A stretch of 64,000 nt of DNA from Isurus oxyrinchus. Taxonomy: Eukaryota. Of the stretch, positions 1 through 64,000 are shown one piece after another. The stretch lies in assembly GCA_026770705.1 (NCBI GenBank), contig JANJGN010000034.1:13020001-13084000 (forward strand), written 5' to 3'. Positions within the stretch are counted from its first letter, which is position 1. Each line of letters begins with the position of its first letter. The notes beneath the pieces are model-generated. The model was not told where the DNA came from. It was given only the letters and a program-made list of their open reading frames with translations, and made no database searches. The position numbers were made by a program, and so were the translations under genes.

Positions 1-750
1 AGCCCCTACAACACTCCCTATCTCTGTTACCTCCTCCAGCCCCTACAATTCTCCCTATCTCTGTAACCTCCTCCAGCCCCTACAACTCTCCCTATCTCTG
101 TAACCTCCTCCAGCCCCTATAACCCTCCCTATCTCTGTAACCTCCTCCAGCCCCTACAACCCTCACTATCTCTGTAACCTCCTCCAGCCCCTACATCCCT
201 CACTATCTCTGTAACCTCCTGCAGCCCCTACAGCTCTCCCTATCTCTGTAACCTCCTCCAGCCCCTACAACCCTCCCTATCTCTGTAACCTCCTCCAGCC
301 CCTACAGACCTCCCTATCTCTGTAACCTCCTGCAGCCCCTACAACCCTCCCTATCTCTGTAACCTCCTCCAGCCCCTACACCCTCCCTATCTCTGTAACC
401 TCCTCCAGCCCCTACAGACCTCACTATCTCTGTAACCTCCTCCAGCCCCTACAACCCTCCCTATCTCTGTAACCTCCTGCAGCCCCTACAGCTCTCCCTA
501 TCTCTGTAACCTCCTCCAGCCCCTACAGACCTCACTATCTCTGTAACCTCCTCCAGCCCCTACAACCCTCCCTATCTCTGTAACCTCCTCCAGCCCCTAC
601 AACCCTCCCTATCTCCGTAACCTCCTCCAGCCCCTACAACCCTCCCTATCTCTGTAACCTCCTCCAGCCCCTACAACCCTCCCTATCTCTGTAACCTCCT
701 CCAGCCCCTACAACCCTCACTATCTCTGTAACCGCCTCCAGCCCTCATAA
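1..750 (+). repeat. 39-bp tandem minisatellite (cctccagcccctacaaccctccctatctctgtaacct..), about 19 copies, running off the window start
   Basis: Unit directly visible; it grades into the LINE-like tail at 751-1045. Confidence 0.95.
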
Positions 751-1045
751 CCATTTGAGATCTCTGCGCTCCTCTAATCCTGGCCTCTTGAACATCCCAC
801 AATTTGAATCACACCACGATTGGTGGCCGTGCCTTCAGCTGGGCTGAACGTCTCCCTAAACTTCTCTGTCTCCCTCCATCTCTTTCCTCCCTGTAACTTC
901 GTCCTTAGACTGAGATTTTGGGCACCTGAGTTAACACTGCTTTATGCTCAGTGACAACTATAGGTTTATACCGCTCTTGTGAAGCACCTTGGGATGTTTT
1001 ATCGCATTTGGGAGATACTAAGTAAATGCAAATGTTTGTTGTTGT
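751..1045 (+). mobile_element. Degenerate LINE 3' end, probably L2 clade
   Basis: ggtggccgtgccttcagc ... tgtgaagcaccttgggatgtttt ... aaatgcaaatgtttgttgttg resembles an L2-type 3' terminus with a short-repeat tail; recognised by eye. Confidence 0.55.
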
Positions 1046-1624
1046 ATTGAATTAAGTCAAAAAGGAAGTGAAATTGCAAACTTTGCAAAAGTGTTTGTGT
1101 ATGAGCTGGATCCCAGATAAATCAATCCAGCTTAATATAAACACCATTGCAGCCAGGCTGCCTTTTGCCTACCCAAGTATCTCTCTGTTAGGGTTACTCA
1201 ATCCTAATGTCGAAATCACTCCTCTCGAACTTCGCAATGCGAGTGGAGGCTTTTCACAACGATGTGAAAGATTTCTCTTTCCACTACACCTAATCCTGAA
1301 AGTGGAAGTTAGAACCACAACTGAGAGCAAATGGGAGCATGTTATTGTGCCCAGTTTCCCATGGAGTATAAGTGTCCCCGGAGAACTTCAATTAGCTGAG
1401 AGACTCAATGACTGAAGCACAACAAGCTTTCGGGCGGAACAGACTGCTTTCTTTCATGGGAGCTTTACTACAGATACTAAGCATCCAAAAGCAGCTACTG
1501 ACACGTTCATTTCTACTCCCGATGTCTACTGATGACGTTCATAGGCAATTCTGGTAAAGTGAATCTTTCACTGCTGGTTGGTCAGCTGCTGTAAATTGAC
1601 AGGTGAGTAGGTGTATAGGCAGGT

Positions 1625-4600
1625 AGGTAGATGGTTACAAGGCAGAGAGACAGGCAGGTGGGTACAAGGCAGAGAGACAGGCAGGTGGGTACAAGGCAGA
1701 GAGACAGGCAGGTGGGTACAAGGCAGAGAGACAGGCAGGTGGGTACAAGGCAGAGAGACAGGCAGGTGGGTACAAGGCAGAGAGACAGGCAGGTGGGTAC
1801 AAGGCAGAGATATAGGCAGGTGGGTACAAGGCAGAGAGACAGGCAGGCAGGTGGAAACAAGGCAGAGAGACAGGCAGGCGGGCGGGTACAAGGCAGAGAG
1901 ACAGGCAGGCAGGTGGAAACAAGGCAGAGAGACAGGCAGGCGGGTGGGTACAAGGCAGAGAGACAGGCAGGTGGGTACAAGGCAGAGAGACAGGCAGGTG
2001 GGTACAAGGCAGAGACAGGCAGGCGGGTAGATACAAGGCAGAGAGACAGGCAGGTGGGTGGGTACAAGGCAGAGAGACAGGCAGGTGGGTGGGTAAAAGA
2101 CAGAGAGAGACAGGCAGCCATGTACAAGGAAGAGAGACAGGAAGGCAGGTGGGTACAAGGCAGAGAGACAGGCAGGCAGGCAGGTACAAGGAAGAGAGAC
2201 AGGAAGGCAGGTGGGTACAAGGCAGAGAGACAGGTGGGTGGGTAAAAGACAGAGAGACAGGCGGGTGGGTACAAGGCAGAGAGACAGGCAGGCGGGTAGG
2301 CACAAGGCAGAGAGACAGGCAGGCAGGTGGGTACAAGGCAGAGGGACAGGCACGTGGGTGGGTACAAGGCAGAGAGACAGGCATGTGGGTACAAGGCAGA
2401 GAGACAGGCAGGTGGGTACAAGGCAGAGAGACAGGCAGGCAGGTGGGTACAAGGCAGAGAGACAGGCAGGCAGGTGGGTACAAGGCAGAGAGACAGTCAG
2501 GCAGGAGGGAACAAGGCAGAGATATAGGCAGGCAGGTGGGTACAAGGCAGAGATATAGACAGGCAGGTGGGTACAAGGCAGAGATATAGGCAGGTGGGTA
2601 CAAGGCAGAGAGACAGGCAGGCAGGTGGGTACAAGGCAGAGAGACAGGCAGGCGGGTGGGTACAAGGCAGAGAGACAGGCAGGTGGGTTCAAGGCAGAGA
2701 GACAGGCGGGTGGGTACAAGGCAGAGAGACAGGCAGGCAGGTGGAAACAAGGCAGAGAGACAGGCAGGTGGGTGGGTACGAGGCAGAGAGACAGGCAGGT
2801 GGGTGGGTAAAAGACAGAGAGAGACAGGCAGGCAGGTACAAGGAAGAGAGACAGGAAGGCAGGTGGGTACAAGGCAGAGACAGGCGGGTGGGTAAAAGAC
2901 AGAGAGACAGGCGGGTGGGTACAAGGCAGAGAGACAGGCAGGTGGGTGGGCACAAGGCAGAGAGACAGGCAGGCAGGTGGGTACAAGGCAGAGAGACAGG
3001 CACGTGGGTGGGTACAAGGCAGAGAGACAGGCAGGTGGGTACAAGGCAGAGAGACAGGCAGGCAGGTGGGTACAAGGCAGAGAGACAGGCAGGCAGGTGG
3101 GTACAAGGCAGAGAGACAGGCAGGCAGGAGGGAACAAGGCAGAGACATAGGCAGGCAGGTGGGTACAACACAGAGATATAGACAGGCAGGTGGGTACAAG
3201 GCAGAGAGACAGGCAGGTGGGTACAAGGCAGAGAGACAGGCAGGCAGGTGGAAACAAGGCAGAGAGACAGGCAGGCAGGTGGGTACAAGGCAGAGAGACA
3301 GGCATGTGGGTACAAGGCAGAGAGACAGGCAGGTGGGTGGGTGCAAGGCAGAGAGACAGGCAGGCAGGTGGGTACAAGGCAGAGAGACAAGCAGGTGGGT
3401 ACAAGGCAGAGATGTAGGCAGGTGGGTACAAGGCAGAGAGACAGGCAGGCAGGTGGAAACAAGGCAGAGAGACAGGCAGGCGGGTGGGTACAAGGCAGAG
3501 AGACAGGCAGGTGGGTAACAAGGCAGAGAGACAGGCAGGTGGGTGGGTGCAAGGCAGCGAGACAGGCAGGCGGGTGCAAGGCAGAGAGACAGGCAGGTGG
3601 GTGGATGCAAGGCAGAGAGACAGGCAGGTGGGTGCAAGGCAGAGAGACAGGCAGGTGGGTGGGTGCAAGGCAGAGAGACAGGCAGGTGGGTACAAGGCAG
3701 AGAGACAGGCAGGTGGGTGGGTAAAAGACAGAGAGAGACAGGCAGCCATGTACAAGGAAGAGGGACAGGAAGGCAGGTGGGTACAAGGCAGAGAGACAGG
3801 CAGGCAGGCAGGTACAAGGCAGAGAGACAGGCAGGCAGGTGGGCACAAGGCAGAGAGACAGGCAGGCAGGTGGGTACAAGGCAGAGGGACAGGCACGTGG
3901 GTGGGTACAAGGCAGAGAGACAGGCATGTGGGTACAAGGCAGAGAGACAGGCAGGTGGGTACAAGGCAGAGAGACAGGCAGGCAGGTGGGTACAAGGCAG
4001 AGAGACAGGCAGGCAGGTGGGTACAAGGCAGAGAGACAGTCAGGCAGGAGGGAACAAGGCAGAGATATAGGCAGGCAGGTGGGTACAAGGCAGAGATATA
4101 GACAGGCAGGTGGGTACAAGGCAGAGATATAGGCAGGTGGGTACAAGGCAGAGAGACAGGCAGGCAGGTGGGTACAAGGCAGAGAGACAGGCAGGCGGGT
4201 GGGTACAAGGCAGAGAGACAGGCAGGTGGGTTCAAGGCAGAGAGACAGGCGGGTGGGTACAAGGCAGAGAGACAGGCAGGCAGGAGGGAACAAGGCAGAG
4301 ACATAGGCAGGCAGGTGGGTACAACACAGAGATATAGACAGGCAGGTGGGTACAAGGCAGAGAGACAGGCAGGTGGGTACAAGGCAGAGAGACAGGCAGG
4401 CAGGTGGAAACAAGGCAGAGAGACAGGCAGGCAGGTGGGTACAAGGCAGAGAGACAGGCATGTGGGTACAAGGCAGAGAGACAGGCAGGTGGGTGGGTGC
4501 AAGGCAGAGAGACAGGCAGGTGGGTACAAGGCAGAGAGACAAGCAGGTGGGTACAAGGCAGAGATGTAGGCAGGTGGGTACAAGGCAGAGAGACAGGCAG

Positions 4601-7600
4601 GCAGGTGGAAACAAGGCAGAGAGACAGGCAGGCGGGTGGGTACAAGGCAGAGAGACAGGCAGGTGGGTAACAAGGCAGAGAGACAGGCAGGTGGGTGGGT
4701 GCAAGGCAGCGAGACAGGCAGGCGGGTGCAAGGCAGAGAGACAGGCAGGTGGGTGGATGCAAGGCAGAGAGACAGGCAGGTGGGTGCAAGGCAGAGAGAC
4801 AGGCAGGTGGGTGGGTGCAAGGCAGAGAGACAGGCAGGTGGGTACAAGGCAGAGAGACAGGCAGGCAGGTGGGTACAAGACAGAGAGACATGCAGGTGGG
4901 TGGGTACAAGGCAGAGAGACAGGCAGGCAGGTGGGTACAAGACAGAGAGACATGCAGGCAGGAGGGAACAAGGCGGAGAGACAGGCAGGCAGGTATAGGC
5001 AGAGAGACAGGCAGGCGGGTGGGTACAAGGCAGATATATGGGCAGGCAGGTGGGTACAAGGCAGAGAGACAGGAAGTGGAAACAAGGCAGATAGACAGGC
5101 AGGTGGGTACAAGGCAGAGAGACAGGCAGGCAGGTGGGTACAAGGCAGAGAGACAGGCAGGCAGGTGGGTACAAGGCAGAGAGACAGACAGGCAGGAGGG
5201 AACAAGGCAGAGAGACAGGCAGGCAGGTGGGCATAAGGCAGAGAGACAGGCAGGCAGGTGGGTACAAGGCAGAGGGACAGGCAGGTGGGTACAAGGCAGA
5301 GAGACAGGCAGGCAGGAGGGTACAAGGCAGAGAGACAGGCAGGCAGGTGGGTACAAGGCAGAGAGACAGGCAGGCAGGTGGGTACAAGGCAGAGAGACAG
5401 GCAGACGGGTGGGTACAAGGCAGAGAGACAGGAAGGCAGGTGGGTACAAGGCAGAGAGACAGGCAGACGGGTGGGTACAAGGCAGAGAGACAGGAAGGCG
5501 GAGGGAACAAGGCAGAGAGACAGGCAGGCAGGTGGGTACAAGGCAGAGAGACAGGCAGGTGGGTGGGTACAAGGCAGAGAGACAGGCAGGCGGGTATAAG
5601 GCAAAGAGACAGGCAGGTGGGTGGGTACAAGGCATAGAGACGGGCAGGTGGGTGGGTACAAGGCAGAGAGACAGGCAGGTGGGTGGGTACAAGGCAGAGA
5701 GACACGCAGGCGGGTATAAGGCAGAGAGACAGGCAGGTGGGTATAAGGCAAAGAGACAGGCAGGTGGGTGGGTACAAGGCATAGAGACAGGCAGGTGGGT
5801 GGGTACAAGGCAGAGAGACAGGCAGGTGGGTGGGTACAAGGCAGAGAGACAGGCAGGCGGGTATAAGGCAGAGAGACAGGCAGGTGGGTATAAGGCAGAG
5901 AGACAGGCAGGCGGGTATAAGGCAGAGAGACAGGCAGGTGAGTGGATGCAAGGCAGAGAGACAGGCAGGTGGGTGGGTGCAAGGCAGAGAGACAGGCAGG
6001 CGGGTATAAGGCAGAGAGACAGGCAGGTGGGTGGGTGCAAGGCAGAGAGACAGGCAGGTGGGTATAAGGCAGAGAGACAGGCAGGCGGGTGAGTTCAAAT
6101 AAGAGAGACAGACAGGCAGCTGGTTACAAGGCAGAGAGACAGGCAGGCAGGTACAAGGCAGAGAGACAGGCAGGCGGGTGGATACAAGGCAGAGAGACAG
6201 GCAGGCAGGTGGGTACAAGGCAGAGAGACAGGCAGGCGGGTGGATACAAGGCAGAGAGAGAGGCAGGCAGGTACAAGGCAGAGAGACAGGCAGGCGGGTG
6301 GATACAAGGCAGAGAGACAGGCTGATGGGTGGGTACATGGCAGTGAGACATGCAGAAATGTTGGTACAAGGCAGAGAGACAGGCAGGCAGGTGGGTACAA
6401 GGCAGAGAGACAGGCAGGCGGGTGGGTACAAGGCAGAGAGACAGGCAGGCAGGCAGGTACAATGCAGAGAGACAGGCAGGCAGGAGGGAACAAGGCAGAG
6501 AGACAGGCAGGCGGGTATAGGCAGAGAGACAGGCACGCGGGTGGGTACAAGGCAGATATATAGGCAGGCAGGTGGGTACAAGGCAGAGAGACAGGCAGGC
6601 GGGTATAAGGCAGAGAGACAGGCAGGTGAGTGGATGCAAGGCAGAGAGACAGGCAGGTGGGTGGGTGCAAGGCAGAGAGACAGGCAGGCGGGTATAAGGC
6701 AGAGAGACAGGCAGGTGGGTGGGTGCAAGGCAGAGAGACAGGCAGGTGGGTATAAGGCAGAGAGACAGGCAGGCGGGTGAGTTCAAATAAGAGAGACAGA
6801 CAGGCAGCTGGTTACAAGGCAGAGAGACAGGCAGGCAGGTACAAGGCAGAGAGACAGGCAGGCGGGTGGATACAAGGCAGAGAGACAGGCAGGCAGGTGG
6901 GTACAAGGCAGAGAGACAGGCAGGCAGGTGGGTACAAGGCAGAGAGACAGGCAGGCGGAGGGAACAAGGCAGAGAGACAGGCAGGCAGGTGGGTACAAGG
7001 CAGAGAGACAGGCAGGTGGGTGGGTACAAGGCAGAGAGACAGGCAGGCGGGTATACGGCAGAGAGCAGGCAGGCGGGTATAAGGCAGAGTGACAGGCAGA
7101 CAGGTGGGTACAAGGCAGAGAGACAGGCAGGTGGGTGGGTACAAGGCAGAGAGACAGGCAGGCGGGTATAAGGCAGAGAGACAGGCAGGCGGGTATAAGG
7201 CAGAGAGACAGGCAGGTGGGTGGGTACAAGGCATAGAGACAGGTAGGTGGATGGGTACAAGGCAGAGAGACAGGCAGGTGGGTGGGTACAAGGCAGAGAG
7301 ACACGCAGGCGGGTATAAGGCAGAGAGACAGGCAGGCGGGTATAAGGCAGAGAGACAGGCAGGCAGGTACAAGGCAGAGAGACAGGCAGGCGTGTGGATA
7401 CAAGGCAGAGAGACAGGCTGATGGGTGGGTACATGGCAGTGAGACATGCAGAAATGTTGGTACAAGGCAGAGAGACAGGCAGGCAGGTGGGTACAAGGCA
7501 GAGAGACAGGCAGGCAGGTGGGTACAAGGCAGAGAGGCAGGCAGGAGGGTGGGTACAAGGCAGAGAGACAGGCAGGCAGGCAGGTACAAGGCAGAGAGAC

Positions 7601-9900
7601 AGGCAGGCAGGAGGGAACAAGGCAGAGAGACAGGCAGGCGGGTATAGGCAGAGAGACAGGCAGGCGGGTGGGTACAAGGCAGATATATAGGCAGGCAGGT
7701 GGGTACAAGGCAGAGAGACAGGCAGTGGAAACAAGGCAGATAGACAGGCAGGTGGGTACAAGGCAGAGAGACAGGCAGGCAGGTGGGTACAAGGCAGAAA
7801 GACAGACAGGCAGGAGGGAACAAGGCAGAGAGACAGGCAGGCAGGAGGGAACAAGGCAGAGAGACAGGCAGGCAGGTGGGTACAAGGCAGAGAGACAGGC
7901 AGGTGGAGGGAACAAAGCAGAGAGACAGGCAGGCAGGTGGGTACAAGGCAGAGAGACAGGCAGATGGGTGGGTACAAGGCAGAGAGACAGGCAGGCGATA
8001 ATAAGGCAGAGAGACAGGCAGGCGGGTATAAGGCAGAGAGACAGGCAGGTGGGTGGGTACAAGGCATAGAGACAGGCAGGTGGGTGGGTACAAGGCAGAG
8101 AGATACGCAGGCGGGTATAAGGCAGAGAGACAGGCAGGTGGGTATAAGGCAGAGAGACAGGCAGGCGGGTATAAGGCAGAGAGACAGGCAGGTGGGTATA
8201 AGGCAGAGAGACAGGCAGGCGGGTACAAGGCAGAGAGACAGGCAGGCGGGTGTGTTCAAATAAGAGAGACAGACAGGCAGCTGGTTACAAGGCAGAGAGA
8301 CAGGCAGGCAGGTACAAGGCAGAGAGACAGGCAGGCGGGTGGATACAAGGCAGAGAGACAGGCTGATGGGTGGGTACATGGCAGTGAGACATGCAGAAAT
8401 GTTGGTACAAGGCAGAGAGACAGGCAGGCAGGTGGGTACAAGGCAGAGAGACAGGCAGGCAGGTGGGTACAAGGCAGAGAGACAGGCAGGCGGGTGGGTA
8501 CAAGGCAGAGAGACAGGCAGGCAGGAGGGTACAAGGCAGAGAGACAGGCAGGCGGGTGGGTACAAGGCAGAGAGACAGGCAGGCAGGAGGGTACATGGCA
8601 GAGAGACAGGCTGTTGGGTGGGTATAAGGCAGAGAGACAGGCAGGTGGGTATAAGGCAGAGAGACAGGCAGGCTGGTATAAGGCAGAGAGACAGGCAGGC
8701 GGGTACAAGGCAGAGAGACAGGCAGGCGGGTATAAGGCAGAGAGACAGGCAGGTGGGTATAAGGCAGAGAGACAGGCAGGCGGGTACAAGGCAGAGAGAC
8801 AGGCAGGTGGGTACAAGGCAGAGAGACAGGCAGGTGGGTGGGTGCAAGGCAGAGAGACAGGCAGGTGGGTACAAGGCAGAGAGACAGGCAGGTGGGTGGG
8901 TGCAAGGCAGAGAGACAGGCAGGTGGGTACAAGGCAGAGAGACAGGCAGGTGGGTGGGTGCAAGGCAGAGAGACAGGCAGGCGGGTGTAAGGCAGAAAGA
9001 CAGGCAGGTGAGTGGGTGCAAGGCAGAGAGACAGGCAGGCAGGTGGGTGCAAGGCAGAGAGACAGGCAGGTGGGTGGGTGCAAGGCAGAGAGACAGGCAG
9101 GCGGGTATAAGGCAGAGAGACAGGCAGGTGTGTGGGTGCAAGGCAGAGAGGCAGGCAGGTGGGTATAAGGCAGAGAGACAGGCAGGCGGGTGAGTTCAAA
9201 GAAGAGAGTCAGCTGGGTACAAAGCAGACAGACAGGCAGGCAGGTTGGTACAAGGCAGAGAGACAGGCAGGTTGGTACAAGGCAGAGAGACAGGCAGGCA
9301 GGTACAAGGCAGAGAGACAGGCAGGCAAGTTGGTACAAGGCAGAGAGACAGGCAGGCGGGTGGATACAAGGCAGAGAGACAGGCAGGCAGGTGGGTACAA
9401 GGCAGAGAGACATGCAGGCGGGTGGATACAAGGCAGAGAGACAGGCAGGCAGGTACAAGGCAGAGAGACAGGCAGGCGTGTGGATACAAGGCAGAGAGAC
9501 AGGCTGATGGGTGGGTACATGGCAGTGAGACATGCAGAAATGTTGGTACAAGGCAGAGAGACAGGCAGGCAGGTGGGTACAAGGCAGAGAGACAGGCAGG
9601 CAGGTGAGTACAAGGCAGAGAGACAGGCAGGCGGGTGGATACAAGGCAGAGAGACAGGCAGGCAGGCAGGTACAAGGCAGGAAGACAGGCAGGCGTGTGG
9701 ATACAAGGCAGAGAGACAGGCAGGCAGGTGGGTACAAGGCAGAGAGACAGGCTGATGGGTGGGTACATGGCACTGAGATAGGCAGGCGGGTGGGTACAAG
9801 GCAGAGAGACAGGCAGGCAGGCGGGTACAAGGCAGAGAGACGGGCAGTGGGTACAAGGCAGAGAGACTGGCAGTCAGGTGGGTGCAAGGCAAAGAGACCT
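1625..9900 (+). repeat. 8.3-kb minisatellite, variable 27-35 bp unit (gggtacaaggcagagagacaggca[ggca]ggt)
   Basis: Continuous tandem units with recurring variant blocks; explains all long ORFs between 1568 and 9963. Confidence 0.98.
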
Positions 9901-10200
9901 GCAGACAGACAGACAGATAGATGGATGAAATATCAGGACATCGCTGAGATGGGCAGATGTTAGTTATACCTGGTGAAGTTGTCTGGAATTTGAGTTAATC
10001 CCATAAGACATTAGCCATTCCCCTCAGTGTTTTTGTCAAAATGTGATGTTTGTAGGTGCCAGCTGCTTTTGTTTTTTCCCAACTAGGGTTTCATTCAAAA
10101 TAAGCAATTTGGAATACAATATATCACATGACTGCCATCCTCAAAGACAGTAGATGTTAAATCGTTAAGACTGTCGGTCCTTTTCTTGGTAACTGCCATT

Positions 10201-10443
10201 TTATTTTTTGCTTTCAACCTTCCTTGTTCCTTTTTTGTTGCGTTTCTTGGCAAACCACATATTCCTCAGGAACTTGGGATCACCTCCTTTCAGGGGTTCA
10301 AATCGATAAGACTTGGGCTTTTTGATCCTTGTCCTGTGCCATTTGCTGGACTGATTGTTGTTGGTGTAATTCTGGCACTTGGCCATGACTCTCCACTGAT
10401 CTCCTGAACCTCCTGCTCCACCACCAGCAGCCACCGGAAGAGC
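10201..10443 (-). pseudogene. RPL29: Processed retrocopy of 60S ribosomal protein L29 (ORF 10386-10201, 61 aa) with 5' UTR
   Basis: [53 protein letters not shown] matches eL29 ([40 protein letters not shown]). Intronless, several conserved residues altered, upstream ctcttccgg resembles a 5'-TOP start. Confidence 0.9.
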
Positions 10444-10837
10444 ACAAGGAAGCAGTTCTCCCCTAGTTGCGTAAATGTGCTGCAGCTGTATTGCAATATA
10501 ACCCACCAATTAGATAAAGCACCATTTATCAGTACTCAGAGTCAGAGGAATCACACTCTGCTGAAACACCGTAGGTTATTAAACTGAATCCAAACTCCTG
10601 TGAGTGAGAATCCCCGCGGAGAAGGGAAATCGACTTCAAACCGAGATCTTTTGGGATTGAACCGTGGACATCTGCTCCATATAACGTCACCCAGGGAGAA
10701 AACTGAATCAAACAGCTGTAACGTTGAACACATGGAGACCAGCTAAAGGACAGTTAACTGTACATCCCTTTGATTGTTTTTTTCTTCACAAACTGTCAAA
10801 TGTTTTAAATATATCCTCTTATTCTACATTCTGTACT

Positions 10838-11400
10838 AGTGTGTGTGAGTGTGTGTGAGTCTGTATGTGTATGTGTGAGAGAGTATGTGAGAGTGAGAGT
10901 GAGTTTGGGTATGTGAGTGTGGGTGTGTGTGTGTGATTGATTATGTGTGTGTGTTAATGTGAGTGCATGTGTGTGTGCGTTTGTGTGTGAGCGTGTATAT
11001 GTATGTGTGAAAGTGTGTGGGTTTGTGGGCGTGTGAGTGTGTGTGCATGTGTCTATGTGCGAGTGTGTGCCTGTGTGTGTGTGTGAATGTGAGAGTGAGT
11101 TTGTGAGTGTGTGGGAGTGTGAGTGTGGATGTGAGTGTGTGTGTGTGTGTGTGTGTGTAAGTGCGTGTGCCTTTGTGTGTGTGTGTGATTGTGAGAGTGT
11201 GAGTGTTTGTTTGAATGTGTGAGTGTGTGTGTGTGTGTAATTGCGTGTGCCTTTGTATGTGTGAGTGTGACTGGGAGATTGTAAGTGTGAGTGTTTGTCT
11301 GAATGTGTGTGTGTGTGTGTGTGTGTGTGACTGTTAGTGTGTGAGTTTGTGTCAGTGAGTGTGAGTGTATGTCTGTGGGTGTGTGTGTGTGTGTGTGTGA
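10838..11400. repeat. Imperfect (GT)n microsatellite
   Basis: Directly visible. Confidence 0.95.
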
Positions 11401-11664
11401 CATATGAATGGTGAGGAAGATTTACCTAGCTGTTTTTTTTAATTCAGGAAGTATCTTCAATGAGTTTTTCTTGATCTTTGATTTAAGCTCAGAAAATGTG
11501 TCTGATCAATTCTTTATAATCTGAAGGTGCACATAGTGGGTCCCCTGCAGTATTGACAAAGCACATTCTTGCTAAATTCACAACAAAAATCCTAGAACAG
11601 CCAGACCTGGAGTAGTAAATCGAGGGAGTTAATTTTTACTCTTGTCTCGTGGTTGTAAAAGAGG

Positions 11665-12388
11665 TCATCTGTAAAGGAAGAGTTTGTTAGAAAGACAGTT
11701 AGCTGTAAGCTGCAGGAGGATATCAATGGACTGGACAGATGGGCAGGTCAGTGGCAAATGGAATTCAACACGGAAAAGTTTGGGGTAATGCACTTGGGGA
11801 GGGCTAACAAGGCAAGGGGTTACACTAGGAATGGTAGAACCCTGGAAAGTACTGGAGATCAGAGAGACCTTGGTGTGCCTATGCACAGATCCCTGAGGGT
11901 AGCTGGGCAGGTAGATGAAGTGGTTAAGAAGACATATGGAGCTACTTGCCTTTAATAGCTGGGGCATGGAATACAAGAGCAGGGAGGTTATGCTGGAACT
12001 GCGTAAAGTGCTGGTTAGACCACAACTGGAGTACTGTGTGCAGTTCTGGTAACCACATTGTAGGAAGGGTGTGATTGCACTGGAGAGGGTGCAGAGGGGA
12101 TTTACCAGGATGCTGTCTGGGCTGGAGAGTCTGAGCTATGAGGAAAGATGGATAGGCTGGGGTTGTTTTCCTTGGAGCAGTGAAGATTGAGAGGGGTAAA
12201 AACAAAAAACTGCGGATGCTGGAAATCCAAAACAAAAACAGAATTACCTGGAAAAACTCAGCAGGTCTGGCAGCATCGGCGGAGAAGAAAAGAGTTGATG
12301 TTTCGAGTCCTCATGACCCTTCGACAGAACTTGATTTCGAGTCCAAGAAAGAGTTGAAATATAAGCTGGTTTAAGGTGTGTGTGTGTG

Positions 12389-12428
<40 letters not shown>

Positions 12429-13720
12429 GATAGAGAGAGAGAGAGAGGTGGTTGTGTAGACAAACAAGCAGTGATAGAAGCAGATCATCAAAAGATGTCA
12501 GCGACAATGGTGCAAAAGAACACATAGGTGTTAAAGTTAAAGTTGGTGATATTATCTAAACGAATGTGCTAATTAAGAATGGATGGTAGGGCACTCAAGG
12601 CTCTAGTGGGGGTGGGGGGAGCATAAAAGATTTTAAAATATTTAAAAATAATGGAAATAGGTGAGAAAAGAAAAATCTATATAATTTATTGGGGAAAAAA
12701 AAGGGGGGAAACAGAAAGGGGGTGGGGATGGGGGGGGGGATCTCACGACCTGAAGTTGTTGAATTCAATATTCAGTCCGGAAGGCTGTAAGGTGCCTAGT
12801 CGGAAGATAAGGTGTTGTTCCTCCAGTTTGCGTTGGGCTTCACTGGAACAATGCAGCAAGCCATGGACAGACATGTGGGCAAGAGAGCAGGGTGGAGTGT
12901 TAAAATGGCAAGCGACAGGGAGGTTTGGGTCATTCTTGCGGACAGACCGCAGGTGTTCTGCAAAGCGGTCGCCCAGTTTACGTTTGGTCTCTCCAATGTA
13001 GAGGAGACCACATTGGGAGCAACGAATGCAGTAGACTAAGTTGGGGGAAATGCAAGTGACATGCTGCTTCACTTGAAAGGAGTGTTTGGGCCCTTGGACG
13101 GTGAGGAGAGAGGAAGTGAAGGGGCAGGTGTTACATCTTTTGCGTGGGCATGGGGTGGTGCCATAGGAGGGGGTTGAGGAGTAGGGGGTGATGGAGGAGT
13201 GGACCAGGGTGTCCCGGAGGGACCAATCCCCACGGAATGCCGATAAGGTGGGTGAAGGGAAGATGTGTTTGGTGGTGGCATCATGCTGGAGTTGGCCGAA
13301 ATGGCGGAGGATGATCCTTTGAATGCGGAGGCTGGTGGGGTGATAAGTGAGGACAAGATTGAGAGGGGACCTGATAGAGGTGTATAAGATTACGAGGGGC
13401 ACTTTTTCCATCAGTAGAAGGGTCAACAACCAGGGAGCACAGATTTAAGGTAAGAGGTAGAAGGCTAAGAGGGGAGTTGAGGAGAAATATTTTCACCCAG
13501 AGGGTGGTGAGAATCTGGAGCTCACTGCTTGAAAGGGTGGTTGAGTCAGAAACTCATGTAATATTTAAGAAGTATTTAGATATCCCTTTGCATTGCCAGA
13601 GCCTCCAAGGCTATGGGCCAAATGCTGGAAAATGGGATTAGTGTGATCAGATCTTTGTTGACCAGTGCGGACATGATGGGCCGAATGGCTTCCTTCTGTG
13701 CTGTAAACATCTGTGAGCCT
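11665..13720 (+). mobile_element. CR1-clade LINE 3' fragment (11665-12196 and 13355-13720), interrupted by a PLE
   Basis: Remnants WQMEFNTEK..VMHLG, RDLGV, RPQLEYCVQFW and FTQRVVRIW; the frame resumes after the insertion. Confidence 0.9.
12197..13354 (-). mobile_element. 5'-truncated Penelope-like element (GIY-YIG endonuclease plus 3' UTR) with 14-bp TSD
   Basis: ORF contains NLVYCIRCSQCGLLYIGET..RFAEH..GLN; aagattgagagggg at 12183-12196 and 13355-13368. Confidence 0.93.
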
Positions 13721-14381
13721 ACTCTATGAGTTAACAAAGAAAGGAATTCTAGCCAGAGAGGACAAAGTGATGACAGGCTACTGCTTGGACACAGTTGTGT
13801 AACAGAATGTCTAACTTCAGATGCATGAGTTACTGGAATTAATTCTTTCACCAGAATTCATATGGTCTGACCGAGGTGCGGATGTGGCTTCAGGAAGTCT
13901 GAAAGCAAAAGTAAATTCAGTGGGCTGGATTGCAGGGAATTGCAAAATTGTTACAGCACGTGAGGAGGCCATTCAGCCCATTGTGTCAGTGCTGGTCTAC
14001 CATGTCGATTGTTCTCTCCTTGCTTCTAACCACTGCTGTTGTTACGGGTAAGTTTTAGAGAAGCGATTATTCCGCTATGTATTCTCAATCAGCTTGTTTA
14101 ACATTCCATTCGAATGGTGGTAGAACAACAATTTATACTGCATGAGAGGAGAGCGCTGATCGGTTGGTAAGCGGACTCATGGTAATGCCTTGACCAATCA
14201 GAGTTGGCCTGCCTGGTTTGAGTTTCAACAAAAGCTCGGCAGTTAACTGTTTCCTGGTGCATTCTCCATGGCAACACCTCTACCATTCAGAGTCCACTTG
14301 GTGAAGGTGGCAGGACACCAGGCTAGCAGAATTGTTGTTGCTTCACCCGTCCTTCACATACATGCAGCTGTTACTTTAGCT

Positions 14382-14451
14382 ATGAATTTCTTTCACTTGA
14401 ATCGAACGCCATCCATAATTGGCATCCTCTTAGTCCTTGGATGCTGCTCAT
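14382..14451 (+). CDS. IgV-ITAM receptor, putative exon 1 (signal peptide MNFFHLNRTPSIIGILLVLGCCS)
   Basis: ATG at 14382, hydrophobic core, 70-nt phase-1 exon 114 bp upstream of the V exon; donor T|GTGATG is weak. Confidence 0.55.
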
Positions 14452-14565
14452 GTGATGCTCAATAAAAACTCGAGCGAAGTTTCATGTCACTTCCCACGTG
14501 TTCAGGACTGCGCATGAGATTTTACGCAGCCGGGTTCCTGAAATTGTATCACATCGCTCTTACAG

Positions 14566-14913
14566 GTGGCGTTAGGGGCGGCAAGGGTGAATGCCCGGAG
14601 GTGAATTTTAATGGGTCCCACTCCGTGTCACTACATTGCTCTGACCCATCCTACGCAAGAGCAACCCTCGTCCAGTGGCGCTGGACGGACTCACTGGGAA
14701 AGTGGAAAGAGCTCCTTCTCCTACAAGTCCTGAACGGGAATGTCACGGAGCACCCAGGCCGGTCCGACCTGGGCCTCTCCAGAGAGAGGTGCGTGGAAAG
14801 TGGAGACTGCTCACTGACTATGACACCTACAGGAGATGATGTTGGGCTCTACCATTGCGTTGTGTGGACCAACGCGCGGATTACTGAAGAACAGTCCCTC
14901 CTGGCATATAAAG
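14566..14913 (+). CDS. IgV-ITAM receptor, exon 2 (V-set Ig domain)
   Basis: ctcttacag| acceptor, G|gttaga donor, 348 nt, phase 1-1; SVSLHC, VQWRW, GDCSLTM, DVGLYHC. Confidence 0.9.
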
Positions 14914-15239
14914 GTTAGAGTTTTATCCTGATAGATTCCATACGCAGAACGTATCTTCAGAAGAGAATCCCGAAATGACCAAGGGGTCTTTTAATTGCTT
15001 GGCCCTTGAGTCATGTAGAGAAGGGACTGGAAAACACATCTGTCCCTTGAGACCAGTAAATTCCCCAACAATAGGACTTGCATTTATATAGCTCCTTTCA
15101 CAGCCGCCTGACATCCTTTGTGGAGTAGTCACTGTTGTTGTTGTTGTCAGACAGGAAATGCAGCAGCCAATTTGCGCACAGCAAGCTCCCACCAACAGCA
15201 ATGTGTTGGGGGCCCCACCCATCAGTGCTGTTTCTATTC

Positions 15240-15578
15240 AATCATGGGGATGCAGGCATCACTGGGCCAGGCCAGCATTTATTACCCATCCCTTATTACC
15301 CTAGTTCAGAGGTCATTTAAGAGTCAAACCACATTGCTGTGTGGGTCTGGAGTCACATGTAGGCCAGACCAGGTGAGGACAGAGGATTTCCTTCCCTAAA
15401 TGGCATTGGTGAACCAGATTTTACAACAATCAGCAGTGGTTTTGTGGTCATCATTAGACTTTTAATTCTGGATTTTTATTGAATTCAAATTCCACCATCT
15501 GCTGTGGAGGGAATCAAACCCTGGTTCCCAAAGAATTGCCCTGGGGTCTCTGGATTACTACTCCAGCGATAATACCAC
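15240..15578 (-). mobile_element. tRNA-derived SINE; further copies near 41705-42630 (split by a CR1), 48535-48840, 52790-53090 and 60490-60770
   Basis: Shared core ctggcctacatgtgactccagacccacagcaatgtgg and box-B-like ggttcaaatccc; tail gggcaataaatgctggc is shared with the LINE at 58520-59375. Confidence 0.8.
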
Positions 15579-16299
15579 NNNNNNNNNNNNNNNNNNNNNN
15601 NNNNNNNNNNNNNNNNNNNNNNNNNNNNNNNNNNNNNNNNNNNNNNNNNNNNNNNNNNNNNNNNNNNNNNNNNNNNNNNNNNNNNNNNNNNNNNNNNNNN
15701 NNNNNNNNNNNNNNGTGCGTATGTGCANNNNNNNNNNNNNNNNNNNNNNNNNNNNNNNNNNNNNNNNNNNNNNNNNNNNNNNNNNNNNNNNNNNNNNNNN
15801 NNNNNNNNNNNNNNNNNNNNNNNNNNNNNNNNNNNNNNNNNNNNNNNNNNNNNNNNNNNNNNNNNNNNNNNNNNNNNNNNNNNNNNNNNNNTGTTCTCCT
15901 TCAAAATAGAACCAGCGGGTCCTTCGCCACCCACCCGAGCCTCTCCTAAAAGCTGGCACCTCTGACAGTGCAGCACTCCCCCAGTGCCGCCGCTGGGGTG
16001 ACAGGCCCTGATTTCAGCACGCAAGCCCTGGAGTGGGGCTTGAACCCAGAACCTCGCTGCCAACTGAGGGGCAGCTAAGCACAGACGTGGAAAGCACAGA
16101 CGTCAGTGTCGCATGGTGATTCCGCATGGAATCACGGGTTTGCCAAATTTGAGACTTACAGAGGGCAGCCAAAATGTAATTTGTCAGAATTCAAGAGCAG
16201 TCAAAGTGGGGTCAATAAGGCACACGGCTACTAGCTAGGGGTGTTTACGAAGTAGGCAAAGCCCTCATACCCGCACACAATTGTATTTATAAATCAGAG

Positions 16300-16950
16300 A
16301 TAAAAACAAAAAACTGCGGATGCTGGAAATCCAAAACAAAAACAGAATTATCTGGAAAAACTCAGCAATTCTGGCAGCATCGGCGGAGAAGAAAAGAGTT
16401 GACGTTTCAAGTCCTCATGACCCTTCAACAGAACTAAGTAAAATTAGGAGAGGGGTGAAACATAAGCTGGTTTAAGGTGGGGGGGGTCGTGGGGGGAGAG
16501 AAGCCGTGGGGGTGGTTGTAGGGACAAGCAAGCAGTGATAGGAGCAGATAATCAAAAGATGTCACAGACAAAAGAACAAAGGGGTGTTGAAGATGGTTCT
16601 GTCCAAGGGTCATGAGGACTCGAAACGTCAACTCTTTTCTTCTCTGCCGATGCTGCCAGACCTGCTGAGTTTTTCCAGATAATCCTGTTTTTGTGTTGAA
16701 TGTGGTGATATTATCTAAACGAATGTGCTAATTAAGAATGGATGGTAGGGTACTCAAGGTATAGCTCTAGTGGGGGTGGGGTGAAATAAGACTAAAAGGG
16801 CATAAAAGGTATAGATTTAAAAATAATAGGTGGGAAAAGAAAAATCTGTATAAATTATTGGAAAAAACAAAAGGAAGGGGGGAGAAACGGAAAGGGGGTG
16901 GGGATGGAGGAGGGAGTTCAAGACCTAAAGTTGTTGGAATCAGTATCAGT
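16300..16950 (-). mobile_element. PLE 3' end containing a short oppositely oriented PLE 3' piece (about 16592-16694)
   Basis: Same tail as 12197-12750; the inner piece is the reverse complement of 16335-16432 and is flanked by gtgttgaa on both sides. Confidence 0.85.
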
Positions 16951-17191
16951 CCAAATCTATTGTTACAGCCAAAGCTGGTTAAAGCAGTAGGGCCCTCCAG
17001 GTGTCTCAAAATGTTGCTGCTGCCAGTGTGATCAGAAATACTCGCTCGAGGATATCAGTCTGGGGTTTGGAGGTCAATGTAAAACCTCTGAGGGCCCGTC
17101 TCTGTAAGCAGCCCACCAGTTGCAACGTGCCTCTGTTGTCGGGCGGTTCGGAGCAGTTTTCTAAGTCCCTTCGGTTTCTGTTCCTCCACAG

Positions 17192-17308
17192 CGGGCCTCA
17201 AGGCTGTCCGAGCGACCTACGTGGCTGTGGGGGTCTGCGGGGGTTTGCTGCTTCTCCTGGCTCTCGTCGGGTTGGCTTGGATCTGCAGGCGAAAAGGCAG
17301 AGGTCAGG
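17192..17308 (+). CDS. IgV-ITAM receptor, TM exon (AGLKAVRATYVAVGVCGGLLLLLALVGLAWICRRKGRGQ)
   Basis: ttcctccacag| acceptor, G|gtgagt donor, 117 nt, phase 1-1; hydrophobic helix followed by RRK. Confidence 0.9.
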
Positions 17309-18171
17309 GTGAGTGTGAGGGGCCAAAAGGCCATTGGGTGAGGTAGGGTCTGGAATCGATCCGGGGTATCGCTTGGTGGCCCGCTGTTACCGCCCCCCCC
17401 CCCCACCCCAGATGTTGTCAGCTTGATGTGGGTTCAGTTAGCAAGTCCCTGTGGGGAACATCAATCGCGTTAACCATTGCACTTCACCTTCACCACCCCC
17501 ATCTCCGTTAAGCAGCTGAATGGGAATTAGTAAGTAGAACAATGTGGGAACAATGTGGCCGATAGTCTGCAGCCAGTAGTTGGATGTACTTGGGTGACTT
17601 GAAGCGTCCGGGCTACGTGCCGAGTGCTGGGAGATGGGGTTAGGAATGGACAGGTGCTTGATGGCCAGCACGGACAGGATGGGCCGAAGGGCCTGTTTCC
17701 GTGCTGTACGGCACTGTGACTCCATGACTCATTGCGTCGGGCCGCATTTTAACCCCCAAACCCCCCCCCACCCCCGACCTTTCCCCCTGCTGTCGTTCAA
17801 ACAGTCGACAACGAGGTGCCCGCCCCTTCCACATCCACTGCAGCGCGGTGGAAAGATCAGGCGTGGGCTGTTTCTGGGCGGGCGATTAGACACTTCGGCC
17901 GCTTTCCTAGGCCGCTGGCCAGCGACCACTGGCGTTGACATAGCGCCTTCAACCAACCACATGGGTCGTGCGAGTCAGGCAACAGTGAGCAGGAGCTTAT
18001 CAACAAACACCATAGAAAGCTGGACCCCTTTACTCCTCGCTCGCTCTGCCAGCGCAGGGTAGAACATTATGAACAGTGAGGACCGATTTTGGATGTGAAT
18101 CGGGGGTGGCTTGTTTTTCCCTTGAATATCCCATGTCTAATCTTGCTTTGTTTTCCTTTATGCCACTGCAG

Positions 18172-18191
18172 CTCAGAGTTCTGAATCCCAG
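18172..18191 (+). CDS. IgV-ITAM receptor, cytoplasmic micro-exon (AQSSESQ)
   Basis: Pyrimidine tract plus ctgcag| acceptor, CAG|gtaggc donor, 20 nt, phase 1 to 0 as the next exon requires. Confidence 0.8.
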
Positions 18192-18729
18192 GTAGGCGAT
18201 GATTTAATAAAAGTCGTTGACGAAAATGTTGCCAATCACCGTTATCTTGTAGCCCAATCCTGTTGCTTTAAAAATGTAGCAAATAATTGCCCGTGTACTT
18301 TGGATAACTTTCACCGGGACAAACACAAGAGTACCAAATTGCATTCACACCAGTTCATGCTGCAATAATACAATCATTATGATAACACTTATTATTAATA
18401 AATACTATGATTTGCTTATTTTTCAATGTTTTGCCTCTCCATGGATGATTAATTCATAATCGCCCTGTGACACCATCTTTTTAAGCAGCTTGGCACACAA
18501 ACCAGCATTAATGTCTATCTCCAGGATTATTGTTTACCTTTTTTCAAGTGGACCACTCTAAACATCCACTAAAATGGCAGGGGAAGAATTTCAGGTTCAA
18601 AGATCCCTCCATGATAACCAATGGCCTCATTTCAAAATTTAACTAAAAAAAGATGTTAAGATCATGAAATGACACTTCTGGTAGCAAATGTACACATTTA
18701 GCACTTGGTGTCAACTGTCTCTAGCCCAA

Positions 18730-21150
18730 CGCCTCCTCCTTTACTCCGCCTCCTCCTTTACTCCACCTCCTCCTTTACTCCGCCTCCTCATTTACACCGC
18801 CTTCCGCCTCGTCCATTACTCCACCTCCGCCTTTTCTCCGCCTCCACATTTACTTCGCCTCCTCCTTTACTCCACCTCCTCCTTTACCCCGCCTCCTCCT
18901 TTACCACGTCTCCTCCTTTACTCCGCCGCCTCCTTTACTCCACCTCCTCCTTTACCCCGCCTCCTCCTTTACCACGTCTCCTCCTTTACTCCGCCGCCTC
19001 CTTTACTCCACCTCCTCCTTTACCCCGCCTCCTCCTTTACCACGTCTCCTCCTTTACTCCGCCGCCTCCTTTACTCCACCTCCTCTGTTACTCCTCCTCC
19101 TCCTTTACTTTGCCTCCTCCTTTACTCCACCTCCTCCTTTACTCCACCTCCTTTACTCCGCCTCCTCCTTTACTCCACCTTCCCCTTTACTTTGCCTCCT
19201 CCTTTACTCCGCCTTCTGCTTTACTCCGCCTTCTGCTTTACTCCTCCTCCTTTACTCCGCCTCCTCCATTACTCCGCCTCCTCCTTTACTCCACCTCCTC
19301 CTTTACTCCACCTTCCCCTTTACTTTGCCTCCTCCTTTACTCCACCTCCTCCTTTACTCCGCCTTCTCCTTTACTCCGCCTTCTGCTTTACTCCACCTCC
19401 TCCTTTACTCCGCCTCCTCCTTTACTCCGCCTTCTCCTTTACTCCGCCTCCTCCATTACTCCGCCTCCTCCTTTACTCCGCCTCCTCCTTTACTCCACCT
19501 CCTCCTTTACTCCACCTCCTCCTTTACTCCACCTCCTCCTTTACTCCTCCTCCACCTTTACTCCGCCTCTTCCTTTACTCCACCTTTCCCTTTACTTTCT
19601 CTCCTCATTTACTCCACCATCTCCGTTACTCCACCTCCTCCTTTACTCCACCTCATTTACTCCGCCTCCTCCTTTACTCCGCCTTCTCCTTTACTCCACC
19701 TCCTCCTTTACTCCACCTCCTTCTTTACTCCACCTCCTCCTTTACTCCGCCTTCTCCTTTACTCCACCTCCTCCTTTACTCCACCTCCTTCTTTACTCCA
19801 CCTCCTCCTTTACTCCGCCTTCTCCTTTACTCCACCTCCTCCTTTACTCCGCCTCCTCATTTACACCGCCTTCCGCCTCGTCCATTACTCCACCTCCTCC
19901 TTTACTCCACCTCCTCCTTTACTCCACCTCCTTCTTTACTCCACCTCCTTCTTTACTCCACCTCCTCCTTTACTCCGCCTTCTCCTTTACTCCACCTCCT
20001 CCTTTACTCCACCTCCTTCTTTACTCCACCTCCTCCTTTACACCGCCTTCTCCTTTACTCCACCTCCTCCTTTACTACACCTCCTCCTTTACTCCGCCTT
20101 CTCCTTTACTCCACCTCCTCCTTTACTACACCTCCTCCTTTACTCCACCTCCTTCTTTACTCTGCCTCCTTCTTTACTTTGCCTCCTCCTTTACTCCGCC
20201 TCCTCCTTTACTACACCTCCTCCTTTACTCCGCCTCCTCCTTTACTCCGCCCCCTCCTTTACTCTGCCTCCTCCTTTACTCCGCCCCCTCCTTTACTCCG
20301 CCCCCTCCTTTACTCCGCCTCCTCCTTTACTCCGCCTCCTCCTTTACTCCGCCTCCTCCTTTACTCCACCTCCTCCTTTCCTCCACCTCCTCCTTTACTC
20401 CACCTCCTCCTTTACTACACCTCCTCCTTTACTCCACCTCCTCCTTTCCTCCACCTCCTCCTTTACTCCACCTCCTCCTTTACTCCACCTCCTCCTTTCC
20501 TCCACCTCCTCCTTTACTCCACCTCCTCCTTTACTCCACCTCCTCCTTTCCTCCACCTCCTCCTTTACTCCACCTCCTCCTTTACTACACCTCCTCCTTT
20601 ACTCCACCTCCTCCTTTACTCTGCCTTCTCCTTTACTTTGCCTCCTCCTTTACTCCACCTCCTCCTTTACTCCGCCTCCTCCTTTACTCCGCCCCCTCCT
20701 TTACTCCGCCTCCTCCTTTACTCCACCTCCTCCTTTCCTCCACCTCCTCCTTTACTCTGCCTTCTCCTTTACTTTGCCTCCTCCTTTACTCCACCTCCTC
20801 ATTTACTTTGCCTCCTCCTTTACTCCACCTCCTTCTTTACTCTGCTTCCTCCTTTACTCCACCTCCTCCTTTACTCCACCTCCTCCTTTACTCCACCTCC
20901 TCCTTTACTACACCTCCTCCTTTACTCCACCTCCTCCTTTACTTTGCCTCCTACTTTACTCCACCTCCTCCTTTACTCCTCCTCCACCTTTACTCCGCCT
21001 CTTCCTTTACTCCACCTTTCCCTTTACTTTCTCTCCTCATTTACTCCACCTCCTCCTTTACTTTGCCTCCTACTTTACTCCACCTCCTCCTTTACTCCAC
21101 CTCCTCCTTTACTCCACCTCCTCCTTTACTCCACCTCCTCCTTTACTCCC
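18730..21150. repeat. 17-bp pyrimidine-rich minisatellite (actccacctcctccttt)n, 2.4 kb, intronic
   Basis: Directly visible; explains ORFs at 18688-21220. Confidence 0.97.
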
Positions 21151-21799
21151 CCATCTGCTGAGCAAGTGTTATTGCAGGATTACTAGGTTCATTGTGGAGG
21201 TGGAGCTAATAATTTTTTGAAATTTATGGGATGTGGGCATCACTGGCTGGGCCAACATTTATTGCCCATCCCTAATTGCCCCTTCAGAAGGTGGTGGTGA
21301 GCTGCCTTGAGCCACTGCAGTCCCTGCAGTGTAGGTACACCCACAGCGCTGTTAGGGAGGGAGTTCCAGGATTTTGACCCAGCGACAGTGACGGTACAAT
21401 AGCATCAAACTAAGGGCACAACGATTGGTTTTAAAATGGGGGTTTGGATGACGGCTCAGTGCCGAGAATTCCCCACCATCTTCCACACATCTTAAATATT
21501 GCAGCTGATCACAACTCCCTGATGCGGAAGTAATTGTTCAACAGGCTGGGTAAGATCAGGCCTTTCTCCTTGCATCACTGAGTAGACCCTGATCCTCAAA
21601 TGGGCACTAGTGAGTCAGCAACCCATTTCACACCTGGCTTCATTTTTACTCCCTGTTGACTTCAATAATATCCAGATGTATTTGATAGTAATAATACCAG
21701 CGTCAGTGAACTGTTCTCTGTTGCCTTTGTTAATAGTAGTTAGTAATGGTTATTAATAGCCAGAGAAAGGTCACTTTCTGTTGTGTTCATTAATTACAG

Positions 21800-21832
21800 A
21801 ATCAAAGAAGAAACTTAGATTCGACTTACATG
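21800..21832 (+). CDS. IgV-ITAM receptor, cytoplasmic exon (NQRRNLDSTYM), first ITAM tyrosine
   Basis: taattacag| acceptor, ATG|gtaagc donor, 33 nt, phase 0-0. Confidence 0.85.
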
Positions 21833-21939
21833 GTAAGCGTGCGAGCAGATTTACTACCTCACAGTTTCTTCCTTTAACATGACGGAGTTATCCAGCCGGG
21901 TTAAATGTCCATTCATGCTTTTTCTCATTTTCTACAAAG

Positions 21940-21987
21940 GGCCTGAACTTGAGTGACCGTCAGCTTTACAGCAATCTGGGGTGGTAA
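21940..21987 (+). CDS. IgV-ITAM receptor, last coding exon (GLNLSDRQLYSNLGW*), completes the ITAM
   Basis: tttttctcattttctacaaag| acceptor; completes YMGL-x7-YSNL; TAA at 21985-21987. Confidence 0.85.
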   Translation, partial: GLNLSDRQLYSNLGW

Positions 21988-22489
21988 GATCAGATTTCTC
22001 GATTTGAAATAGCCACAGGGTCATTATGGCACTGAAGGAGGCCGTTCGGCCTATCGAGGGCCGGCTAGCTCTCCGCCGAGCAGCCCAGTCGGTCCCCTCC
22101 TTCCGCTCTATCCCTCTGCACCCCCCCCCCCCCACAAATTCATTCTCCCCCCACTTGCCGATCTGATTTTCCTTTGAAATCATTCACCGCCTCCCCTTCC
22201 ACCACCCTCGTGGGCAGCGGGTTTTGGGTCAATGCTCACCGCATTGAAAAAGCTCTCTCTCGTATTCCACCACCCCCCCGCCCCACCCACCCACCGTTTC
22301 TCTTGCCCCCGAAACCTTACTTCTGTGTCCCTTAGCCTCTGTGCCAATGGGTAAAGAGAATGAATTTTTTTTTGCCACCTCATCTAAACCTGTCAGAACC
22401 TTGTCCAGCTCCATCAAACCTCCCCTCAGCTCCAAGGGGAAGGAGCCCAGCTCCTCCAGCCTGAGCTTAAAACCCAGAACACCCCATTA

Positions 22490-23065
22490 CCATAAGGCCA
22501 TAAGACATAGCAGCAGAAGTAGGCCATTCAGCCCATCGAGTCTGCTCTGCCATTCAATGAGATCATGGCTGACCTGATAATCCTCAACTCCACTTTCCTG
22601 CCTTTCCCCCATAATTCTTAATTCCTTTACCGATTAAAAATCTGTCCATCTCAACCTTGAATATACTTAGCGACCCAGACTCTACAGCCCTCTGCGGTAA
22701 AGAATTCCACAGATTAACTACCCTCTGAGAGAAGAAATTCCTCCTCATCTCTGTTTTAAATGGGTGACCCCTTACTCTGAGATTATACCCTCTGGCCCTA
22801 GACTCTCCCACAAGGGGAAACAACCTCTCAGCATCTACCCTGTCAAGCTACCTAAGAATCTTATTTGTTTCAATAAGGGTCGCCTCTCATTCTTCTAAAC
22901 TCCAATGAGTATAGGCCCAACCTACTCAATCTCTCCTCATAAGAAATTCCCTCCCTACCTGGAATCAATCTGGTGAACCTTCTCTGGACTTCCTCCAAGG
23001 CCATTATATCTTTCCTTAGATAAGGGGACAAAAACTGTTCACAATATTCTAGATGTGGTCTAATG
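22490..23065 (-). mobile_element. CR1-clade LINE 3' fragment
   Basis: [49 protein letters not shown]; short-repeat tail ccataag. Confidence 0.92.
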
Positions 23066-24150
23066 TGCTTTACCAATTGCTTTAGTTTTGTTAACATTTA
23101 ATAGCGTTCTGAGAATCTGTAGGGTTTACAGTACATGCTTGTTTACCTTTGCAAAGCTTTGTGTTTTATCCATGCTTCTCAAATCAATCCAATTAACACG
23201 AATATTCCACTTTTCAACTAACAGATGTTTGCAGGAGCCACTGTGGACCCAGTGAAAAGCTATTGCTTTGAAGGTCAATGTGACCAGTGGCCCAGCAGAG
23301 ATTATTCTCGAATTCACTTCCCTTCGCCGACCAGATATCATTTACGTTTGCTGATTCGATATATTTAAACAATTAGCTGCACAAATCAAATTCAAAGTAC
23401 TATGGTTGTGAATCATATAAACAGTTGTGGAGGGATACTCTCTTCACCACCTGTAGGGGGAGTGCTGAATGACAGAAATGGGAGCACAAGGAGGACATTC
23501 AGCCCATTTATCCTGTCCACCATTCAATACGATCATGGCTAATCTTCTACCTCNNNNNNNNNNNNNNNNNNNNNNNNNNNNNNNNNNNNNNNNNNNNNNN
23601 NNNNNNNNNNNNNNNNNNNNNNNNNNNNNNNNNNNNNNNNNNNNNNNNNNNNNNNNNNNNNNNNNNNNNNNNNNNNNNNNNNNNNNNNNNNNNNNNNNNN
23701 NNNNNNNNNNNNNNNNNNNNACACGCTCTCTCTCTTGCACTCCCTCTCTTCTTGTTCCTTCTAATTCCTCTTTGAAATTCAAACAACCTCACAACTTATC
23801 TACACATGTAAATGTTAGCTTGTCCATCTCCATTTCAAAATGCTTGTTTTTATATCCAAACCTTTTAATGATTTGAACCTTGCAGTCTGACTGTCTTCAG
23901 TTTAATTAAATTAGCCACACACTCACACATGTGTACACACACAAACACACACACTATTCACACTCTCACAAACAGACAGACACACACAGAGGAATACACA
24001 CATCCTCACCCACACATGCACACACTGGCACACACAAACACACACGCACTCACTATACACACACACTCACACACAGACATAGACACACACACACTCTCTC
24101 TCACACACACACACACTCACACAGAAACTCACAGACACACATGCACACAC

Positions 24151-25104
24151 TGTAAACTGAATATCATTTTTCCTAATATTACTGTGGGGGCTGAGAGTGT
24201 GTGGCTAATTTAATTAAACTGAAGACAGTCAGGCTGCAAGGTTCAAATCATCAAAGGGTTTGATATAAAATCAGGCATTTTGATGGACGAGTTAAAATTT
24301 ACATGTGTAGATAAGTTGTAGATAAGTTGAGAGGCTGGTTGAATTTCAAAGAGGAATTAGAAGGTGGGAGGAAAATGTTTGCATCTTGCAGGAGTTCAAA
24401 GGTAAACATGTAGTGGAAATATCATATTTTTATTGACCCAAAAGCAAAGATAAGATGGAAACATGAAATATCATATATTTGGAAGAGTTTGAGTTTCAAA
24501 GAAAGTTTAGAACAATGGGTTTAGAGATAAAAGAGGAAAATATAGTAAAGGGAAGGTTGAAAGCTGTGTGTTGAGTGGCCATGTGAGATCTTGAAAGGTG
24601 GGCTGTGCAAAGGCAGACTTGTGGAAAGCAGCTCCTAGCCCCGCCCCAGAGAAGTGCTTGCTTGTTCTAGGAAGCCAGGTGGTGTTAAAAGTCTTTGATT
24701 TCCATTGCTGAGTGAGAGGAAGAGAGAAGCTGTGAAATACCTCCTTAATGGTGGGTGCCATGTGGTAATATTATTGGATGTTTTATAAATTAAGAATCTA
24801 TTTGGACTGTTGCCTGAAAAAAGGTGTTGATTTGGGAGTCTAGCTAGGTAGCAATCTTTTGGGAAGTGTTATATGACTAAATTTAACTGTGTAACTGTAA
24901 TCTTTTGTGCTTAAGTTCTTTTTGTTAATAAATGTTTGAATTTAATCTTTAAAATCTCCAAAGGTGGTAGTGAAATCTTTACTTCTGACCTCAGTGCACA
25001 TACTTTCTCATAATAAAAACAAATTACAAATCGTTGTGATAGCTTGGCCAAGTTTTCTTTTGCGATTTGAGCAGCCCGGCAATTACCACCAGCCATGTCA
25101 TAAC
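24151..25104. mobile_element. About 950-bp LTR-like interspersed repeat, copy 1 (TGT...ACA), in (CA)n
   Basis: Colinear with 31664-32604; internal AATAAA; a partial inverted copy lies at 23752-23925. Confidence 0.7.
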
Positions 25105-25182
25105 ACACACGCACTGTTGTGGGAGGGGTGGGGGGGGGGTGGGTGGGGTGATGGGTAATATAGGGGTTAAGTAAGTATTTAT

Positions 25183-26468
25183 TGTAAGGGAATGATACTA
25201 TTGGAATCTCCAAGCAGCCAGTTCCTGCAAGTACATAAACAATTAAAAAGCACCACATGAACCTTTTACACCCTCAGGGTCTGTGATCATCAGCCAGATC
25301 CTGAGAACCAGGCTGGATAAAGCGGAATGTAAATACGCTAGATTAAGTGTCCTAGGAGTCAGACTGGAGACTTTGGTTGTACAAAATAACTAAGATTGAG
25401 CCTGTTTACATTAGATATTGAAAGAACAGATGGTCTTAGTTTAGGTAGGGTTTCTGCCTGGGTGCATGTACCTGTTACCAGAGATGTCTGTTTAATGTAA
25501 ACCAATATTGTGACGAGATCGGAATCTGGAAACTGTTCTTGTACGTGACCAATAATGTATAAAAATGCTGAGCGCTTGTAATCTAGCAGAGTGCTGTCTC
25601 AAGCTGCATTGAGATGGTTCTCTCCTAGCAATTGCTTAAATAAACAATCGTGACCTGTACCAGAGACTCCTGCAGTCCGTTTGTCAAAGCTACCACATCA
25701 GTTTGGCATCGTCGGCAGGATACTCGGACCGGATCCTCGGGACGGCTCTGCAGAGTGGGTGAGTATATTTTATTTACCACCCGTAGTTAGTGCAGTAAGC
25801 CCACCCAAGAGTGGTCTGGTCGAGTGTCAAAAGAATCGGGAGGAGGACATGGGACAGGAGACAGGAGGCGCCAGGTTAGGAGGCGGAGCCACGCAGGTGG
25901 GCTACAGTTTGAAACAGAACCATAGCTGAAGACATGCAGGAAGGCCAGACCCCAGAGAAATATGTAGACCGCACAAACACCGCAAATAACTAAGTTGTTA
26001 GGGCTGCGCAAACCTACTGCACAGAGACAAACAGGGATATAAGAACAGAAAGCCGTCAGGAAAAGAGAATAGGGCTATGGAACTCGACTGGGTAACCGCG
26101 GACTCCATCAGGAGATTCATAGCAGAACAACGGTCACAATTAATCAAGAAAATGGGGAAGGGTGATTGGGACCCAAAAGATCCGCTTACTGAATTTTCTG
26201 TAACTTAAAAAAATGAATTGCTCTAAGTTACAAGAGCTGCTTGTACTGAAGAAAGAGATAAAGAGAGAGAGAGGAAAGGTGGGTACCCCTAGGGGAGTTA
26301 ATAAGCACTGAGAGGCAGGAGCAGGGGAAATGAGACCTTTCATCAGTTTGATGGTCCCTATATGTGGAGCCTTCAAGGTCCCTTTATTTCCCCCACTGCT
26401 ATTTGAAGTTTTGTTTAGAATATGAGAGTTTTAAGCTGTTAAGTTAAGGATACAGGAATATAAATACA
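25183..26468 (+). mobile_element. ERV or LTR-element remnant: LTR about 25183-25700, tRNA-Ser PBS 25704-25721, decayed leader
   Basis: TG start, tataaaaa near 25558, aataaa 25639-25644, CA end; TGGCATCGTCGGCAGGAT matches the tRNA-Ser 3' complement (TGGCGTAGTCGGCAGGAT, recalled) at 16/18; donor gg|gtgagt near 25758. Confidence 0.75.
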
Positions 26469-26484
26469 TGCCTCTAAATGTATA

Positions 26485-27824
26485 AAACAAAAACAGAATT
26501 ACCTGGAAAAACTCAGCAGTTCTGGCAGCATCGGCGGAGAAGAAAAGAGTTGACGTTTCGAGTCCTCATGACCCTTCGACAGAACTTGAGTTCGAGTCCA
26601 AGAAAGAGTTGAAATATAAGCTGGTTTAAGGTGTGTGTTGAGGGGGGGGGGGGGTGCGGAGAGAGAGAGAGAGAAGTGGAGGGGGTTGGTGTGGTTGTAG
26701 GGACAAACAAGCAGTGATAGAAGCAGATCATCAAAAGATGTCACCAACAATAGAACAAAACAACACATAGGTGTTAAAGTTGGTGATATTATCTAAACGA
26801 ATGTGCTAATTAAGAATGGATGGTAGGGCACTCAAGGTATAGCTCAAGTGGGGGTGGGGAGAGCATAAAAGATTTTAAAATATTTAAAAATATTGGAAAT
26901 AGGTGGGAAAAGAAAAATCTATATAATTTATTGGAAAAAAAACAAAAGGAAGGGGGAAACAGAAAGGGGGTGGGGATGGGGGAGGGAGCTCAAGACCTAA
27001 AGTTGTTGAATTCAATATTCAGACCGGAAGGCTGTAAGGTGCCTAGTCGGAAGATAAGGTGTTGTTCCTCCAGTTTGCGTTGGGCTTCACTGGAACAATG
27101 CAGCAAGCCAAGGACAGACATGTGGGCAAGAGAGCAGGGTGGAGTGTTAAAATGGCAAGCGACAGGGAGGTTTGGGTCATTCTTGCGGACAGACCGCAGG
27201 TGTTCTGCAAAGCGGTCGCCCAGTTTACGTTTGGTCTCTCCAATGTAGAGGAGACCACATTGGGAGCAACGAATGCAGTAGACTAAGTTGGGGGAAATGC
27301 AAGTGACATGCTGCTTCACTTGAAAGGAGTGTTTGGGCCCTTGGACGGTGAGGAGAGAGGAAGTGAAGGGGCAGGTGTTAAATCTTTTGCGTGGGCATGG
27401 GGTGGTGCCATAGGAGGGGGTTGAGGAGTAGGGGGTGATGGAGGAGTGGACCAGGGTGTCCCGGAGGGAGCGATCCCTACGGAATGCCGATAAGGGGGGT
27501 GAAGGGAAGATGTGTTTGGTGGTGGCATCATGCTGGAGTTGGCGGAAATGGCGGAGGATGATCCTTTGAATGCAGAGGCTGGTGTGGTGATAAGTGAGGA
27601 CAAGGGGGACCCTATCATGTTTCTGGGAGGGAGGAGAAGGCGTGAGGGCGGATGGGCGGGAGATGGGCCGGACACGGTTGAGGGCCCTGTCAACGACCGT
27701 GGGTGGAAAACCTCGGTTAAGGAAGAAGGAGGACATGTCAGAGGAACTGTTTTTGAAGGTAGCATCATCGGAACAGATGTGACGGCGGTGAAGGAACTGA
27801 GAGAATGGGATGGAGTCCTTACAG
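26485..27824 (-). mobile_element. PLE inverted arm (RT C-terminus, GIY-YIG, 3' UTR)
   Basis: ORF 26990-27970 with KDSIPFSQF and NLVYCIRC..LYIGET; reverse complement of about 28730-30060. Confidence 0.95.
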
Positions 27825-30093
27825 TTCGTCAACTGGCAGACACTTCCTCCTACCTCTCCCTGGACCATGACCCCACCACTGAACATCAAGCCATTGTTTC
27901 CAGGACTGTCACTGACCTCATCTCCTCTGGGGATCTTCCTCCCACAGCTTCCAACCTGATAGTCACCCAACCTCAGACGGCCCGCTTCTATCTCCTACCC
28001 AAAATCCACAAACAGAACTGCCCCGGTAGACCGATCATGTCAGCTTGCTCCTGCCCCACAGAACTCATTTCTCGTTATCTTGACTCCCTTCTCTCTCCCC
28101 TTGTCCAGTCCCTTCCCACCTACATCCGTGATTCCTCTGACACCTTACATCACATGAACAATTTCCAGTTCCCTGGCCCTAACCGCTTCCTCTTCACCAT
28201 GGACGTCCAATCCCTCTACACCTCCATCCCCCACCAGGATGGTCTGAGGGCCCTTAGCTTCTTCCTCGAACAGAGGCCTGAACAATCCCCATCCACCACT
28301 ACTCTCCTCCGTCTGGCTGAACTTGTTCTCATGCTAAACAATTTCTCCTTCAACTCCTCTCACTTCCTCCAAATAAAAGGTGTGGCTATGGGTACCCGCA
28401 TGGGCCCCAGCTATGCCTGTCTCTTTATGGGGTATGTGGAACATTCCTTGTTCCAGTCCTACTCCGGCTCCCTTCCACAACTCTTTCTCCGGTACATCAA
28501 TGATTACTTCGGTGCCGCTTCATGCTCTCGTTGGGACTTGGAAAAATTTATTAATTTTGCTTCCAATCTCCACCCCTCCATCATTTTCACGTGTTCCATC
28601 TCTGACACTTCCCTTCCCTTCCTTGACCTCTCTGTCTCAATCTCTGGTGATAGACTGTCCACCAATATCCATTACAAACCCACCGACTCCCACAGCTACC
28701 TCGACTACAGCTCCTCACACCCCACTTCCTGTAAGGACTCCATCGCATTCTCTCAGTTCCTTCACCTCCGTCGCATCTGTTCTGATGATACTACCTTCAA
28801 AAACAGTTCCTCTGACATGTCCTCCTTCTTCCTTAACCGAGGTTTTCTACCCACAGTCGTTGACAGGGCCCTCAACCGTGTCCGGCCCATCTCCCGCGCA
28901 TCCGCCCTCACGCCTTCTCCTCCCTCCCAGAAACATGATAGGGTCCCCCTTGTCCTCACTTATCACCCCATCAGCCTCCGCATTCAAAGGATCATCCTCC
29001 GCCATTTCCGCCAACTCCAGCATGATGCCACCACCAAACACATCTTTCCTTCACCCCCCTTATCGGCATTCCATAGTGATCGCTCCCTCCGGGACACCCT
29101 GGTCCACTCCTCCATCACCCCCTACTCCTCAACCCCCTCCTATGGCACCACCCCATGCCCACGCAAAAGATGCATCACCTGCCCCTTCACTTCCTCTCTC
29201 CTCACCGTCCAAGGGCCCAAACACTCCTTTCAAGTGAAGCAGCATTTCACTTGCATTTCCCCCAACTTAGTCTACTGCATTCGTTGCTCCCAATGTGGTC
29301 TCCTCTACATTGGAGAGACCAAACGTAAACTGGGCAACCGCTTTGCAGAACACCTGCAGTCTGTCCGCAAGAATGACCTAAACCTCCCTGTCGCTTGCCA
29401 TTTTAACACTCCACCCTGCTCTCTTGCCCACATGTCTGTCCTTGGCTTGCTGCATTGTTCCAGTGAAGCCCAACGCAAACTGGAGGAACAACACCTTATC
29501 TTCCGACTAGGCACCTTACAGCCTTCCAGACTGAATATTGAATTCAACAACTTTAGGTCTTGAGCTCCCTCCCCCATCCCCACCCCCTTTCTGCTTCCCC
29601 CTTCCTTTTGTTTTTATTTCCAATAAATTATATAGATTTTTCTTTTCCCACCTATTTCCATTATTTTTAAATATTTTAAAATCTTTTATGCTCCCCCCAC
29701 CCCTACTAGAGCTGTACCTTGAGTGCCCTACCATCCATTCTTAATTAGCACATTCGTTTAGATAGTGTCACCAACTTTAACACCTATGTGTTGTTTTGTT
29801 CTATTGTTGGTGACATCTTTTGATGATCTGCTTCTATCACTGCTTGTTTGTCCCTACAACCACACCACCCCTCCACTTCTCTCTCTCTCTCCGCCCCCCC
29901 TGCCCCCCACACACCTTAAACCAGCTTATATTTCAACTCTTTCTTGGACTCGAACTCAAGTTCTGTCGAAGGGTCATGAGGACTCGAAATGTCAACTCTT
30001 TTCTTCTCCGCCGATGCTGCCAGACCTGCTGAGTTTTTCCAGGTAATTCTTTTTTTGTTTTGGATTTCCAGCATCCGCAGTTTTTTTTGTTTT
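27825..30093 (+). mobile_element. 5'-truncated PLE with uninterrupted RT plus GIY-YIG ORF (stop at 29563)
   Basis: FYLLPKIHK, GRPI, MDVQSLYTSIP, GVAMG, FLRYINDYF (YIDD altered to YIND), PFLDL, YKPT, LVYCIRC..YIGET. Confidence 0.96.
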
Positions 30094-31610
30094 TGCCTCT
30101 AAATATATGTTTGTTTGTGAGCAAGGAAGCCTTTCTCTGTGAGCTTTAATGTTTTCCTTCCTTAGATTGTCATTTGTGTGTGTAGTTCAGCATTTTAGAG
30201 TTGAAAGCCCATGTTAGATTAAAGGAAAAGTATACTCAAACATTCCGAAGTTTTGAGCATAAGGTTTGAATTGAGATTTCTGGCAAAAAAAATCACAATT
30301 TGAAGTTATAGTAAAGCTAAACAGGCTTCGATGAACCAACCTTTGTACCACCTCCTTGCAGATTGGTATCACCAGCTTCCAAGCTGATTGGGATTGATAT
30401 ATATGAGTTGCATTAACTTGTACGAGTTAGTATTCTAAAATTCTGAGGAAAAAGTTACCTGAAGTTCAAAGGATTCTAGGAATACCAAAAGGCATAAACA
30501 CATGGTCTAGGTGGTTCCAATGGATAAAAAGGGGTTTCTTTTGAAGAGATGAATTAAAATATTAAAGGAAATCTGCTTTCCAAAAGCACTGTAATTTGAA
30601 TTTGGGACAATCTTGAGATGTAAAGTGCAGTGTAATTTAACAGGTTACTTTGAATAACGAGGATGCTATCTAAGGTTAAGAATGTGTTGATAAACATATG
30701 GGACTTCTAATCTGGATACAAATCATTAAACATGAAAAAAGAGGTTGTTTTAATTTTGATAGTGTAAATTACAGTTCTTACAAAGTTTAAAAATTTGAGG
30801 TTCGGTTCCTGATAATTTCTCAAAAGGGAATTTTCATTTTAAAAGGTTTTTGACAACAATTGGCACTAATTCAAATGCTGCAAGCTTTTGTATTTGTAAA
30901 GTCTGTTCCCAAAATGTGAAACTAAGCTCAAGACCTTGACACAGTTTGGCAGAAATCCAATTTTTGGCTGAGTTAATGAATCTGGTATAATTCTAAGGGT
31001 CAGACACAATTTAGTGGGTTATTTTTGAGACAATAAAGTGTTTTTTGAGAAGAAGATAAGGAAGCAAAACATGTCAATGCCTGATTTCTGTTTTAAAACA
31101 GCTATGAGAATATTTTACTTATTTTAAAGTCTCTCTGAACAAGATCAGATGGTAGCTGGTGTATGTGTATGAGGCAAGGAGGAGAAAGAGTTAGGGAAAG
31201 AGGATACAATATACAAACTGTTTTAAGGGAAGCGAATTTGATAATCTGGCCATCGGCTGAGACATTGGAAAAGCACAGGGGGAGATAAGCAAGGATCTAG
31301 AGACAGAGATCCTCGTTGATGTGGAATAGTTAAAAGGGCCTAAAGAGCAAGGAAACATTATAAACGATCAAGACAATAGAGAAACTGAACTCAAAAGAAT
31401 CTTAGGATGATCATAATCAGGGGAAAAAAACTTAGAGGTTATACTATGTGGAATCTATAGTTCAGGCATTTGAAAGGTAAGGAGAAATAACAGTTAATAA
31501 CAATTTACCACAAGATGGATACTGGTAAAGGGAAAGCTGGAAAAAGGCTAAATAGATGTATTACTGACTAAATTAATGAAAGACCACAGACGATTAATGT
31601 CAATCTCACA

Positions 31611-31656
<46 letters not shown>

Positions 31657-31663
31657 CACACAC

Positions 31664-32604
31664 TGTAAACAGAATATAATTTTTCCTAATATTACTGTGG
31701 GTGCTGAGAGTGTGTGGCTAATTTAACTAAACTGAAGACAGTCAGGCTGCAAGGTTCAAATCATCAAAGGGTTTGATATAAAAACAGACATTTTGAAATG
31801 GAGATGAACAAGCTAACATTCACATGTGTAGAGAGGCTGTAGATAAGTTGAGAGGTTGTTTCAATTTCAAAGAGGAGTTAGAAGGTGAAGGAAAATGTTT
31901 GCGTCTTGCAGGAGTTCAAAGGTAAACAAGTTTATCGACCTAAAAACAAAGATAAGATGGAAACATGAAATATCTTAAATTTGGAAGAGTTTGAGTTTCA
32001 AAGAAAGTTTAGAACAATGGACTTAGAGATAAAAGAGGAAAATATAGTTAAGGGAAGGTTGAAAGCTGTGTGTCGATTGGCCATGTGAGATCTTGAAACA
32101 TGGGCTGTGCGAGGGCAGATTTGTGGAAAGCAGCTCCTAGCCCCGCCCCAGAGAAGCGCTTGCTTGTTCTAGGAAGCCAGGTGGTGTTAAAAGTCTTCGG
32201 TTTCCATTGCTGAGTGAGAGGAAGACAGAAGCTGTGAAATACCTCCCTAACAGTGGGTGCCATGTGGTAATATTACTGAATGTTTTGTAGATTAAGAATC
32301 TATTTGGACTGTTGTCTGGTAAAGGGTGTTTATTTGGAGTCTAGCTAGGTAGAAATCTTTTGGGAAATGTTATAAAACTAAATTTAACTGTGTATCTGTA
32401 ATCTTGTGTGCTTAAGTTCTTTTTGTTAATATATGTTTGAATTTAATCTTTAAAATCTCAAAGGTGGTAGTAAACTCTTTATTTCTGACCTCAGTGCACA
32501 TATCTTCTCATAATAGAGTACAAATTACAAATCGTTGTGATAGCTTGGCCAAGTTTTTGTTTGGGATTTAGTCAGCCCGGCAATTGCCACCTGCCATGTC
32601 ACAA
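31664..32604. mobile_element. About 940-bp LTR-like interspersed repeat, copy 2, in (CA)n
   Basis: Colinear with 24151-25104 with the same termini. Confidence 0.7.
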
Positions 32605-33126
32605 CACACACACATATACATACACTCTCTCTCTCTCTCTCTCTCATGCACACAGACACACACACATACAGGCACTGAGAGCTCAGAGGGTTAATGTCAA
32701 TCTCACTCCAGTCAACCAGGGAATAAATTCGAAGAATAACACAAGCAAAATTGAAACTCGTTGAGTTTCATTCTGGATTAGGCACTGCAAGTTTATCCCC
32801 ACCGTACATTGATGATGTGACTGCTGACTGACTTCAAGACAAACATTAAATTTGACTCTTTACTCGGTTAGCTGTAAATATATCAGGGTGTAAAGCATCT
32901 GAGAGCACAGCTGATATGAAAAAGGTGGAATACAGCGTGGGTAATGGAGAGTGAAGCTCCTCTATAGAATGAATGGTTCTTGTTGTTGGTGAATTTAGGA
33001 GCTGGAGTTTATGTTTGAAGAGGTTCCTAGTGCCTCTAACAGCTGAACTGGGGCCTCTGGGAAGAGAGGCTATGCCTGCTGTTGTTTCCCCTCCTGTCCA
33101 CTGGAGGCCCATCTTGCTCTCCTCAG

Positions 33127-34545
33127 GAGAGAGAAGAGAGAGAAAAGGGACAGAGAGTAAAAAAGAGACAGAGGGAGAGAGAAAAAAGAGACAGAGGGAG
33201 AGAGAAAAAAGAGACAGAGGGAGAGAGAAAAAAGAGACAGAGGGAGAGAGAAAAAAGAGACAGAGGGAGAGAGAAAAAAGAGACAGAGGGAGAGAGAAAA
33301 AAGAGACANNNNNNNNNNNNNNNNNNNNNNNNNNNNNNNNNNNNNNNNNNNNNNNNNNNNNNNNNNNNNNNNNNNNNNNNNNNNNNNNNNNNNNNNNNNN
33401 NNNNNNNNNNNNNNNNNNNNNNNNNNNNNNNNNNNNNNNNNNNNNNNNNNNNNNNNNNNNNNNNNNNNNNNNNNNNNNNNNNNNNNNNNNNNNNNNNNNN
33501 NCAGAGAGTAAAGAGACAGAGGGAAAGAGAACGAGACAGAGAGAAAAGTGAGAGAGAACAAAGACATTGAGAGAGAAAAAGAGAGAGAGAGAAAAAAGAG
33601 AGAGAAAAAAGAGAGAGAAAAAAGAGACAAAGAGAGAGAAAAAGAGATGGAGAGAGAGAGAGAGAAAGAGACAGAGAGAGAGTAAGAGGCAGACAGAGAG
33701 AGACAAAAGAGACAGAGGGAGAGAGAAAAAAGAGACAGAGAGAGACAGAGAGAGAAATAGATGGACAGAGAGAGAAAAAGAGACAGAGGGAGAGAGAAAA
33801 AGAGACAGAGAGAGAAAAAAGAAACAAAGAGAGTAAAGAAGCAGAGAGAGAAAAAAAGAGATAGGGAGAGAGAGAAAAGGGAACAGAGTAAAGAGGCAGA
33901 GAGAGATGAAAACAGACACAGAGAGAGAAAGAGACAGAGAGAGAAAAAGACAGAAAATAGAGATAGATAGAAAGAAACAGACAGAGAGAGAAAAAGAGAC
34001 ACGTAGAGAAAAAGAGAGAAAATAGAGACAGAGAAAGAAAGAAACAGGCAGAGAGAGAAAAAGACTCAGAGAAAACGAGACAGAGAGAGAGAAAAGGAAG
34101 AGAGGTAGATAAAAAAGAGACAGAGAGAGAAAAAAAGAGAGGGAGAGAAAGAGAGAGAGGAAGAGAAAAAAAGAAACAGAGAGTAAAGAGACAGAGGGAA
34201 AGAGAACGAGACAGAGAGAAAAGTGAGAGAGAACAAAGACATAGAGAGAGAAAAAGAGAGAGAGAGAAAAAAGAGAGAGAAAAAAGAGACAAAGAGAGAG
34301 AAAAAGAGACAGACAGAAAAGGAAACAGAGAGAGAGAAAAGAGATGGAGAGAAAAAAAAGACGGGAAGAGAGAAAAACAGACAGAGAGAGAAAAACAGAT
34401 AGAGAGAGAGAAAAGGCAGAGAGAGAAAAAAAGAGACGGGGAAAAAGACAGAGAGAAAAACAGAGAGAGAGAAAAGGCAGAGAGAGAGAAAGAGAGACAA
34501 AGGGAAAAAGACAGAGAAAGAAAAAAAGACAGGCAGAGAAAAAAT
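33127..34545. repeat. AG-rich low-complexity tract with an N gap
   Basis: Directly visible (agagacagagggagagagaaaaa units). Confidence 0.95.
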
Positions 34546-35071
34546 CAGCTGGGGCTGCGATTCAGGCAATATCTTCACCCTCACACAAACCTCAGAGGCA
34601 AACTTGACATGTTTGTGTTTGAAAAATATACTTTATTCTTAAAATATCTGTAAGATCATTACAAAACACTTCAAAATGGCCATCACAAAAAGGGCAATCA
34701 CATTCCAGTCTTTCCAGAGGCAAACTTCACACACCGATGTACTAAACTCAGGCAATCCACATGCGGAGAGACAGAATGGCTGTCAAACTCACCCTGACAT
34801 ACCTCCAGGTGGGTCAGGCCTCCCAAATCACAGTTCGTCCAATCAGGTGCCAGCTACCTCCACCGCACACACAGGTATGGGGCAGATCAAGGTTGATCTT
34901 GGTGGAATGGGAGGGTGGGGGTAGAGGGGGATGGAGAGGGTAACCTCCAGGCAAATGGTTTAGCCCAGAGCTGTCTCTGTCCTTGTCTGCACTAGTCCCA
35001 AGCCACAGAACCAATGGAATACACAAAGGCTCCAATTTAAAGCGTGATGCCAGCCAGCATATCCTGGGAAC

Positions 35072-35932
35072 AGGTCTGACAGCATCTGTGGAGAGGAAGA
35101 CAGAGTTAACGTTTCGAGTCCTTATGACTCTTCAAGAGCCATACGGACTCGAAAAGTTAACCCTGTCTGAAGAGTCATACGGACTCGAAACGTTAACTCT
35201 ATCTGAAGAGTCATACGGACTCGAAACGTTAACCCTGTCTGGAGAGTCGTACGGACTCAAAACGTTAACTCTGTCTGAAGAGTCATACGGACTTGAAACG
35301 TTAAGCCTGTCTGAAGAGTCATACGGACTCGAAATGTTAACTCTGAAGAGTCATACGGACTCGAAACGTTAACCCTGTCTGAAGAGTCATACGGACTCGA
35401 AATGTTAACCCTGTCTGAAGAGTCATACGGACTCGAAATGTTAACCCTGTCTGAAGAGTCATACGGACTCGAAATGTTAACCCTGTCTGAAGAGTCGTAC
35501 GGACTCGAAACGTTAACTCTGTCTGAAGAGTCATACGGACTTGAAACGTTAAGCCTGTCTGAAGAGTCATACGGACTCGAAATGTTAACTCTGAAGAGTC
35601 ATACGGACTCGAAACGTTAACCCTGTCTGAAGAGTCATATGGACTTGAAATGTTAACCCTGTCGGGAGAGTCATACGGACTTGAAATGTTAACCCTGTCT
35701 GGAGAGTCATACGGACTCGAAACATTAACCCTGTCTGGAGAGTCATACGGACTCGAAACGTTAACTCTGTCTGAAGAGTCATACGGACTCGGAATGTTAA
35801 CCCTGTCTGAAGAGTCATACGGACTCGAAACGTTAACTGTATTCCTCTCCGCAGATGCTGTCAGACCTGCTGAGTTTTTCCAGCTATTTTTGTTTTTGTT
35901 TCAGATTTCCAGCATCCACAGTCTTTTGCTAT
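35072..35932 (+). mobile_element. PLE-derived insertion: short inverted 3' piece, about 20 x 36-bp hammerhead-like units, PLE tail; 12-bp TSD
   Basis: Unit ctgtctgaagagtcatacggactcgaaacgttaacc; tatcctgggaac at 35060-35071 and 35933-35944; tail matches the PLE at 62903-63035. Confidence 0.9.
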
Positions 35933-36249
35933 TATCCTGGGAACGGCCGGTTTCACATTCACTGCTCATTTCAACTGCATGAAAGCAGGTAGCTTGCTTA
36001 CAGCGTGGAGAGGGAGAGATCAGAAATGTTCCACTGAATTTAAACACACGTGCAATGACTCCAATGATTTGAATTACTCCACCCTTGATCAGGCCAGAAG
36101 CTTGGTCAGGTGTAAAGAGAATTCTTCATTTCCTTCAAATCTACTTTATTAGTGAACATTTATCCAAAGTGCATGACATAACCGTTCAAAGCAGACATTA
36201 TAGAAGGGCCAAACCAAAACAGTTCCTTCCCATTCTGTTAGTAACTCAC

Positions 36250-36650
36250 TGCAGAGTAGATCACCCTCTACACTGTCCCAAACACTCCCAGGACAGGGAC
36301 AGCACGCGGTTAGATACAGAGTAAAGCTCCCTCTCCACTGTCCCAAACACTCCCAGGACAGGGACAGCACGCGGTTAGATACAGAGTAAAGCTCCTTCTC
36401 CACTGTCCCAAACACTCCCAGGACAGGTACAGCACGGGGTTAGATACAGAGTAAAGCTCCCTCTACACTGACCCCATCAAACACTCCCAGGACAGGTACA
36501 GCACGGGGTTAGATACAGAGTAAAGCTCCCTCTACACTGTCCCCATCAAACATTCCCAGGACAGGTACAGCACAGGGTTAGATACAGAGTAAAGCTCCCT
36601 CTACACTGTCCCCATCAAACACTCACAGGACAGGGTTAGACAGAGAGTCA
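36250..36650. repeat. 65-69 bp tandem repeat, about 6 copies
   Basis: ctccctctacactgtccccatcaaacactcccaggacaggtacagcacggggttagatacagagtaaag units visible. Confidence 0.92.
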
Positions 36651-37057
36651 CCCTCACTCTGCACTATCCTGTCACTGCAACCCGATATTTGAAATGATAC
36701 AATGCTGCCAGATTGTGGTCATCAACTATTACTGCAGGGACTACATGAAATATCGGCAGGTGTAGGGGGAGGGAATGTGCTTTGTCAAGGAGGGACAGAA
36801 CAAATCTTCAAATTAACCACACACCTCAGGTACAAATCCTTATCACCCTCCTAATAGGGTGTGCCATTCATGAGCTCGGGATAATGCCTTGAAATCAGAA
36901 ACCCTTCCTGTTCAGACACGTTTCTTTGATAGAGGCAAAGGTTACAAAATATTTTATTAAACTCATCTGCCCACTGGTGGAGGGGGCAGACCAGGACAAC
37001 TCCAGTTACTGACAGACTTGTAAAGCAGCAGCTTTCCCACACTGATTATTGGTAATC

Positions 37058-38175
37058 ATAGAAACATAGAAACTAGGAGCAGGAGAAAGCCATTCGGCCC
37101 TTCGAGCCTGCTCCACCATTCATTATGATCATGGATGATCATCCAACTCAATAGCCTGCTCCCTCTTTCTCCCCATACCCTTTGATCCCTTTCGCCCCAA
37201 GAGCTATATCTAACTCCTTCTTGAAAACATACAATGTTTTGGCCTCAACCTCTTTCTGTGGTAACAAATTCCACAGGCTCACCTCTCTCTGGGTGAAGAA
37301 ATTTCGCCTCATCTCGGTCCTAAATGGTCTACCCCATATCTTCAGACTGTGACCCCTGGTTCTGGACTCCCCCACCATCGGGAACATCCTTCCTGCATCT
37401 ACCCTGTCCAGTCCTGTTAGAATTTTATAGGTTTCTATGAGATCCCCCCTCATTCTTCTGAACTCCAGCGAATATAATCCTAATCGACTCAATCTCTTCT
37501 CATATTTCAGTCTCACTATCCCAGGAATCAGTTGGGTAAATCTTCGCTGCACTCCCTCTATAGCAAGAACATCCTTCCTCAGATAAGGAGATCAAAACTG
37601 CACACAATATTCCAAGTGTGGTCTCACCAAGGCCCTGTATAATTGCAGCAAGACATCCCTGCTTCTGTGCTCGAATCATCTCACTATGAAGGCCAACATA
37701 CCATTTGCTTTCTTTACCGCCTGTTGCACCTGCGTGCTTATCTTCAGCAACTGGTGCACGAGGACACCCAGGTCTCGTTGCACATTCCCCTCTCTCAATT
37801 TATAGCCATTCAGATAATAATCTGCCTTCCTGTTTTTGCTACCAAAATGGAGAGCCTCACATTTATCCATTTTATACTGCATCTGCCATGCATTTGCCCA
37901 CTCACTCAGCTTGTCCAAATCACACTGAAGCCATCTCTGCACCCTCCTCACAGCTCACCCTCCCACCCAGCTTTGTGTCATCTGCAAATTTGGAGATACT
38001 ACATTTAGCTCCCTCATCTAAATCATTAATAGACATTGTGAACAGCTGGGGTCCCAGCACCGACCCCTGCGGTACCCCATTAGTCACTGCCTGCCATTCA
38101 GAAAAAAGACCAGTTTATTTCTACTCTTTGTTCTTTGTTTGCCAACCTGTTTTCCATCCATCTCAATATGGATAG
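37058..38175 (-). mobile_element. CR1-clade LINE 3' fragment
   Basis: ORFs 37676-37951 (LQCDLDKLSEWANAWQM) and 37148-37552; catagaaa tail repeat. Confidence 0.93.
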
Positions 38176-39399
38176 GAACCCAGTGTTTTAATTGCAAATT
38201 TGCTGCTCTCCAATTAAACGAGTGACGGAACCGCTTCAATCTTCAAACTTTTATTGCAAGGGAACCAAATGCAAGTGGAATGAGTGCCCCCTCTGTTCTG
38301 TTTGTTTTTATTGGTTTAATGATCAGGATGATTTCTGTGTCCTTGTCACCTCGGTATCCATTCTGTTTACTGGTTGGATGAAATTACTTGCATCGCTTTA
38401 ACATGAGAGGTTGCAACTTTGGCTCAGGCAAATTCTCCTCTCTACGCTTGAGAAGGGTTTTAATGAATTGAGGCAGCCCGACGATTCATTTGTTAACAGG
38501 TCCAGTCACCGTTTGGATTAAATGTACACTTGGTCCCTTTCATGTTGTTTTGATAAATGTCAGAGGAAAGCAATTTCTCGCCACCCCCTCTGCCCCAAGA
38601 AAATATGCTTTATCAAGCAATTTACAAGTTCTGGACTACCCAGCAGCTGTTTAATAATCTCACCTTTTGAAAAGGATATTTTCTGCTCCTGTCATCCAAT
38701 CGTTTTACTGATTTTGTGTTATTATTACTGATAATCATACAATTATATATTAACATATTATTAATACATATTATGATTTGTTTGCTTTCTTAAGTTTTCT
38801 CAATCGCCCTGTGACATCTTCTTAAACAATATAGTGTAAGAATTAGGGTCAACCCCCACCTCCAAAATTCTTATTTCGCCTTTTCTCATCTGAAACACCC
38901 ACAACGTTCACTAAATTGGCGAGAGGGGGATTTCAGATCCAAAGATCCCTCCACGTGAACCATTAGCCGAATTTCAAAAGTTTAACTTTTGAACAGAAAA
39001 ATGAGGAAGTGGTTGGAGTCTGGAACACAGCCTGAGGGAGTGGGAGAGGTAGGGATCCTCACAATGTTTAAGAAGTATTTAGATGAGCGCTTGAAATTCT
39101 ATAGCATCCGGGGCTATGGGCCAAGTGCTGGAAAATGGGATTAGAATAGATAGGTGCTTGATGGCCAGCACAGACATGATGGGCTGAAGGGCCTGCTTCT
39201 GTGCTGTATGACTCTATGACTCTATTGCTAAGTATGGCGAGCTCTGAAACAGGCCATTCTCCAATAAGCCCACAATGGTGTTTATGCTGTGGACATTTTT
39301 TTTTTCATCTTAGCCTATGAATTTACCAGCTTGAAGCTAACACCCTGGCTACAAATGATTGGTTACTCAAATAAAAAAAAACTCTCATTGTGTCCAAAA

Positions 39400-40335
39400 T
39401 GTAGTGTGTTAAGCCTGAAGCAAGCAGCATTCTGGAGACTCATTAGACAAACTGGAGAACTGGCCAACTCGCAAACTTGTGAGAAGGATTCTGAAGCAGA
39501 ATGCCTCATCGCCAGAACTTTCCAACAAGCACCAAGATGTAGCTTGGCTGGTGGTGAGAAAGGCCCTCCCCGTCAGATCCTTCCTAAACCCTGGGAGTCT
39601 CACCCCCTCCACCGCTGCCCTCGAGGTGGCTGTGGTGGGGGAGAGACCGTTGTTCACCTCCTTGTGGAGTGTGCCTTTGTAAAGAAGGTCTGGAGAGAGA
39701 TGCAGTGGTTTCTGTGGAGGTTCATCCTGAGCAGTTCTGTGACACAGGACTCTGTGCTCTACGGGCTGTTCCCAGGGACACACACCGAGACAAACATCAG
39801 CTGCAGCTGGAGGATCATCAACTCGGTGAAAGATGCTCTTTGGTCTGCCCGAAACTTATTGGTCTTCCAACGCAAACAGTTGTCCCTGACCGAGTGTTGC
39901 AGACTGGCACATTCCAAGGTCCAGGACTAGGTGCTGAGGGACGCACTGAAGCTTGGAGCAGCTGCCTCAAAGGTCAGTGGGGGAAAGTTGTTCTCTAAGC
40001 GTGCCATAGTGCACCAAGGGGCTGGGAATTGTATAGACCCCTCGGGCTGTACGACTCACAGTGAATGTAAGTAGTGAATACTAATTGTATTACAATTGTA
40101 TTGAAGCACCTCAGAGTGCAACATGATCTATGTCGATAACTTGAATACCATTGCAACTGTCTGACTGTAATGACCATGTTGAAATGTCTGTAATGTTCAC
40201 TGATTGTATCGAAGCACCTCGTGATCTATGTGGAAAACTGGAATCTGATTGCACTTTTTGTGATGGCCGTTCTGAAATATGTTGTACTGTTCTTTCAGGT
40301 ATTTTATTAATAAAATATACTTTTGCAAAAAAAAA
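39400..40335 (+). mobile_element. Tx1/L1-clade non-LTR element 3' fragment
   Basis: AWLVVRKALP, CPRGGCGGGETVVHLLVECAF..W (C-terminal zinc-knuckle region); AATAAA and A-tail at 40309-40335. Confidence 0.85.
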
Positions 40336-41119
40336 GGATCCTGAAGACAGACAGAAAGAGGAAGCCAGGGTAATAGCACCGCCGTCAAAACGAAACCGTA
40401 AATTCTGCAAAATCTTACTAAAATGAGAAGCAGCATAATCACAATCATATGACTGAAGCTCTGTCATCTATAGCTGTGTCACATGACATGTAAATATTGA
40501 CGTGTATGGCATCATCGCACCATTTCAAAGAGGGGTGGGTGGTGGGGGGGGCGGGGGAGGGGGGGGTGTGGGGGTGGTGCGGGGCGAGTCCTTCCCAGTG
40601 TTCAGGCCAGTGTTTATTCCTCAACCAACATCGCTTGAGCCAGGGGACGCGGTCATTCTCTGGTACTGCTGTCTCTGGGATCTTACTGTGCGCGCAGATC
40701 GGCCGCCGCGATTCCCACGCCGACCCCCACCCACCCCACCCCCACTTCCACCTCATTGGCTGCGAAGCGCTCTGGGGCGTCCTGCGGACGTGAAGGGCGC
40801 TACCGGAATGAAAGCCTCTCCTGTGGCTGATTGATAAATAAGCGAGAGGCGACAAGAACGGACAATGGACAGCCCAAGCTTAGGAAGGAGGCAGTCGCAC
40901 ACTGTGAGGCGCTTGGGTTTATAGCGTCTGCGAAAGCAAAGGGGCGAATTTGATCCAAGTTGCAGAATGCACGTTGCGGACGAGATGGTAAATTCAGAGC
41001 TTGTTCTAACGGTGTAGCTGCGCTGGGCCTCCGAGCTGTTGTGACACATTGGAGCTCCGCACGTATCCCATTGCCTGGAATCATTAGCATGTGAACTGTC
41101 CCGTCCATGCGGCCTGTCT

Positions 41120-41239
41120 CTAGTTAGTACTAACATCCGCGTTCACCGTTGCTTCTCCTTCCCAGTTCTCTCTCCTTGCAGGGTTATCACCATCCACTAC
41201 GTTCAGGTTGAGAGTTGCGTGAACAATAATATGGTTCCG
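41120..41239 (-). CDS. Nectin/PVR-like receptor, exon 8 (RNHIIVHATLNLNVVDGDNPARRENWEGEATVNADVSTN*)
   Basis: ttttgtcaatag| acceptor, phase 0 matching exon 7, TAG at 41122-41120. Confidence 0.8.
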   Translation of the reverse strand, partial: RNHIIVHATLNLNVVDGDNPARRENWEGEATVNADVSTN

Positions 41240-41856
41240 CTATTGACAAAACATGGCACAGTTTGAATGGTCTGAAGAGTGATTTATTTTCTAGTCTTAA
41301 CAGAGTCCACGTGTTCCCCCTCTGCAAGTGGGGAGGGATTTTTTTTAAAAAATAACAACCCACCATTTAACCTTGTTGAACCTGTTGGCACTCACACATT
41401 AAGAGCATTGGCAGTTAAGAGCCAACCACATTCCTGTGAATCTGGAGTCGCACGTAGGCCAGATGGGTACGGAGTCCCTCCCTGAATCTTATAGGTTTTT
41501 ACGACAATCTGTTACCTGCATGACCCATGAGTACTGAGGCTTGCATTTTATTCCACATTTCATTATTTCAGCTGGTGTTCATTGTGTGACAAGAGGAATT
41601 CTCACAATAGGGCTTTCTCAGTTCCTTGGAGAATTGGGCATAGCAATGTGTTAAATCCCATTTCCTCCCGGTTCCCAGTTAATAATAAGTCACTGTTGAG
41701 AGGGCAGGGGAGGCAGCGGCATTGTCACTGGGTCTGGTAGTCCAGTCACTCTGGGCTCCAATACCCTCATGGCAGGAGGTGTTGGAATTCAGTTATAATC
41801 TGGAGACTTACATGGCCATGGAATTATTGCCGATTGTTGTAAAACCCATCTGGATA

Positions 41857-42460
41857 AAGAACAAAGAACAAAGAAAAGTACAGCAGAGGAACAGGCCCTT
41901 CGGCCCTCCAAGCCTGCGCCGATCATATTGCCCGTCAACTAAAATATTTTGCACTTCTGGGGTCCGTATCCCTCTATTCCCATCCTCTTCATGTATTTGT
42001 CAAGTTGCCTCTTAAACACCACTATCGTACCTGCTTCCACCACCTCCCCTGGCAGCGAATTCCAGACACTCACTACCCTCTGCATAAAAAACTCGTCCCG
42101 CACATCTCCTCTATAGTTTTCTCCTCTCACCTTAAATCTATGTCCCCTGCTAATTGACTCTTCCACACTGGGAAAAAGCTTCTGACCATCTACTCTGTCC
42201 ATGCCACTCATAATTTTGTAAACTTCTATCAAGTCGCCCCTCAATCTCCGTCGCTCTAGTGAGAACAATCCGAGTTTCTCCAACCTCTCCTCATAGCTAA
42301 TAACCTCCAGACCAGGCAGCATCCTGGTAAACCTCCTCTGCACCCTCTCCAATGCCTCCATATCCTTCTGGTAATGTGGCGACCAGAATTGCACGCAATA
42401 TTCCAAGTGTGGCCTAACCAAGGTTCTATACAGCTGCATGACTTCCCAGTTTTTATACAC
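41857..42460 (-). mobile_element. CR1 3' fragment inserted into a SINE
   Basis: ORF 41939-42460 (LYRTLVRPHLEYCVQFWSP); the SINE breaks at ccatctgg and resumes at ctggttcactaatg. Confidence 0.92.
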
Positions 42461-42717
42461 AATACTGGTTCACTAATGTCCTTTAGGGAAGGAAATCCGT
42501 ACCTGGTCTGACCTACATGCGACTCCAGACCCACAGCAATGTGGTTGACTCTTAAATGCTCTCTGAACAAGGGTGATTCGGGATGGGCAATAAATGCTGG
42601 CCTACCCAGCGATGCCCACATCCCATGAATGAATATTTTTTTAAAAATCTCTGCTTTGAAATGAAACTAAACTAGCCATGGACATCTCTAGGCCAACACA
42701 TTATCCTTTCAACTTAC

Positions 42718-42752
42718 CTTTTGTGGTGAATGTTTAGCTTTTGATTTGGTGC
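42718..42752 (-). CDS. Nectin/PVR-like receptor, exon 7 (GTKSKAKHSPQK)
   Basis: ttctttttctttattcaaccag| acceptor, AAG|gtaagt donor, 35 nt, phase 1 to 0. Confidence 0.85.
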
Positions 42753-43681
42753 CTGGTTGAATAAAGAAAAAGAATAGAATTAGTTGAGATTCTTTTCCCA
42801 TCACAGAGTCCCATTATTTATTAAAGTGGTTATTCACCATTCAGTCAGCTTTCTTGCTAAATGTACCATAATTGATCCAACGGTCTTGATATTAATTATT
42901 TGGTGAATTATCAGTAAGTCCATTACGTATTGCTCCATATCTACATTAGAAATAGCAGCAGTAGGCCATTCGGCCCCTTGAGCCTGCTCCATCCTTTCAA
43001 TAAGATCATAGCCGATCTGAACTCGACTTTCCTGCCTGTCCACAGCAACATGCACCTGTCCCCCACCGACACCCCTCTGACCTCCACCCCTCCCCCACCA
43101 ACCCTTGACTCCCTTGTCGATCAAAAATCTGTCTAACTCAGCCTTGAATATGTTCAATGACTCAGCCTCCACTGCTCTCTGGTGTAGAGAATCCCAAACA
43201 CTGATGGGAGATGAAATTCCACCGCATCTCCTTCCTAAATGGGAGACCCCCTTATTTTAAAATTGTGCCCCCCACCCCCCCGTTCTAGATTCCCCCATGA
43301 GGGGAAATATCCTCTCAACATCTACCCTATCGAGCCCCCCTCTGAATCTGATATGTTTCAATAAGATCACCTCTCATTCTTCTGAACTCCGATGGGTATT
43401 GGCCCAACCTGCTCCACCTCTCCTCATAAGACCCTTCATCCCAGGAATCAGCTGAGTGAACCCTCTCTGAACTGCCTCCAACGCAAGTCTATCCCTCCTT
43501 AAGTAAGGAGATCAAAATTGCACCCAGTACTCCAGGGGCAGTCTCCCCAATGCCCTGTGCAACTACAGTAAGGCATCCCTACATTTATACTCCATCTCTC
43601 TTGCAATAAAGGCCAACATTCCATTTGCCTCCCTAATTACTTACTGTACCTGCATATTAACTTTTTGTGTAAGTTTTTTTC

Positions 43682-46185
43682 TATTCATTTACGGAATGCG
43701 GGCATTGCTGGCTGGGCCAGTATTTATTGCCCGTCCCTAGTTGCCCTTGAGAAGGCGGTGGTGAGCTGCCTTCTTGACTGGCTGCAGTCCATGTGGTGTA
43801 GGTGCACCCACAATGCTGATAGGGAGGGAGTTCCAGGATTTTGACCCAGTGACAGTGAAGGAACGGCCGATATATTTCCAGCATGGATTTGTTAAAGGAA
43901 GATCTTGCCTCACAAATTTGACTGAATTCTTTGAGGAAGTGACAAGCAGGGTTGATGAAGGTAGTGCAGTGGATGTTGTGTACATGGATTTTAACAAGGC
44001 ATTTGACAAGGTCCCACAAGGCAGATTGGTCAGGAAAGTAAAAGCCCATGGGATTCAGGGTAATGCGACAAACTGGATAAAAGGTTGGCTTTGTAACAGG
44101 AAACAAAGGATAATGGTCGATGGATGCCCTTGCAAATGGAAAGTTATCTCAGGTAGTGTTCCACAGGGCTCAGTGTTGGGACCCTTGCCATCTGCCTTTA
44201 TATATTAACGATTTGGACATGAATGTGGGGGGCATGGTTGGGAAATTTGCAGATGACAAAAAGATTGGCCGAGTAGTGGATAAGACCATAAGACCATAAG
44301 ACATAGGAGCAGAAATTAGGCCATTCAGCCTATTGAGTCTGCTGCACCATTCAATCATGGCAGATAAGTTTCTCAACCCCATTCTCCCACCTTCTCCCCG
44401 TAACCTTTGATCCCCTTACCCATCAAGAACCTATCTATCTCGGTCTTAAATACACTCAATGTCCTGGCCTCCACAGCCTTCTGTGGCAATGAATTCCATA
44501 GATTCACCACTGTTTGACCCTGACCACTGACCGAATTTGAGGTACTTAATCTACTGGGTTTGACCGCCCCCTGTAACAAAGCGTCCAGCTAACTCTCCCC
44601 GTCCCAGATGTGCCACAGCGTCTGGAGCTCGGACTCCAGTTCATCAATTCTGAGCCGGAGTTCCTCCAGCAACCAACATTTGCTGCAGATGTGGTCACTG
44701 CAGCTCGCATTGGGATCTGCCAGCTCCCACATCATACAGCTACCCATCTACCCATGTAAAGGGTAGCCATAATCTCCGAAATGATATAGATAGGTTGGTG
44801 AAGTGCGCAGTAAAGTGGCAGATGGATTTTAACATAGAGAAGTGTGAGGTCATACATTTAGGGAGGTCAAACAGTTACAGGGATTACAAAATAAATGGGA
44901 ATATGCTAAGAGGGGTAGATGAAGTGAGAGATCTTGGCGTACAAGTACACAGGTCCTTTGAAGGCAGTTCATGTAAAGAAGGCATATGGAATGCTCTCCT
45001 TCATTGCCAGAGGTATAGAATATAAAAGTAAGGATATAATGTTGGAATTGTATAAAACACTGGTGAGGCCACAACTGGAGTATTGTGCGCAGTTCTGGTC
45101 ACCACATTACAGGAAGGATGTAATAACTCTGGAGAGAGTGCAGAGGAGGTTTGCAAGAATGTTGCCAGGGTTAGAAAAGTGTAGCTACGAGGAGAGATTG
45201 GATAGGTTGAGGTTATTTTCCTTAGAACAAAGAAGGCTGAGAGGTGACTTGATCGAGATGTACAAAATGATGAGGGGAATAGATAGAGTGGACAGGATAA
45301 AATTGTTTCCCTTGATGGAGAATTCTAGAACCAGGGGACATAGATTCAAGATAAGTGGCACAAGATGTAAGGGGGACATGAGGAAGAATTCTTTTACACA
45401 GAGGATAGTGGGTGGCTGGAATTCACTGCCCAAGTTGGTGGTCGAGGCAGAAACTCTAAACTCTTTTAAAAAGTACCAGGAGCTGCACCAAAAGTGCTGT
45501 AAGCTGCAGAGCTATGGGCTAGGGGCAGGAAGGTGGGATTAGAAAGGGCACCTGGGTGTCCTCGGGCTGGCATGGACAAGATGGGCCGAATGGCCCTTCT
45601 GTGCTGCAACATTTCTATGGTTCTATGGTTCTAAGTCAGGATGGTGAGTGACTTGGAGGGGAACTTCCAGGTGGTGGTGTTCTCATGTGTCTGCTGCCCT
45701 TGTCCTTCTAGATGGTAGGGGTTGTGGGTTTGGAAGGTGCTGTCAAAGGAGCCTTGGTGAATTCCTATAGTGCATCTTATAGATGGTACATACTGCTGCT
45801 ACTGTGCGTCGGTGGTGGAGGGAGTGAATGTGATGCCAATCAAGCGGGCTGCTTTGTCCTGGATGGTGTCGAGCTTCTTGAGTGTTGTGGGAGCTGCACT
45901 CATCCAGGCAAGTAGGGAGTATTCCATCACTCTCCTGACTTGTGCCTTGTAGATGGTGGACAGGCTTTGGGGAGTCAGGAGGTGAGTTACTTGCCGCAGG
46001 ATTCCCAGCCTCTGACCTGCAGCCATAGCTGCAGTATTTATATGGAGAGTGCAGTTCAGTTTCTAGTCATCCTGCAGGATGTTGATATTGGGGGATTCAG
46101 TGATGGTAATGCCATTGAACGTCAAGGGGCGATGGTTGGATTCTCTCTTGTTGGGGATGGTCATTGCCTGGCACTTGTGTGGCGA
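43682..46185. mobile_element. Nested LINE cluster: minus-strand LINE (43682-43880, 45634-46185) split by a plus-strand CR1 (43881-45632) that contains further CR1 pieces
   Basis: QHGFVKGRSCLTNL, VYMDFNKAFDKV, VPQGSVLGP and ORF 44934-45542; the host element resumes in register (atatatttcca...agtcaggatgg). Confidence 0.88.
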
Positions 46186-47117
46186 GTAAAACCACTGATA
46201 GATTTACCCTCAGTATCTCAGTGCGTTCAGTTGCGTGATTTTTACCCCCTTAAGTGGCCAGATACCCTGCTTCTTGAGGAAGTCGAGTCAAGCTGCCCCG
46301 CACCCACCAGCACAACGATGGAACCAGGCACTGAAACAAATAATCAGCGCTGGGTTCCGACAGCAGACAGTCCAGGCAAGTGGACACTACAAGTGTCCCT
46401 GAATTCTGGGTTGCGATTCAGCAGGATATTGGAATATGGTAGGAGCGGAAATCCGCAGAGATCCATAATCAGTGGGTTGTGCAATCCCATGACACCCTCC
46501 CAATCATTCAGGACTAACAATCCCATGAGGCAGGTATGAAGACCGTTCAGGTGACTGCGGGTTTATCAGACTGTAATCGGTGCTATAACCCTTCAAATTA
46601 CTTCATGCCATTATCCAAGGGAAGGGTGCAAAACGTAGGAAAGCCAGGTTTTTTTTTTTGTTTTTAGCCTCTAACAGCACCCATTCGGTATCCACAGGTA
46701 AATTTTCACCCCCTGTCTAGAAGCTGGCAGAGACTGGCCCTGAAAACTTAACATGCACGAGGGACATTTTAAAATCGTTTATGCCCAAGCCTTTTCCTCG
46801 AGGAAATGCCAAACAAATCTCAAGTCATGTCGGCTTTTAGGTGGCCCCGAGCATCAAGGACCTAGAACATAAGGAATGGGAACAGGAGCAGACCATTCGG
46901 CCCCTCGAGCTGCTCCCGCCCTCAGTAGGATCGTGGCTGATCTTTCACTTATGTGGCGCCGTTAACATATCTGAGAAGCCCCGAGGTGCTTCACGTGGAC
47001 CTGTCAGACACAACTGGAGCCAAAGAACCTCCAAAGCACTACTGGTTCCTCAACCCTGTGTCCCGCCCTCAAAGCGGAGCATGAGGGGTGGATCTGCAAA
47101 CACGCTATATCGCTCAC

Positions 47118-47231
47118 CCTCAATTTTCCGTCTTTTCTTCGCTATCACAACGGCTAGAAAGACAGCGATCAATAATGTCCCAACAACCGTCCCCAGAACA
47201 ATGTACACCAAGGTGGATCCAAGTGACTTGC
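47118..47231 (-). CDS. Nectin/PVR-like receptor, exon 6 (TM; GKSLGSTLVYIVLGTVVGTLLIAVFLAVVIAKKRRKIE)
   Basis: ttttacag| acceptor, G|gtgagc donor, 114 nt, phase 1-1. Confidence 0.93.
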
Positions 47232-47410
47232 CTGTAAAATTCCAAGCAGAGGGGGTGTTATTCTATTTATTGCATGGGCAAGCGATGAATGAAATCTTCC
47301 CATTGAGCACCTTGATCACTGTACACATTGTCCCGTCCAGGCAGCTCCTCGTTTCCACGCAATGGGGACATTGGCATTAAAATGCAACAGCACACTTTCT
47401 TGGAGTTTAC

Positions 47411-47577
47411 CTGCACTGGAGTCCACCTCTCTCACTACAACTGCAATTCTTCCCTTCCCTTTCCCAACGGCGTTTGTGGCTTCACAGACCCAGGTTCCAT
47501 TGACCGAGCGATCCACTTGATCGATAAATAGATGATTTCCTTCTCCTCGAGCACTTTCAGGCACTGGTCCCGTGGTC
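47411..47577 (-). CDS. Nectin/PVR-like receptor, exon 5 (second half of Ig3)
   Basis: gatccag| acceptor, G|gtaaac donor, 167 nt, phase 2 to 1; NGTWVCEATNAVG. Confidence 0.93.
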
Positions 47578-49253
47578 CTGGATCAATAGACACAACTTTC
47601 TCTCAATGACCTTGCTTACACTGTAGAGAGACTCTCGGATGGCCTCCAGCAACAATTATTCTCGAATCATGCATTTCTGAGGGTTCATTTAAACGTAGAT
47701 ATCTAAATCCTTCCTGAAATGAGTGCAAAACTGCTTCTGAAGAGAGATAGATAGAGAGATAGGTAGGGAGAGAGATAGGGAGAGAGAGATAGAGAGAAAT
47801 AGAGAGAGAGAGAGCGAGATAGAGGGAGGGTAATAGAGAAAAAGATAGAGAGAGATAGAGCACAAGATAGAGAGAGGGAAGGTAGATAGCAGCTTTCATA
47901 GCATACATGGCACAGTGATAGGCCATTCAGCCCTGTCAGTCCCTGCTAGCCTCCTCCCATCTATCCTCATCCAAGTCGATCACCTTCCCCTTCTATTCTC
48001 TTCTCCCTCATCCGCTCATTGCCTGGCTTCCCCTTAGGAAACATCTACCCCATTCACTTCAGCCATTCCCTTTAGCCGTGGGCTTCACATTCTCACCGCT
48101 CTTTGGATGAAGAAGTTTATTCTGAATTCCCTGATGGATTTTGGAAACAAGCAACCACAGCACAGAAGGAGGCCATTGTGTGTGGGCCAGCTCCCTGTGA
48201 GCTATTCGCCTAGCTTCCTCTTCATATTATCATCCAATTCTATTTTGGTGACTATCTTATAATGATGGCCTCTATTTCTGTTCCCCCTTCACATGAAGAA
48301 ACATTCTCGCTTTATCCAATCTATCAGAACCTCTCTTCATTCTAAAAGCCTCTGTTACATCACCCCTCGCCACCCAAGAGAGGTCATTGGTGACCATGGA
48401 CTTCCATTGGATTGGCCCATGATTATGCTTGGTTTGCCATTACCTCATGCAGTACGGCTAACCAGGAAACTCTCCCACTCTTACCATCTGCCATTAGGAG
48501 TATTTCCAGGCTGATAAGTAACCTTTGCTTTTAATTCATGGGGTGTGGGCATCACTGGCCAGGCCAGCATTTTTTACTCATCCCTACTTGCCCTAGTTCA
48601 GAGGGCATTTAAGAGTCAACCACGTTGCTTGTGGATCTGGAGTCACATGTAGGCCAGACCAGGAAAGGGCAGCAGATTTCCTGGGTTTTTACAACAATGG
48701 CTTCATGTTCATCATTAGACTTTTATTTCCAAATGCTTTTTTTTAAGTGAATTCAAATTCCACCATCGGCTGTGGCAGGGTTATGAACCCAGGTCCCCGG
48801 TTTACCAGTCCAGCGACAATGCCACTAGAGCATTGCCTCCCCCAGCTGGGCCTGTTTGGCCATGTTATGAACGCACCTGTGGCTGTCAAGCCCTGAGGTG
48901 GGACTTGAATCCAGAGGTTGAACCCACAAGGCCTCTCTTAGGGGATCCCTCAGCCTTCCTTTTCCAACACAGAGACAGACAGATAGGGGGTAGCGATAGA
49001 GAGAAGCGTTAGAGCGAGGTAGAGAGAGGCAGACAGATGAATAGACAGATGGAGAGATGGATAGGTAGAGCAAGAGCTTCAAAAATACTGTTTATTTCCA
49101 AGCATTCAAGAAGGTTAAATATTTCTCTGGAATATGACAGGTAACGTGAGAGGCGGCCACTATTTGAAGTAGTTACTGGATTTTAATTCTGCAGTACATG
49201 AGTGCTATAAGTTCTAGAAAGAGGCATGTTGACTATATTGTAAGCCCACATAC

Positions 49254-49371
49254 ATTGTCCAGTGGTAGGTTGTTGCTGGAGGATTTGCCTCAGCAATGCA
49301 GCTGAGGCTGACATTGTGTCTGTTTACATGCCAATTGGCGTCATATCCTGTAATCGACACCTCCGGAGGGT
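49254..49371 (-). CDS. Nectin/PVR-like receptor, exon 4 (first half of Ig3)
   Basis: ctctggttag| acceptor, AT|gtatgt donor, 118 nt, phase 1 to 2; YPPEVSITGYDANW..LSCIAEANPP..YHW is typical of nectins. Confidence 0.94.
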
Positions 49372-49729
49372 CTAACCAGAGAAAACAAAATGTCAAAAAG
49401 CGATCAGTGAGCTCTTTTCCATACTGCTAATTTAGAATAAAATATAATAATGCAGAACTGCAAATGATAGGTATTTGCCCCAGTATATTTCCCAACCCAT
49501 AAATAGAATTCTAGTCAATTAAACTCCTTAATTGTTGTGTTGCTGCACAGTTTATAATGGCGGAAATAGACAATCCTTCATTCAGTTGTATGTGTTTTTT
49601 AGGTAAAATAAAGAACACATGGATTAACAATAATTGAGACACTTAGTTATTTTTCTTTAAAACAAAGATATGAAGGCAATCAACTGTCATGTCTCTCAGA
49701 GAAACAACTGCAGTTTCAGAGTCCACGCA

Positions 49730-50540
49730 CCATTCACCCACCCAAATACCCACCAATCCACCCAACCACCAATCCACCCACCCACCAATCCACTCACTCG
49801 CCGACCCAAATTCCCACTCACCCACCCACCCAGCAATCCACCCACCCAAATACCCACTCACCCACCCACCCACCAACCCACCCAAATACCCATTCACCCA
49901 CCCAACCACCAATCCACCCACCCAAATACCCACTCACCCACCCAAATACCCACTCACCCACCCACCCAAATACCCACTCACCCACCCACCCACCTACCCA
50001 CTCACCCACCCAACCACCAGTCCACTCACCCAAATACCCAAACACCTACCCACCAACCCACCAATCCACCCACCCACCAATGCACCCACCCACCCACAAA
50101 CCAATCCACCCACCAACCCACCAATCCACCCACCCACCAATCCACCCACCCACCAATCCACCCACCCAAATACCCACTCACCCACCCACTAACCCACCAA
50201 TCCACCCACCCACCAATCCACCCACCCAAATACCCACTCACCCATCAATCCACCCACCCACCAATCCACCCACCCACCCACCAATTTACCCACTCACCAA
50301 TCTACCCACCCAGCCACCCACCAATCCACCCACCCAAATACCCACCCACTAATCCGCCCACCCACCCAAATATCTGGCAATCCACCCACCCAAATACCCA
50401 CGCCCCCCACTCACCAATCCATCCACTCAAATACCCACCCACCCAAATATCCACCCACTCACCATCCACCCACCCACCAACCCATCCACCCATCCATCCT
50501 CCCACCCATGCACCCATCTATCCACCTACCCACCAATCCA
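49730..50540. repeat. (CCAC/CCAAT)-rich low-complexity tract, intronic
   Basis: Directly visible. Confidence 0.93.
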
Positions 50541-50664
50541 TGTTATCATACTCATTGTTGGCCTGTGGTTATATAAATGATTCAACAACGCAGTTCATGT
50601 ATTAATCAGGCAGTTTCAGTTGGGTTTTTTTTTTCTCAGAATAACTTCCTCCTCTGATACTTAC

Positions 50665-50958
50665 ATCGGACTGATATTGTCACTGGTAAGCTCACCCGAT
50701 CTCTCAATGCCTTGTGGGATACTACGCATGTCAACTTCTCCCCATTGGCCTCCCTGGTGGCCGATATTCTGTACTGGCTGGTGATGGTGACTGTCCGGTC
50801 TGGATGTTCGGTCTGACTCGACGTGACTGCCCCTGGGACTTTGGCCACCCATGTTATATCAGCTGCCGGCTTCCCATTGGCTGCTGTGCAAGTGGCGACC
50901 AGGGCTTCTGACAACCCAGTGTCTGTTGGGAAGGTGATGATGCTATTGATGGGCTTCA
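50665..50958 (-). CDS. Nectin/PVR-like receptor, exon 3 (Ig2, C-type)
   Basis: gacctcag| acceptor, T|gtaagt donor, 294 nt, phase 1-1; VATCTAANGKPAADITW..TVTITSQY..LTCVVSH. Confidence 0.95.
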
Positions 50959-52275
50959 CTGAGGTCAACAAGAAACAAACAGGGTGAATGCAAATTGCAA
51001 AGCTGCCAGACAACTTATAACAGTCATTTGCTTCTTCAATAGAAAACGATCTCAGGGAAAGTCCACAATACCAACAGTTAGTAGCCAAGCCTAAAAGTGG
51101 GCACATGGGGGTGAGACAAAGACTGTCATCGGCTACAAGCTAGGTGTCAGCTTCAATTGGTAGCACCCTCATCTCTGAGTTACAATGTCACGGGTTCCAG
51201 TCATAAGAATACAAAATACAAATTAGGGGCAGGAGTAGTCCATTCGGCCCCTCGAGCCTGCTCCGCCATTTGACAGGATAATGGCTGATCTGATAGTAAC
51301 CTCCCGCCTACTTCCATAACCTTTCACTCCCTTGTTAATCAAGAATCTATCTAGCTCTGCCTTAAAAATATTCAAAGCCTCTGCTTCCACCGCCCTTTCA
51401 GGAAGAGAGTTCCAAACACTCACTGCCCTCTGAGAGAGAGAAAAAATTCTCCTCATCTCTCATCTCAAATGAGCGCTGGCTTATTTTTAAACCATGACCC
51501 CCCTCATTTTTGATTCTCCCACAAGAGGAAACATCCTGTTCCACTCACCCTGTCAAGGCCCCTCAGGATCTTAAAGGTTTCAATCAAGTCACCTCTTACT
51601 CTTCCAAACTCCAGTGGATACAGGCCCAACCTGTCCAGCCTTTCCTGAGCATGACCTGTGCACTACATATCTAGGGTGGCATTTCTTCCATGATGCCCAG
51701 GTCAATATTTATCCCCCCCCACCCCCAACCAACACTACGGAAGTAGATTACCTGGTCATGTAACATTGCTGTTTGTGGGATCTTGCTGTGCTGGAATTGA
51801 CCACCCTTGATGCCTGTGTTTGCAAAAGCGGCTACCCTTCAAAAGGTGCAGCACTGTCCATACTGCATGTGCTGAGGTGCCGCACGGGGTCAACCACTTT
51901 TTTCACTTTGCCAAAGGATTGCTGCGCTGAACCTTCTCGATGACACATCCAATTAGTGATGGGGGGTGGGGCTCGAACCGACTTCTGACTCAGAGGCAGG
52001 ACTGGTGCCGCTGTCAAGCTACAGGGGTTGCAGGGGCTGGGAATCTTATAGACCTCCCCTCTCCCCTCGGGCTGTATGACTCACATTGAATGTGAGCAGT
52101 AAATAGTACATGCACTACCCATTGTACTGAGGCAGCATCATCTACGTGGGTAATTTGAATATCATCACTCTTCCTGGAATGGCTATTTTGAAGTGTCCTT
52201 TTTAGCTATTTTATGAATAAAGCACATTTTTGCAAAAGAACCGAAAGGCTTAGCAGTGGCTATGCAGTTACCTAC

Positions 52276-52623
52276 CCAGGACTGTTAAGTTGATGTGGGA
52301 TTCGTGCTTTCCAGTGGGGAATACGTTCACCTCACAGCTGTACAAGCCTTCGTCAGCCAATTCTAAAGGGTTGATTGTCAGGGTGCAGTTCCGGGAAGAT
52401 GCGTTGTGGAAGGTGACTCTCTCCGATGGGGTCGGGTAACTGGTCCCGAAGAACGGGTTGTACACGGCCAGGTTCTCACTCATTGGCCCAGCTTGTCTCA
52501 ACCACGTCACCTGCACGACTGTAACGTTGGAGTCGTCGCTGATGAAATGGCAGGGGAGTTTCAGGCCTTCACCAGCATTCCCCATTATAACATCATCGAC
52601 TTTAATGTTCTGTGTTACCGCGA
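52276..52623 (-). CDS. Nectin/PVR-like receptor, exon 2 (IgV)
   Basis: ccctacag| acceptor, G|gtaggt donor, 348 nt, phase 1-1; LPC, VVQVTW, AVYNPFFG (AX6G), DEGLYSC, VFPTG. Confidence 0.95.
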
Positions 52624-54837
52624 CTGTAGGGTGGGATAAGAAGAAAAAGTGACTCTCTGGCAGCCATCTCTGAATGCGAATACAGCAATGCCAAGACGCC
52701 AATGAACCTTGCTTAGGTATTTGGCAGAAGCCCAATTTGATTTTTTTTTTTCCCAAGCACTCTGCTTTAATTTTTAAAAGATTTATTTAAGGGCATCACC
52801 GGGTAGGCCAGCATTTATTGCCCATCCCTAATTGCACCTACTCAGAGGGCATTTAGGAGCCACATGTAGGGCAGACCAGCAGATTCCCTTCCCTAAAGGG
52901 GCGTAATTGAACCAGATGGGTTTTTAACAATTGATTACTGGTCACAATCAGGCTTTTAACCCTAGATTTTTTAATTGAATTCCACATTGGCTGTGGTGGG
53001 ATTTGGAACCTGGGTCCCCAGAGCATTACCTTGGGTTGTGGGATAAGACAAGTCCAGTGACAATGCCACTATGCCAACACCTCCCCCAGGTGGACTGCTG
53101 TCCCCAAATTTGGTTAAGTAGCCAACATCAGAGATTGAAAAATTCAGTTTGAGAACAATCTAAAAAACAGAAATGATTATCGTAAGAAGGGTTTTCACTT
53201 ATTCATAGGGTTCTTTGAGAATATGTCAGTATATGTAACCATTCAATGTAAAAATGTGAATAGCCCTGAGAAGTTCAATTAAAAAAAAACAAAATTCTTA
53301 GTGTCATGCATACTGGCACTAAAAACGTATTAGTGAATGCAGTTGTTACACTGACAACCACTCCGACAGATTCTACATTATTCAAGAGGGAAACTTTATT
53401 TTTCAAACCTCAAAGGCCAAAAGTGTGAACAGTTCTGCAGTTTATTTTAAATAGCTTCAGTACATGTGACCAAGGTAGTTCATTTAAAAATGAATACAGG
53501 GGAGGCCACTTCGGACTGAGATGAGGAGAAACTTCTTCACTCAGAGGGTGGTGAATCTGTGGAGGCCAAGTCACTGAATATATTTAAGAAGGAAATAGAT
53601 AGCTGTCCATACTCTAAAGGCGTCAAGAGGTGTGGGGAGTCTGCGGAAGTGTGGTGTTGAAATAGAGGATCAGCCATGTGAATAGTGGAACAGGCTCCAA
53701 GGGCTGAATGACCACCACCTGGAAATTCGCCTCCAAGTCACTCACCATTCTGACTTGGAAATATATCGGCTGTTCCTTCACTGTTGCTGGGTCAAAATCC
53801 TGGAATTCCCCTCCTAACAGCACTGTGGGTGTACCTACACCACATGGACTGCAGCGGCTCAAGAAGGCAGCTCACCACCGCATTCTCAAGGGGCAATGGA
53901 GGATGGGAAATAAATACTGGCCCAGCCAGCGAAGCCCACACTCTGTGTTTGGGTAAAAAAAAGGCTGCTTTTTTTTTTGCCATGGGTCATCCATATTTGA
54001 ACGTGTGTTAGTTCCAGCATTAGGGCCGCCCATTATTAAAACATTCTTTTAAAAAAAAATTGCTGTGCAAAATTACTTTTATAAATTCATACGTAATTTC
54101 TTTATGGCACTATATTCAAAATATTTCCTTGGTAGGATAGTTCACTCAATAGACGAGGGGAGATGTTCATATATTGCCAACTGAATTGTAAAATTGTCAG
54201 TTCGTTAATGTTAAGTCTTTGTAAATTGATTATCCCAGACTGGAAACCAATTGAGCTTAAAAACATAGATTATTAGACAGAAAAGAAAAATCTAGCATAC
54301 AGCGAGAGTGTTTTTAAACATCTCCCCTCCCAACTCCCGCCCTTATGGATATGCCCGTGGTCTTTAACATAGCAAAGGAAAATAATATATTCGAATTCGA
54401 GTTTAATTGAAGTTGAATATAAGATGTTGTCTTCCCTGGGCAAAGCTGAAGAAAAAGATGCTCCAAAAGTTGGAAATGCTGTTTTGTTCGTCCACAACAG
54501 AAAGGGTTTGTTTTTCATTGCATGAATCCAGGAACATGTTGCTCCGCCCTTTCTGCAAACCGGCAGAGAGAAGTTAACCCTTTCTGCTGAACTTTTTTTT
54601 CCACCCAAATATAATGTTCACTCACTCCACAACTTTTGCACCGCTGGGTGTAAATTTATACAACCGGCATTATTGAGTTATAAGTTTTTAAGTTGACGGC
54701 ATATGACTGGGCGATATCCCAAATCTCAAAGGGTAACCAGCCAATGGGTCTGGAACTCTGCAATTGGAAAGCACAGCGGACCCAACATCAGCGAAGGTTT
54801 ATGCGTCCCCGACTCTTGTAACGTAGAATGATAAATA

Positions 54838-56795
54838 CCCCACGGAACTCATTTCTCGTTATCTTGACTCCCTTCTCTCTCCCCTTGTCCAGTCCCTTCC
54901 CACCTACATCAGTGATTCCTCTGACACCTTACGTCACATCAACAATTTCCAATTCCCTGGCCCCAACCGCCTTCTCTTCACCATGGACGTCCAATCCCTC
55001 TACACCTCCATCCCCCACCAGGATGGTCTGAGGGCCCTTAGCTTCTTCCTCGAACAGAGGCCCGAACAATCCCCATCCACCACCAATTTCCCCCGTCTGG
55101 CTGAACTTGTTCTCTCATTGAACACCTTCCTTAAACTAGTCCCACTTCCTCCAAATAAAAGATGTGGCTACGGTTACCCGCATGGGCCCCAGCTATGCCT
55201 GTCTCTTTATGGGGTATGTGGAACATTCCTTGTTCCAGTCCTACTCTGGCCCCCTCCCACAACTCTTTCTCCGGTACATCGATGATTATTTCGGTGCCGC
55301 TTCATGCTCTCGTCGGGACCTGGAAAAATGTATTAATTTTGCTTCCAATCTCCACCCCTCCATCATTTTCACATGGTCCATCTCTGACACTTCCCTTCCC
55401 TTCCTTGACCTCTCTGTCTCAATCTCTGGTGATAGACTGTCCACCAATATCCATTACAAGCCTACTGACTCCCACAGCTACCTCGACTACAGCTCCCTAC
55501 ACCCCACTTCCTGTAAGGACTCCATCCCATTCTCTCAGTTCCTTCACCTCCGTCGCATCTGTTCTGATGATATAACCTTCAAAAACAGTTCCTCTGACAT
55601 GTCCTCCTTCTTCCTTAACTGAGGTTTTCCACCCACGGTCGTTGACAGGGCCCTCAACTGTGTCCGGCCCATCTCCCGCGCATTCGCCCTCACGCCTTCT
55701 CCTCCCTCCCAGAAACATGATAGGGTCCCCCTTGTCCTCACTTATCACCCCACCAGCCTCCGTTTTCAAAGGATCATCCTCCGCCATTTCCGCCAACTCC
55801 AGCATGATGCCACCACCAAACACATCTTCCCTTCACCCCCCCCTAGTGGCATTCCATAGGGATCGCTCCCTCCGGGACACCCTGGTCCATTCCTTTATCA
55901 CCCCCTACTCCTCCTCCCACGGCATCTTCCTATGCAAATGCAGAAGATGCAACACCTGCCCCTTCAATTCCTCTCTCCTCACCGTCCAAGGGCCCAAATA
56001 CTTCTTTCAAGTGAAGCAGCATTTCACTTGCATTTCCCCCAACTTAGTCTACTGCATTCATTGCTCCCAATGTGGTTTCCTCTACATTGGAGAGATCAAA
56101 CGTGGACTGGGTGACCGCTTTGCAGAACACCATTGGTCTGTCTGCAAGAATGACCCAGACCTCCCTGTCGCTTGCCATTTCAACACTCCACCCTGCTCTC
56201 TTGCCCACATGTCTGTCCTTGGCTTGCTGCATTGTTCCAGTGAAGCTCAACGCAAACTGGAGGAACAACACCTCATCTTCTGACTAAACACTTTACAGCC
56301 TTCCGGACTGAATATTGAGTTCAACAATTTTAGGTCTCGAACTCTCTCCTCCATCCCCACCCCCTTCCCATTTCTTCCCCCTTCCTTTTTGTTTTTTCCA
56401 ATAGTTTATATAGATTTTTTTCTTTTCCCACCTATTTCCATTATTTTAAATGTATTTCCACCATTGTTTATTTCTACCTTTTAGTATTCCCCCACCCCCA
56501 CTAGAGCTATCTGTACCTAATTAGCATATTCCTTTAGACAATATCACCAGCTTCAACACCTCTGTTCTTTTGTCTGTGACAGCTTTTGGTTATCTCCACC
56601 TATCACTGACTGCTTGTCCCAACAAACCCCCCCCCCCCCACCCCCCTTAAACCAGTTTATATTTCACCCCTTTCTTAATTTTACTTAGTTCCGTAGAAGG
56701 GTCATGAGTACATGAAACTTCAACTGTACTCTTTGCCGCTGATGCTGCCATATCTGCTGAGTTTTTCCAGGTACTTCTGTTTCTGTTTTTGTTAT
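54838..56795 (+). mobile_element. 5'-truncated, frameshifted PLE in intron 1 of the nectin-like gene
   Basis: MDVQSLYTSIP, FLRYIDDYF and LVYCIHC..YIGE in broken frames; PLE 3' tail. Confidence 0.93.
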
Positions 56796-57725
56796 GGTAA
56801 ATACCAATGCCGTTCTAAAGACCATTCTGGGCCGAATACAAAAGTCCTTCATCATTGAATGTAATACAACTCCTGCAGAACGTAGAGTTCTCAACAACCA
56901 AGGCCCGGGTTCCCTAACATTTTACACAATTTACAAATACATGTGTACACACAGATGCCTATACACACACATAAATATACACACAGACACATATAAATAC
57001 AAGCANNNNNNNNNNNNNNNNNNNNNNNNNNNNNNNNNNNNNNNNNNNNNNNNNNNNNNNNNNNNNNNNNNNNNNNNNNNNNNNNNNNNNNNNNNNNNNN
57101 NNNNNNNNNNNNNNNNNNNNNNNNNNNNNNNNNNACACACATAAGTACAAACACACAAATACACACAGATACACACATAAATATACACACATAAATACAC
57201 ATACAAATACACAAATGCAAACACACACACAAATACACGCACACAAACACACATATAAATAAACACAAACACATACACACATATATACACACATATATAC
57301 ACGCATATCAATACACACATACACACATGTAAATACACACAAACATACATAAACACACATATAAACACACAAGTACACACAAACACATTTCCGCCATCAA
57401 CAGAGTGGAGATATGTTAAGATTGATCGTTCGCCAGCATTTAAATGTCACACTTCTTCCATCAAATAAGGCGCTCACAATAAATGAACCATTACTATACA
57501 GTCCCACCTTGAAAATGGTATCTGGACACGGGTAATAATTTTCCCGGACAGAAATAACGTTCCGATCCTCCAAAATGTTACATGGTCAGTAACAGGCATT
57601 TTCACGGTTCCCTTTCTACGGGACAGGATCTTTATTTATTTTTTTAAATCGCATGGTTGTACATGTGAAGGAACTGGATCAGAAGTGAGAGAGCAAGGGC
57701 GCGAACTTGGCAGAACCAAACCTAC

Positions 57726-57774
57726 CTGTGCAAAGAGCCAGCTGGACAAACCAGGCGAGATTAACTGAACTCAT
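57726..57774 (-). CDS. Nectin/PVR-like receptor, exon 1 (signal peptide MSSVNLAWFVQLALCT)
   Basis: gcgATG start, G|gtaggt donor, 49 nt, phase 1, joins the V exon in frame; lies in a CpG-rich region. Confidence 0.82.
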
Positions 57775-58450
57775 CGCCAGTACCCGGGTTTTGCAAATTG
57801 TTAAGACAAATGTTGTTCCTCAGAAGGTGGAATGTAAGGTCAGCATTGTCCGGTCATTCATCGCGATAAAGACTCAAAGCAACACTATAGGCGGCCAGGC
57901 AACCTCTGTGCAAAGAAGTGAAAGAGGGTTCCAGTTTCCAGCCTGTCCTCCTGGAAATTTATCCCGAATTCCTTTGGCAGGTGAAACAAAAAAAAAACAG
58001 AGAGACCAGGTGAGTTGAAGTATCGAATCTCACAGCCAAATTTCGCCCAGGACCTTTGATTTCTTCACTCCAGTTTCGTTAACCTTGGCGGAGGCGCTCG
58101 ACGCAGTAAACCCAGAGCAGAAGCGGAATAAACTTTATTTCTTTCGGGTATTATTGGGTGGCTGTGTCGAATTAACGCCGGACATTCCTCACGGCGAGAA
58201 CGGCCCGCCCTAACGGCTTGCAAGTCGTTCCAGTCGCCTCCTTTGCTTCCGCCCTGAGCCAGGTTGGTGCTGTTTGGCTGGGATCTGGCGATAGCAGGGT
58301 GGGTCCAGCGACACTGGAACTGGGCATTGCCGCACTGGATTCAGACCTTGTGTGCGGGCACGAATCCAGGGGATGCACGCATGAATGTCGCCCATCCCGC
58401 CCCCTCGATAGGAAAAGGGAAATGACTTCAGGGCCCCTTCATTTCACGTT
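57775..58450 (-). promoter_or_regulatory. CpG-enriched putative promoter and 5' UTR of the nectin-like gene
   Basis: Visibly higher CpG density; GC boxes (cccgccc near 58205 and 58396) upstream of the ATG. Confidence 0.55.
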
Positions 58451-58519
58451 TCAGACCAACTGGCTGGATGTCGCAACATCACAGGAGAAGCTTAAACAAT
58501 GTCAACACTCAGAAGCCCA

Positions 58520-59375
58520 GTGCTATAGTATCCTCAGAGACTGAAGCAGTCCATGTCCAAATGCAGCAAGACCTGGACAATACCCAGGCTTGGGCTGACC
58601 AGTGGCAAGTAACATTCACACCACGCAAGTGCCAGGCAATGACCATCTCCAACAAGAGAGAATCTCACTATCGCCTCTTGACATTCAATGGCATTACCAT
58701 CACTGAATCCCCCACTATCAACATCCTGGGGGTTCCCATTGACCAGAAACTGAACTGGACCAGCCATATAAATACTGTGGCTACAAGAGCAGGTCAGAGG
58801 CTGGGAATCCTGCGATGAGTAATTCACCTCCTGACTCCCCAAAGCCTGTCCAACATCTACAAGACACAAGTCAGGAGTGTGATGGAATACTTTCCACTTG
58901 ACTGGATGAGTGCAGCTCCCACAACACTCAAGAAGCTTGATACCGTCCAGGACAAAGCAGCCCTGCTTGATTGACACCCCATCCACAAACATTCACTCCC
59001 TCCACCACCGACACACAGTAGCAGCAGTGTGTACTATCTACAAGATGCACTGCAGGAAGTCACCAAGGCCCCTTCAACAGCACCTTCCAGACCTATGACC
59101 ACTACCATCTAGAAGGCTGAGGGCAGCAGACACATGGGAACATCACCACCTGGAAGTTCCCCTCCAAGTCACTCACCATCCTGACTTGGAAATATATCAC
59201 CATTCCTTCACTGTCACTGGGTCAAAATCCTGGAACTCCCTCTCTAACAGCACTGTGGGTGTACCTACACCACAAGGGCTGCAGCAGTTCTAGAAGGCAG
59301 CTCACCATCATCTTCTCAAGGGTAATTAGGAATGGGCAATAAATGCTGGCCCAACCAGCGATGCCCACATCCCAT
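58520..59375 (+). mobile_element. LINE 3' fragment (CR1/L2 group), probable partner of the local SINE
   Basis: QQDLDNTQAWADQWQVTF..ILGV..LNWTSHI; tail gggcaataaatgctggc..gatgcccacatccca also ends the SINE copies. Confidence 0.85.
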
Positions 59376-62193
59376 AAATGCATTTAGAAAGTTTAATATT
59401 GATTGGCACCAGCATGTGCATTGGAAATTGGTTAAAGGTTTCCAGAATTGCTTGTCCTACATTATAGTGTCTCTGCCCGCATAGGTACCAATCAATGGTG
59501 AATGATGTCAACCTCGAGCTAATTAATTTTGATGGCTCCACACAATCCCTCCTGTTCAGTCTTGAGTATTTAGGATACAGAAGGAGGCCATTCGGCCCAT
59601 TGAGTCCATGCCAGCTCTCTGTAGAGCAATCCAATCGGCCCCATTCCCTCGCTCTATCATGTAGCCCTCTGGGTTTAGTTCCTCAAAGTCCCCTGTCCAG
59701 TTTCCGCTTTGGATTCAGTGATTGTTTCCACTTACACCCTCATGGGCAGCAAGTCACCACTCAGATGTCCCCCTTCCTCACATTCCCCCCCCCCCCCCCC
59801 ACTGCATCTCTTAACCCTAATCTTCAGTCCATGTCCCCCCACCTCACCCCCCCCCCCCCCACCGCCCCACCCCCCGACCCCAACCCCAGTCCCTGTACCA
59901 TCAGCCAATGGGAACAATATTTCCTCATCTACCTTGTCCAAACCTGTCATTGTCTCATCATCATCATGGGGTTGAAGGTGTGGCCTAATTGAGGTGTACA
60001 AGATTATGAGAGGGCCTATATAGAATAGCGGAGAAGTCAAGGGCCAGTGGGCACAGATTTAAGACGACTGGTAGAAGGATTAGAGGGGACATGAGGAAAA
60101 ACTTCTTCAGCCAGGAGGAGGTGAGTGTCTGGAATTTGCTGCTTGGTTTGCTGGTGGAGGCAGAAACCCTCAACTCATTTCAAATCTACCCGGATCGGCA
60201 TCTGAAGTGCTGTAACCTGCAAGGCCATGGACCAGGGTCTGAAAGGTGGGATTAGACTTGGCTGGCTATGTCTTTTTTTTATTTTTTGCTTCTTCGGCCA
60301 GCGCAGAGACAAAGGGCTGAATGGCCTCTTTCTGTGCCATAACTTCCTCCGATTTAACCTTGTAGCTAAAATTACTTGTCCCTGGAACCACTCTGACAGA
60401 TCGCCCTTAACTCCCTCTCAACATCCTTCCTAAAGTGTGGTGACCAGGATGGGACGCAGTACTCCCACTGTGACCCTGCCAGATCTGGGGAGATGGTGTT
60501 GTAGTGGTAATCTCACTGGACCAGAGATCCAGTGTTGATTCTCTGGGGAGCTGGGTTCAAATCCCACCACAGCATATGGTAGAATTTGAATTCATTAAAA
60601 ATCTAACTATGACCATTAAACCATTGTTGTAAAAGCCCATCTGGTTCATTAATTCCCCTTGAAAGAGATCTGTCATCCTTACCATGTTCTGGCCTACATG
60701 TGACTCCAGACCCCACAGCAATGTGGTTGACTCTTAACTATCCCCCTATGAGGGATGGGCAATATGTCCACATCCAATCAATAAGCAAAAGTTTCATTGA
60801 TAGCCTCAAAATCAAGGCCTGGAATCTCTTGGGGTGAGTGCTCCCATCATAACCAGCAGATTATATAATCTGTCCAAAATATAACCTGTTGGGTTCTGAC
60901 TGGCCTCTCACCAAAGGTTGAAAGAAAATTCATTGAGACTTTCTGACATGCCATGAGTAGAAGTAGCCATTGGGTAGGGGGTGTGTGAGGGAACAAACAA
61001 TGTGAGTTCAACTCCTACTGTGGCAGCTCAAGAATTGGAGTTCATCTTTTGCAACAACAGTGGGGGAAAAAAAAATAAAGTTTTGGTGTCAGTGACTGGG
61101 TTAAAAACCCAACTGACCACCCCATGTTTTCTGTCAGGGAATGAAACCTATTCCTTTTCCCGGCCTGGTCCACATGCAACACCAGCCCCCACGCCAACAT
61201 GGCTGATGGTTAACTGACCTCTGAACTCTCTAGTGATCCACCCAGTTCTGTTTGTTGCCCAGTGGTGTTTGTATTCAGCCTTCAGCCATTCAGGGCATGG
61301 AAGGAGGCCGTTCGGCCATTAAACGTCGTTTAAGTTGTTTGTCTGCATATCATGAAGTGAAAAAAAATATAATATTGAAAGGGAAGCTTATGTCTGAAAC
61401 TGCGCATGAGTTTAATAAGAACGAAACTTTGCAGCTAACAGACACTGTCTCCCACAAAGAGAAGTGGTTTTAAAGCCAAGCATAACAAAGTCCCCGGGTT
61501 AAAAAATGCAACTGCTGCTGAAGGCTAAAAAAAAATAGTTTTAAATAACATATATTCCTTCATCGGGAATTAAAAAAAACATATATTGCCCCGGGGACTT
61601 GATCCCTGAGCTCGGAAAATTGTCAATTTCCAAATAAGAACAGCAATTATCCATCGAGGTCACTTCCACTTTCTCAGTTGGCAACGTGAACAAGAGTAGT
61701 TCAGCAGCTGCTCTTCCTCTATTCTTAGGTAAAACTTCATCCAAGTTGACATGTGCTGTTGATATCCTAGATGAGGATTGGGGGAGGGTCTTACGCTTTC
61801 TTCATAGGGTACCTGCCCCCTCCCAATTCTTAGACATATGCGCCATTCAGTTGTGGAATTGGTCCCTGTACCTCATACTTTTTAACACTCCCTGCGATTG
61901 GCAAGAGCAGCAATTGTTGCCTGTTCCTAAGATGGACCCAGGTGACAATTCTCTTTGGCTGTTCACTTGTGGCTCACCTAATGAGGGCTTTCACCTCCTT
62001 CCTTGTGCAACTTGGGGGTCTGACCTTTGTGGAAGTCCCAATATGGACCCAGACCAATGTCCGTATGCACAGTGGCCAGAGGGACTCTGGGCAATAACAG
62101 CATTGAGATACGACTACGCTCTGATTGGCTGTTACTGTAATTGGACATGCACATGTTTAATGGCCTCTGCAGGTATTCTTGGTCGAGAGGAGA

Positions 62194-62869
62194 CTAAAGG
62201 AGCAAGTTAAGTGTATGTGATCCATGAAAAATATTTTCTCACAACCCTTCACTCTGCAATTCCCATCTATTGTCATCTTTCCCCCAAAATATACCACCCC
62301 TACTTGACAAATGTTTCTCATTAATTGCATATTTTATATATTTTGGAGCAATGCAGGGGTGACACTCACTTCCAAGTGTGCAACAGGTTTACTTACATGA
62401 GTTTGAAAATATCTCCGCAATCACAAATTGTCTGCACTTGTGCTTACAGTCGCTTCTGTGGTGTCTTTTTACTTAATGCTGAGTCCACATCCAGACTTAA
62501 TGAATCAAGCACAGTGAGCATTGATGATTAACCAGACTCACATAATCAGGCACAGAACAAATGAACACTACATCTTTCACTTGCAATGTCGCGTTCCCTC
62601 TGAATCCTTTATTTAACACCACTTCACTACTCCTTACAATGGCGTCTCTAAACCCCCCGCCCATTCTGGACTAACACCACATCTGTACCCAAATATATTC
62701 AGTTTTGGTATGAAGCAACAGTGTCTCTAATCCCAGAAGTCATTATACACAGTGGAAAATACAAGCGGGGCTGGTATATTTTGAGGGAAATATGACAATA
62801 GATGGGAATTGCAGAGGTTGTGAGAAAATATTTTTTGTGGGTCACAGAACCTTAATTTGCCATATCTAG
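62194..62869. mobile_element. MITE-like element with about 110-bp imperfect terminal inverted repeats
   Basis: aaaatattttctcacaacc..tctgcaattcccatctattgtcat (62228-62276) is the reverse complement of 62792-62835. Confidence 0.7.
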
Positions 62870-62902
62870 AGATCACTGAGGCACACAAAGCAACAACTTA
62901 AC

Positions 62903-64000
62903 TAAAAGCAAAATACTGCGGGTGCTGGAAATCTGAAACAAAAACAAAAATACCTGGAAAAACTCAACAGGTCTGACAGCATCTGTGGAGAGGGATACAG
63001 TTGACATTTCGAGTCTGTATGACTCTTCAAAAGAACTGAGCAAATTGAGAAATGAGGTGAAATATAAGCTGGTAGAGGGGCGTGGGACAGGTAGAGCTAG
63101 ATAGGGGGCCAGTGTTAGGTAGAGGCCGAGAAGAGATTGCCAAAGATGTCATAGACAAAAGGAGTGTTGACGGTGGCGATATTACATAAGGAATGTGCTA
63201 ATGGGGACATTAAGGGTAGCAAGCAGGACAAGCTAGTGGCAGATGGTCCTAACGGGGGTGGGGTGGAGGGAATGGACTGAAATGGGCTAAAAGGTGGAGA
63301 TAAAACAATAGATCAAAATAAATTTTGAAATAGGTGGGAAAAGAAAAATATATTTTGTTAAAAATGATAAATTATTGGAAAAAGGGGGATCAGACAGGGG
63401 GTGGGGATAGAGGAGAGAGATCATGGCCTAAAACTGTTGAACTCAATATTAAGTCCAGAAGGCTGTAAAGTGCCGAGTTGGAAGATGAGGTGTTGTTCCT
63501 CCAGTTTGCGTTGGGCTTCACTGGAACATTGCAGCAGGCCAAGGACAGACATGTGGGCGTGAGAGCAGGGTGGGGTGTTGAAATGGCAAGTGACAGGGAG
63601 GTCTGGGTCATGCTTGCAGACGGACCAAAAGTGTTCTGCAAAGCGGTCACCCAGTCTGCGTTTGGTCTCTCCAATGTAGAGGAGACCGCATTGGGAGCAA
63701 CGAATGCAGTAGACCAAATTGAGGGAAGTGCAAGTGAAATGCTGCTTCACTTGAAAGGAGTGTTTGGGCCCTTGGACGTTGAGGAGGGAGGAAGTAAAGG
63801 GGCAGGTGTTGCATCTTCTGCGGTTGCATGGGAAGGTGCTGTGGGAGGGGGTTGAGGTGTAGGGCATGATGGAGAGTGGACCAGGGTGTCCCGGAGGCAA
63901 CAATCCCTGCAGAAAGCTGCCAGGTGGGGGGAGGGGGGTGTGAAGGGAAGATGTGTTTGGTGGTGGCATCATGCTGGAGTTGGCGGAAATGGCGGAGGAT
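62903..64000 (-). mobile_element. PLE of a second subfamily (GIY-YIG plus 3' UTR), continuing beyond the window
   Basis: ORF 63421-63972 (NLVYCIRCSQCGLLYIGET); 3' UTR differs from the 26-30 kb copies. Confidence 0.93.

Follow-up and report, generated by a model that had tools for sequence, protein, structure and literature searches.

Paired receptors are a known design, and the locus analysed here raises the question of whether two immunoglobulin (Ig) superfamily genes lying tail to tail in the genome of Isurus oxyrinchus form such a pair. The original prediction proposed an activating gene with an ITAM (gene A, plus strand) and a nectin-like inhibitory gene with a disabled ITIM/ITSM tail (gene B, minus strand). 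We analysed the 64,000-nucleotide stretch that contains both (hereafter the window) together with its flanks on the same contig (C34). Both genes were intact, with 19,130 bases between their stop codons, or ~13 kb if gene B uses its alternative last exon at 35085-34963. Their exon borders were drawn from splice sites and from related RefSeq models. The predicted start of gene A gave way to an upstream leader with a better donor (Table 1).

Table 1. Features of genes A and B, in window coordinates
Feature	Position	Strand	Support or remark
Gene A exon 1, leader	14002..14047	+	GTAAGT donor; 16/16 identical to great white RefSeq model P0023; best-supported start
Gene A alternative leader (originally predicted start)	14382..14451	+	Open, weak donor GTGATG; probably unused
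Gene A exon 2, G6f-like/LAG-3-type V domain (the sole Ig domain; additional cysteines)	14566..14913	+	Pfam V-set E 1.3e-4
Gene A transmembrane exon, membrane stretch without charged residue	17192..17308	+	RefSeq P0001/P0023
Gene A short cytoplasmic exon	18172..18191	+	Agrees with P0023
Gene A cytoplasmic exon, ends at first ITAM tyrosine (..DSTYM)	21800..21832	+	
Gene A last exon, remainder of ITAM (GLNLSDRQLYSNL) and stop	21940..21987	+	
Gene B exon 1, leader	57726..57774	-	16/16 identical to RefSeq P0033
Gene B nectin-type V domain, AX6G and FPxG motifs	52276..52623	-	Nectin-1 best match among solved structures, E 2e-21
Gene B second Ig domain (CD80-like C2-set)	50665..50958	-	Pfam C2-set_2 E 4.7e-18
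Gene B third Ig domain, first half	49254..49371	-	
Gene B third Ig domain, second half	47411..47577	-	
Gene B transmembrane exon	47118..47231	-	
Gene B short cytoplasmic exon	42718..42752	-	Agrees with P0033
Gene B last exon, tyrosine-free ITIM-shaped (IVHATL) and ITSM-shaped (TVNADV) motifs	41117..41239	-	
Gene B alternative last exon, without tyrosine motif	34963..35085	-	In two lamniform RefSeq models (P0010, P0033)

The six exons of gene A, with AG/GT borders, encode an open 203-aa protein comprising a leader, a V domain, a transmembrane stretch and a tail. The tail carries YMGL-x7-YSNL, split over two exons (21827-21832 and 21940-21978), in agreement with the ITAM definition Yxx(L/I)-x6-12-Yxx(L/I) found in the available part of PMC3528668. 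Shuffling of the tail produced an ITAM-type motif in 162 of 100000 trials, and the motif was kept in seven of eight retrieved proteins, representing all seven shark species retrieved, the eighth protein (P0006) being a shifted isoform. We take CD79a, NFAM1 and DAP12 to be look-alikes of this ITAM; the same cassette is also borne by many unrelated ectodomains. No second intact copy of the V exon was found genome-wide (one match among 12 candidates; a search with P0036 found only the gene A pseudogene), these searches giving lower bounds. Judged from its sequence, gene A is likely a stand-alone activating receptor.

The V domain of gene A was modelled from 21 sequences with a pLDDT of 87, replacing an earlier model from 7 sequences that was unusable (pLDDT 43). 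LAG-3 D1 gave the highest identities (23-26%) among the top fold matches, which failed to separate LAG-3 from CAR, JAML or TCR V domains, and sequence matches in the PDB were weak (TIM-1, E 0.0026; fibronectin, E 0.011; LAG-3, E 0.023). Gene A might be a thrombocyte or matrix-sensing receptor like teleost G6f-like and not a leukocyte receptor for self/non-self pairing, a reading compatible with the one we prefer, from which it departs in cell type and ligand alone. The V domain aligns with g6f-like-type proteins (P0043, named g6f-like), and several orthologs have a YxN together with the split ITAM, as in G6fL according to the available text of PMC3528668. However, V identity is only 17-27%, a single extracellular V domain is present instead of the four Ig domains of G6f-like, the gene in the window lacks the Grb2-binding YxN before its ITAM, and its ITAM cassette recurs on many unrelated ectodomains; we regard this reading as unlikely.

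Gene B consists of eight exons (57774 to 41117) encoding an open 414-aa protein in the order leader-V-C-C-TM-tail, a V-C-C ectodomain with a single membrane pass that matches the nectin/PVR layout. Among the PVR motifs listed in the available part of PMC4749091, AVYNPFFG and FPTG are exact and VVQ stands for (V/I)(S/T)Q. The protein has no PDZ (afadin)-binding C-terminus and ends in ADVSTN or ETALG; a nectin-end-like last exon near 36920 was rejected, as it is used by no ortholog. In its tail the two tyrosine positions are taken by His in IVHATL (41227-41210) and by Asn in TVNADV (41149-41132), and in two RefSeq models splicing removes the end of the second motif. The view that this is a former ITIM holds, because a paralog and a sevengill-shark ortholog bear Tyr at both places. 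Across nine ortholog species, the first position is Tyr in two (Heptranchias and Mustelus), Phe in five and His in two, and the second Tyr is kept in one, its other occupants being Asn, His or Val. Read from these alignments, the tail is a pair of tyrosine motifs that lost their tyrosines, and gene B now likely serves as a ligand or in adhesion without signalling itself; the narrower assignment as a silent ligand falls slightly short of probable.

All 9 of 9 orthologs conserve the motif scaffold ATLNL plus T-x-x-[AT]-D-[IVLM] despite the changing tyrosines, which would suit an inhibitory receptor acting through a tyrosine-free motif (xVxATLNL), or a motif used for sorting, and FxxL-based inhibition is known in LAG-3 (available part of PMC10768021). 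The lamniforms, however, have His and not Phe, the replacements at the second site look like relaxed selection, and the end of that motif is missing from the two spliced models, so that an inhibitory or sorting role for gene B is doubtful. An ITIM in place of the PDZ motif, as in PVR/CD155, is found in its paralog C and not in gene B.

Annotation of the flanks placed A and B at the edge of a larger cluster of six Ig genes and one pseudogene in ~210 kb. The suggestion of a receptor cluster was thus borne out in that Ig receptors with opposing tails are gathered here, but A and B are probably not its pair. Beyond the window lie gene C (ITIM+ITSM), gene D (ITAM), a TIGIT-shaped gene E (single PVR-type V domain, membrane stretch, IVYASL motif) and a broken paralog of gene A. 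We are highly confident of the cluster and gene structures as described. The Pfam scans covered ~292 of 435 candidate frames within 200 kb on each side and 147 of 274 farther out, and small-exon genes (BCL3, TOMM40) may have been missed because of this partial coverage.

A CBL gene copy is located 80 kb from gene A and is a third CBL, since CBL-B and CBL were located on contigs C18 and C24. A nectin ending in GSIISKRAVYV, whose V domain best matches nectin-1, lies 0.65 Mb away at C34:13.73 Mb. Together these two flanking genes suggest the human CBLC-NECTIN2-PVR region, and the shark cluster likely corresponds to the human poliovirus-receptor locus, a candidate orthology by position and not by tree: gene B, beside the third CBL, has nectin-1 as its best sequence match, and our trees contained no human rows. 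A stricter search with CLPTM1, a neighbour gene at human 19q13.32, gave matches on C31 and C3 and none on C34, and an apolipoprotein 1.6 Mb away best matched APOA4, not APOE.

The cluster resembles human chromosome 19 PVR/NECTIN2 beside CBLC in having a CBL-family gene and an AVYV-ending nectin nearby, and differs in that several genes stand in tandem, one of them with an ITAM of its own, and in the lost tyrosines of B. Genes B and C are like PVR/CD155 in their V-C-C ectodomain, PVR motifs, missing PDZ end and ITIM-type tail, as far as the available parts of PMC7286890 and PMC10827653 describe it, the former dating nectin-2 to tetrapods and confining PVR to placental mammals. Gene E matches TIGIT in its single PVR-type V domain, membrane stretch and IVYASL, and opposing receptors within one nectin family recall the TIGIT/PVRIG (CD112R)/CD226/CD96 network (both as outlined in the available part of PMC4749091). 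The human receptors differ in having distinct ectodomains. They also lie on other chromosomes than their ligands, and CD226 is not known to have an ITAM.

The pairing sought in A and B was found in C and D, which stand head to head, in opposite orientation, 4-50 kb past the window end, as open genes of 401 and 412 aa with AG/GT borders. The tail of C has IVYAAL and TVYADV (ITIM+ITSM) and that of D has YMGL-x7-YSEL (ITAM), while their V domains are 90% and their constant domains 99% identical. Both tyrosines of C are kept in 5/5 species, and the same ITIM/ITAM duo occurs in RefSeq models of Cetorhinus, Carcharodon and Mustelus, with the ITAM form in Stegostoma. In V trees, C and D grouped by species (window C+D, 99/98; Cetorhinus, 100/99), as did the Mustelus pair in the constant domains (100/99), unlike the tails, which grouped by motif type (98/96). 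An ITAM-only V clade was rejected with a p-AU of 9e-54, for an ITAM group chosen after the tree was inspected. The second V tree had 26 rows versus 31, after C18_52, C11_118.2, C11_117.3, C5_170 and C34_6.42Mb were dropped for long branches or frame breaks. Between the C and D V exons there were 12 non-synonymous and 1 synonymous changes versus 9 in 1050 bases of intron (p 1.5e-4). The variable sites crowd the front face (29/48 versus 14/65, p 3e-5, with face segments chosen post hoc), and across three lamniforms V variation affected 29/113 sites in C versus 11/115 in B (p 0.002). In Mustelus the V domains of C and D share only 58% identity, so the matching of ectodomains is not tight everywhere, and part of the conversion signal could be mimicked by recent independent duplications. 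We consider it probable that C and D act as paired receptors.

The C/D pair fits the CEACAM paired-receptor model, which A+B does not. In the available part of PMC5112662, CEACAM1/CEACAM3 and Xenopus ceacam genes share with C/D the combination of ITIM/ITSM and ITAM genes in opposite orientation, conversion-matched ectodomains, front-face non-synonymous changes and an intron-split ITAM, and they lie near the same human chromosome band, with a bcl3 flank in Xenopus. C/D differ in having nectin/PVR-type ectodomains and not CEACAM N domains, in a conversion that extends to introns and constant exons, and in that a pathogen ligand in sharks is hypothetical. An ordinary tandem duplication of adhesion-type genes, with a recent C/D similarity and no immune pairing or pathogen pressure, would draw on nectins being adhesion molecules, on the many unassigned nectin-like genes of early vertebrates (available part of PMC7286890) and on a pN versus pS comparison that, within the C/D V exon alone, was not significant (p 0.31). 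It is improbable, as the leader, membrane stretch and tail of D are orthologous across species (90-91% identity) while the ectodomains sort by species, C/D variation sits on the front face, and B, C and D lack the PDZ-binding end that the nearby true nectin has.

A and B themselves are probably not a pair, given their unrelated ectodomains and the missing tyrosine motif of B. As had been noted, the ectodomains are not close paralogues; hhalign of the two families found the membrane stretch only, with a probability of 25%. None of the three PVR-family motifs is present in the V domain of gene A. Complex prediction with the two V domains gave a median of 0.28 against a mark of 0.34 (runs of 0.04, 0.66 and 0.28), which favours neither binding nor its absence. 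That A and B nevertheless form one functional unit, with A as activating receptor and B as its ligand or decoy partner, is very unlikely: they are adjacent, convergent and, in 5/5 other species with both genes retrieved, on contigs of equal length, both V domains are conserved (95% identity to great white) and CD226-named clusters occur among gene A look-alikes in a protein-cluster atlas, but gene A lacks the motifs common to nectin-binding receptors (available part of PMC4749091), and the linkage is explained by conservation of the whole cluster, the A+B juxtaposition alone being an ordinary cluster neighbourhood. The linkage across species is drawn from these equal lengths and not from distances; in Heptranchias, the gene B ortholog and A-related V-C2-ITAM proteins are on different contigs.

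The explanation we prefer, and consider fairly probable as a whole, is that A is a stand-alone ITAM receptor, B is silent, and C and D are a brake-and-accelerator pair. Known families suggest that, once A or D clusters, Src-family kinases would phosphorylate the ITAM and recruit Syk/ZAP-70. By the same analogy, the tails of C and of the single-V gene E would bring in SH2 phosphatases. D may serve as a decoy, so that a ligand aimed at C, in all likelihood an adhesin from a pathogen, would trigger activation on binding; the ectodomains of the two head-to-head genes would stay matched through gene conversion. Most speculatively, B, with its conserved V domain and a tail silent in this lineage, might serve C, D or E as a self ligand in the manner of PVR/CD155.

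More tentatively, and with somewhat less than balanced expectation, sharks may have retained, at the CBLC-NECTIN2 locus, an immune complex of PVR/nectin type that is expanded and self-contained (members A, A2 and B-E), in which B would be a conserved ligand whose ITIM tyrosines were dropped several times, C an inhibitory receptor, D an ITAM nectin conversion-matched against a pathogen, E a TIGIT-shaped brake, and A and A2 G6f-like-type ITAM receptors built from one shared ITAM exon cassette. If so, the immune use of PVR-type nectins would date to early jawed vertebrates, PVR-type ITIM nectins would be as old as jawed vertebrates instead of having arisen in placental mammals, and there would be a nectin-based paired-receptor system with no mammalian counterpart. 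A literature search, with subscription journals largely outside its reach, found no paper on this shark cluster and no nectin ectodomain with its own ITAM. The cluster members would be candidates to test as NK-like or phagocyte receptors of cartilaginous fish, and the natural Tyr/Phe/His series of gene B could show how an ITIM scaffold functions once its tyrosine is gone.

Among the sequencing runs listed for gene A, none was an RNA run on record. For gene D, a contig from run X3 (record 9; presumed RNA, one sample) joined the last ectodomain exon directly to the transmembrane exon proper to D over 148 + 110 letters, the ITAM exons not being among its listed pieces. An Arg in the membrane stretch of D was rejected as an adaptor-pairing residue, as Carcharodon and Cetorhinus have Gly there and a contig from the same sample reads a Gly codon.

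Two Ig-superfamily receptor genes, A and B, lie tail to tail in the window with 19,130 bases between their stop codons, in agreement with the original prediction of two such genes about 19 kb apart. The prediction had also implied an activating/inhibitory pair, but a profile comparison of the two families aligned the membrane stretch alone (probability 25%); it had itself remarked that the ectodomains are not close paralogues. As it had anticipated, a scan of the flanks (1.2 Mb, C34:12.61-13.81 Mb) revealed further Ig receptor genes, C, D, E and F and a broken paralog of A, and in the proposed comparison across elasmobranchs, A and B were on equal-sized contigs in all five other species with both (Carcharodon, Heterodontus, Scyliorhinus torazame, Mustelus and Pristis). 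We conclude that the observation and the cluster inference were right and the implied pairing wrong, A and B being neighbours inside a conserved cluster, linked rather than paired. Most likely, A would be an ITAM receptor acting alone, B a PVR-like ligand or adhesion molecule stripped of its tyrosines, and the true paired receptors would be C and D, with pathogens exerting the pressure on them. The data show gene structure and evolution, and all signalling and ligand steps are those that we infer. The proteins of the window were 93-95% identical to their Carcharodon and Cetorhinus counterparts, which identifies the DNA as lamniform. The splices of A and B are predicted.

Features of the window and of the surrounding contig JANJGN010000034.1 (C34; L-numbers are loci on it; the window spans C34:13020001-13084000), from left to right within the cluster
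Feature	Position	Strand	Description
C2-type Ig gene, leftmost	C34:12647633-12651688	+	two C2/I-set exons with CEACAM-type constant domain likeness (L122-L123); the CBL gene follows 0.3 Mb to the right
CBL gene	C34:12.954 Mb		
Broken gene A paralog	C34:13011250-13019255	-	two stops in V exon (L041)
Gene A	window 14002-21987	+	six predicted exons, AG/GT borders, 203 aa
Gene B	window 57774-41117	-	eight predicted exons, 414 aa
Gene C	C34:13,088,362-13,106,618	-	ITIM+ITSM (L002-L007, with D)
Gene D	C34:13113184-13134020	+	ITAM
Gene E	C34:13159658-13167588	-	one V domain of PVR type, a membrane exon and a tail with IVYASL...IVYGIV (L009-L010); leader sought, not located
Gene F	C34:13216554-13220953	+	divergent V plus I-set/C2 domain (L015); membrane exon and tail not found
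Proviral remnant	C34 about 13.249 Mb (L018:5189-6263)		Pfam retroviral integrase C-terminus, weakly envelope
Tectonin-domain (lectin-like) gene	C34 about 13.256 Mb (L019:1898-2901)		right of cluster
Nectin ending GSIISKRAVYV	C34:13718477-13734711	-	at 13.73 Mb (L043-L045, L076); second membrane exon downstream at 13697606
Long simple tandem arrays	window 1600-9900, 18685-21183, 32850-34650, 35100-35900, 49600-50600		spurious long open frames

The gene A product comprises a leader, one Ig V domain, a membrane stretch without charge and a 40-aa tail ending DSTYMGLNLSDRQLYSNLGW. The predicted ITAM was found in this tail, split over two exons by a phase-0 intron after YM; an ITAM-type motif occurred in 162 of 100000 shuffles of the tail. 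The start had been placed at 14382, where the donor is weak; the leader at 14002 is better supported, with a GTAAGT donor and an exact match to the great white RefSeq model. One long tandem array occupies most of a gene A intron. A database search returned eight unnamed proteins from seven sharks, seven of which kept the ITAM, the eighth being a shifted isoform from a species that also has an ITAM form, and a sawfish protein combines a gene A-type V domain with an ITAM. The V domain was confidently modelled as an Ig V-set fold (pLDDT 87), for which a fold search gave similar scores to CAR, LAG-3, JAML and TCR domains, the top identities being to LAG-3 D1 (23-26%), and none of the three PVR motifs was present in it. 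Teleost G6f-like proteins, described in the available part of PMC3528668 as collagen receptors of thrombocytes with four Ig domains, a YxN motif and a split ITAM, resemble gene A on paper, but gene A fails two of the defining features, and its V domain reached 17-27% on alignment with g6f-like proteins. In sharks, rays and sturgeon, unrelated ectodomains carry the same tail cassette, YM-x-L-x7-Y-S-x-L.

The broken paralog, head to head with A, is a homolog of the intact Mustelus V-C2-ITAM protein P0036 and still has a YVNV exon. The A proteins of Mustelus, Heterodontus and Scyliorhinus carry a membrane and tail region of the paralog's type, hinting at tail swapping.

Gene B encodes a V-C-C protein with PVR motifs, a membrane stretch and a tail carrying IVHATL and TVNADV; nectin-1 was its best solved match (E 2e-21), and its C-terminus has no PDZ-binding end. 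Of nine ortholog species, Heptranchias and Mustelus retain the first tyrosine, five have Phe in its place and two have His; the second survives in Heptranchias only. Since both tyrosines are also present in paralog C (5/5 species), the tail was formerly an ITIM-like/ITSM pair, as predicted, and the scattered distribution suggests that tyrosines were lost more than once. The description of this tail as disabled is likely to hold for the His versions and is not extended to Phe, because residues flanking the lost tyrosines are still conserved and FxxL is inhibitory in LAG-3 (available part of PMC10768021). An alternative last exon (window 35085-34963), with its acceptor within the common repeat word CTCTCCACAGATGCTG present at many places, is possibly an exonized repeat.

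Genes C and D are head to head with 6.5 kb between their leaders. The C tail has IVYAAL...TVYADV at its end, and D has a leader and membrane exon of its own plus YMGL-x7-YSEL, the only ITAM cassette besides that of A in the scan. The two genes share 90% identity in the V domain and 99% in the constant domains, the shared stretch including introns and reaching its limit at the membrane exon. ITIM and ITAM types occur together in RefSeq models of Cetorhinus, Carcharodon (where the ITAM type is represented by two V-only genes) and Mustelus, and the ITAM form in Stegostoma. In trees, ectodomains clustered by species and tails by motif type, and an ITAM-only V clade, a group defined after the first tree was viewed, was rejected (p-AU 9e-54). 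The C and D V exons differ by 12 non-synonymous changes and one synonymous change, a higher rate than in the introns (p 1.5e-4 against 9 changes in 1050 bases, counted over the seven flanks that align without gaps; an eighth had one change and one gap), and the excess over synonymous sites alone was not significant (p 0.31). Variable sites were denser on the V front face (29/48 versus 14/65, in segments chosen by us), and the Mustelus C and D V domains are only 58% identical. One contig of run X3, possibly RNA, connects the last ectodomain exon with the D membrane exon. These are the same signs on which Xenopus ceacam genes were called paired receptors (available part of PMC5112662), and from sequence comparison C and D are candidate head-to-head nectin-type paired receptors with converted ectodomains. 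In the assembly, the D membrane stretch contains an Arg (L006:6900, C34:13130900), and one contig of the same sample has a Gly codon there, as in other lamniforms, so that a charged/uncharged variant may segregate. The YVNV of D relatives is SVNV in D of this species.

In human, PVR adjoins CBLC and NECTIN2, and nectin-2 has AVYV at its C-terminus. The shark nectin ending in AVYV is a candidate NECTIN2. Among three CBL N-terminal exons in the genome, those on contigs C18 and C24 closely match CBL-B and CBL, so that, by elimination, the putative CBLC is the divergent third copy, at a distance of 80 kb from A. Against a simple match to the human region count the CLPTM1 matches on contigs C31 and C3, an apolipoprotein at C34 14.67 Mb with APOA4 as best match, and the V domain of the AVYV-ending nectin, with nectin-1 as best match. 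On human chromosome 19, CBLC is at 45.30 Mb and NECTIN2 at 45.39 Mb (available part of PMC10827653). The available part of PMC7286890 assigns nectin-2 to tetrapods and PVR to placentals, with nectin-like proteins of no assigned type in early vertebrates. The shark cluster is not described in the available parts of PMC3628338, PMC13262535 and PMC12065747 or in any paper of the literature searched; subscription journals and supplements, outside that scope, could cover it.

Gene E resembles TIGIT/PVRIG in layout (single PVR-type V, membrane exon, tail motif). A further gene with a V domain of PVR type and the motifs VEYAVL and TVYAVV lies 5.5 Mb off at C34:7513589-7526600 (+; L047-L050), and a broken copy was found at C34:6424346 (6.42 Mb).

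What the first reader, a model, noticed from the sequence alone, without database searches (positions are those of the whole stretch)
14382..21987. Hidden single-IgV receptor with its own ITAM, assembled from micro-exons
Seen: six exons with GT-AG sites and matching phases give about 211 aa: signal peptide, IgV, TM, and tail ..RNLDSTYM|GLNLSDRQLYSNLGW*. Known: DxxYxxL-x7-YxxL is a canonical ITAM, and an intron inside the first YxxL is typical of ITAM adaptor genes such as CD3 and FcR-gamma. The TM has no charged residue and there is no CxxC stalk motif, so it is not an obvious CD3, CD79 or DAP12. Inference: a self-signalling activating receptor with NFAM1-like architecture. The V domain looks G6f/G6b/LAG-3-like by eye only. 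Exons of 20, 33 and 48 nt are easily missed by annotation.
Basis: partly seen in the sequence, partly recalled or inferred. Interest (0 to 1): 0.88.

Follow-up and report, generated by a model that had tools for sequence, protein, structure and literature searches.

The report
Shark single-Ig receptor with built-in ITAM
This is a real, expressed shark gene for a small cell-surface protein with one antibody-like domain and its own activating signal motif (ITAM); it is conserved in sharks and rays, listed in gene databases only as "uncharacterized", and belongs to a known kind of receptor.

Summary

RNA-derived contigs from three runs and two shark species lack that 107-nt intron.

Two corrections:
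- **First exon.** The family's signal peptide lies at 14002-14047, giving about 203 aa rather than 211.
- **3' end.** The transcript seems to leave exon 6 at a donor overlapping the TAA and resume near 23.2 kb. Only the last residue is affected.

The N gap lies inside intron 2, and orthologues show no missing residues there.

One-to-one orthologues exist in at least 14 sharks and rays, all named "uncharacterized protein". No paper mentions them. The ITAM tyrosines are (nearly) invariant.

No relative was found outside elasmobranchs. The NFAM1 Ig profile is not matched, CD3/CD79 hallmarks are absent, and the fold is a generic V-set.

Some orthologues carry a different TM/tail module (YxN plus ITAM), which a neighbouring two-Ig gene shares.

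Verdict: an undescribed elasmobranch family of a known kind, an in-cis ITAM receptor. Signalling is inferred. The scan had not found it on other DNA.

The parts
1532..1553 (+). Alternative upstream first exon (MTFIGNS plus 1 nt, donor GTAAAG, phase 1). It has no signal peptide.
   Evidence: Same N-terminus as white shark isoforms X2 and X5. Its use in this species is not shown.
14002..14047 (+). Exon 1: start codon and signal peptide MSIVLSLLLTTAVVT(G), donor GTAAGT, phase 1.
   Evidence: tblastn gives 100% identity to the basking shark model. Same N-terminus as white shark isoform X1. Fits the family consensus.
14382..14451 (+). Unsupported.
   Evidence: The ORF and a GT are present, but no orthologue or isoform carries this peptide.
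14566..14913 (+). Exon 2: V-set Ig domain of 116 codons, phase 1 to 1. It has five cysteines and two N-glycosylation sequons.
   Evidence: Translation. Pfam V-set E 1.3e-4; orthologues pass the cut-off. AlphaFold2 pLDDT 85. V-set fold at Z about 14. 94-95% identical to white shark.
15579..15891 (.). Assembly gap (two N runs around a 13-nt island) inside intron 2.
   Evidence: No coding frame crosses it, and orthologues show no residues missing between exons 2 and 3.
17192..17308 (+). Exon 3: short stalk, uncharged TM (YVAVGVCGGLLLLLALVGLAWIC) and the basic stop-transfer stretch RRKGRGQ. Phase 1 to 1.
   Evidence: Conserved as 'type 1' in lamniform and orectolobiform sharks, Heptranchias and rays.
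18172..18191 (+). Exon 4: 20-nt micro-exon (A)QSSESQ, phase 1 to 0.
   Evidence: The same peptide is in white shark and Heptranchias, and similar ones in rays. The 3-nt overhang CAG in contigs of X1 and X3 fits a direct 4-to-5 join (inference).
18732..21149 (.). 17-nt minisatellite, about 142 copies, filling most of intron 4.
21800..21832 (+). Exon 5: 33-nt micro-exon NQRRNLDSTYM, holding the first half of the ITAM up to Yx. Phase 0 to 0.
   Evidence: Joined to exon 6 in RNA contigs of X1, X3 and X7.
21940..21987 (+). Exon 6: GLNLSDRQLYSNLG(W) and TAA, holding the second half of the ITAM. A donor TG|GTAAGA at 21983/21984 overlaps the stop.
   Evidence: Joint 21831/21939 GT..AG. Bin depths imply the fit ends at about 21983 (my arithmetic).
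23218..23400 (+). Downstream exon, 3' UTR or last codon. The same RNA contigs resume here, next to the acceptor AG at 23223-23224.
   Evidence: table 8: records 8, 16 and 32 have the same depths as the ITAM joint. Sequence.

Best explanation
This is a functional, transcribed gene of a lamniform shark. It encodes a type I membrane protein of about 203 aa.

The protein has a cleavable signal peptide and one V-set Ig domain with the canonical disulphide plus three further conserved cysteines. A stalk of about 9 residues follows, then a transmembrane helix without charged residues, then a tail of about 40 residues ending in one canonical ITAM.

The likely mechanism, inferred from the motif:
- An unknown ligand or clustering brings receptors together.
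- A Src-family kinase phosphorylates both ITAM tyrosines.
- The tandem SH2 domains of a Syk/ZAP-70 kinase dock on the tail.
- The cell is activated or takes up the bound particle, without a separate adaptor chain.

The gene is the lamniform orthologue of a single-copy family found across sharks and rays.
For: Shown:
- Intact exons with consensus splice sites and compatible phases.
- The intron inside the ITAM is absent from contigs of three small (48-155 Mb) runs of two species, so the gene is spliced and expressed.
- Orthologous protein models exist in at least 14 elasmobranchs. The Ig-domain tree follows the orders.
- In 13 aligned proteins the second ITAM Tyr and Leu are invariant and the first Tyr, Leu and Asn are at least 90% conserved.
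- The domain folds as a V-set: pLDDT 85, Z about 14.

From the literature:
- A phase-0 split of YxxL is the hallmark of genuine ITAM and ITAM-like exons (PMC5112662).
- ITAM-in-cis Ig receptors signal through Src and Syk kinases. Teleost G6f-like needs both ITAM tyrosines (PMC3528668). NFAM1 is an ITAM-bearing receptor (PMC8793151).
Against: - No functional data, and no tissue or cell type is known because the run labels are coded.
- No single record was shown to run from the Ig exon to the ITAM exons in this species. That link rests on orthologue models and on contig-length arithmetic.
- The runs are only guessed to be RNA.
- The ligand is unknown.
- Five ectodomain cysteines and two TM cysteines leave room for a disulphide-linked partner, so 'self-sufficient' is not proven.
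- An ITAM can also act as an inhibitory or endocytic motif.
Confidence: 0.7

Rival explanations
1. It is a very diverged orthologue or paralogue of a named vertebrate gene: NFAM1, G6F/G6F-like, a CEACAM3-type member of the CEACAM cluster, or CD79/CD3. On this reading it is not a family of its own.
For: - It has the same architecture as NFAM1 and CEACAM3.
- It lies next to a nectin/PVR-like gene. In my recollection CEACAM genes, CD79A and PVR/NECTIN2 share human 19q13.
- The type-2 tails of some orthologues carry YxN plus ITAM, as in teleost G6f-like and Xenopus CEACAMs (PMC3528668, PMC5112662).
- The Atlas structure search lists 'g6f-like' first, at TM 0.50.
- LAG-3 D1 is 25-27% identical.
Against: - phmmer over 1.84 billion representatives found, outside elasmobranchs, only generic multi-V-domain teleost proteins without ITAM tails and one bacterial repeat protein.
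- The NFAM1 Ig profile is not matched.
- No CEACAM, CD79 or CD3 chain appears in the PDB profile search at E up to 1, nor among the listed fold hits.
- The window's tail has no YxN.
- There is no acidic TM residue and no CxxC.
- Sharks have a bona fide CD79a (PMC4034164).
Confidence: 0.15
2. The protein is not a stand-alone activating receptor. It would instead be a signalling subunit or decoy. Either it is disulphide-linked to another chain, as CD79a/b are, or it acts as an endocytic/phagocytic or inhibitory-ITAM module. Ig-less isoforms might serve as an adaptor-like chain.
For: - The odd number (5) of conserved ectodomain cysteines and a conserved TM cysteine in most type-1 members.
- White shark RefSeq isoforms X4 and X5 skip the Ig exon, giving proteins of 93-101 aa with a TM and an ITAM.
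- The TM/tail module is shared with a two-Ig gene.
Against: - There is no charged TM residue to recruit a partner by the usual route.
- The Ig-less isoforms are computed models, not shown in this species.
- Nothing here points to a particular partner.
Confidence: 0.12
3. The model is an artefact: either a decaying pseudogene, or exons of two neighbouring genes joined by eye.
For: - The gene lies between large satellite arrays and repeats, with an assembly gap in intron 2.
- The white shark's extra 42-nt exon is missing here.
Against: - All coding exons are intact, and the Ig exon is 94-95% identical to white shark.
- Every ordering of exons matches the orthologue models.
- The ITAM exons are spliced in RNA contigs.
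- Runs found with the Ig exon alone also hold the ITAM joint.
Confidence: 0.03

Closest known systems
[quoted passage not shown]
   Same: A type I protein with one Ig domain, a TM without a charged residue (that TM feature is from my memory) and one ITAM in its own tail. [quoted passage not shown]
   Different: The Ig domain does not match Pfam Ig_NFAM1. No sequence hit to any NFAM1 in three database searches. The tail is much shorter. Synteny was not tested.
Teleost G6f-like (G6fL) and tetrapod G6F
   Same: An Ig receptor with an ITAM in cis, split over two exons. G6fL also has a YxN Grb2 site (PMC3528668), as do the type-2 tails of the catshark, Mustelus and Heterodontus orthologues. There are weak structural leads.
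   Different: G6fL has four Ig domains. The window's tail has no YxN. There is no significant sequence similarity. The genomic setting (MHC-linked or not) was not tested.
CEACAM3 and ITAM-bearing CEACAMs of Xenopus
   Same: An N-terminal IgV, a TM and a tail built from several small exons. The ITAM or ITAM-like motif is split by a phase-0 intron and often preceded by YxNx (PMC5112662). Tail and ectodomain exchange between neighbouring genes occurs. A PVR-like gene is the neighbour.
   Different: No CEACAM chain in the PDB profile search or among the listed fold hits. No inhibitory twin with a similar Ig domain lies in this 64-kb window.
CD79a/CD79b and CD3 gamma/delta/epsilon
   Same: One Ig domain, a TM, and one ITAM with the same Yx|xL intron. 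The YxGLNL start of the ITAM resembles CD79a (from my memory).
   Different: No acidic or polar TM residue, no CxxC stalk, no sequence match. Sharks have their own CD79a (PMC4034164).

Membership tests
ITAM-bearing immunoreceptors (defined by motif) | D/E-x-x-Y-x-x-L/I, then 6-8 residues, then Y-x-x-L/I, in the cytoplasmic tail. | tested here: met
   DSTYMGL, 7 residues, YSNL. Conserved across 13 orthologues.
ITAM-bearing immunoreceptors (defined by motif) | First YxxL split Yx|xL by a phase-0 intron. | tested here: met
   Exon 5 ends ...TAC ATG, and exon 6 starts GGC CTG. The intron is removed in RNA contigs. The hallmark is described in PMC5112662.
ITAM-bearing immunoreceptors (defined by motif) | Tyrosine phosphorylation and Syk/ZAP-70 recruitment. 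| not testable with these tools
   Needs cell experiments.
V-set immunoglobulin domain | Match to the V-set profile and the V-set fold. | tested here: met
   Window exon: 22.6 bits, below the 26-bit cut-off. Orthologues: 29.5-31.8 bits. AlphaFold2 model with Z about 14 to V-set domains.
NFAM1 | NFAM1-type Ig domain (Pfam PF25830). | tested here: not met
   1 of 13 members, E 0.063, 14.1 bits against a cut-off of 27.2.
NFAM1 | Conserved synteny with vertebrate NFAM1. | not tested
CD3 / CD79 signalling chains | Acidic or polar TM residue and membrane-proximal cysteines (CxxC in CD3) for assembly with an antigen receptor. | tested here: not met
   The TM has no D, E, K or R, and the stalk AGLKAVRAT has no cysteine.
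G6F / G6F-like | YxN Grb2 site upstream of the ITAM, and several Ig domains (four in teleosts). | tested here: not met
   The window's tail has no YxN, and no such exon was found in intron 4. There is one Ig domain. Some orthologues do carry YVNV.
G6F / G6F-like | Sequence or structural kinship of the V domain. | tested here: inconclusive
   Atlas structure row 'g6f-like' at TM 0.50. LAG-3 D1 is 25-27% identical but tied with many V-sets. No phmmer hit.
CEACAM | N-domain kinship, and a location in the CEACAM cluster beside PVR/NECTIN2. | tested here: inconclusive
   A PVR-like gene is the neighbour. No CEACAM chain in the PDB profile search or among the listed fold hits. Flanking markers such as LIPE and BCL3 are not in the window.
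PVR/nectin-like receptors (TIGIT type) | V-domain motifs (V/I)(S/T)Q, A-x6-G and T(F/Y)P. The motifs are from my memory. | tested here: not met
   Absent from the exon 2 translation. The neighbouring gene's V exon at 52268-52756 has VVQ, AVYNPFFG and a VFP close to the third motif.

The most novel reading that the evidence does not exclude
The family would be an elasmobranch-wide orphan that preserves an old 'Ig domain plus ITAM in one chain' arrangement, inside a nectin/PVR-linked receptor cluster. In that cluster, TM/ITAM exon modules move between genes: type-1 versus type-2 tails on orthologous Ig domains, and the same tail on a two-Ig gene. Ig-skipping isoforms would yield adaptor-like chains. 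That would give a living model for how separate ITAM adaptors and receptors arose.
Probability: 0.12. Interest if true: 0.75.

Novelty: new member of a known kind. Interest (0 to 1): 0.42.

Why it matters
Cartilaginous fish are the oldest living lineage with antibody- and T-cell-based immunity, yet few of their innate activating receptors are described.

A single-copy ITAM receptor kept for the whole history of sharks and rays probably marks a specific blood-cell function, such as activation or uptake. It would be an easy handle for that function, through an antibody, a reporter chimera or a single-cell marker.

The tail exchange between its orthologues and a neighbouring gene shows how signalling modules are reassigned in receptor clusters.

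It also gives annotators a concrete case. Micro-exons of 20 and 33 nt are modelled in some RefSeq shark genomes and lost in others.

Tried and rejected
Rejected in favour of 14002-14047.
- **Extra YxN exon.** I looked in intron 4 for the white shark's extra 14-residue exon and for any YxN exon. None was found. An in-frame extension of exon 4 to 18248 would create YLN, but the 3-nt CAG overhang in contigs of X1 and X3 does not support it.
- **Read laying.** Junctions 14913/17192, 17308/18172 and 18191/21800 therefore remain unseen in reads.
- **Joined protein.** Searches used single exons by reference and database orthologues.
- **Searches for named relatives.** None was found by a PDB sequence search with the exon and with the family profile (best hit TIM-1, E 0.009), by fold searches (generic V-set), or by searching with the two-Ig relative P0063.
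- **Teleost hits.** The multi-V-domain proteins have no ITAM tails.
- **Literature.** Searches for the RefSeq locus names returned nothing.


Full report
**What is in the sequence**

| Exon | Coordinates | Content |
|---|---|---|
| 2 | 14566-14913 | 348 nt, phase 1 on both sides, flanked by AG and GT. One Ig domain with the landmark Cys, Trp and D-x-G-x-Y-x-C. |
| 3 | 17192-17308 | Nine-residue stalk, a hydrophobic stretch of about 23 residues with no charged residue, then RRKGRGQ. |
| 4 | 18172-18191 | 20 nt. Shifts the phase from 1 to 0. |
| 5 | 21800-21832 | 33 nt, phase 0. Ends in ...DSTYM. |
| 6 | starts 21940 | GLNLSDRQLYSNLGW, then TAA. |

Together exons 5 and 6 give D-x-x-Y-x-x-L, seven residues, Y-x-x-L. 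The intron falls between the second and third residues of the first YxxL. A CEACAM study calls that position and phase 'characteristic' of ITAM and ITAM-like motifs (PMC5112662).

**The first exon is elsewhere**

The Ig exon was searched by reference, using the uninterrupted ORF 14484-14915 restricted to residues 29-144. It found nine shark proteins of 200-247 aa, the best at 94% identity from white shark.

Laying those proteins on the window placed the first 16 residues of the basking shark model at 14002-14049 with 100% identity.

The sequence there is ATG followed by 15 codons, one further base, and GTAAGT. That is phase 1, as exon 2 requires.

White shark isoform X1, listed under four transcript accessions, starts with the same peptide, and it fits the family consensus.

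With the corrected exon the protein has about 203 residues.

A second, upstream first exon is also conserved. At 1532-1553 the peptide MTFIGNS plus one base is followed by GTAAAG, matching white shark isoforms X2 and X5. It carries no signal peptide.

**The assembly gap**

The N runs at 15579-15714 and 15728-15891 lie inside intron 2 (14914-17191), between repeat-like sequence. No reading frame crosses them.

In white shark and all other orthologues, the last residues of the Ig domain are followed directly by the stalk and TM. No residues are unaccounted for, so no coding exon is expected in the gap.

The junction 14913/17192 therefore has no direct read support here.

**Expression and splicing**

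The Ig exon alone retrieved 15 runs from six studies. The tool only guesses that these are RNA. Their contig sets are small (48-155 million letters), while the DNA-sized runs in the same list hold 1.6-2.5 billion.

Four runs were laid on 21200-23400. A joint 21831/21939, bounded by GT..AG and skipping 107 nt, appears in X1 and X3 (organism A, one sample) and X7 (organism B). This is exactly the intron inside the ITAM, and it shows the contigs derive from spliced RNA.

The following points are my inferences from that output:

- **Exon 4 to exon 5.** The left side of the joint is 35 letters in X1 and X3: exon 5 plus CAG, the last three letters of exon 4. In X7 it is 33 letters, which fits a different upstream exon in organism B.
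- **End of exon 6.** Dividing bin depth by contig depth gives about 44 covered letters in exon 6. The fit therefore ends near 21983, where TG|GTAAGA is a good donor overlapping the TAA.
- **Downstream exon.** Contigs with the same depths as the joint (76.3, 33.5 and 46.6) resume at 23218, 23224 and 23221, beside an AG at 23223-23224.
- **Contig length.** In X3, the 215 letters ahead of that point nearly equal exons 3, 4, 5 and 6 together (117+20+33+44 = 214).

So the transcript probably has a further 3' exon. The last residue may be W (unspliced), C (join at 23218, giving TGC then TAA) or absent (join at 23225, giving TGA). The ITAM is complete in every case.

The joints 17308/18172 and 18191/21800 thus rest on orthologue models.

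**The family**

A profile of nine members found further members, all named 'uncharacterized protein':

- zebra shark;
- the sevengill shark Heptranchias;
- sawfish;
- a stingray;
- a devil ray;
- an electric ray.

An exhaustive phmmer pass over 1.84 billion representative proteins with the Ig exon gave only four family clusters at E below 1e-25. Beyond those it found multi-V-domain teleost proteins without ITAM tails and one bacterial repeat protein.

A maximum-likelihood tree of the Ig domains groups the window with white shark and basking shark (support 100/100). It recovers carpet sharks, catsharks and rays as separate groups. The genes therefore behave as one-to-one orthologues.

In 13 aligned proteins the second ITAM tyrosine and leucine are invariant, and the first tyrosine, leucine and the following asparagine are at least 90% conserved. 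All five ectodomain cysteines are invariant or nearly so.

I found no member outside elasmobranchs. At this sensitivity, that is absence of evidence only.

**Two tail modules**

Orthologous Ig domains are attached to two different TM/tail types.

- **Type 1.** The TM contains GVCGG, followed by the micro-exon ...SSESQ and an ITAM without YxN. It occurs in the window, white shark, carpet sharks, Heptranchias and all rays.
- **Type 2.** The TM reads IIVGIILAVIGV, followed by YVNVP (a YxN site) and then the ITAM. It occurs in Heterodontus, the two catsharks and Mustelus.

The type-2 module also ends a two-Ig protein in Heterodontus (P0062) and Heptranchias (P0063). In Heterodontus the two genes lie on the same contig, and their stalk, TM and tail differ at a single residue.

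The first domain of P0063 aligns weakly with the family's Ig domain: 27% identity, pairwise E 0.002. The alignment includes an unusual cysteine before the E strand.

Type 1 is the more widespread and is probably ancestral. Type 2 looks acquired from the two-Ig neighbour by exchange or conversion. This rests on computed protein models and needs the DNA.

**Differences from white shark, and uneven annotation**

White shark has an extra 14-residue exon between exons 4 and 5. It reads like a tandem copy of exon 5 (compare NHRGNNINLNATYV with NQRRNLNSTYM). No trace of it was found in the window's intron 4, which is mostly a 17-nt minisatellite of about 142 copies.

The micro-exons do trouble annotation:

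- The basking shark model runs on into the intron after the TM exon. Its tail matches the window's intron translation at 17309-17363.
- The zebra shark model lacks exon 5.
- One sawfish isoform lacks the TM exon.

**What it is like**

Pfam sees only V-set. The NFAM1 Ig profile is not matched. The family profile's best PDB hit is TIM-1 at E 0.009.

An AlphaFold2 model of the window's Ig exon with nine orthologues has pLDDT 85.

- **VIA-align** gives tied matches at Z 12-14.6 to B7-H6, JAML, CAR, nectin-1, CD4 D1, VSIG4 and P0.
- **Foldseek** ranks CAR D1 first. LAG-3 D1 has the highest identity, 25-27%.
- **ESM Atlas** lists a teleost 'g6f-like' cluster first by structure, at TM 0.50.

These are leads, not assignments.

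The neighbouring gene on the minus strand (exons near 47.3, 50.7 and 52.5 kb) has a V domain with the VVQ and A-x6-G motifs of the nectin/PVR family, plus a VFP close to the third. The motifs are from my memory. The Ig domain studied here lacks them.

**Mechanism**

Shown:
- a conserved, spliced gene with this architecture.

Inferred from established ITAM biology:
- phosphorylation by Src-family kinases on clustering;
- docking of Syk/ZAP-70;
- activation or uptake.

This is how NFAM1 (PMC8793151) and teleost G6f-like work. In G6f-like, mutation of either ITAM tyrosine abolishes signalling (PMC3528668).

The uncharged TM argues against the usual adaptor pairing. The odd cysteine count leaves covalent dimers or partners open.

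**Novelty and verdict**

The kind, an Ig receptor with an ITAM in cis, is known. The family is unnamed. It is absent from the papers I could search, including by RefSeq locus name, but it is already present as automatic models in RefSeq.

I rate it a new member of a known kind, of moderate interest. The tail-module exchange and the setting beside nectin/PVR-like receptor genes are the parts most worth following. Earlier notes of this scan describe such genes just beyond the window.

Noticed in passing
window 1620-9898: An 8.3-kb satellite, 31-nt unit, about 280 copies. It lies between the alternative first exon at 1532 and the main first exon at 14002, so it sits inside the gene's first intron when the upstream exon is used.
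   Followed up: partly
window 18732-21149: A 17-nt minisatellite of about 142 copies at 86% match fills intron 4. This is the interval where white shark models an extra 42-nt exon.
   Followed up: partly
white shark proteins P0049, P0050 (no window coordinates): RefSeq isoforms X4 and X5 skip the Ig exon. They give chains of 93-101 aa with almost no ectodomain, the TM and the ITAM, which is an adaptor-like form. Whether this species makes them is unknown.
   Followed up: no
proteins P0062 (Heterodontus), P0063 (Heptranchias): A two-Ig (V plus I-set) gene carries the same YVNVP-plus-ITAM TM/tail module as the single-Ig orthologues of Heterodontus and the catsharks. In Heterodontus the two tails differ at one residue. 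No copy of its ectodomain lies in this window.
   Followed up: partly
window 47316-52756, minus strand: Nectin/PVR-like gene with V, C and C exons. Its V exon has VVQ and AVYNPFFG, plus a VFP close to the third PVR-family motif. I did not check that.
   Followed up: no
window 21983-23400: A donor TG|GTAAGA overlaps the stop codon of exon 6, and the RNA contigs continue in an exon starting at 23218-23225. A splice after the stop, or one that recodes the last codon, is unusual. The three runs give slightly different boundaries.
   Followed up: partly
window 18192-18248: Reading on past the exon 4 donor stays in frame for 57 nt to a GT. Joined to exon 5, this would create a YLN (YxN) site. The RNA overhangs do not support its use.
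   Followed up: partly
window 12743-13429, 26990-29563, 54983-56283, 63421-63972: Several copies of a retroelement ORF on both strands, with a reverse-transcriptase-like part and a conserved C-terminal block ending ...LNIEFNNFRS.
   Followed up: no

Follow-up and report, generated by a model that had tools for sequence, protein, structure and literature searches.

Positions 35072-35932 of the window (the whole 64-kb stretch of DNA that was analysed) hold an insertion bounded by two copies of a 12-bp target-site duplication (TSD; TATCCTGGGAAC; 35060-35071 and 35933-35944, forward strand), a word that occurs exactly twice in the window, on the two sides of the insert, and that cannot be extended. 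An earlier, sequence-only reading of the locus had placed an inverted end of a Penelope-like element (PLE), a tandem array and a PLE tail between these TSD copies, and every one of these parts could be located within 35060-35944: a 63-nt inverted arm of subfamily alpha (35072-35134, reverse strand), which begins within the tail and ends in the hammerhead core; a head-to-head junction formed by a short palindrome (CTCT-TCA-AGAG, 35128-35138, unstranded) at the centre of the arm/first-unit hairpin (35094-35175, fold of -40 kcal/mol); tandem units 0-18 (35135-35806, forward strand); and a last hammerhead unit continued by the PLE tail, both of subfamily beta (35807-35932, forward strand, 121/124 identical to the family copy L002). 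The 20 unit starts in the insert (17 units of 36 nt, two of 32 nt at 35311-35342 and 35559-35590, and a 20th running into the tail) agree with the tandem-repeat call (TRF: period 36, 19.8 copies, 90% matches) and with the previously claimed number of about 20 copies of a 36-nt unit, and a 16-nt core motif with 27 matches in the window against 0.01 expected shows that the pattern is not due to chance. The second-order periodicity of 248 bp was recovered as well (TRF: period 248, 2.8 copies, 94% matches), two copies of a seven-unit block lying at 35239-35734 (forward strand, 10 differences in 248) and a third, partial one possibly following after 35734; the variant TTAAGCCT had correctly been placed at 35301 and 35549. 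The insert holds no ORF, and its end sequence amounts to only about 125 nt.

Elsewhere in the window, TRF reported tandem repeats with units of 31 bp (280 copies, 1620-9898), 17 bp (142 copies, 18732-21149) and 69 bp (5.7 copies, 36252-36634), the last of which presumably resembles a repeat of cartilaginous fishes. A Pfam search of 14 nearby ORFs left 13 of them without a match and identified no host gene.

Relationship to a family of Penelope-like elements

The PLE origin assumed for the insertion is borne out by an ORF with reverse transcriptase (RT) and GIY-YIG similarity, situated 5.5 kb from the array and followed by the same PLE end (29955-30095), to which the array tail is identical at 101 of 119 positions. 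The ORF at 27503-29563 matched GIY-YIG with 22.6 bits (at the cut-off) and RVT_1 with an E-value of 1.8e-4 (below the cut-off), ORF P0001 carries a CX4CxxC linker that matches the CX2-5CxxC between RT and endonuclease, and weaker RT/GIY-YIG matches were present upstream of two other copies (L116 and L120). A two-armed, 3.6-kb PLE of the young subfamily gamma, to which this ORF belongs, occupies 26480-30093 (11-bp TSD at 26469 and 30094), its ORF being 5'-truncated and its catalytic motif changed to YIND. Further gamma-type hammerhead ends lie in the window at 12294, 16398/16617 and 63000, one pair of them head to head. When the tail was used as query against the 4.98-Gb genome, dispersed copies at 85-98% identity were retrieved. 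Exact patterns counted genome-wide matched the hammerhead segment found in the older subfamilies 30,754 times, a tail segment 47,060 times and a younger subfamily 112,912 times. The hammerhead motif is situated in the pLTR of the family (a minimal-hammerhead descriptor matched L005, L008 and 4 of 30 unselected copies), and most 3' ends in the family lie around +44..+57 or +82..+85.

Endonuclease-bearing PLEs are described as having head-to-head arms, palindromic junctions, tails and TSDs (PMC3846280, PMC8557442), and the inverted head-to-head arm, the TSD and the optional tail of 30-40 nt are all present at 35060-35944. Since the same end lies behind an RT/GIY-YIG ORF and is accompanied by arms, a palindromic junction, a tail and a TSD, the insert is, judged by its sequence, an end fragment of an endonuclease-bearing PLE. 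The apparent likeness of the element to Neptune-type PLEs, in which a CX2-5CxxC linker has been described (PMC8557442), is based on this linker motif.

Ribozyme status of the tandem units

Intact family copies read AGTT-CTGATGA-A-GAGTC...GACTC-GAAACGTT-AACT, or have a CTGAAGA-A-GAGTC core, with helix I formed by AGTT/AACT. In comparison, the array units (composed of the helix II hairpin, GAAA and the 3' strand of helix I) lack three core bases and AGTT, the 5' strand of helix I. The 3-nt contraction shifts G8 and A9 into helix II, leaving the CUGANGA core not unpaired, and a single pair is possible beside the core where helix I should have at least 3 bp; helix II, GAAA and the palindromic helix III are retained. 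The caveat raised in the sequence-only reading (that the GA of the core overlaps helix II and that helix I is not evident) is hereby explained, whereas its statement that each unit carries CTGAAGA, the hairpin, GAAA and GAAACGTT was right as to the motifs and too strong as to their completeness, all four being combined in 5 of the 20 units (CTGAAGA 15/20, exact hairpin 13/20, GAAA 18/20, GAAACGTT 9/20). The minimal-hammerhead descriptor found nothing on the two strands of the insert, not even when helix I was waived, and the same descriptor matched four of 13 chosen family loci (L005, L008, L082 and L106). A check with hammerhead models had been proposed; an Rfam scan of 33000-38000 matched none of them up to an E-value of 10, a result that is by itself uninformative, the scan having included no intact family copy as control. 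Its top matches were miRNA models that fell on the inverted-arm palindrome below their gathering scores.

Hammerhead chemistry requires G8 and the C3-G8 pair. On these established grounds the array units, with incomplete core and helix I, are predicted to be inactive ribozymes, as had been suspected. The substitutions C3G and G8C are reported to abolish the activity of the PAc ribozyme (PMC11167929). The contraction is common in ordinary family copies (578 matches at up to 2 mismatches) and was therefore probably inherited from the template. Furthermore, the largest subfamily, gamma (112,912 matches genome-wide), has core position A6 changed to U (CUGUCGA) in the copies read and is nevertheless the most numerous, so that a catalytically doubtful hammerhead was no bar to its spread.

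Tandem arrays across the genome

All 17 matches to the array junction obtained genome-wide (at up to 3 mismatches) lie inside the array itself, and no second locus with its 36-nt unit was found in the genome. The sequence-only reading had also suggested looking for similar arrays elsewhere, and a relaxed pattern indeed retrieved 310 tandem junctions genome-wide, which makes the array less unusual than was first assumed. At the 71 loci examined (the places among the first 100 of these 310 matches, on contigs C1-C10, that lay outside an earlier set), we counted 55 dimers, 11 trimers, three arrays of four units, one of five and one of seven; an inverted arm was present in 55 of the 71 and a shared flank word of 10 nt or more in 56, and none of them contained a descriptor-complete hammerhead. 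In a separate case, L078 and L079 (C2:119.566 and 119.575 Mb), one four-unit array insertion is present twice in inverted orientation with a common left flank, its unit including a short antisense piece of the hammerhead core.

Growth and age of the array

Among the units, 37 differences can be traced to 15 distinct changes, and units seven apart are more similar than expected by chance (permutation p = 5e-5 at lag 7, one of 10 lags tested), with an exact run of 132 nt at lag 248. Blocks seven units apart have in common a deletion of 4 nt and a C>G change, besides C>T substitutions at two CpG positions; as CpG changes recur independently, the latter alone would be no proof of common descent, which the deletion and the C>G change do provide. 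The later local duplication postulated in the sequence-only reading is thus substantiated, whereas the nested block duplication with its shared CpG-type changes indicates that already aged DNA was duplicated (i.e. growth at the DNA level) and argues against the idea that all 20 units were made by repeated RT jumping. The 248-bp event accounts for 7 of the 20 units, a test for period 2 in the array gave no significant result (p = 0.22 at lag 2), and for the other 13 units the non-CpG variants common to distant units appear to favour stepwise DNA growth over one RT run.

An alternative would have the PLE RT write most of the units in a single event, returning repeatedly to one 36-nt template to prime anew in the fashion of telomerase or DRT2 (with TCT as the alignment region), only the last block being added as DNA. 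Such a course would be in keeping with the unit starts, which fall near the start of many family copies (10 of 30 tail-selected rows begin within 6 nt of helix I), with the two different junctions found in a single young insertion (L213), with the slight differences in length among the junctions of L192, L239, L241, L243 and L249, and with the common ancestry reported for PLE RTs and telomerase (PMC8557442). TCT (3 nt) stands at both unit ends, and the junctions of the family vary by locus. We nonetheless consider a one-event origin improbable, as units copied from one RNA should start out identical and the distant units here share non-CpG variants; moreover, the majority of arrays stop at two units (55 of the 71 from the first 100 of 310 matches), and longer ones have higher-order periods of their own (period 3 in L218, period 2 in L106).

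With regard to age, two studies of organism B provided contigs that match 34626-35098 (13 differences in 473), all letters continuing 27 nt into the inverted arm (an overlap below the 31-letter mark used for bridging), which points to an insertion older than the split from organism B. An empty site in organism B was at first suggested by the word shares of sequencing runs (0.39-0.46, against 0.60-0.73 for organism A), and the contigs that enter the arm argue against it. The flat cover of the flanks suggests that the runs whose RNA status had been guessed hold DNA.

Clustered sibling insertions

Among the 71 loci (from the first 100 of the 310 matches), 27 pairs have a junction in common, 16 of which lie within 3 Mb on one contig where 0.47 would be expected (mean of 20,000 permutation runs, maximum 6, the pairs not being independent of one another). 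Six clusters of independent insertions (with different TSDs or flanks and one tandem junction each) were recognised among these matches on C1-C10, at C9:4.73-6.41 Mb (L241, L243-L246), C3:231.2-235.4 Mb (L206-L211, L279), C1:139.2-140.0 Mb (L188, L189), C9:3.1-5.0 Mb (L240, L242) and C8:48.0-48.9 Mb (L237, L238). One junction occurs at five places genome-wide, all within 1.7 Mb of C9; a second junction tag is less clean, 5 of its 11 matches being clustered and 6 scattered. Outside the clustered insertions, the long matches among those listed are mostly other PLE copies. These observations point to local spreading of PLE copies (their arrays being passed via RNA to nearby sites) or to local gene conversion. 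As an observation apart, L206 and L207 differ from L211 (the same place as L278) in a 4-nt asymmetric loop at the head-to-head junction, which occurs in both orientations relative to the array and resembles the flip-flop of hairpin ends.

Tentatively, and with more doubt than conviction, we propose that odd hammerhead-dimer junctions could serve as lineage tags of a PLE whose copies land within 0.2-2 Mb of one another on the same chromosome, both ends being freshly primed each time: the element would hop locally from nuclear RNA, and its telomerase-related RT would seed repeats by re-priming where the hammerhead bounds the RNA. The 20-unit array would then be an old and fully grown outcome of this process, and hammerhead retrozyme arrays would be born in the same manner. 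Local hopping has been described as characteristic of DNA transposons of the cut-and-paste type, in contrast to copy-and-paste elements (PMC12477816), and we found no report of local PLE hopping in the open-access literature, which is no proof of its absence. We regard the clustered siblings as a lead worth following and as the testable surprise of the family survey.

The sharing of junctions also bears on the possibility that the array was already contained in a donor element and was retrotransposed to its present site within RNA, as apparently happened in the clusters of the young subfamily, where insertions with different TSDs have one junction in common (the 27 pairs, 16 of them within 3 Mb, and the five places on C9 given above). 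For the array considered here such a history seems unlikely, seeing that all 17 junction matches lie inside it; the nearest long PLE (26480-30093), which we considered as a donor and rejected, belongs to another subfamily and carries a single unit. The array could, however, derive from a donor now lost, since young arrays can be common to several insertions.

Probable seeding of the array at integration

The inverted arm is identical to L061 (subfamily alpha) at 62 of 63 positions and to L002 at 55 of 63, and the array units carry the longer, alpha-length spacer of the arm, whereas L002 (the beta copy that matches the tail) has a shorter one. As arm and units are alpha and the tail is beta, two templates met in one insertion, so that the seed dimer likely formed at integration; of the RT template jumping put forward in the sequence-only reading, a template switch as the seed is therefore retained as likely, being also in accord with the enrichment of arrays at insertion junctions. 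A strict tandem pattern applied genome-wide gave 20 places that represent 19 events, each with its own junction and with unit lengths of 32-50 nt. Inverted arms accompany 15 of these 19 events (their array classes being assigned by eye) as compared to 8 of 30 unselected copies (p = 5e-4), and long upstream PLE sequence precedes none of the 19 as compared to 17 of the 30 (p = 3e-5). Furthermore, the hammerhead is duplicated in tandem about 7 times as often per copy (19 events/30,754) as a neighbouring control segment (4/47,060; p = 3e-5), and all four control cases are also situated at insertion junctions. Most simply, duplications would be seeded by the repair of junctions, with the hammerhead enriched because many copies end there. 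In this respect, besides the tail-selected rows that begin close to helix I, 18 of the 60 rows L125-L184 (4 of which repeat another row) start at -54..-46 from the reference point, corresponding to the start of helix I (a clustering that local alignment to a single reference may inflate), and the short insertions of the family may thus reflect an RNA 5' end at this position.

Three of our earlier propositions were modified. An enrichment of multimers over the hammerhead (7 vs 1, p = 0.008) was withdrawn, the control having two multimers; a fixed GTC|TGAAGAG 5' end (about 12/30 loci) was an artefact of the query start, other first letters dominating in further matches; and the view that every array is situated at a new 5' junction lost force through the natural PLE sequence found upstream of 6 of the 71 arrays (from the first 100 of 310 matches), which implies that not every array was seeded at a new junction. 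The arms of two-armed insertions usually belong to the same subfamily (mean distance 2.0 vs 3.7 when shuffled, in 31 pairs of which some are mispaired), which makes the alpha/beta chimera a minority case, and it could have arisen by later gene conversion instead.

On the whole, we consider it probable that the locus represents a two-armed insertion of a PLE end fragment, the hammerhead segment of which was likely doubled at integration and then likely grew to 20 units as an ordinary minisatellite, the units being predicted inactive. The PLE protein would have cut the two strands at a distance of 12 bp, and each DNA end would have primed cDNA on a PLE RNA end, one alpha and one beta. Both cDNAs would have stopped at the hammerhead, where many family copies begin; the alpha cDNA would then have folded back at the short palindrome and copied 36 nt of itself (we infer such a snap-back from the head-to-head junction), and its joining to the beta cDNA at the 3-nt TCT microhomology would have produced a dimer. 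The same product would have resulted if the beta cDNA had jumped onto the alpha RNA. Slippage or unequal exchange would subsequently have expanded the dimer in steps, one of which was the seven-unit block. In vitro, PAc is reported to have both strands cut and extended, with two internal start sites (PMC11167929), a double-strand activity that, by analogy, could explain the two arms.

This seeding at integration would be superfluous if a normal one-unit insertion had later stuttered by DNA slippage alone, with no special integration event. The hairpin and the short direct repeats at the unit ends (TCT, TCTG) favour slippage, and the core contraction is itself common in the family (the 578 matches noted above); slippage alone is, however, already disfavoured and to us rather improbable, as it accounts neither for alpha-spacer units joined to a beta tail nor for the avoidance of long copies by arrays (0/19 vs 17/30). 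A 36-nt self-cleaving circular RNA copied repeatedly into DNA (a mini-retrozyme), although its unit length would equal the spacing of the would-be cleavage sites (as in any tandem array) and a rolling-circle model has been proposed for PLEs and retrozymes (PMC4209133, PMC7229834), is highly improbable, and the rolling-circle copying of a tiny self-cleaving RNA entertained in the sequence-only reading is dropped with it, since no unit has an intact core or helix I, the junction occurs at one locus, none of the 71 further array loci (first 100 of 310 matches) matched the descriptor, and natural minimal hammerheads are described as weak even if intact (PMC4209133).

Comparison with known systems

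Endonuclease-bearing PLEs (Arkhipova 2013, PMC3846280; Craig 2021, PMC8557442) resemble the present family in their head-to-head arms, palindromic junction and TSD, in two 3' end positions about 35 nt apart, and in an ORF with RT followed by GIY-YIG and a CX4CxxC linker as in the Neptune type. The insert differs from the elements described there in having no ORF, about 125 nt of end sequence and the hammerhead segment repeated 20 times, and its TSD of 12 bp compares with 8-10 bp in the rotifer examples. Intact family copies agree with the minimal type I hammerheads that metazoan PLEs carry (Cervera and de la Pena 2014, PMC4209133) in having an additional base ahead of helix II, a closing G-C pair and the palindromic ACGU at helix III, whereas the array units are set apart from them by the three missing core bases and the missing 5' strand of helix I. 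The in vitro work on PAc Poseidon (Frangieh 2024, PMC11167929) describes two RT start sites that match the tail and insertion for which hammerhead cleavage is unnecessary, results that fit both the two arms and the many family copies with a broken core; PAc belongs to another clade and host, and the main text of that study reports no tandem duplication of the hammerhead segment. Telomerase and DRT2 (Wilkinson 2024, PMC12039810) likewise relate an RT to a tandem array of a short RNA segment, but as described they are programmed and processive and use a dedicated RNA template, whereas here the junctions vary by locus and most arrays are dimers (55/71, first 100 of 310 matches).

Animal non-LTR retrozymes, derivatives of the PLE pLTR (Cervera and de la Pena 2020, PMC7229834; Li, Clavereau, Pollet 2026, bioRxiv 10.64898/2026.07.22.740005), are similarly tandem repeats that originate from a PLE end through local amplification and mostly comprise few units. 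The array shares their derivation from a PLE pLTR; it differs from them in its unit of 36 nt (retrozyme consensus 51-972 bp), in lacking two consecutive complete hammerheads and in being confined to a single locus instead of dispersed at several, although the supplements of the 2026 preprint may list such short arrays. A literature search, mostly at the level of listings, found no publication devoted to duplications of 30-55-nt hammerhead segments at PLE junctions, while the growth of PLE-derived tandem hammerhead repeats by local amplification has already been proposed (bioRxiv 10.64898/2026.07.22.740005). We accordingly place the array at the debris end of this class of repeats, as a mostly ordinary member for which the claim of a tiny replicating ribozyme is not supported. 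Likely inert transposon debris in itself, it has its value as a record of PLE integration, a process still poorly defined, and the use of two templates for a single insertion, the arrest at the hammerhead and the growth of a dimeric seed into a minisatellite together offer a concrete path by which the repeats of the 2026 preprint could be born.

Follow-up and report, generated by a model that had tools for sequence, protein, structure and literature searches.

An eight-exon gene on the minus strand of the window (the whole 64,000-nt stretch of Isurus oxyrinchus DNA analyzed here) encodes a nectin-like protein whose last exon is laid out as an ITIM followed by an ITSM, with histidine and asparagine where the two tyrosines would stand. 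We consider it likely that the gene represents an elasmobranch-wide nectin/PVR-like type I protein that inherited an ITIM/ITSM exon, lost its tyrosines early and repeatedly, and is not a classical inhibitory receptor but serves a ligand or adhesion role.

Homology searches were run with single exons, and the upstream exons were located via six-frame reading and Pfam searches of single exons; the joined model served for checking the frame, for aligning locally, and in the tree and rate work. When the eight exons were joined in a script, AG/GT was found at every border, and the resulting 1245 nt translated into 414 amino acids followed by TAG, with no internal stop (Table 1). The protein has a type I architecture, with a signal peptide, a V-set domain, two C-type Ig domains, and a single transmembrane (TM) segment, after which the cytoplasmic part (AKKRRKIEGTKSKAKHSPQKRNHIIVHATLNLNVVDGDNPARRENWEGEATVNADVSTN) contains no tyrosine. 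The window model shares 96% identity with XP_041032811.1 of Carcharodon carcharias, in keeping with a close lamnid relationship of the two sharks; the Carcharodon tail has the sequence ...KKRRKIEGTKSKAKHSPQKRNHIIVHATL... Between exons 3 and 4, the intron contains a long low-complexity array (49643-50605) with ORFs of at most 311 aa that consist of PTHPPT or GWVGG repeats on two strands and do not constitute a gene.

Table 1. Features of the nectin-like gene in the window, in window coordinates (a slash marks the exon-intron border).
Feature	Position	Strand	Description
Exon 1	57774-57726	minus	ATG and signal peptide (MSSVNLAWFVQLALCT); phase-1 donor CAG/gtaggt; tblastn 100% to Carcharodon P0187 residues 1-16
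Exon 2	52623-52276	minus	Ig V domain; Pfam V-set 4.8e-15; nearest solved chain nectin-1 D1, 2e-21
Exon 3	50958-50665	minus	Second Ig domain, CD80-like C2-set; Pfam C2-set_2 5.1e-18; 100% to Carcharodon P0187 residues 133-230
Exon 4	49371-49254	minus	Third Ig domain, first half; Pfam Ig_3; phase-2 donor AAT/gtatgt
Exon 5	47577-47411	minus	Third Ig domain, second half, and stalk; Pfam I-set/Ig_3, C-terminal halves
Exon 6	47231-47118	minus	Transmembrane segment, then stop-transfer sequence KKRRKIE; phase 1 at both borders
Exon 7	42752-42718	minus	35-nt micro-exon, (G)TKSKAKHSPQK; phase 1 to phase 0
Exon 8	41239-41120	minus	Terminal coding exon RNHIIVHATLNLNVVDGDNPARRENWEGEATVNADVSTN, then stop; ITIM/ITSM-derived, no Tyr
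Site 1, ITIM tyrosine position	41221-41219	minus	CAC = His, within IVHATL
Site 2, ITSM tyrosine position	41143-41141	minus	AAC = Asn, within TVNADV
Stop codon	41122-41120	minus	TAG
Probable 3' UTR	40620-41119	minus	AATAAA-like signal near 40620; intron in NCBI lamniform models
Alternative terminal exon of NCBI models	35085-34960	minus	Carcharodon and Cetorhinus (451 aa); tblastn 85-88% identity

The intron that separates exon 6 from the last exon has 11 open 35-nt candidates bounded by AG and GT, and exon 7 as listed is the only one with a good long pyrimidine tract and donor (ttcaaccag/GCACC...AAAAG/gtaagt). The other 10 candidates were dropped because they lack the pyrimidine tract or a proper donor, or because they lie inside repeat-derived ORFs. 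Since exon 7 exits in phase 0, the frame of the last exon is fixed. The joins of exons 6, 7, and 8 and their frame are identical in 18 independently annotated orthologues, and the exon-7 segment followed by an in-frame tail exon is present in every annotated orthologue. The proposal in the preliminary description of this locus, that a 35-nt exon 7 sets the frame of the last exon, is thus borne out. The same intron also carries RT-like ORFs (LINE debris) at 41939-42460 (minus), 43774-44208 (plus), and 44934-45542 (plus); similar RT-like fragments occur at 55164-56283 and 63421-63972.

The terminal exon begins after the acceptor tcaatag at 41240 with CGG AAC CAT ATT ATT GTT CAC GCA ACT CTC and ends with ACG GTG AAC GCG GAT GTT AGT ACT AAC TAG. 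An ITIM is defined as (I/L/V/S)xYxx(L/V) and an ITSM as TxYxx(V/I) (PMC2832619). IVHATL departs from the former by a histidine at the required tyrosine, with the remaining motif positions fitting, and TVNADV departs from the latter by an asparagine at the required tyrosine, with T at -2 and V at +3 in place. These two motifs with their CAC and AAC codons, the tail without tyrosine, and the intact 414-aa ORF had all been described before, and we confirmed each of them in the window sequence. A second, Tyr-bearing tail cassette was not found in the window by tblastn with paralogue and orthologue tails or by a six-frame motif scan: only the terminal exon itself matched, and the motif-scan hits were low-complexity repeats. 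Features of an activating receptor are absent as well, there being no charged residue in the TM segment (STLVYIVLGTVVGTLLIAVFLAVVIA), no ITAM, and no YxxL/I pair in the tail.

Next, we considered the 3' end of the gene. The NCBI models of Carcharodon and Cetorhinus use an internal donor (GAT/gttagt, after 41135) to join exon 8 to an alternative terminal exon. This variant retains IVHATL and TVNAD, swaps the last four codons only, and adds one non-motif tyrosine. The acceptor of the alternative exon (tcttcctctccacag followed by ATG) lies at the lower edge of an array (35062-35949) of at least ~19 tandem copies of a 36-nt unit; an Rfam scan of 34000-43000 returned no family at the gathering score. 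Like the window, 16/16 non-lamniform orthologues have a short C-terminus behind the second motif. Three residues follow AD[VIL] in 14 of these 16; Heterodontus is extended by a stop loss, and the motif of Narcine is degraded. Small sequencing runs of three studies, guessed to be RNA (49-116 million letters), contain a fraction of 0.37-0.79 of the words sampled from 40620-41260, mainly words downstream of the stop codon. A run of this size would scarcely suffice to cover a single-copy locus as DNA, hence I. oxyrinchus probably has an mRNA in which exon 8 is terminal and a 3' UTR follows. Transcript-sized assemblies of 1.3-1.5 kb from skates encode the same tail. No tail-exon swap was seen among the annotated isoforms of the orthologues (P0195, P0009, P0163, P0178). 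As to other isoforms, the TM exon is skipped in Pristiophorus X3, possibly giving a soluble form, and the second Ig exon is skipped in Narcine X2, Hemitrygon X3, and Hemiscyllium X2.

The exon domains agree with the earlier assignment to the nectin/PVR-like receptors, as seen in the V-set domain, the CD80-like C2-set domain, the split third Ig domain, the TM exon, and the nearest solved V domains. Nectin-1 leads the latter (Table 1), followed by nectin-2, nectin-3, CD226, nectin-4, and PVR (2.4e-8). The interface of nectin/PVR V domains is marked by the motifs (V/I)(S/T)Q, AX6G, and T(F/Y)P, and exon 2 carries VVQVTW, AVYNPFFG, and VFPTG at the corresponding positions. AVYNPFFG matches AX6G; VVQ aligns to ITQ and VFP to TFP of nectin-1, neither being an exact consensus. 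We also modeled a V-V complex that paired the Cetorhinus orthologue with the ITIM paralogue of the same species. The model scored 0.67 against 0.00 for the best control, a mark reached by 51/78 solved complexes and 2/108 mismatched pairs, and the runs agreed in at least 88% of contacts, with a partner pLDDT of at least 82. The predicted interface lies on the canonical CC'C''FG face, and its segments (VVQVTW, AVYNPFFGTSYP, and EVNVFPTGKH) are those of the canonical nectin/TIGIT-PVR interface. Such a pass would speak for family likeness only, as it cannot tell which member binds and may echo memorized solved nectin complexes.

Two known proteins invite comparison. The NCBI name derives from nectin-1 (PVRL1), whose V domain is the solved one that matches the shark V domain best, with the interface positions aligned, but the shark gene falls outside nectin-1 in the tree, nearer to nectin-2/PVR-like proteins. 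Unlike the long tail of nectin-1, the shark tail has 59 aa and lacks the afadin/PDZ-binding motif E/A-x-Y-V: it ends in ...ADVSTN, and the orthologues end in NVN, NIN, SID, HID, or HIN. In mammalian PVR/CD155 (Necl-5), a nectin-type V-C-C ectodomain is followed by a short tail in which an ITIM replaces the PDZ/afadin motif; this protein has been reported in placental mammals only, in a survey that makes no mention of shark ITIM nectin-likes (PMC7286890). PVR/CD155 and the shark gene are not orthologous. PVR keeps its tyrosine, and the shark V domain is closer to nectin-1.

To place the gene among its relatives, we collected homologues by phmmer with the V exon and by two profile/word searches; a cluster look-up added Carcharodon XP_041032811.1. 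The searches yielded, for each elasmobranch species, one protein of ~410-425 aa that NCBI calls 'nectin-1-like' or 'poliovirus receptor-like'. In a tree of 35 proteins (LG+C20+F+G4), an elasmobranch orthogroup of 19 sequences, including the window, received a support of 100/99 and followed the species tree (rays versus sharks), with the window protein grouping with Carcharodon and Cetorhinus. Its members share the 35-nt-exon segment and an ATLNL...EATVxAD tail. The sister clade of this orthogroup (100/99) consists of shark nectin-like ITIM/ITSM genes and their ITAM partners, and the two clades together are sister to nectin-2/PVR-like proteins (100/98).

Paralogues of the sister clade that carry an ITIM and an ITSM (e.g. 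Cetorhinus P0214 and Hemiscyllium XP_060708648.1, the latter being P0210) have the same V-C-C-TM layout as the window gene and a homologous terminal exon, which reads IVYATLDLNVL...STVYADV in Cetorhinus and IIYASLDLNVL...LTVYADI in Rhincodon, versus IVHATLNLNVV...EATVNADV in the window. Both tyrosines were retained in 9/9 of these paralogue sequences, from seven shark species. Paralogue and orthologue reside on equal-sized contigs, which we took to be the same contig, in Cetorhinus, Hemiscyllium, Rhincodon, Stegostoma, Heterodontus, and S. canicula. In the tree, paralogues with an ITIM/ITSM and with an ITAM group according to species, not tail type (Hemiscyllium and Pristiophorus; P0183/P0210 and P0179/P0181): their ectodomains evolve in concert. 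By contrast with the paralogue, whose ectodomain is homogenized with that of its ITAM partner, the window gene is without such a partner and evolves along the species tree; orthologue and inhibitory paralogue are 38.6% identical overall. Elsewhere in the window, a short segment at 21940-21978 (plus; GLNLSDRQLYSNL) looks like the latter half of the ITAM found in the activating nectin-like paralogues of sharks (GLNLGEQAVYSEL).

In a single comparison, the window tail exon shared 17/32 aligned residues with the C-terminal end of the paralogue from Cetorhinus (E = 1e-4), His standing opposite the ITIM tyrosine (IVYATL) and Asn opposite the ITSM tyrosine (TVYADV). Against the Heptranchias orthologue there were 23/38 identities (E = 1e-12), and a tyrosine stood opposite at both sites. 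Judged by these alignments, the tail exon truly descends from an exon with an ITIM followed by an ITSM. The ITIM-then-ITSM order that the preliminary description had obtained by restoring the tyrosines on paper occurs in both of these relatives, which have a tyrosine at each position. A search for tyrosine among relatives was likewise positive: besides the paralogues and Heptranchias, two skates carry it at site 2, so it cannot be said that relatives never possess it.

We then followed the two sites through the orthogroup (Table 2). At site 1, Phe is found in 11 sequences, His in 5, Leu in 2, and Tyr in 1; at site 2, Asn in 9, Tyr, His, and Val in 3 each, and Cys in 1. Heptranchias is the only one of the 19 orthologues to keep both tyrosines, and Asn at site 2 is common to all four galeomorph shark orders. 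Except for Leu and Val, all replacements are one-step neighbors of Tyr codons.

Table 2. Residues at the two tyrosine positions across the orthogroup.
Sequences	Site 1/site 2	Remark
Window, Carcharodon, Cetorhinus (lamniforms)	H/N	
Both catsharks (Scyliorhinus)	F/N	
Rhincodon, Hemiscyllium, Stegostoma, Chiloscyllium (carpet sharks)	F/N	
Heterodontus (bullhead shark)	F/N	
Pristiophorus	F/H	
Heptranchias	Y/Y	
Pristis	F/H	
Hemitrygon, Hypanus	F/V	
Mobula	L/V	
Narcine	L/H	Second motif degraded (TEHSET)
Rhinoraja	F/C	
Amblyraja, Leucoraja (skates)	H/Y	

At least five changes are required at each tyrosine site within the orthogroup. Under Sankoff parsimony, with the paralogues as a Tyr outgroup, the ancestor of the orthogroup is reconstructed most cheaply with Phe at site 1. 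The tyrosine of Heptranchias would then be a reversal, and the histidines of lamniforms and skates, which are two nucleotide steps away from Phe, would have come later. For site 2 the reconstruction gives an ancestral His or Tyr, with Asn gained on the stem of the galeomorph sharks. Because Phe is cheapest at site 1, the lamniform histidine most parsimoniously replaced Phe rather than Tyr, and a single base change from TAC, on this reconstruction, is probably not the real route to it. The two separate substitutions of the preliminary description therefore stand as separate events, but not as recent events in this genome, nor, at site 1, as a one-base path from TAC. Recent gene conversion from the paralogue was considered as the source of the tyrosines in Heptranchias and rejected, as the tail of this species is orthologue-like (ATLNLNVLDGANS...ADININ). 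Sharks and rays split very roughly 250-300 million years ago. Tyrosine loss is ancient, recurrent, and common to nearly all sharks and rays, and was possibly selected.

The residues around the two sites behave differently from the sites themselves. In the 19-sequence alignment A383, T384, and T406 are invariant and V381, L385, N386, L387, D391, E404, A405, V407, A409, and D410 nearly so, whereas the two tyrosine columns are among the more variable ones of the last exon. Relative rates, estimated on one fixed topology with proportional partitions, were 3.21 for the signal peptide, 0.95 for the IgV domain, 0.84 and 0.70 for the second and third Ig domains, 1.16 for the TM exon, 1.51 for exon 7, and 1.00 for the last exon. 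With its flanks nearly invariant and its last exon as slow as the V domain, the tail still seems functional; an unconstrained tail would not be expected to evolve at the rate of the V domain across rays and sharks. Variable columns amid conserved neighbors are not confined to the tail, as 7 were found among 404 tested and 6 of them lie in Ig domains; the unusual point is that in the tail the variable residue is the motif-defining one. Among the lamniforms, differences are more frequent in the last exon than in the ectodomain by a factor of 2.5-3.5 (3/36 versus 7/310, p = 0.07; 6/36 versus 20/310, p = 0.04), which could reflect recent relaxation.

Four other explanations for the tail were weighed against this reading. 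The closest to the preliminary description is that two changes from TAC turned a functional inhibitory receptor into a signaling-dead decoy, and did so recently, in this genome or species. Both codons are indeed one base from TAC, and the restored motifs are exactly those of the Cetorhinus paralogue. Yet the His/Asn pair is common to Carcharodon and Cetorhinus, the asparagine extends to catsharks, carpet sharks, and the bullhead shark, most species have Phe at site 1, and parsimony sets Phe before His; moreover, the ectodomain is only 38.6% identical to that of the inhibitory paralogue, and the tail flanks are conserved. We therefore regard a recent conversion as highly improbable. The opposite view, that the motifs never held tyrosine and resemble an ITIM and an ITSM by chance, might draw on the scarcity of tyrosine among the orthologues and on the parsimony result, which permits Phe (site 1) or His (site 2) in the orthogroup ancestor. 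It strikes us as extremely improbable, given that every sequence of the sister paralogue has a tyrosine at both aligned positions, that the exon-level alignments are significant (1e-4 and 1e-12), and that the replacements other than Leu and Val are one codon step from Tyr.

The tail as read might also never be made, if the gene model is wrong at its 3' end and the real protein ends in another exon, as the spliced NCBI models of Carcharodon and Cetorhinus could be taken to indicate. However, the variant that they describe still carries IVHATL and TVNAD and differs in the last four codons alone, its extra exon has an acceptor at the edge of a tandem repeat, all 16 non-lamniform orthologues end shortly after the second motif like the window, and the presumed RNA runs hold sequence past the stop codon, as fits an unspliced 3' UTR; a wrong 3' end is thus very unlikely to account for the tail. 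Lastly, the gene might work through its ectodomain only, with the cytoplasmic exon drifting as a neutral relic. Freely varying tyrosine positions, the faster divergence of the last exon than of the ectodomain within lamniforms, and the degraded second motif of Narcine (TEHSET) would all fit drift. By contrast, across rays and sharks the last exon is no faster than the V domain, 11 motif-flank columns are invariant or nearly so, and exon loss or truncation was seen in none of the orthologues, hence we hold a neutral relic to be quite unlikely. The same near-invariant flanks and the rate of 1.00 against 0.95 for the IgV domain argue for a retained tail function, and the label 'signaling-dead' given to the tail in the preliminary description is unproven.

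For the preferred reading, that of an inherited ITIM/ITSM exon that lost its tyrosines early and repeatedly, we postulate the following course. The gene would have been born by duplication from an ancestor common to the linked ITIM/ITSM and ITAM nectin-like receptor pair, and would have inherited from that ancestor the ITIM-then-ITSM terminal exon, in which both phosphorylatable tyrosines were then replaced, early and repeatedly. A tail without tyrosine should not be phosphorylated by Src-family kinases and should not recruit SHP-1/2 through their SH2 domains, in which case the protein would not be a classical inhibitory receptor. We infer that it most likely acts via its conserved nectin-type V-domain face as a ligand or adhesion partner of family members, while the tail may retain some phosphotyrosine-independent function that keeps the flanks constant. 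A decoy of the same specificity was rejected, as the ectodomain is only ~39% identical to that of the inhibitory paralogue. Heptranchias, with both tyrosines, and the two skates with a site 2 tyrosine may still signal, so the function of the protein may differ between species.

A more specific, speculative version is that the Tyr-less flanks form a phosphorylation-independent docking site, for example one read at T(-2) and V/I(+3) by an SH2 adaptor of the SAP/EAT-2 type, or an unswitchable SH2 sink, with the protein serving as a constitutive ligand or cis-partner of the neighboring ITIM/ITAM receptors and the repeated replacement of tyrosine having been selected rather than tolerated. We think this unlikely as a whole. 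The SH2 domain of SAP binds both phosphorylated and non-phosphorylated ITSM ligand peptides (PMC3507883). The T at -2 and the V/I at +3 of the TxYxx(V/I) motif through which SAP (SH2D1A) engages SLAM-family receptors are also kept in the shark tail; however, SAP ligand peptides still contain the tyrosine that the shark tail has lost, hence the likeness is one of analogy only. CEACAM1-L offers another parallel: one exon encodes an ITIM and, ~20-25 residues on and near the C-terminus, an ITSM, and the CEACAM family has also spawned activating and non-signaling members (PMC2832619). The ectodomain families are unrelated, though, and the tyrosines of CEACAM1 are conserved, whereas the corresponding positions of the shark tail are variable.

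The gene itself is already predicted in the public annotation of related species. In the searchable literature we found no description of shark nectin-like ITIM receptors, of an ITIM/ITAM cluster, or of conserved ITIM/ITSM tails without tyrosine, and a Tyr-less ITIM/ITSM-derived tail with conserved flanks across almost all elasmobranchs, beside a sister gene that keeps its tyrosines, appears to be undescribed. Tyrosines define inhibitory immune receptors and are normally the best-conserved residues of their tails. In this shark and ray gene the pattern is reversed: the tyrosine positions turn over (F, H, L, and Y at site 1; N, H, V, C, and Y at site 2), and the surrounding motif is fixed. The series from Tyr/Tyr in Heptranchias through His/Tyr in skates and Phe/Asn in most sharks to His/Asn in lamnids is a natural one for studying what the flanks do without phosphorylation. 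With this gene, the ITIM/ITAM cluster of shark nectin-like receptors would gain a third member that is not switchable, and the picture of a fresh two-hit inactivation would have to be replaced by one of ancient, recurrent, and possibly selected loss.
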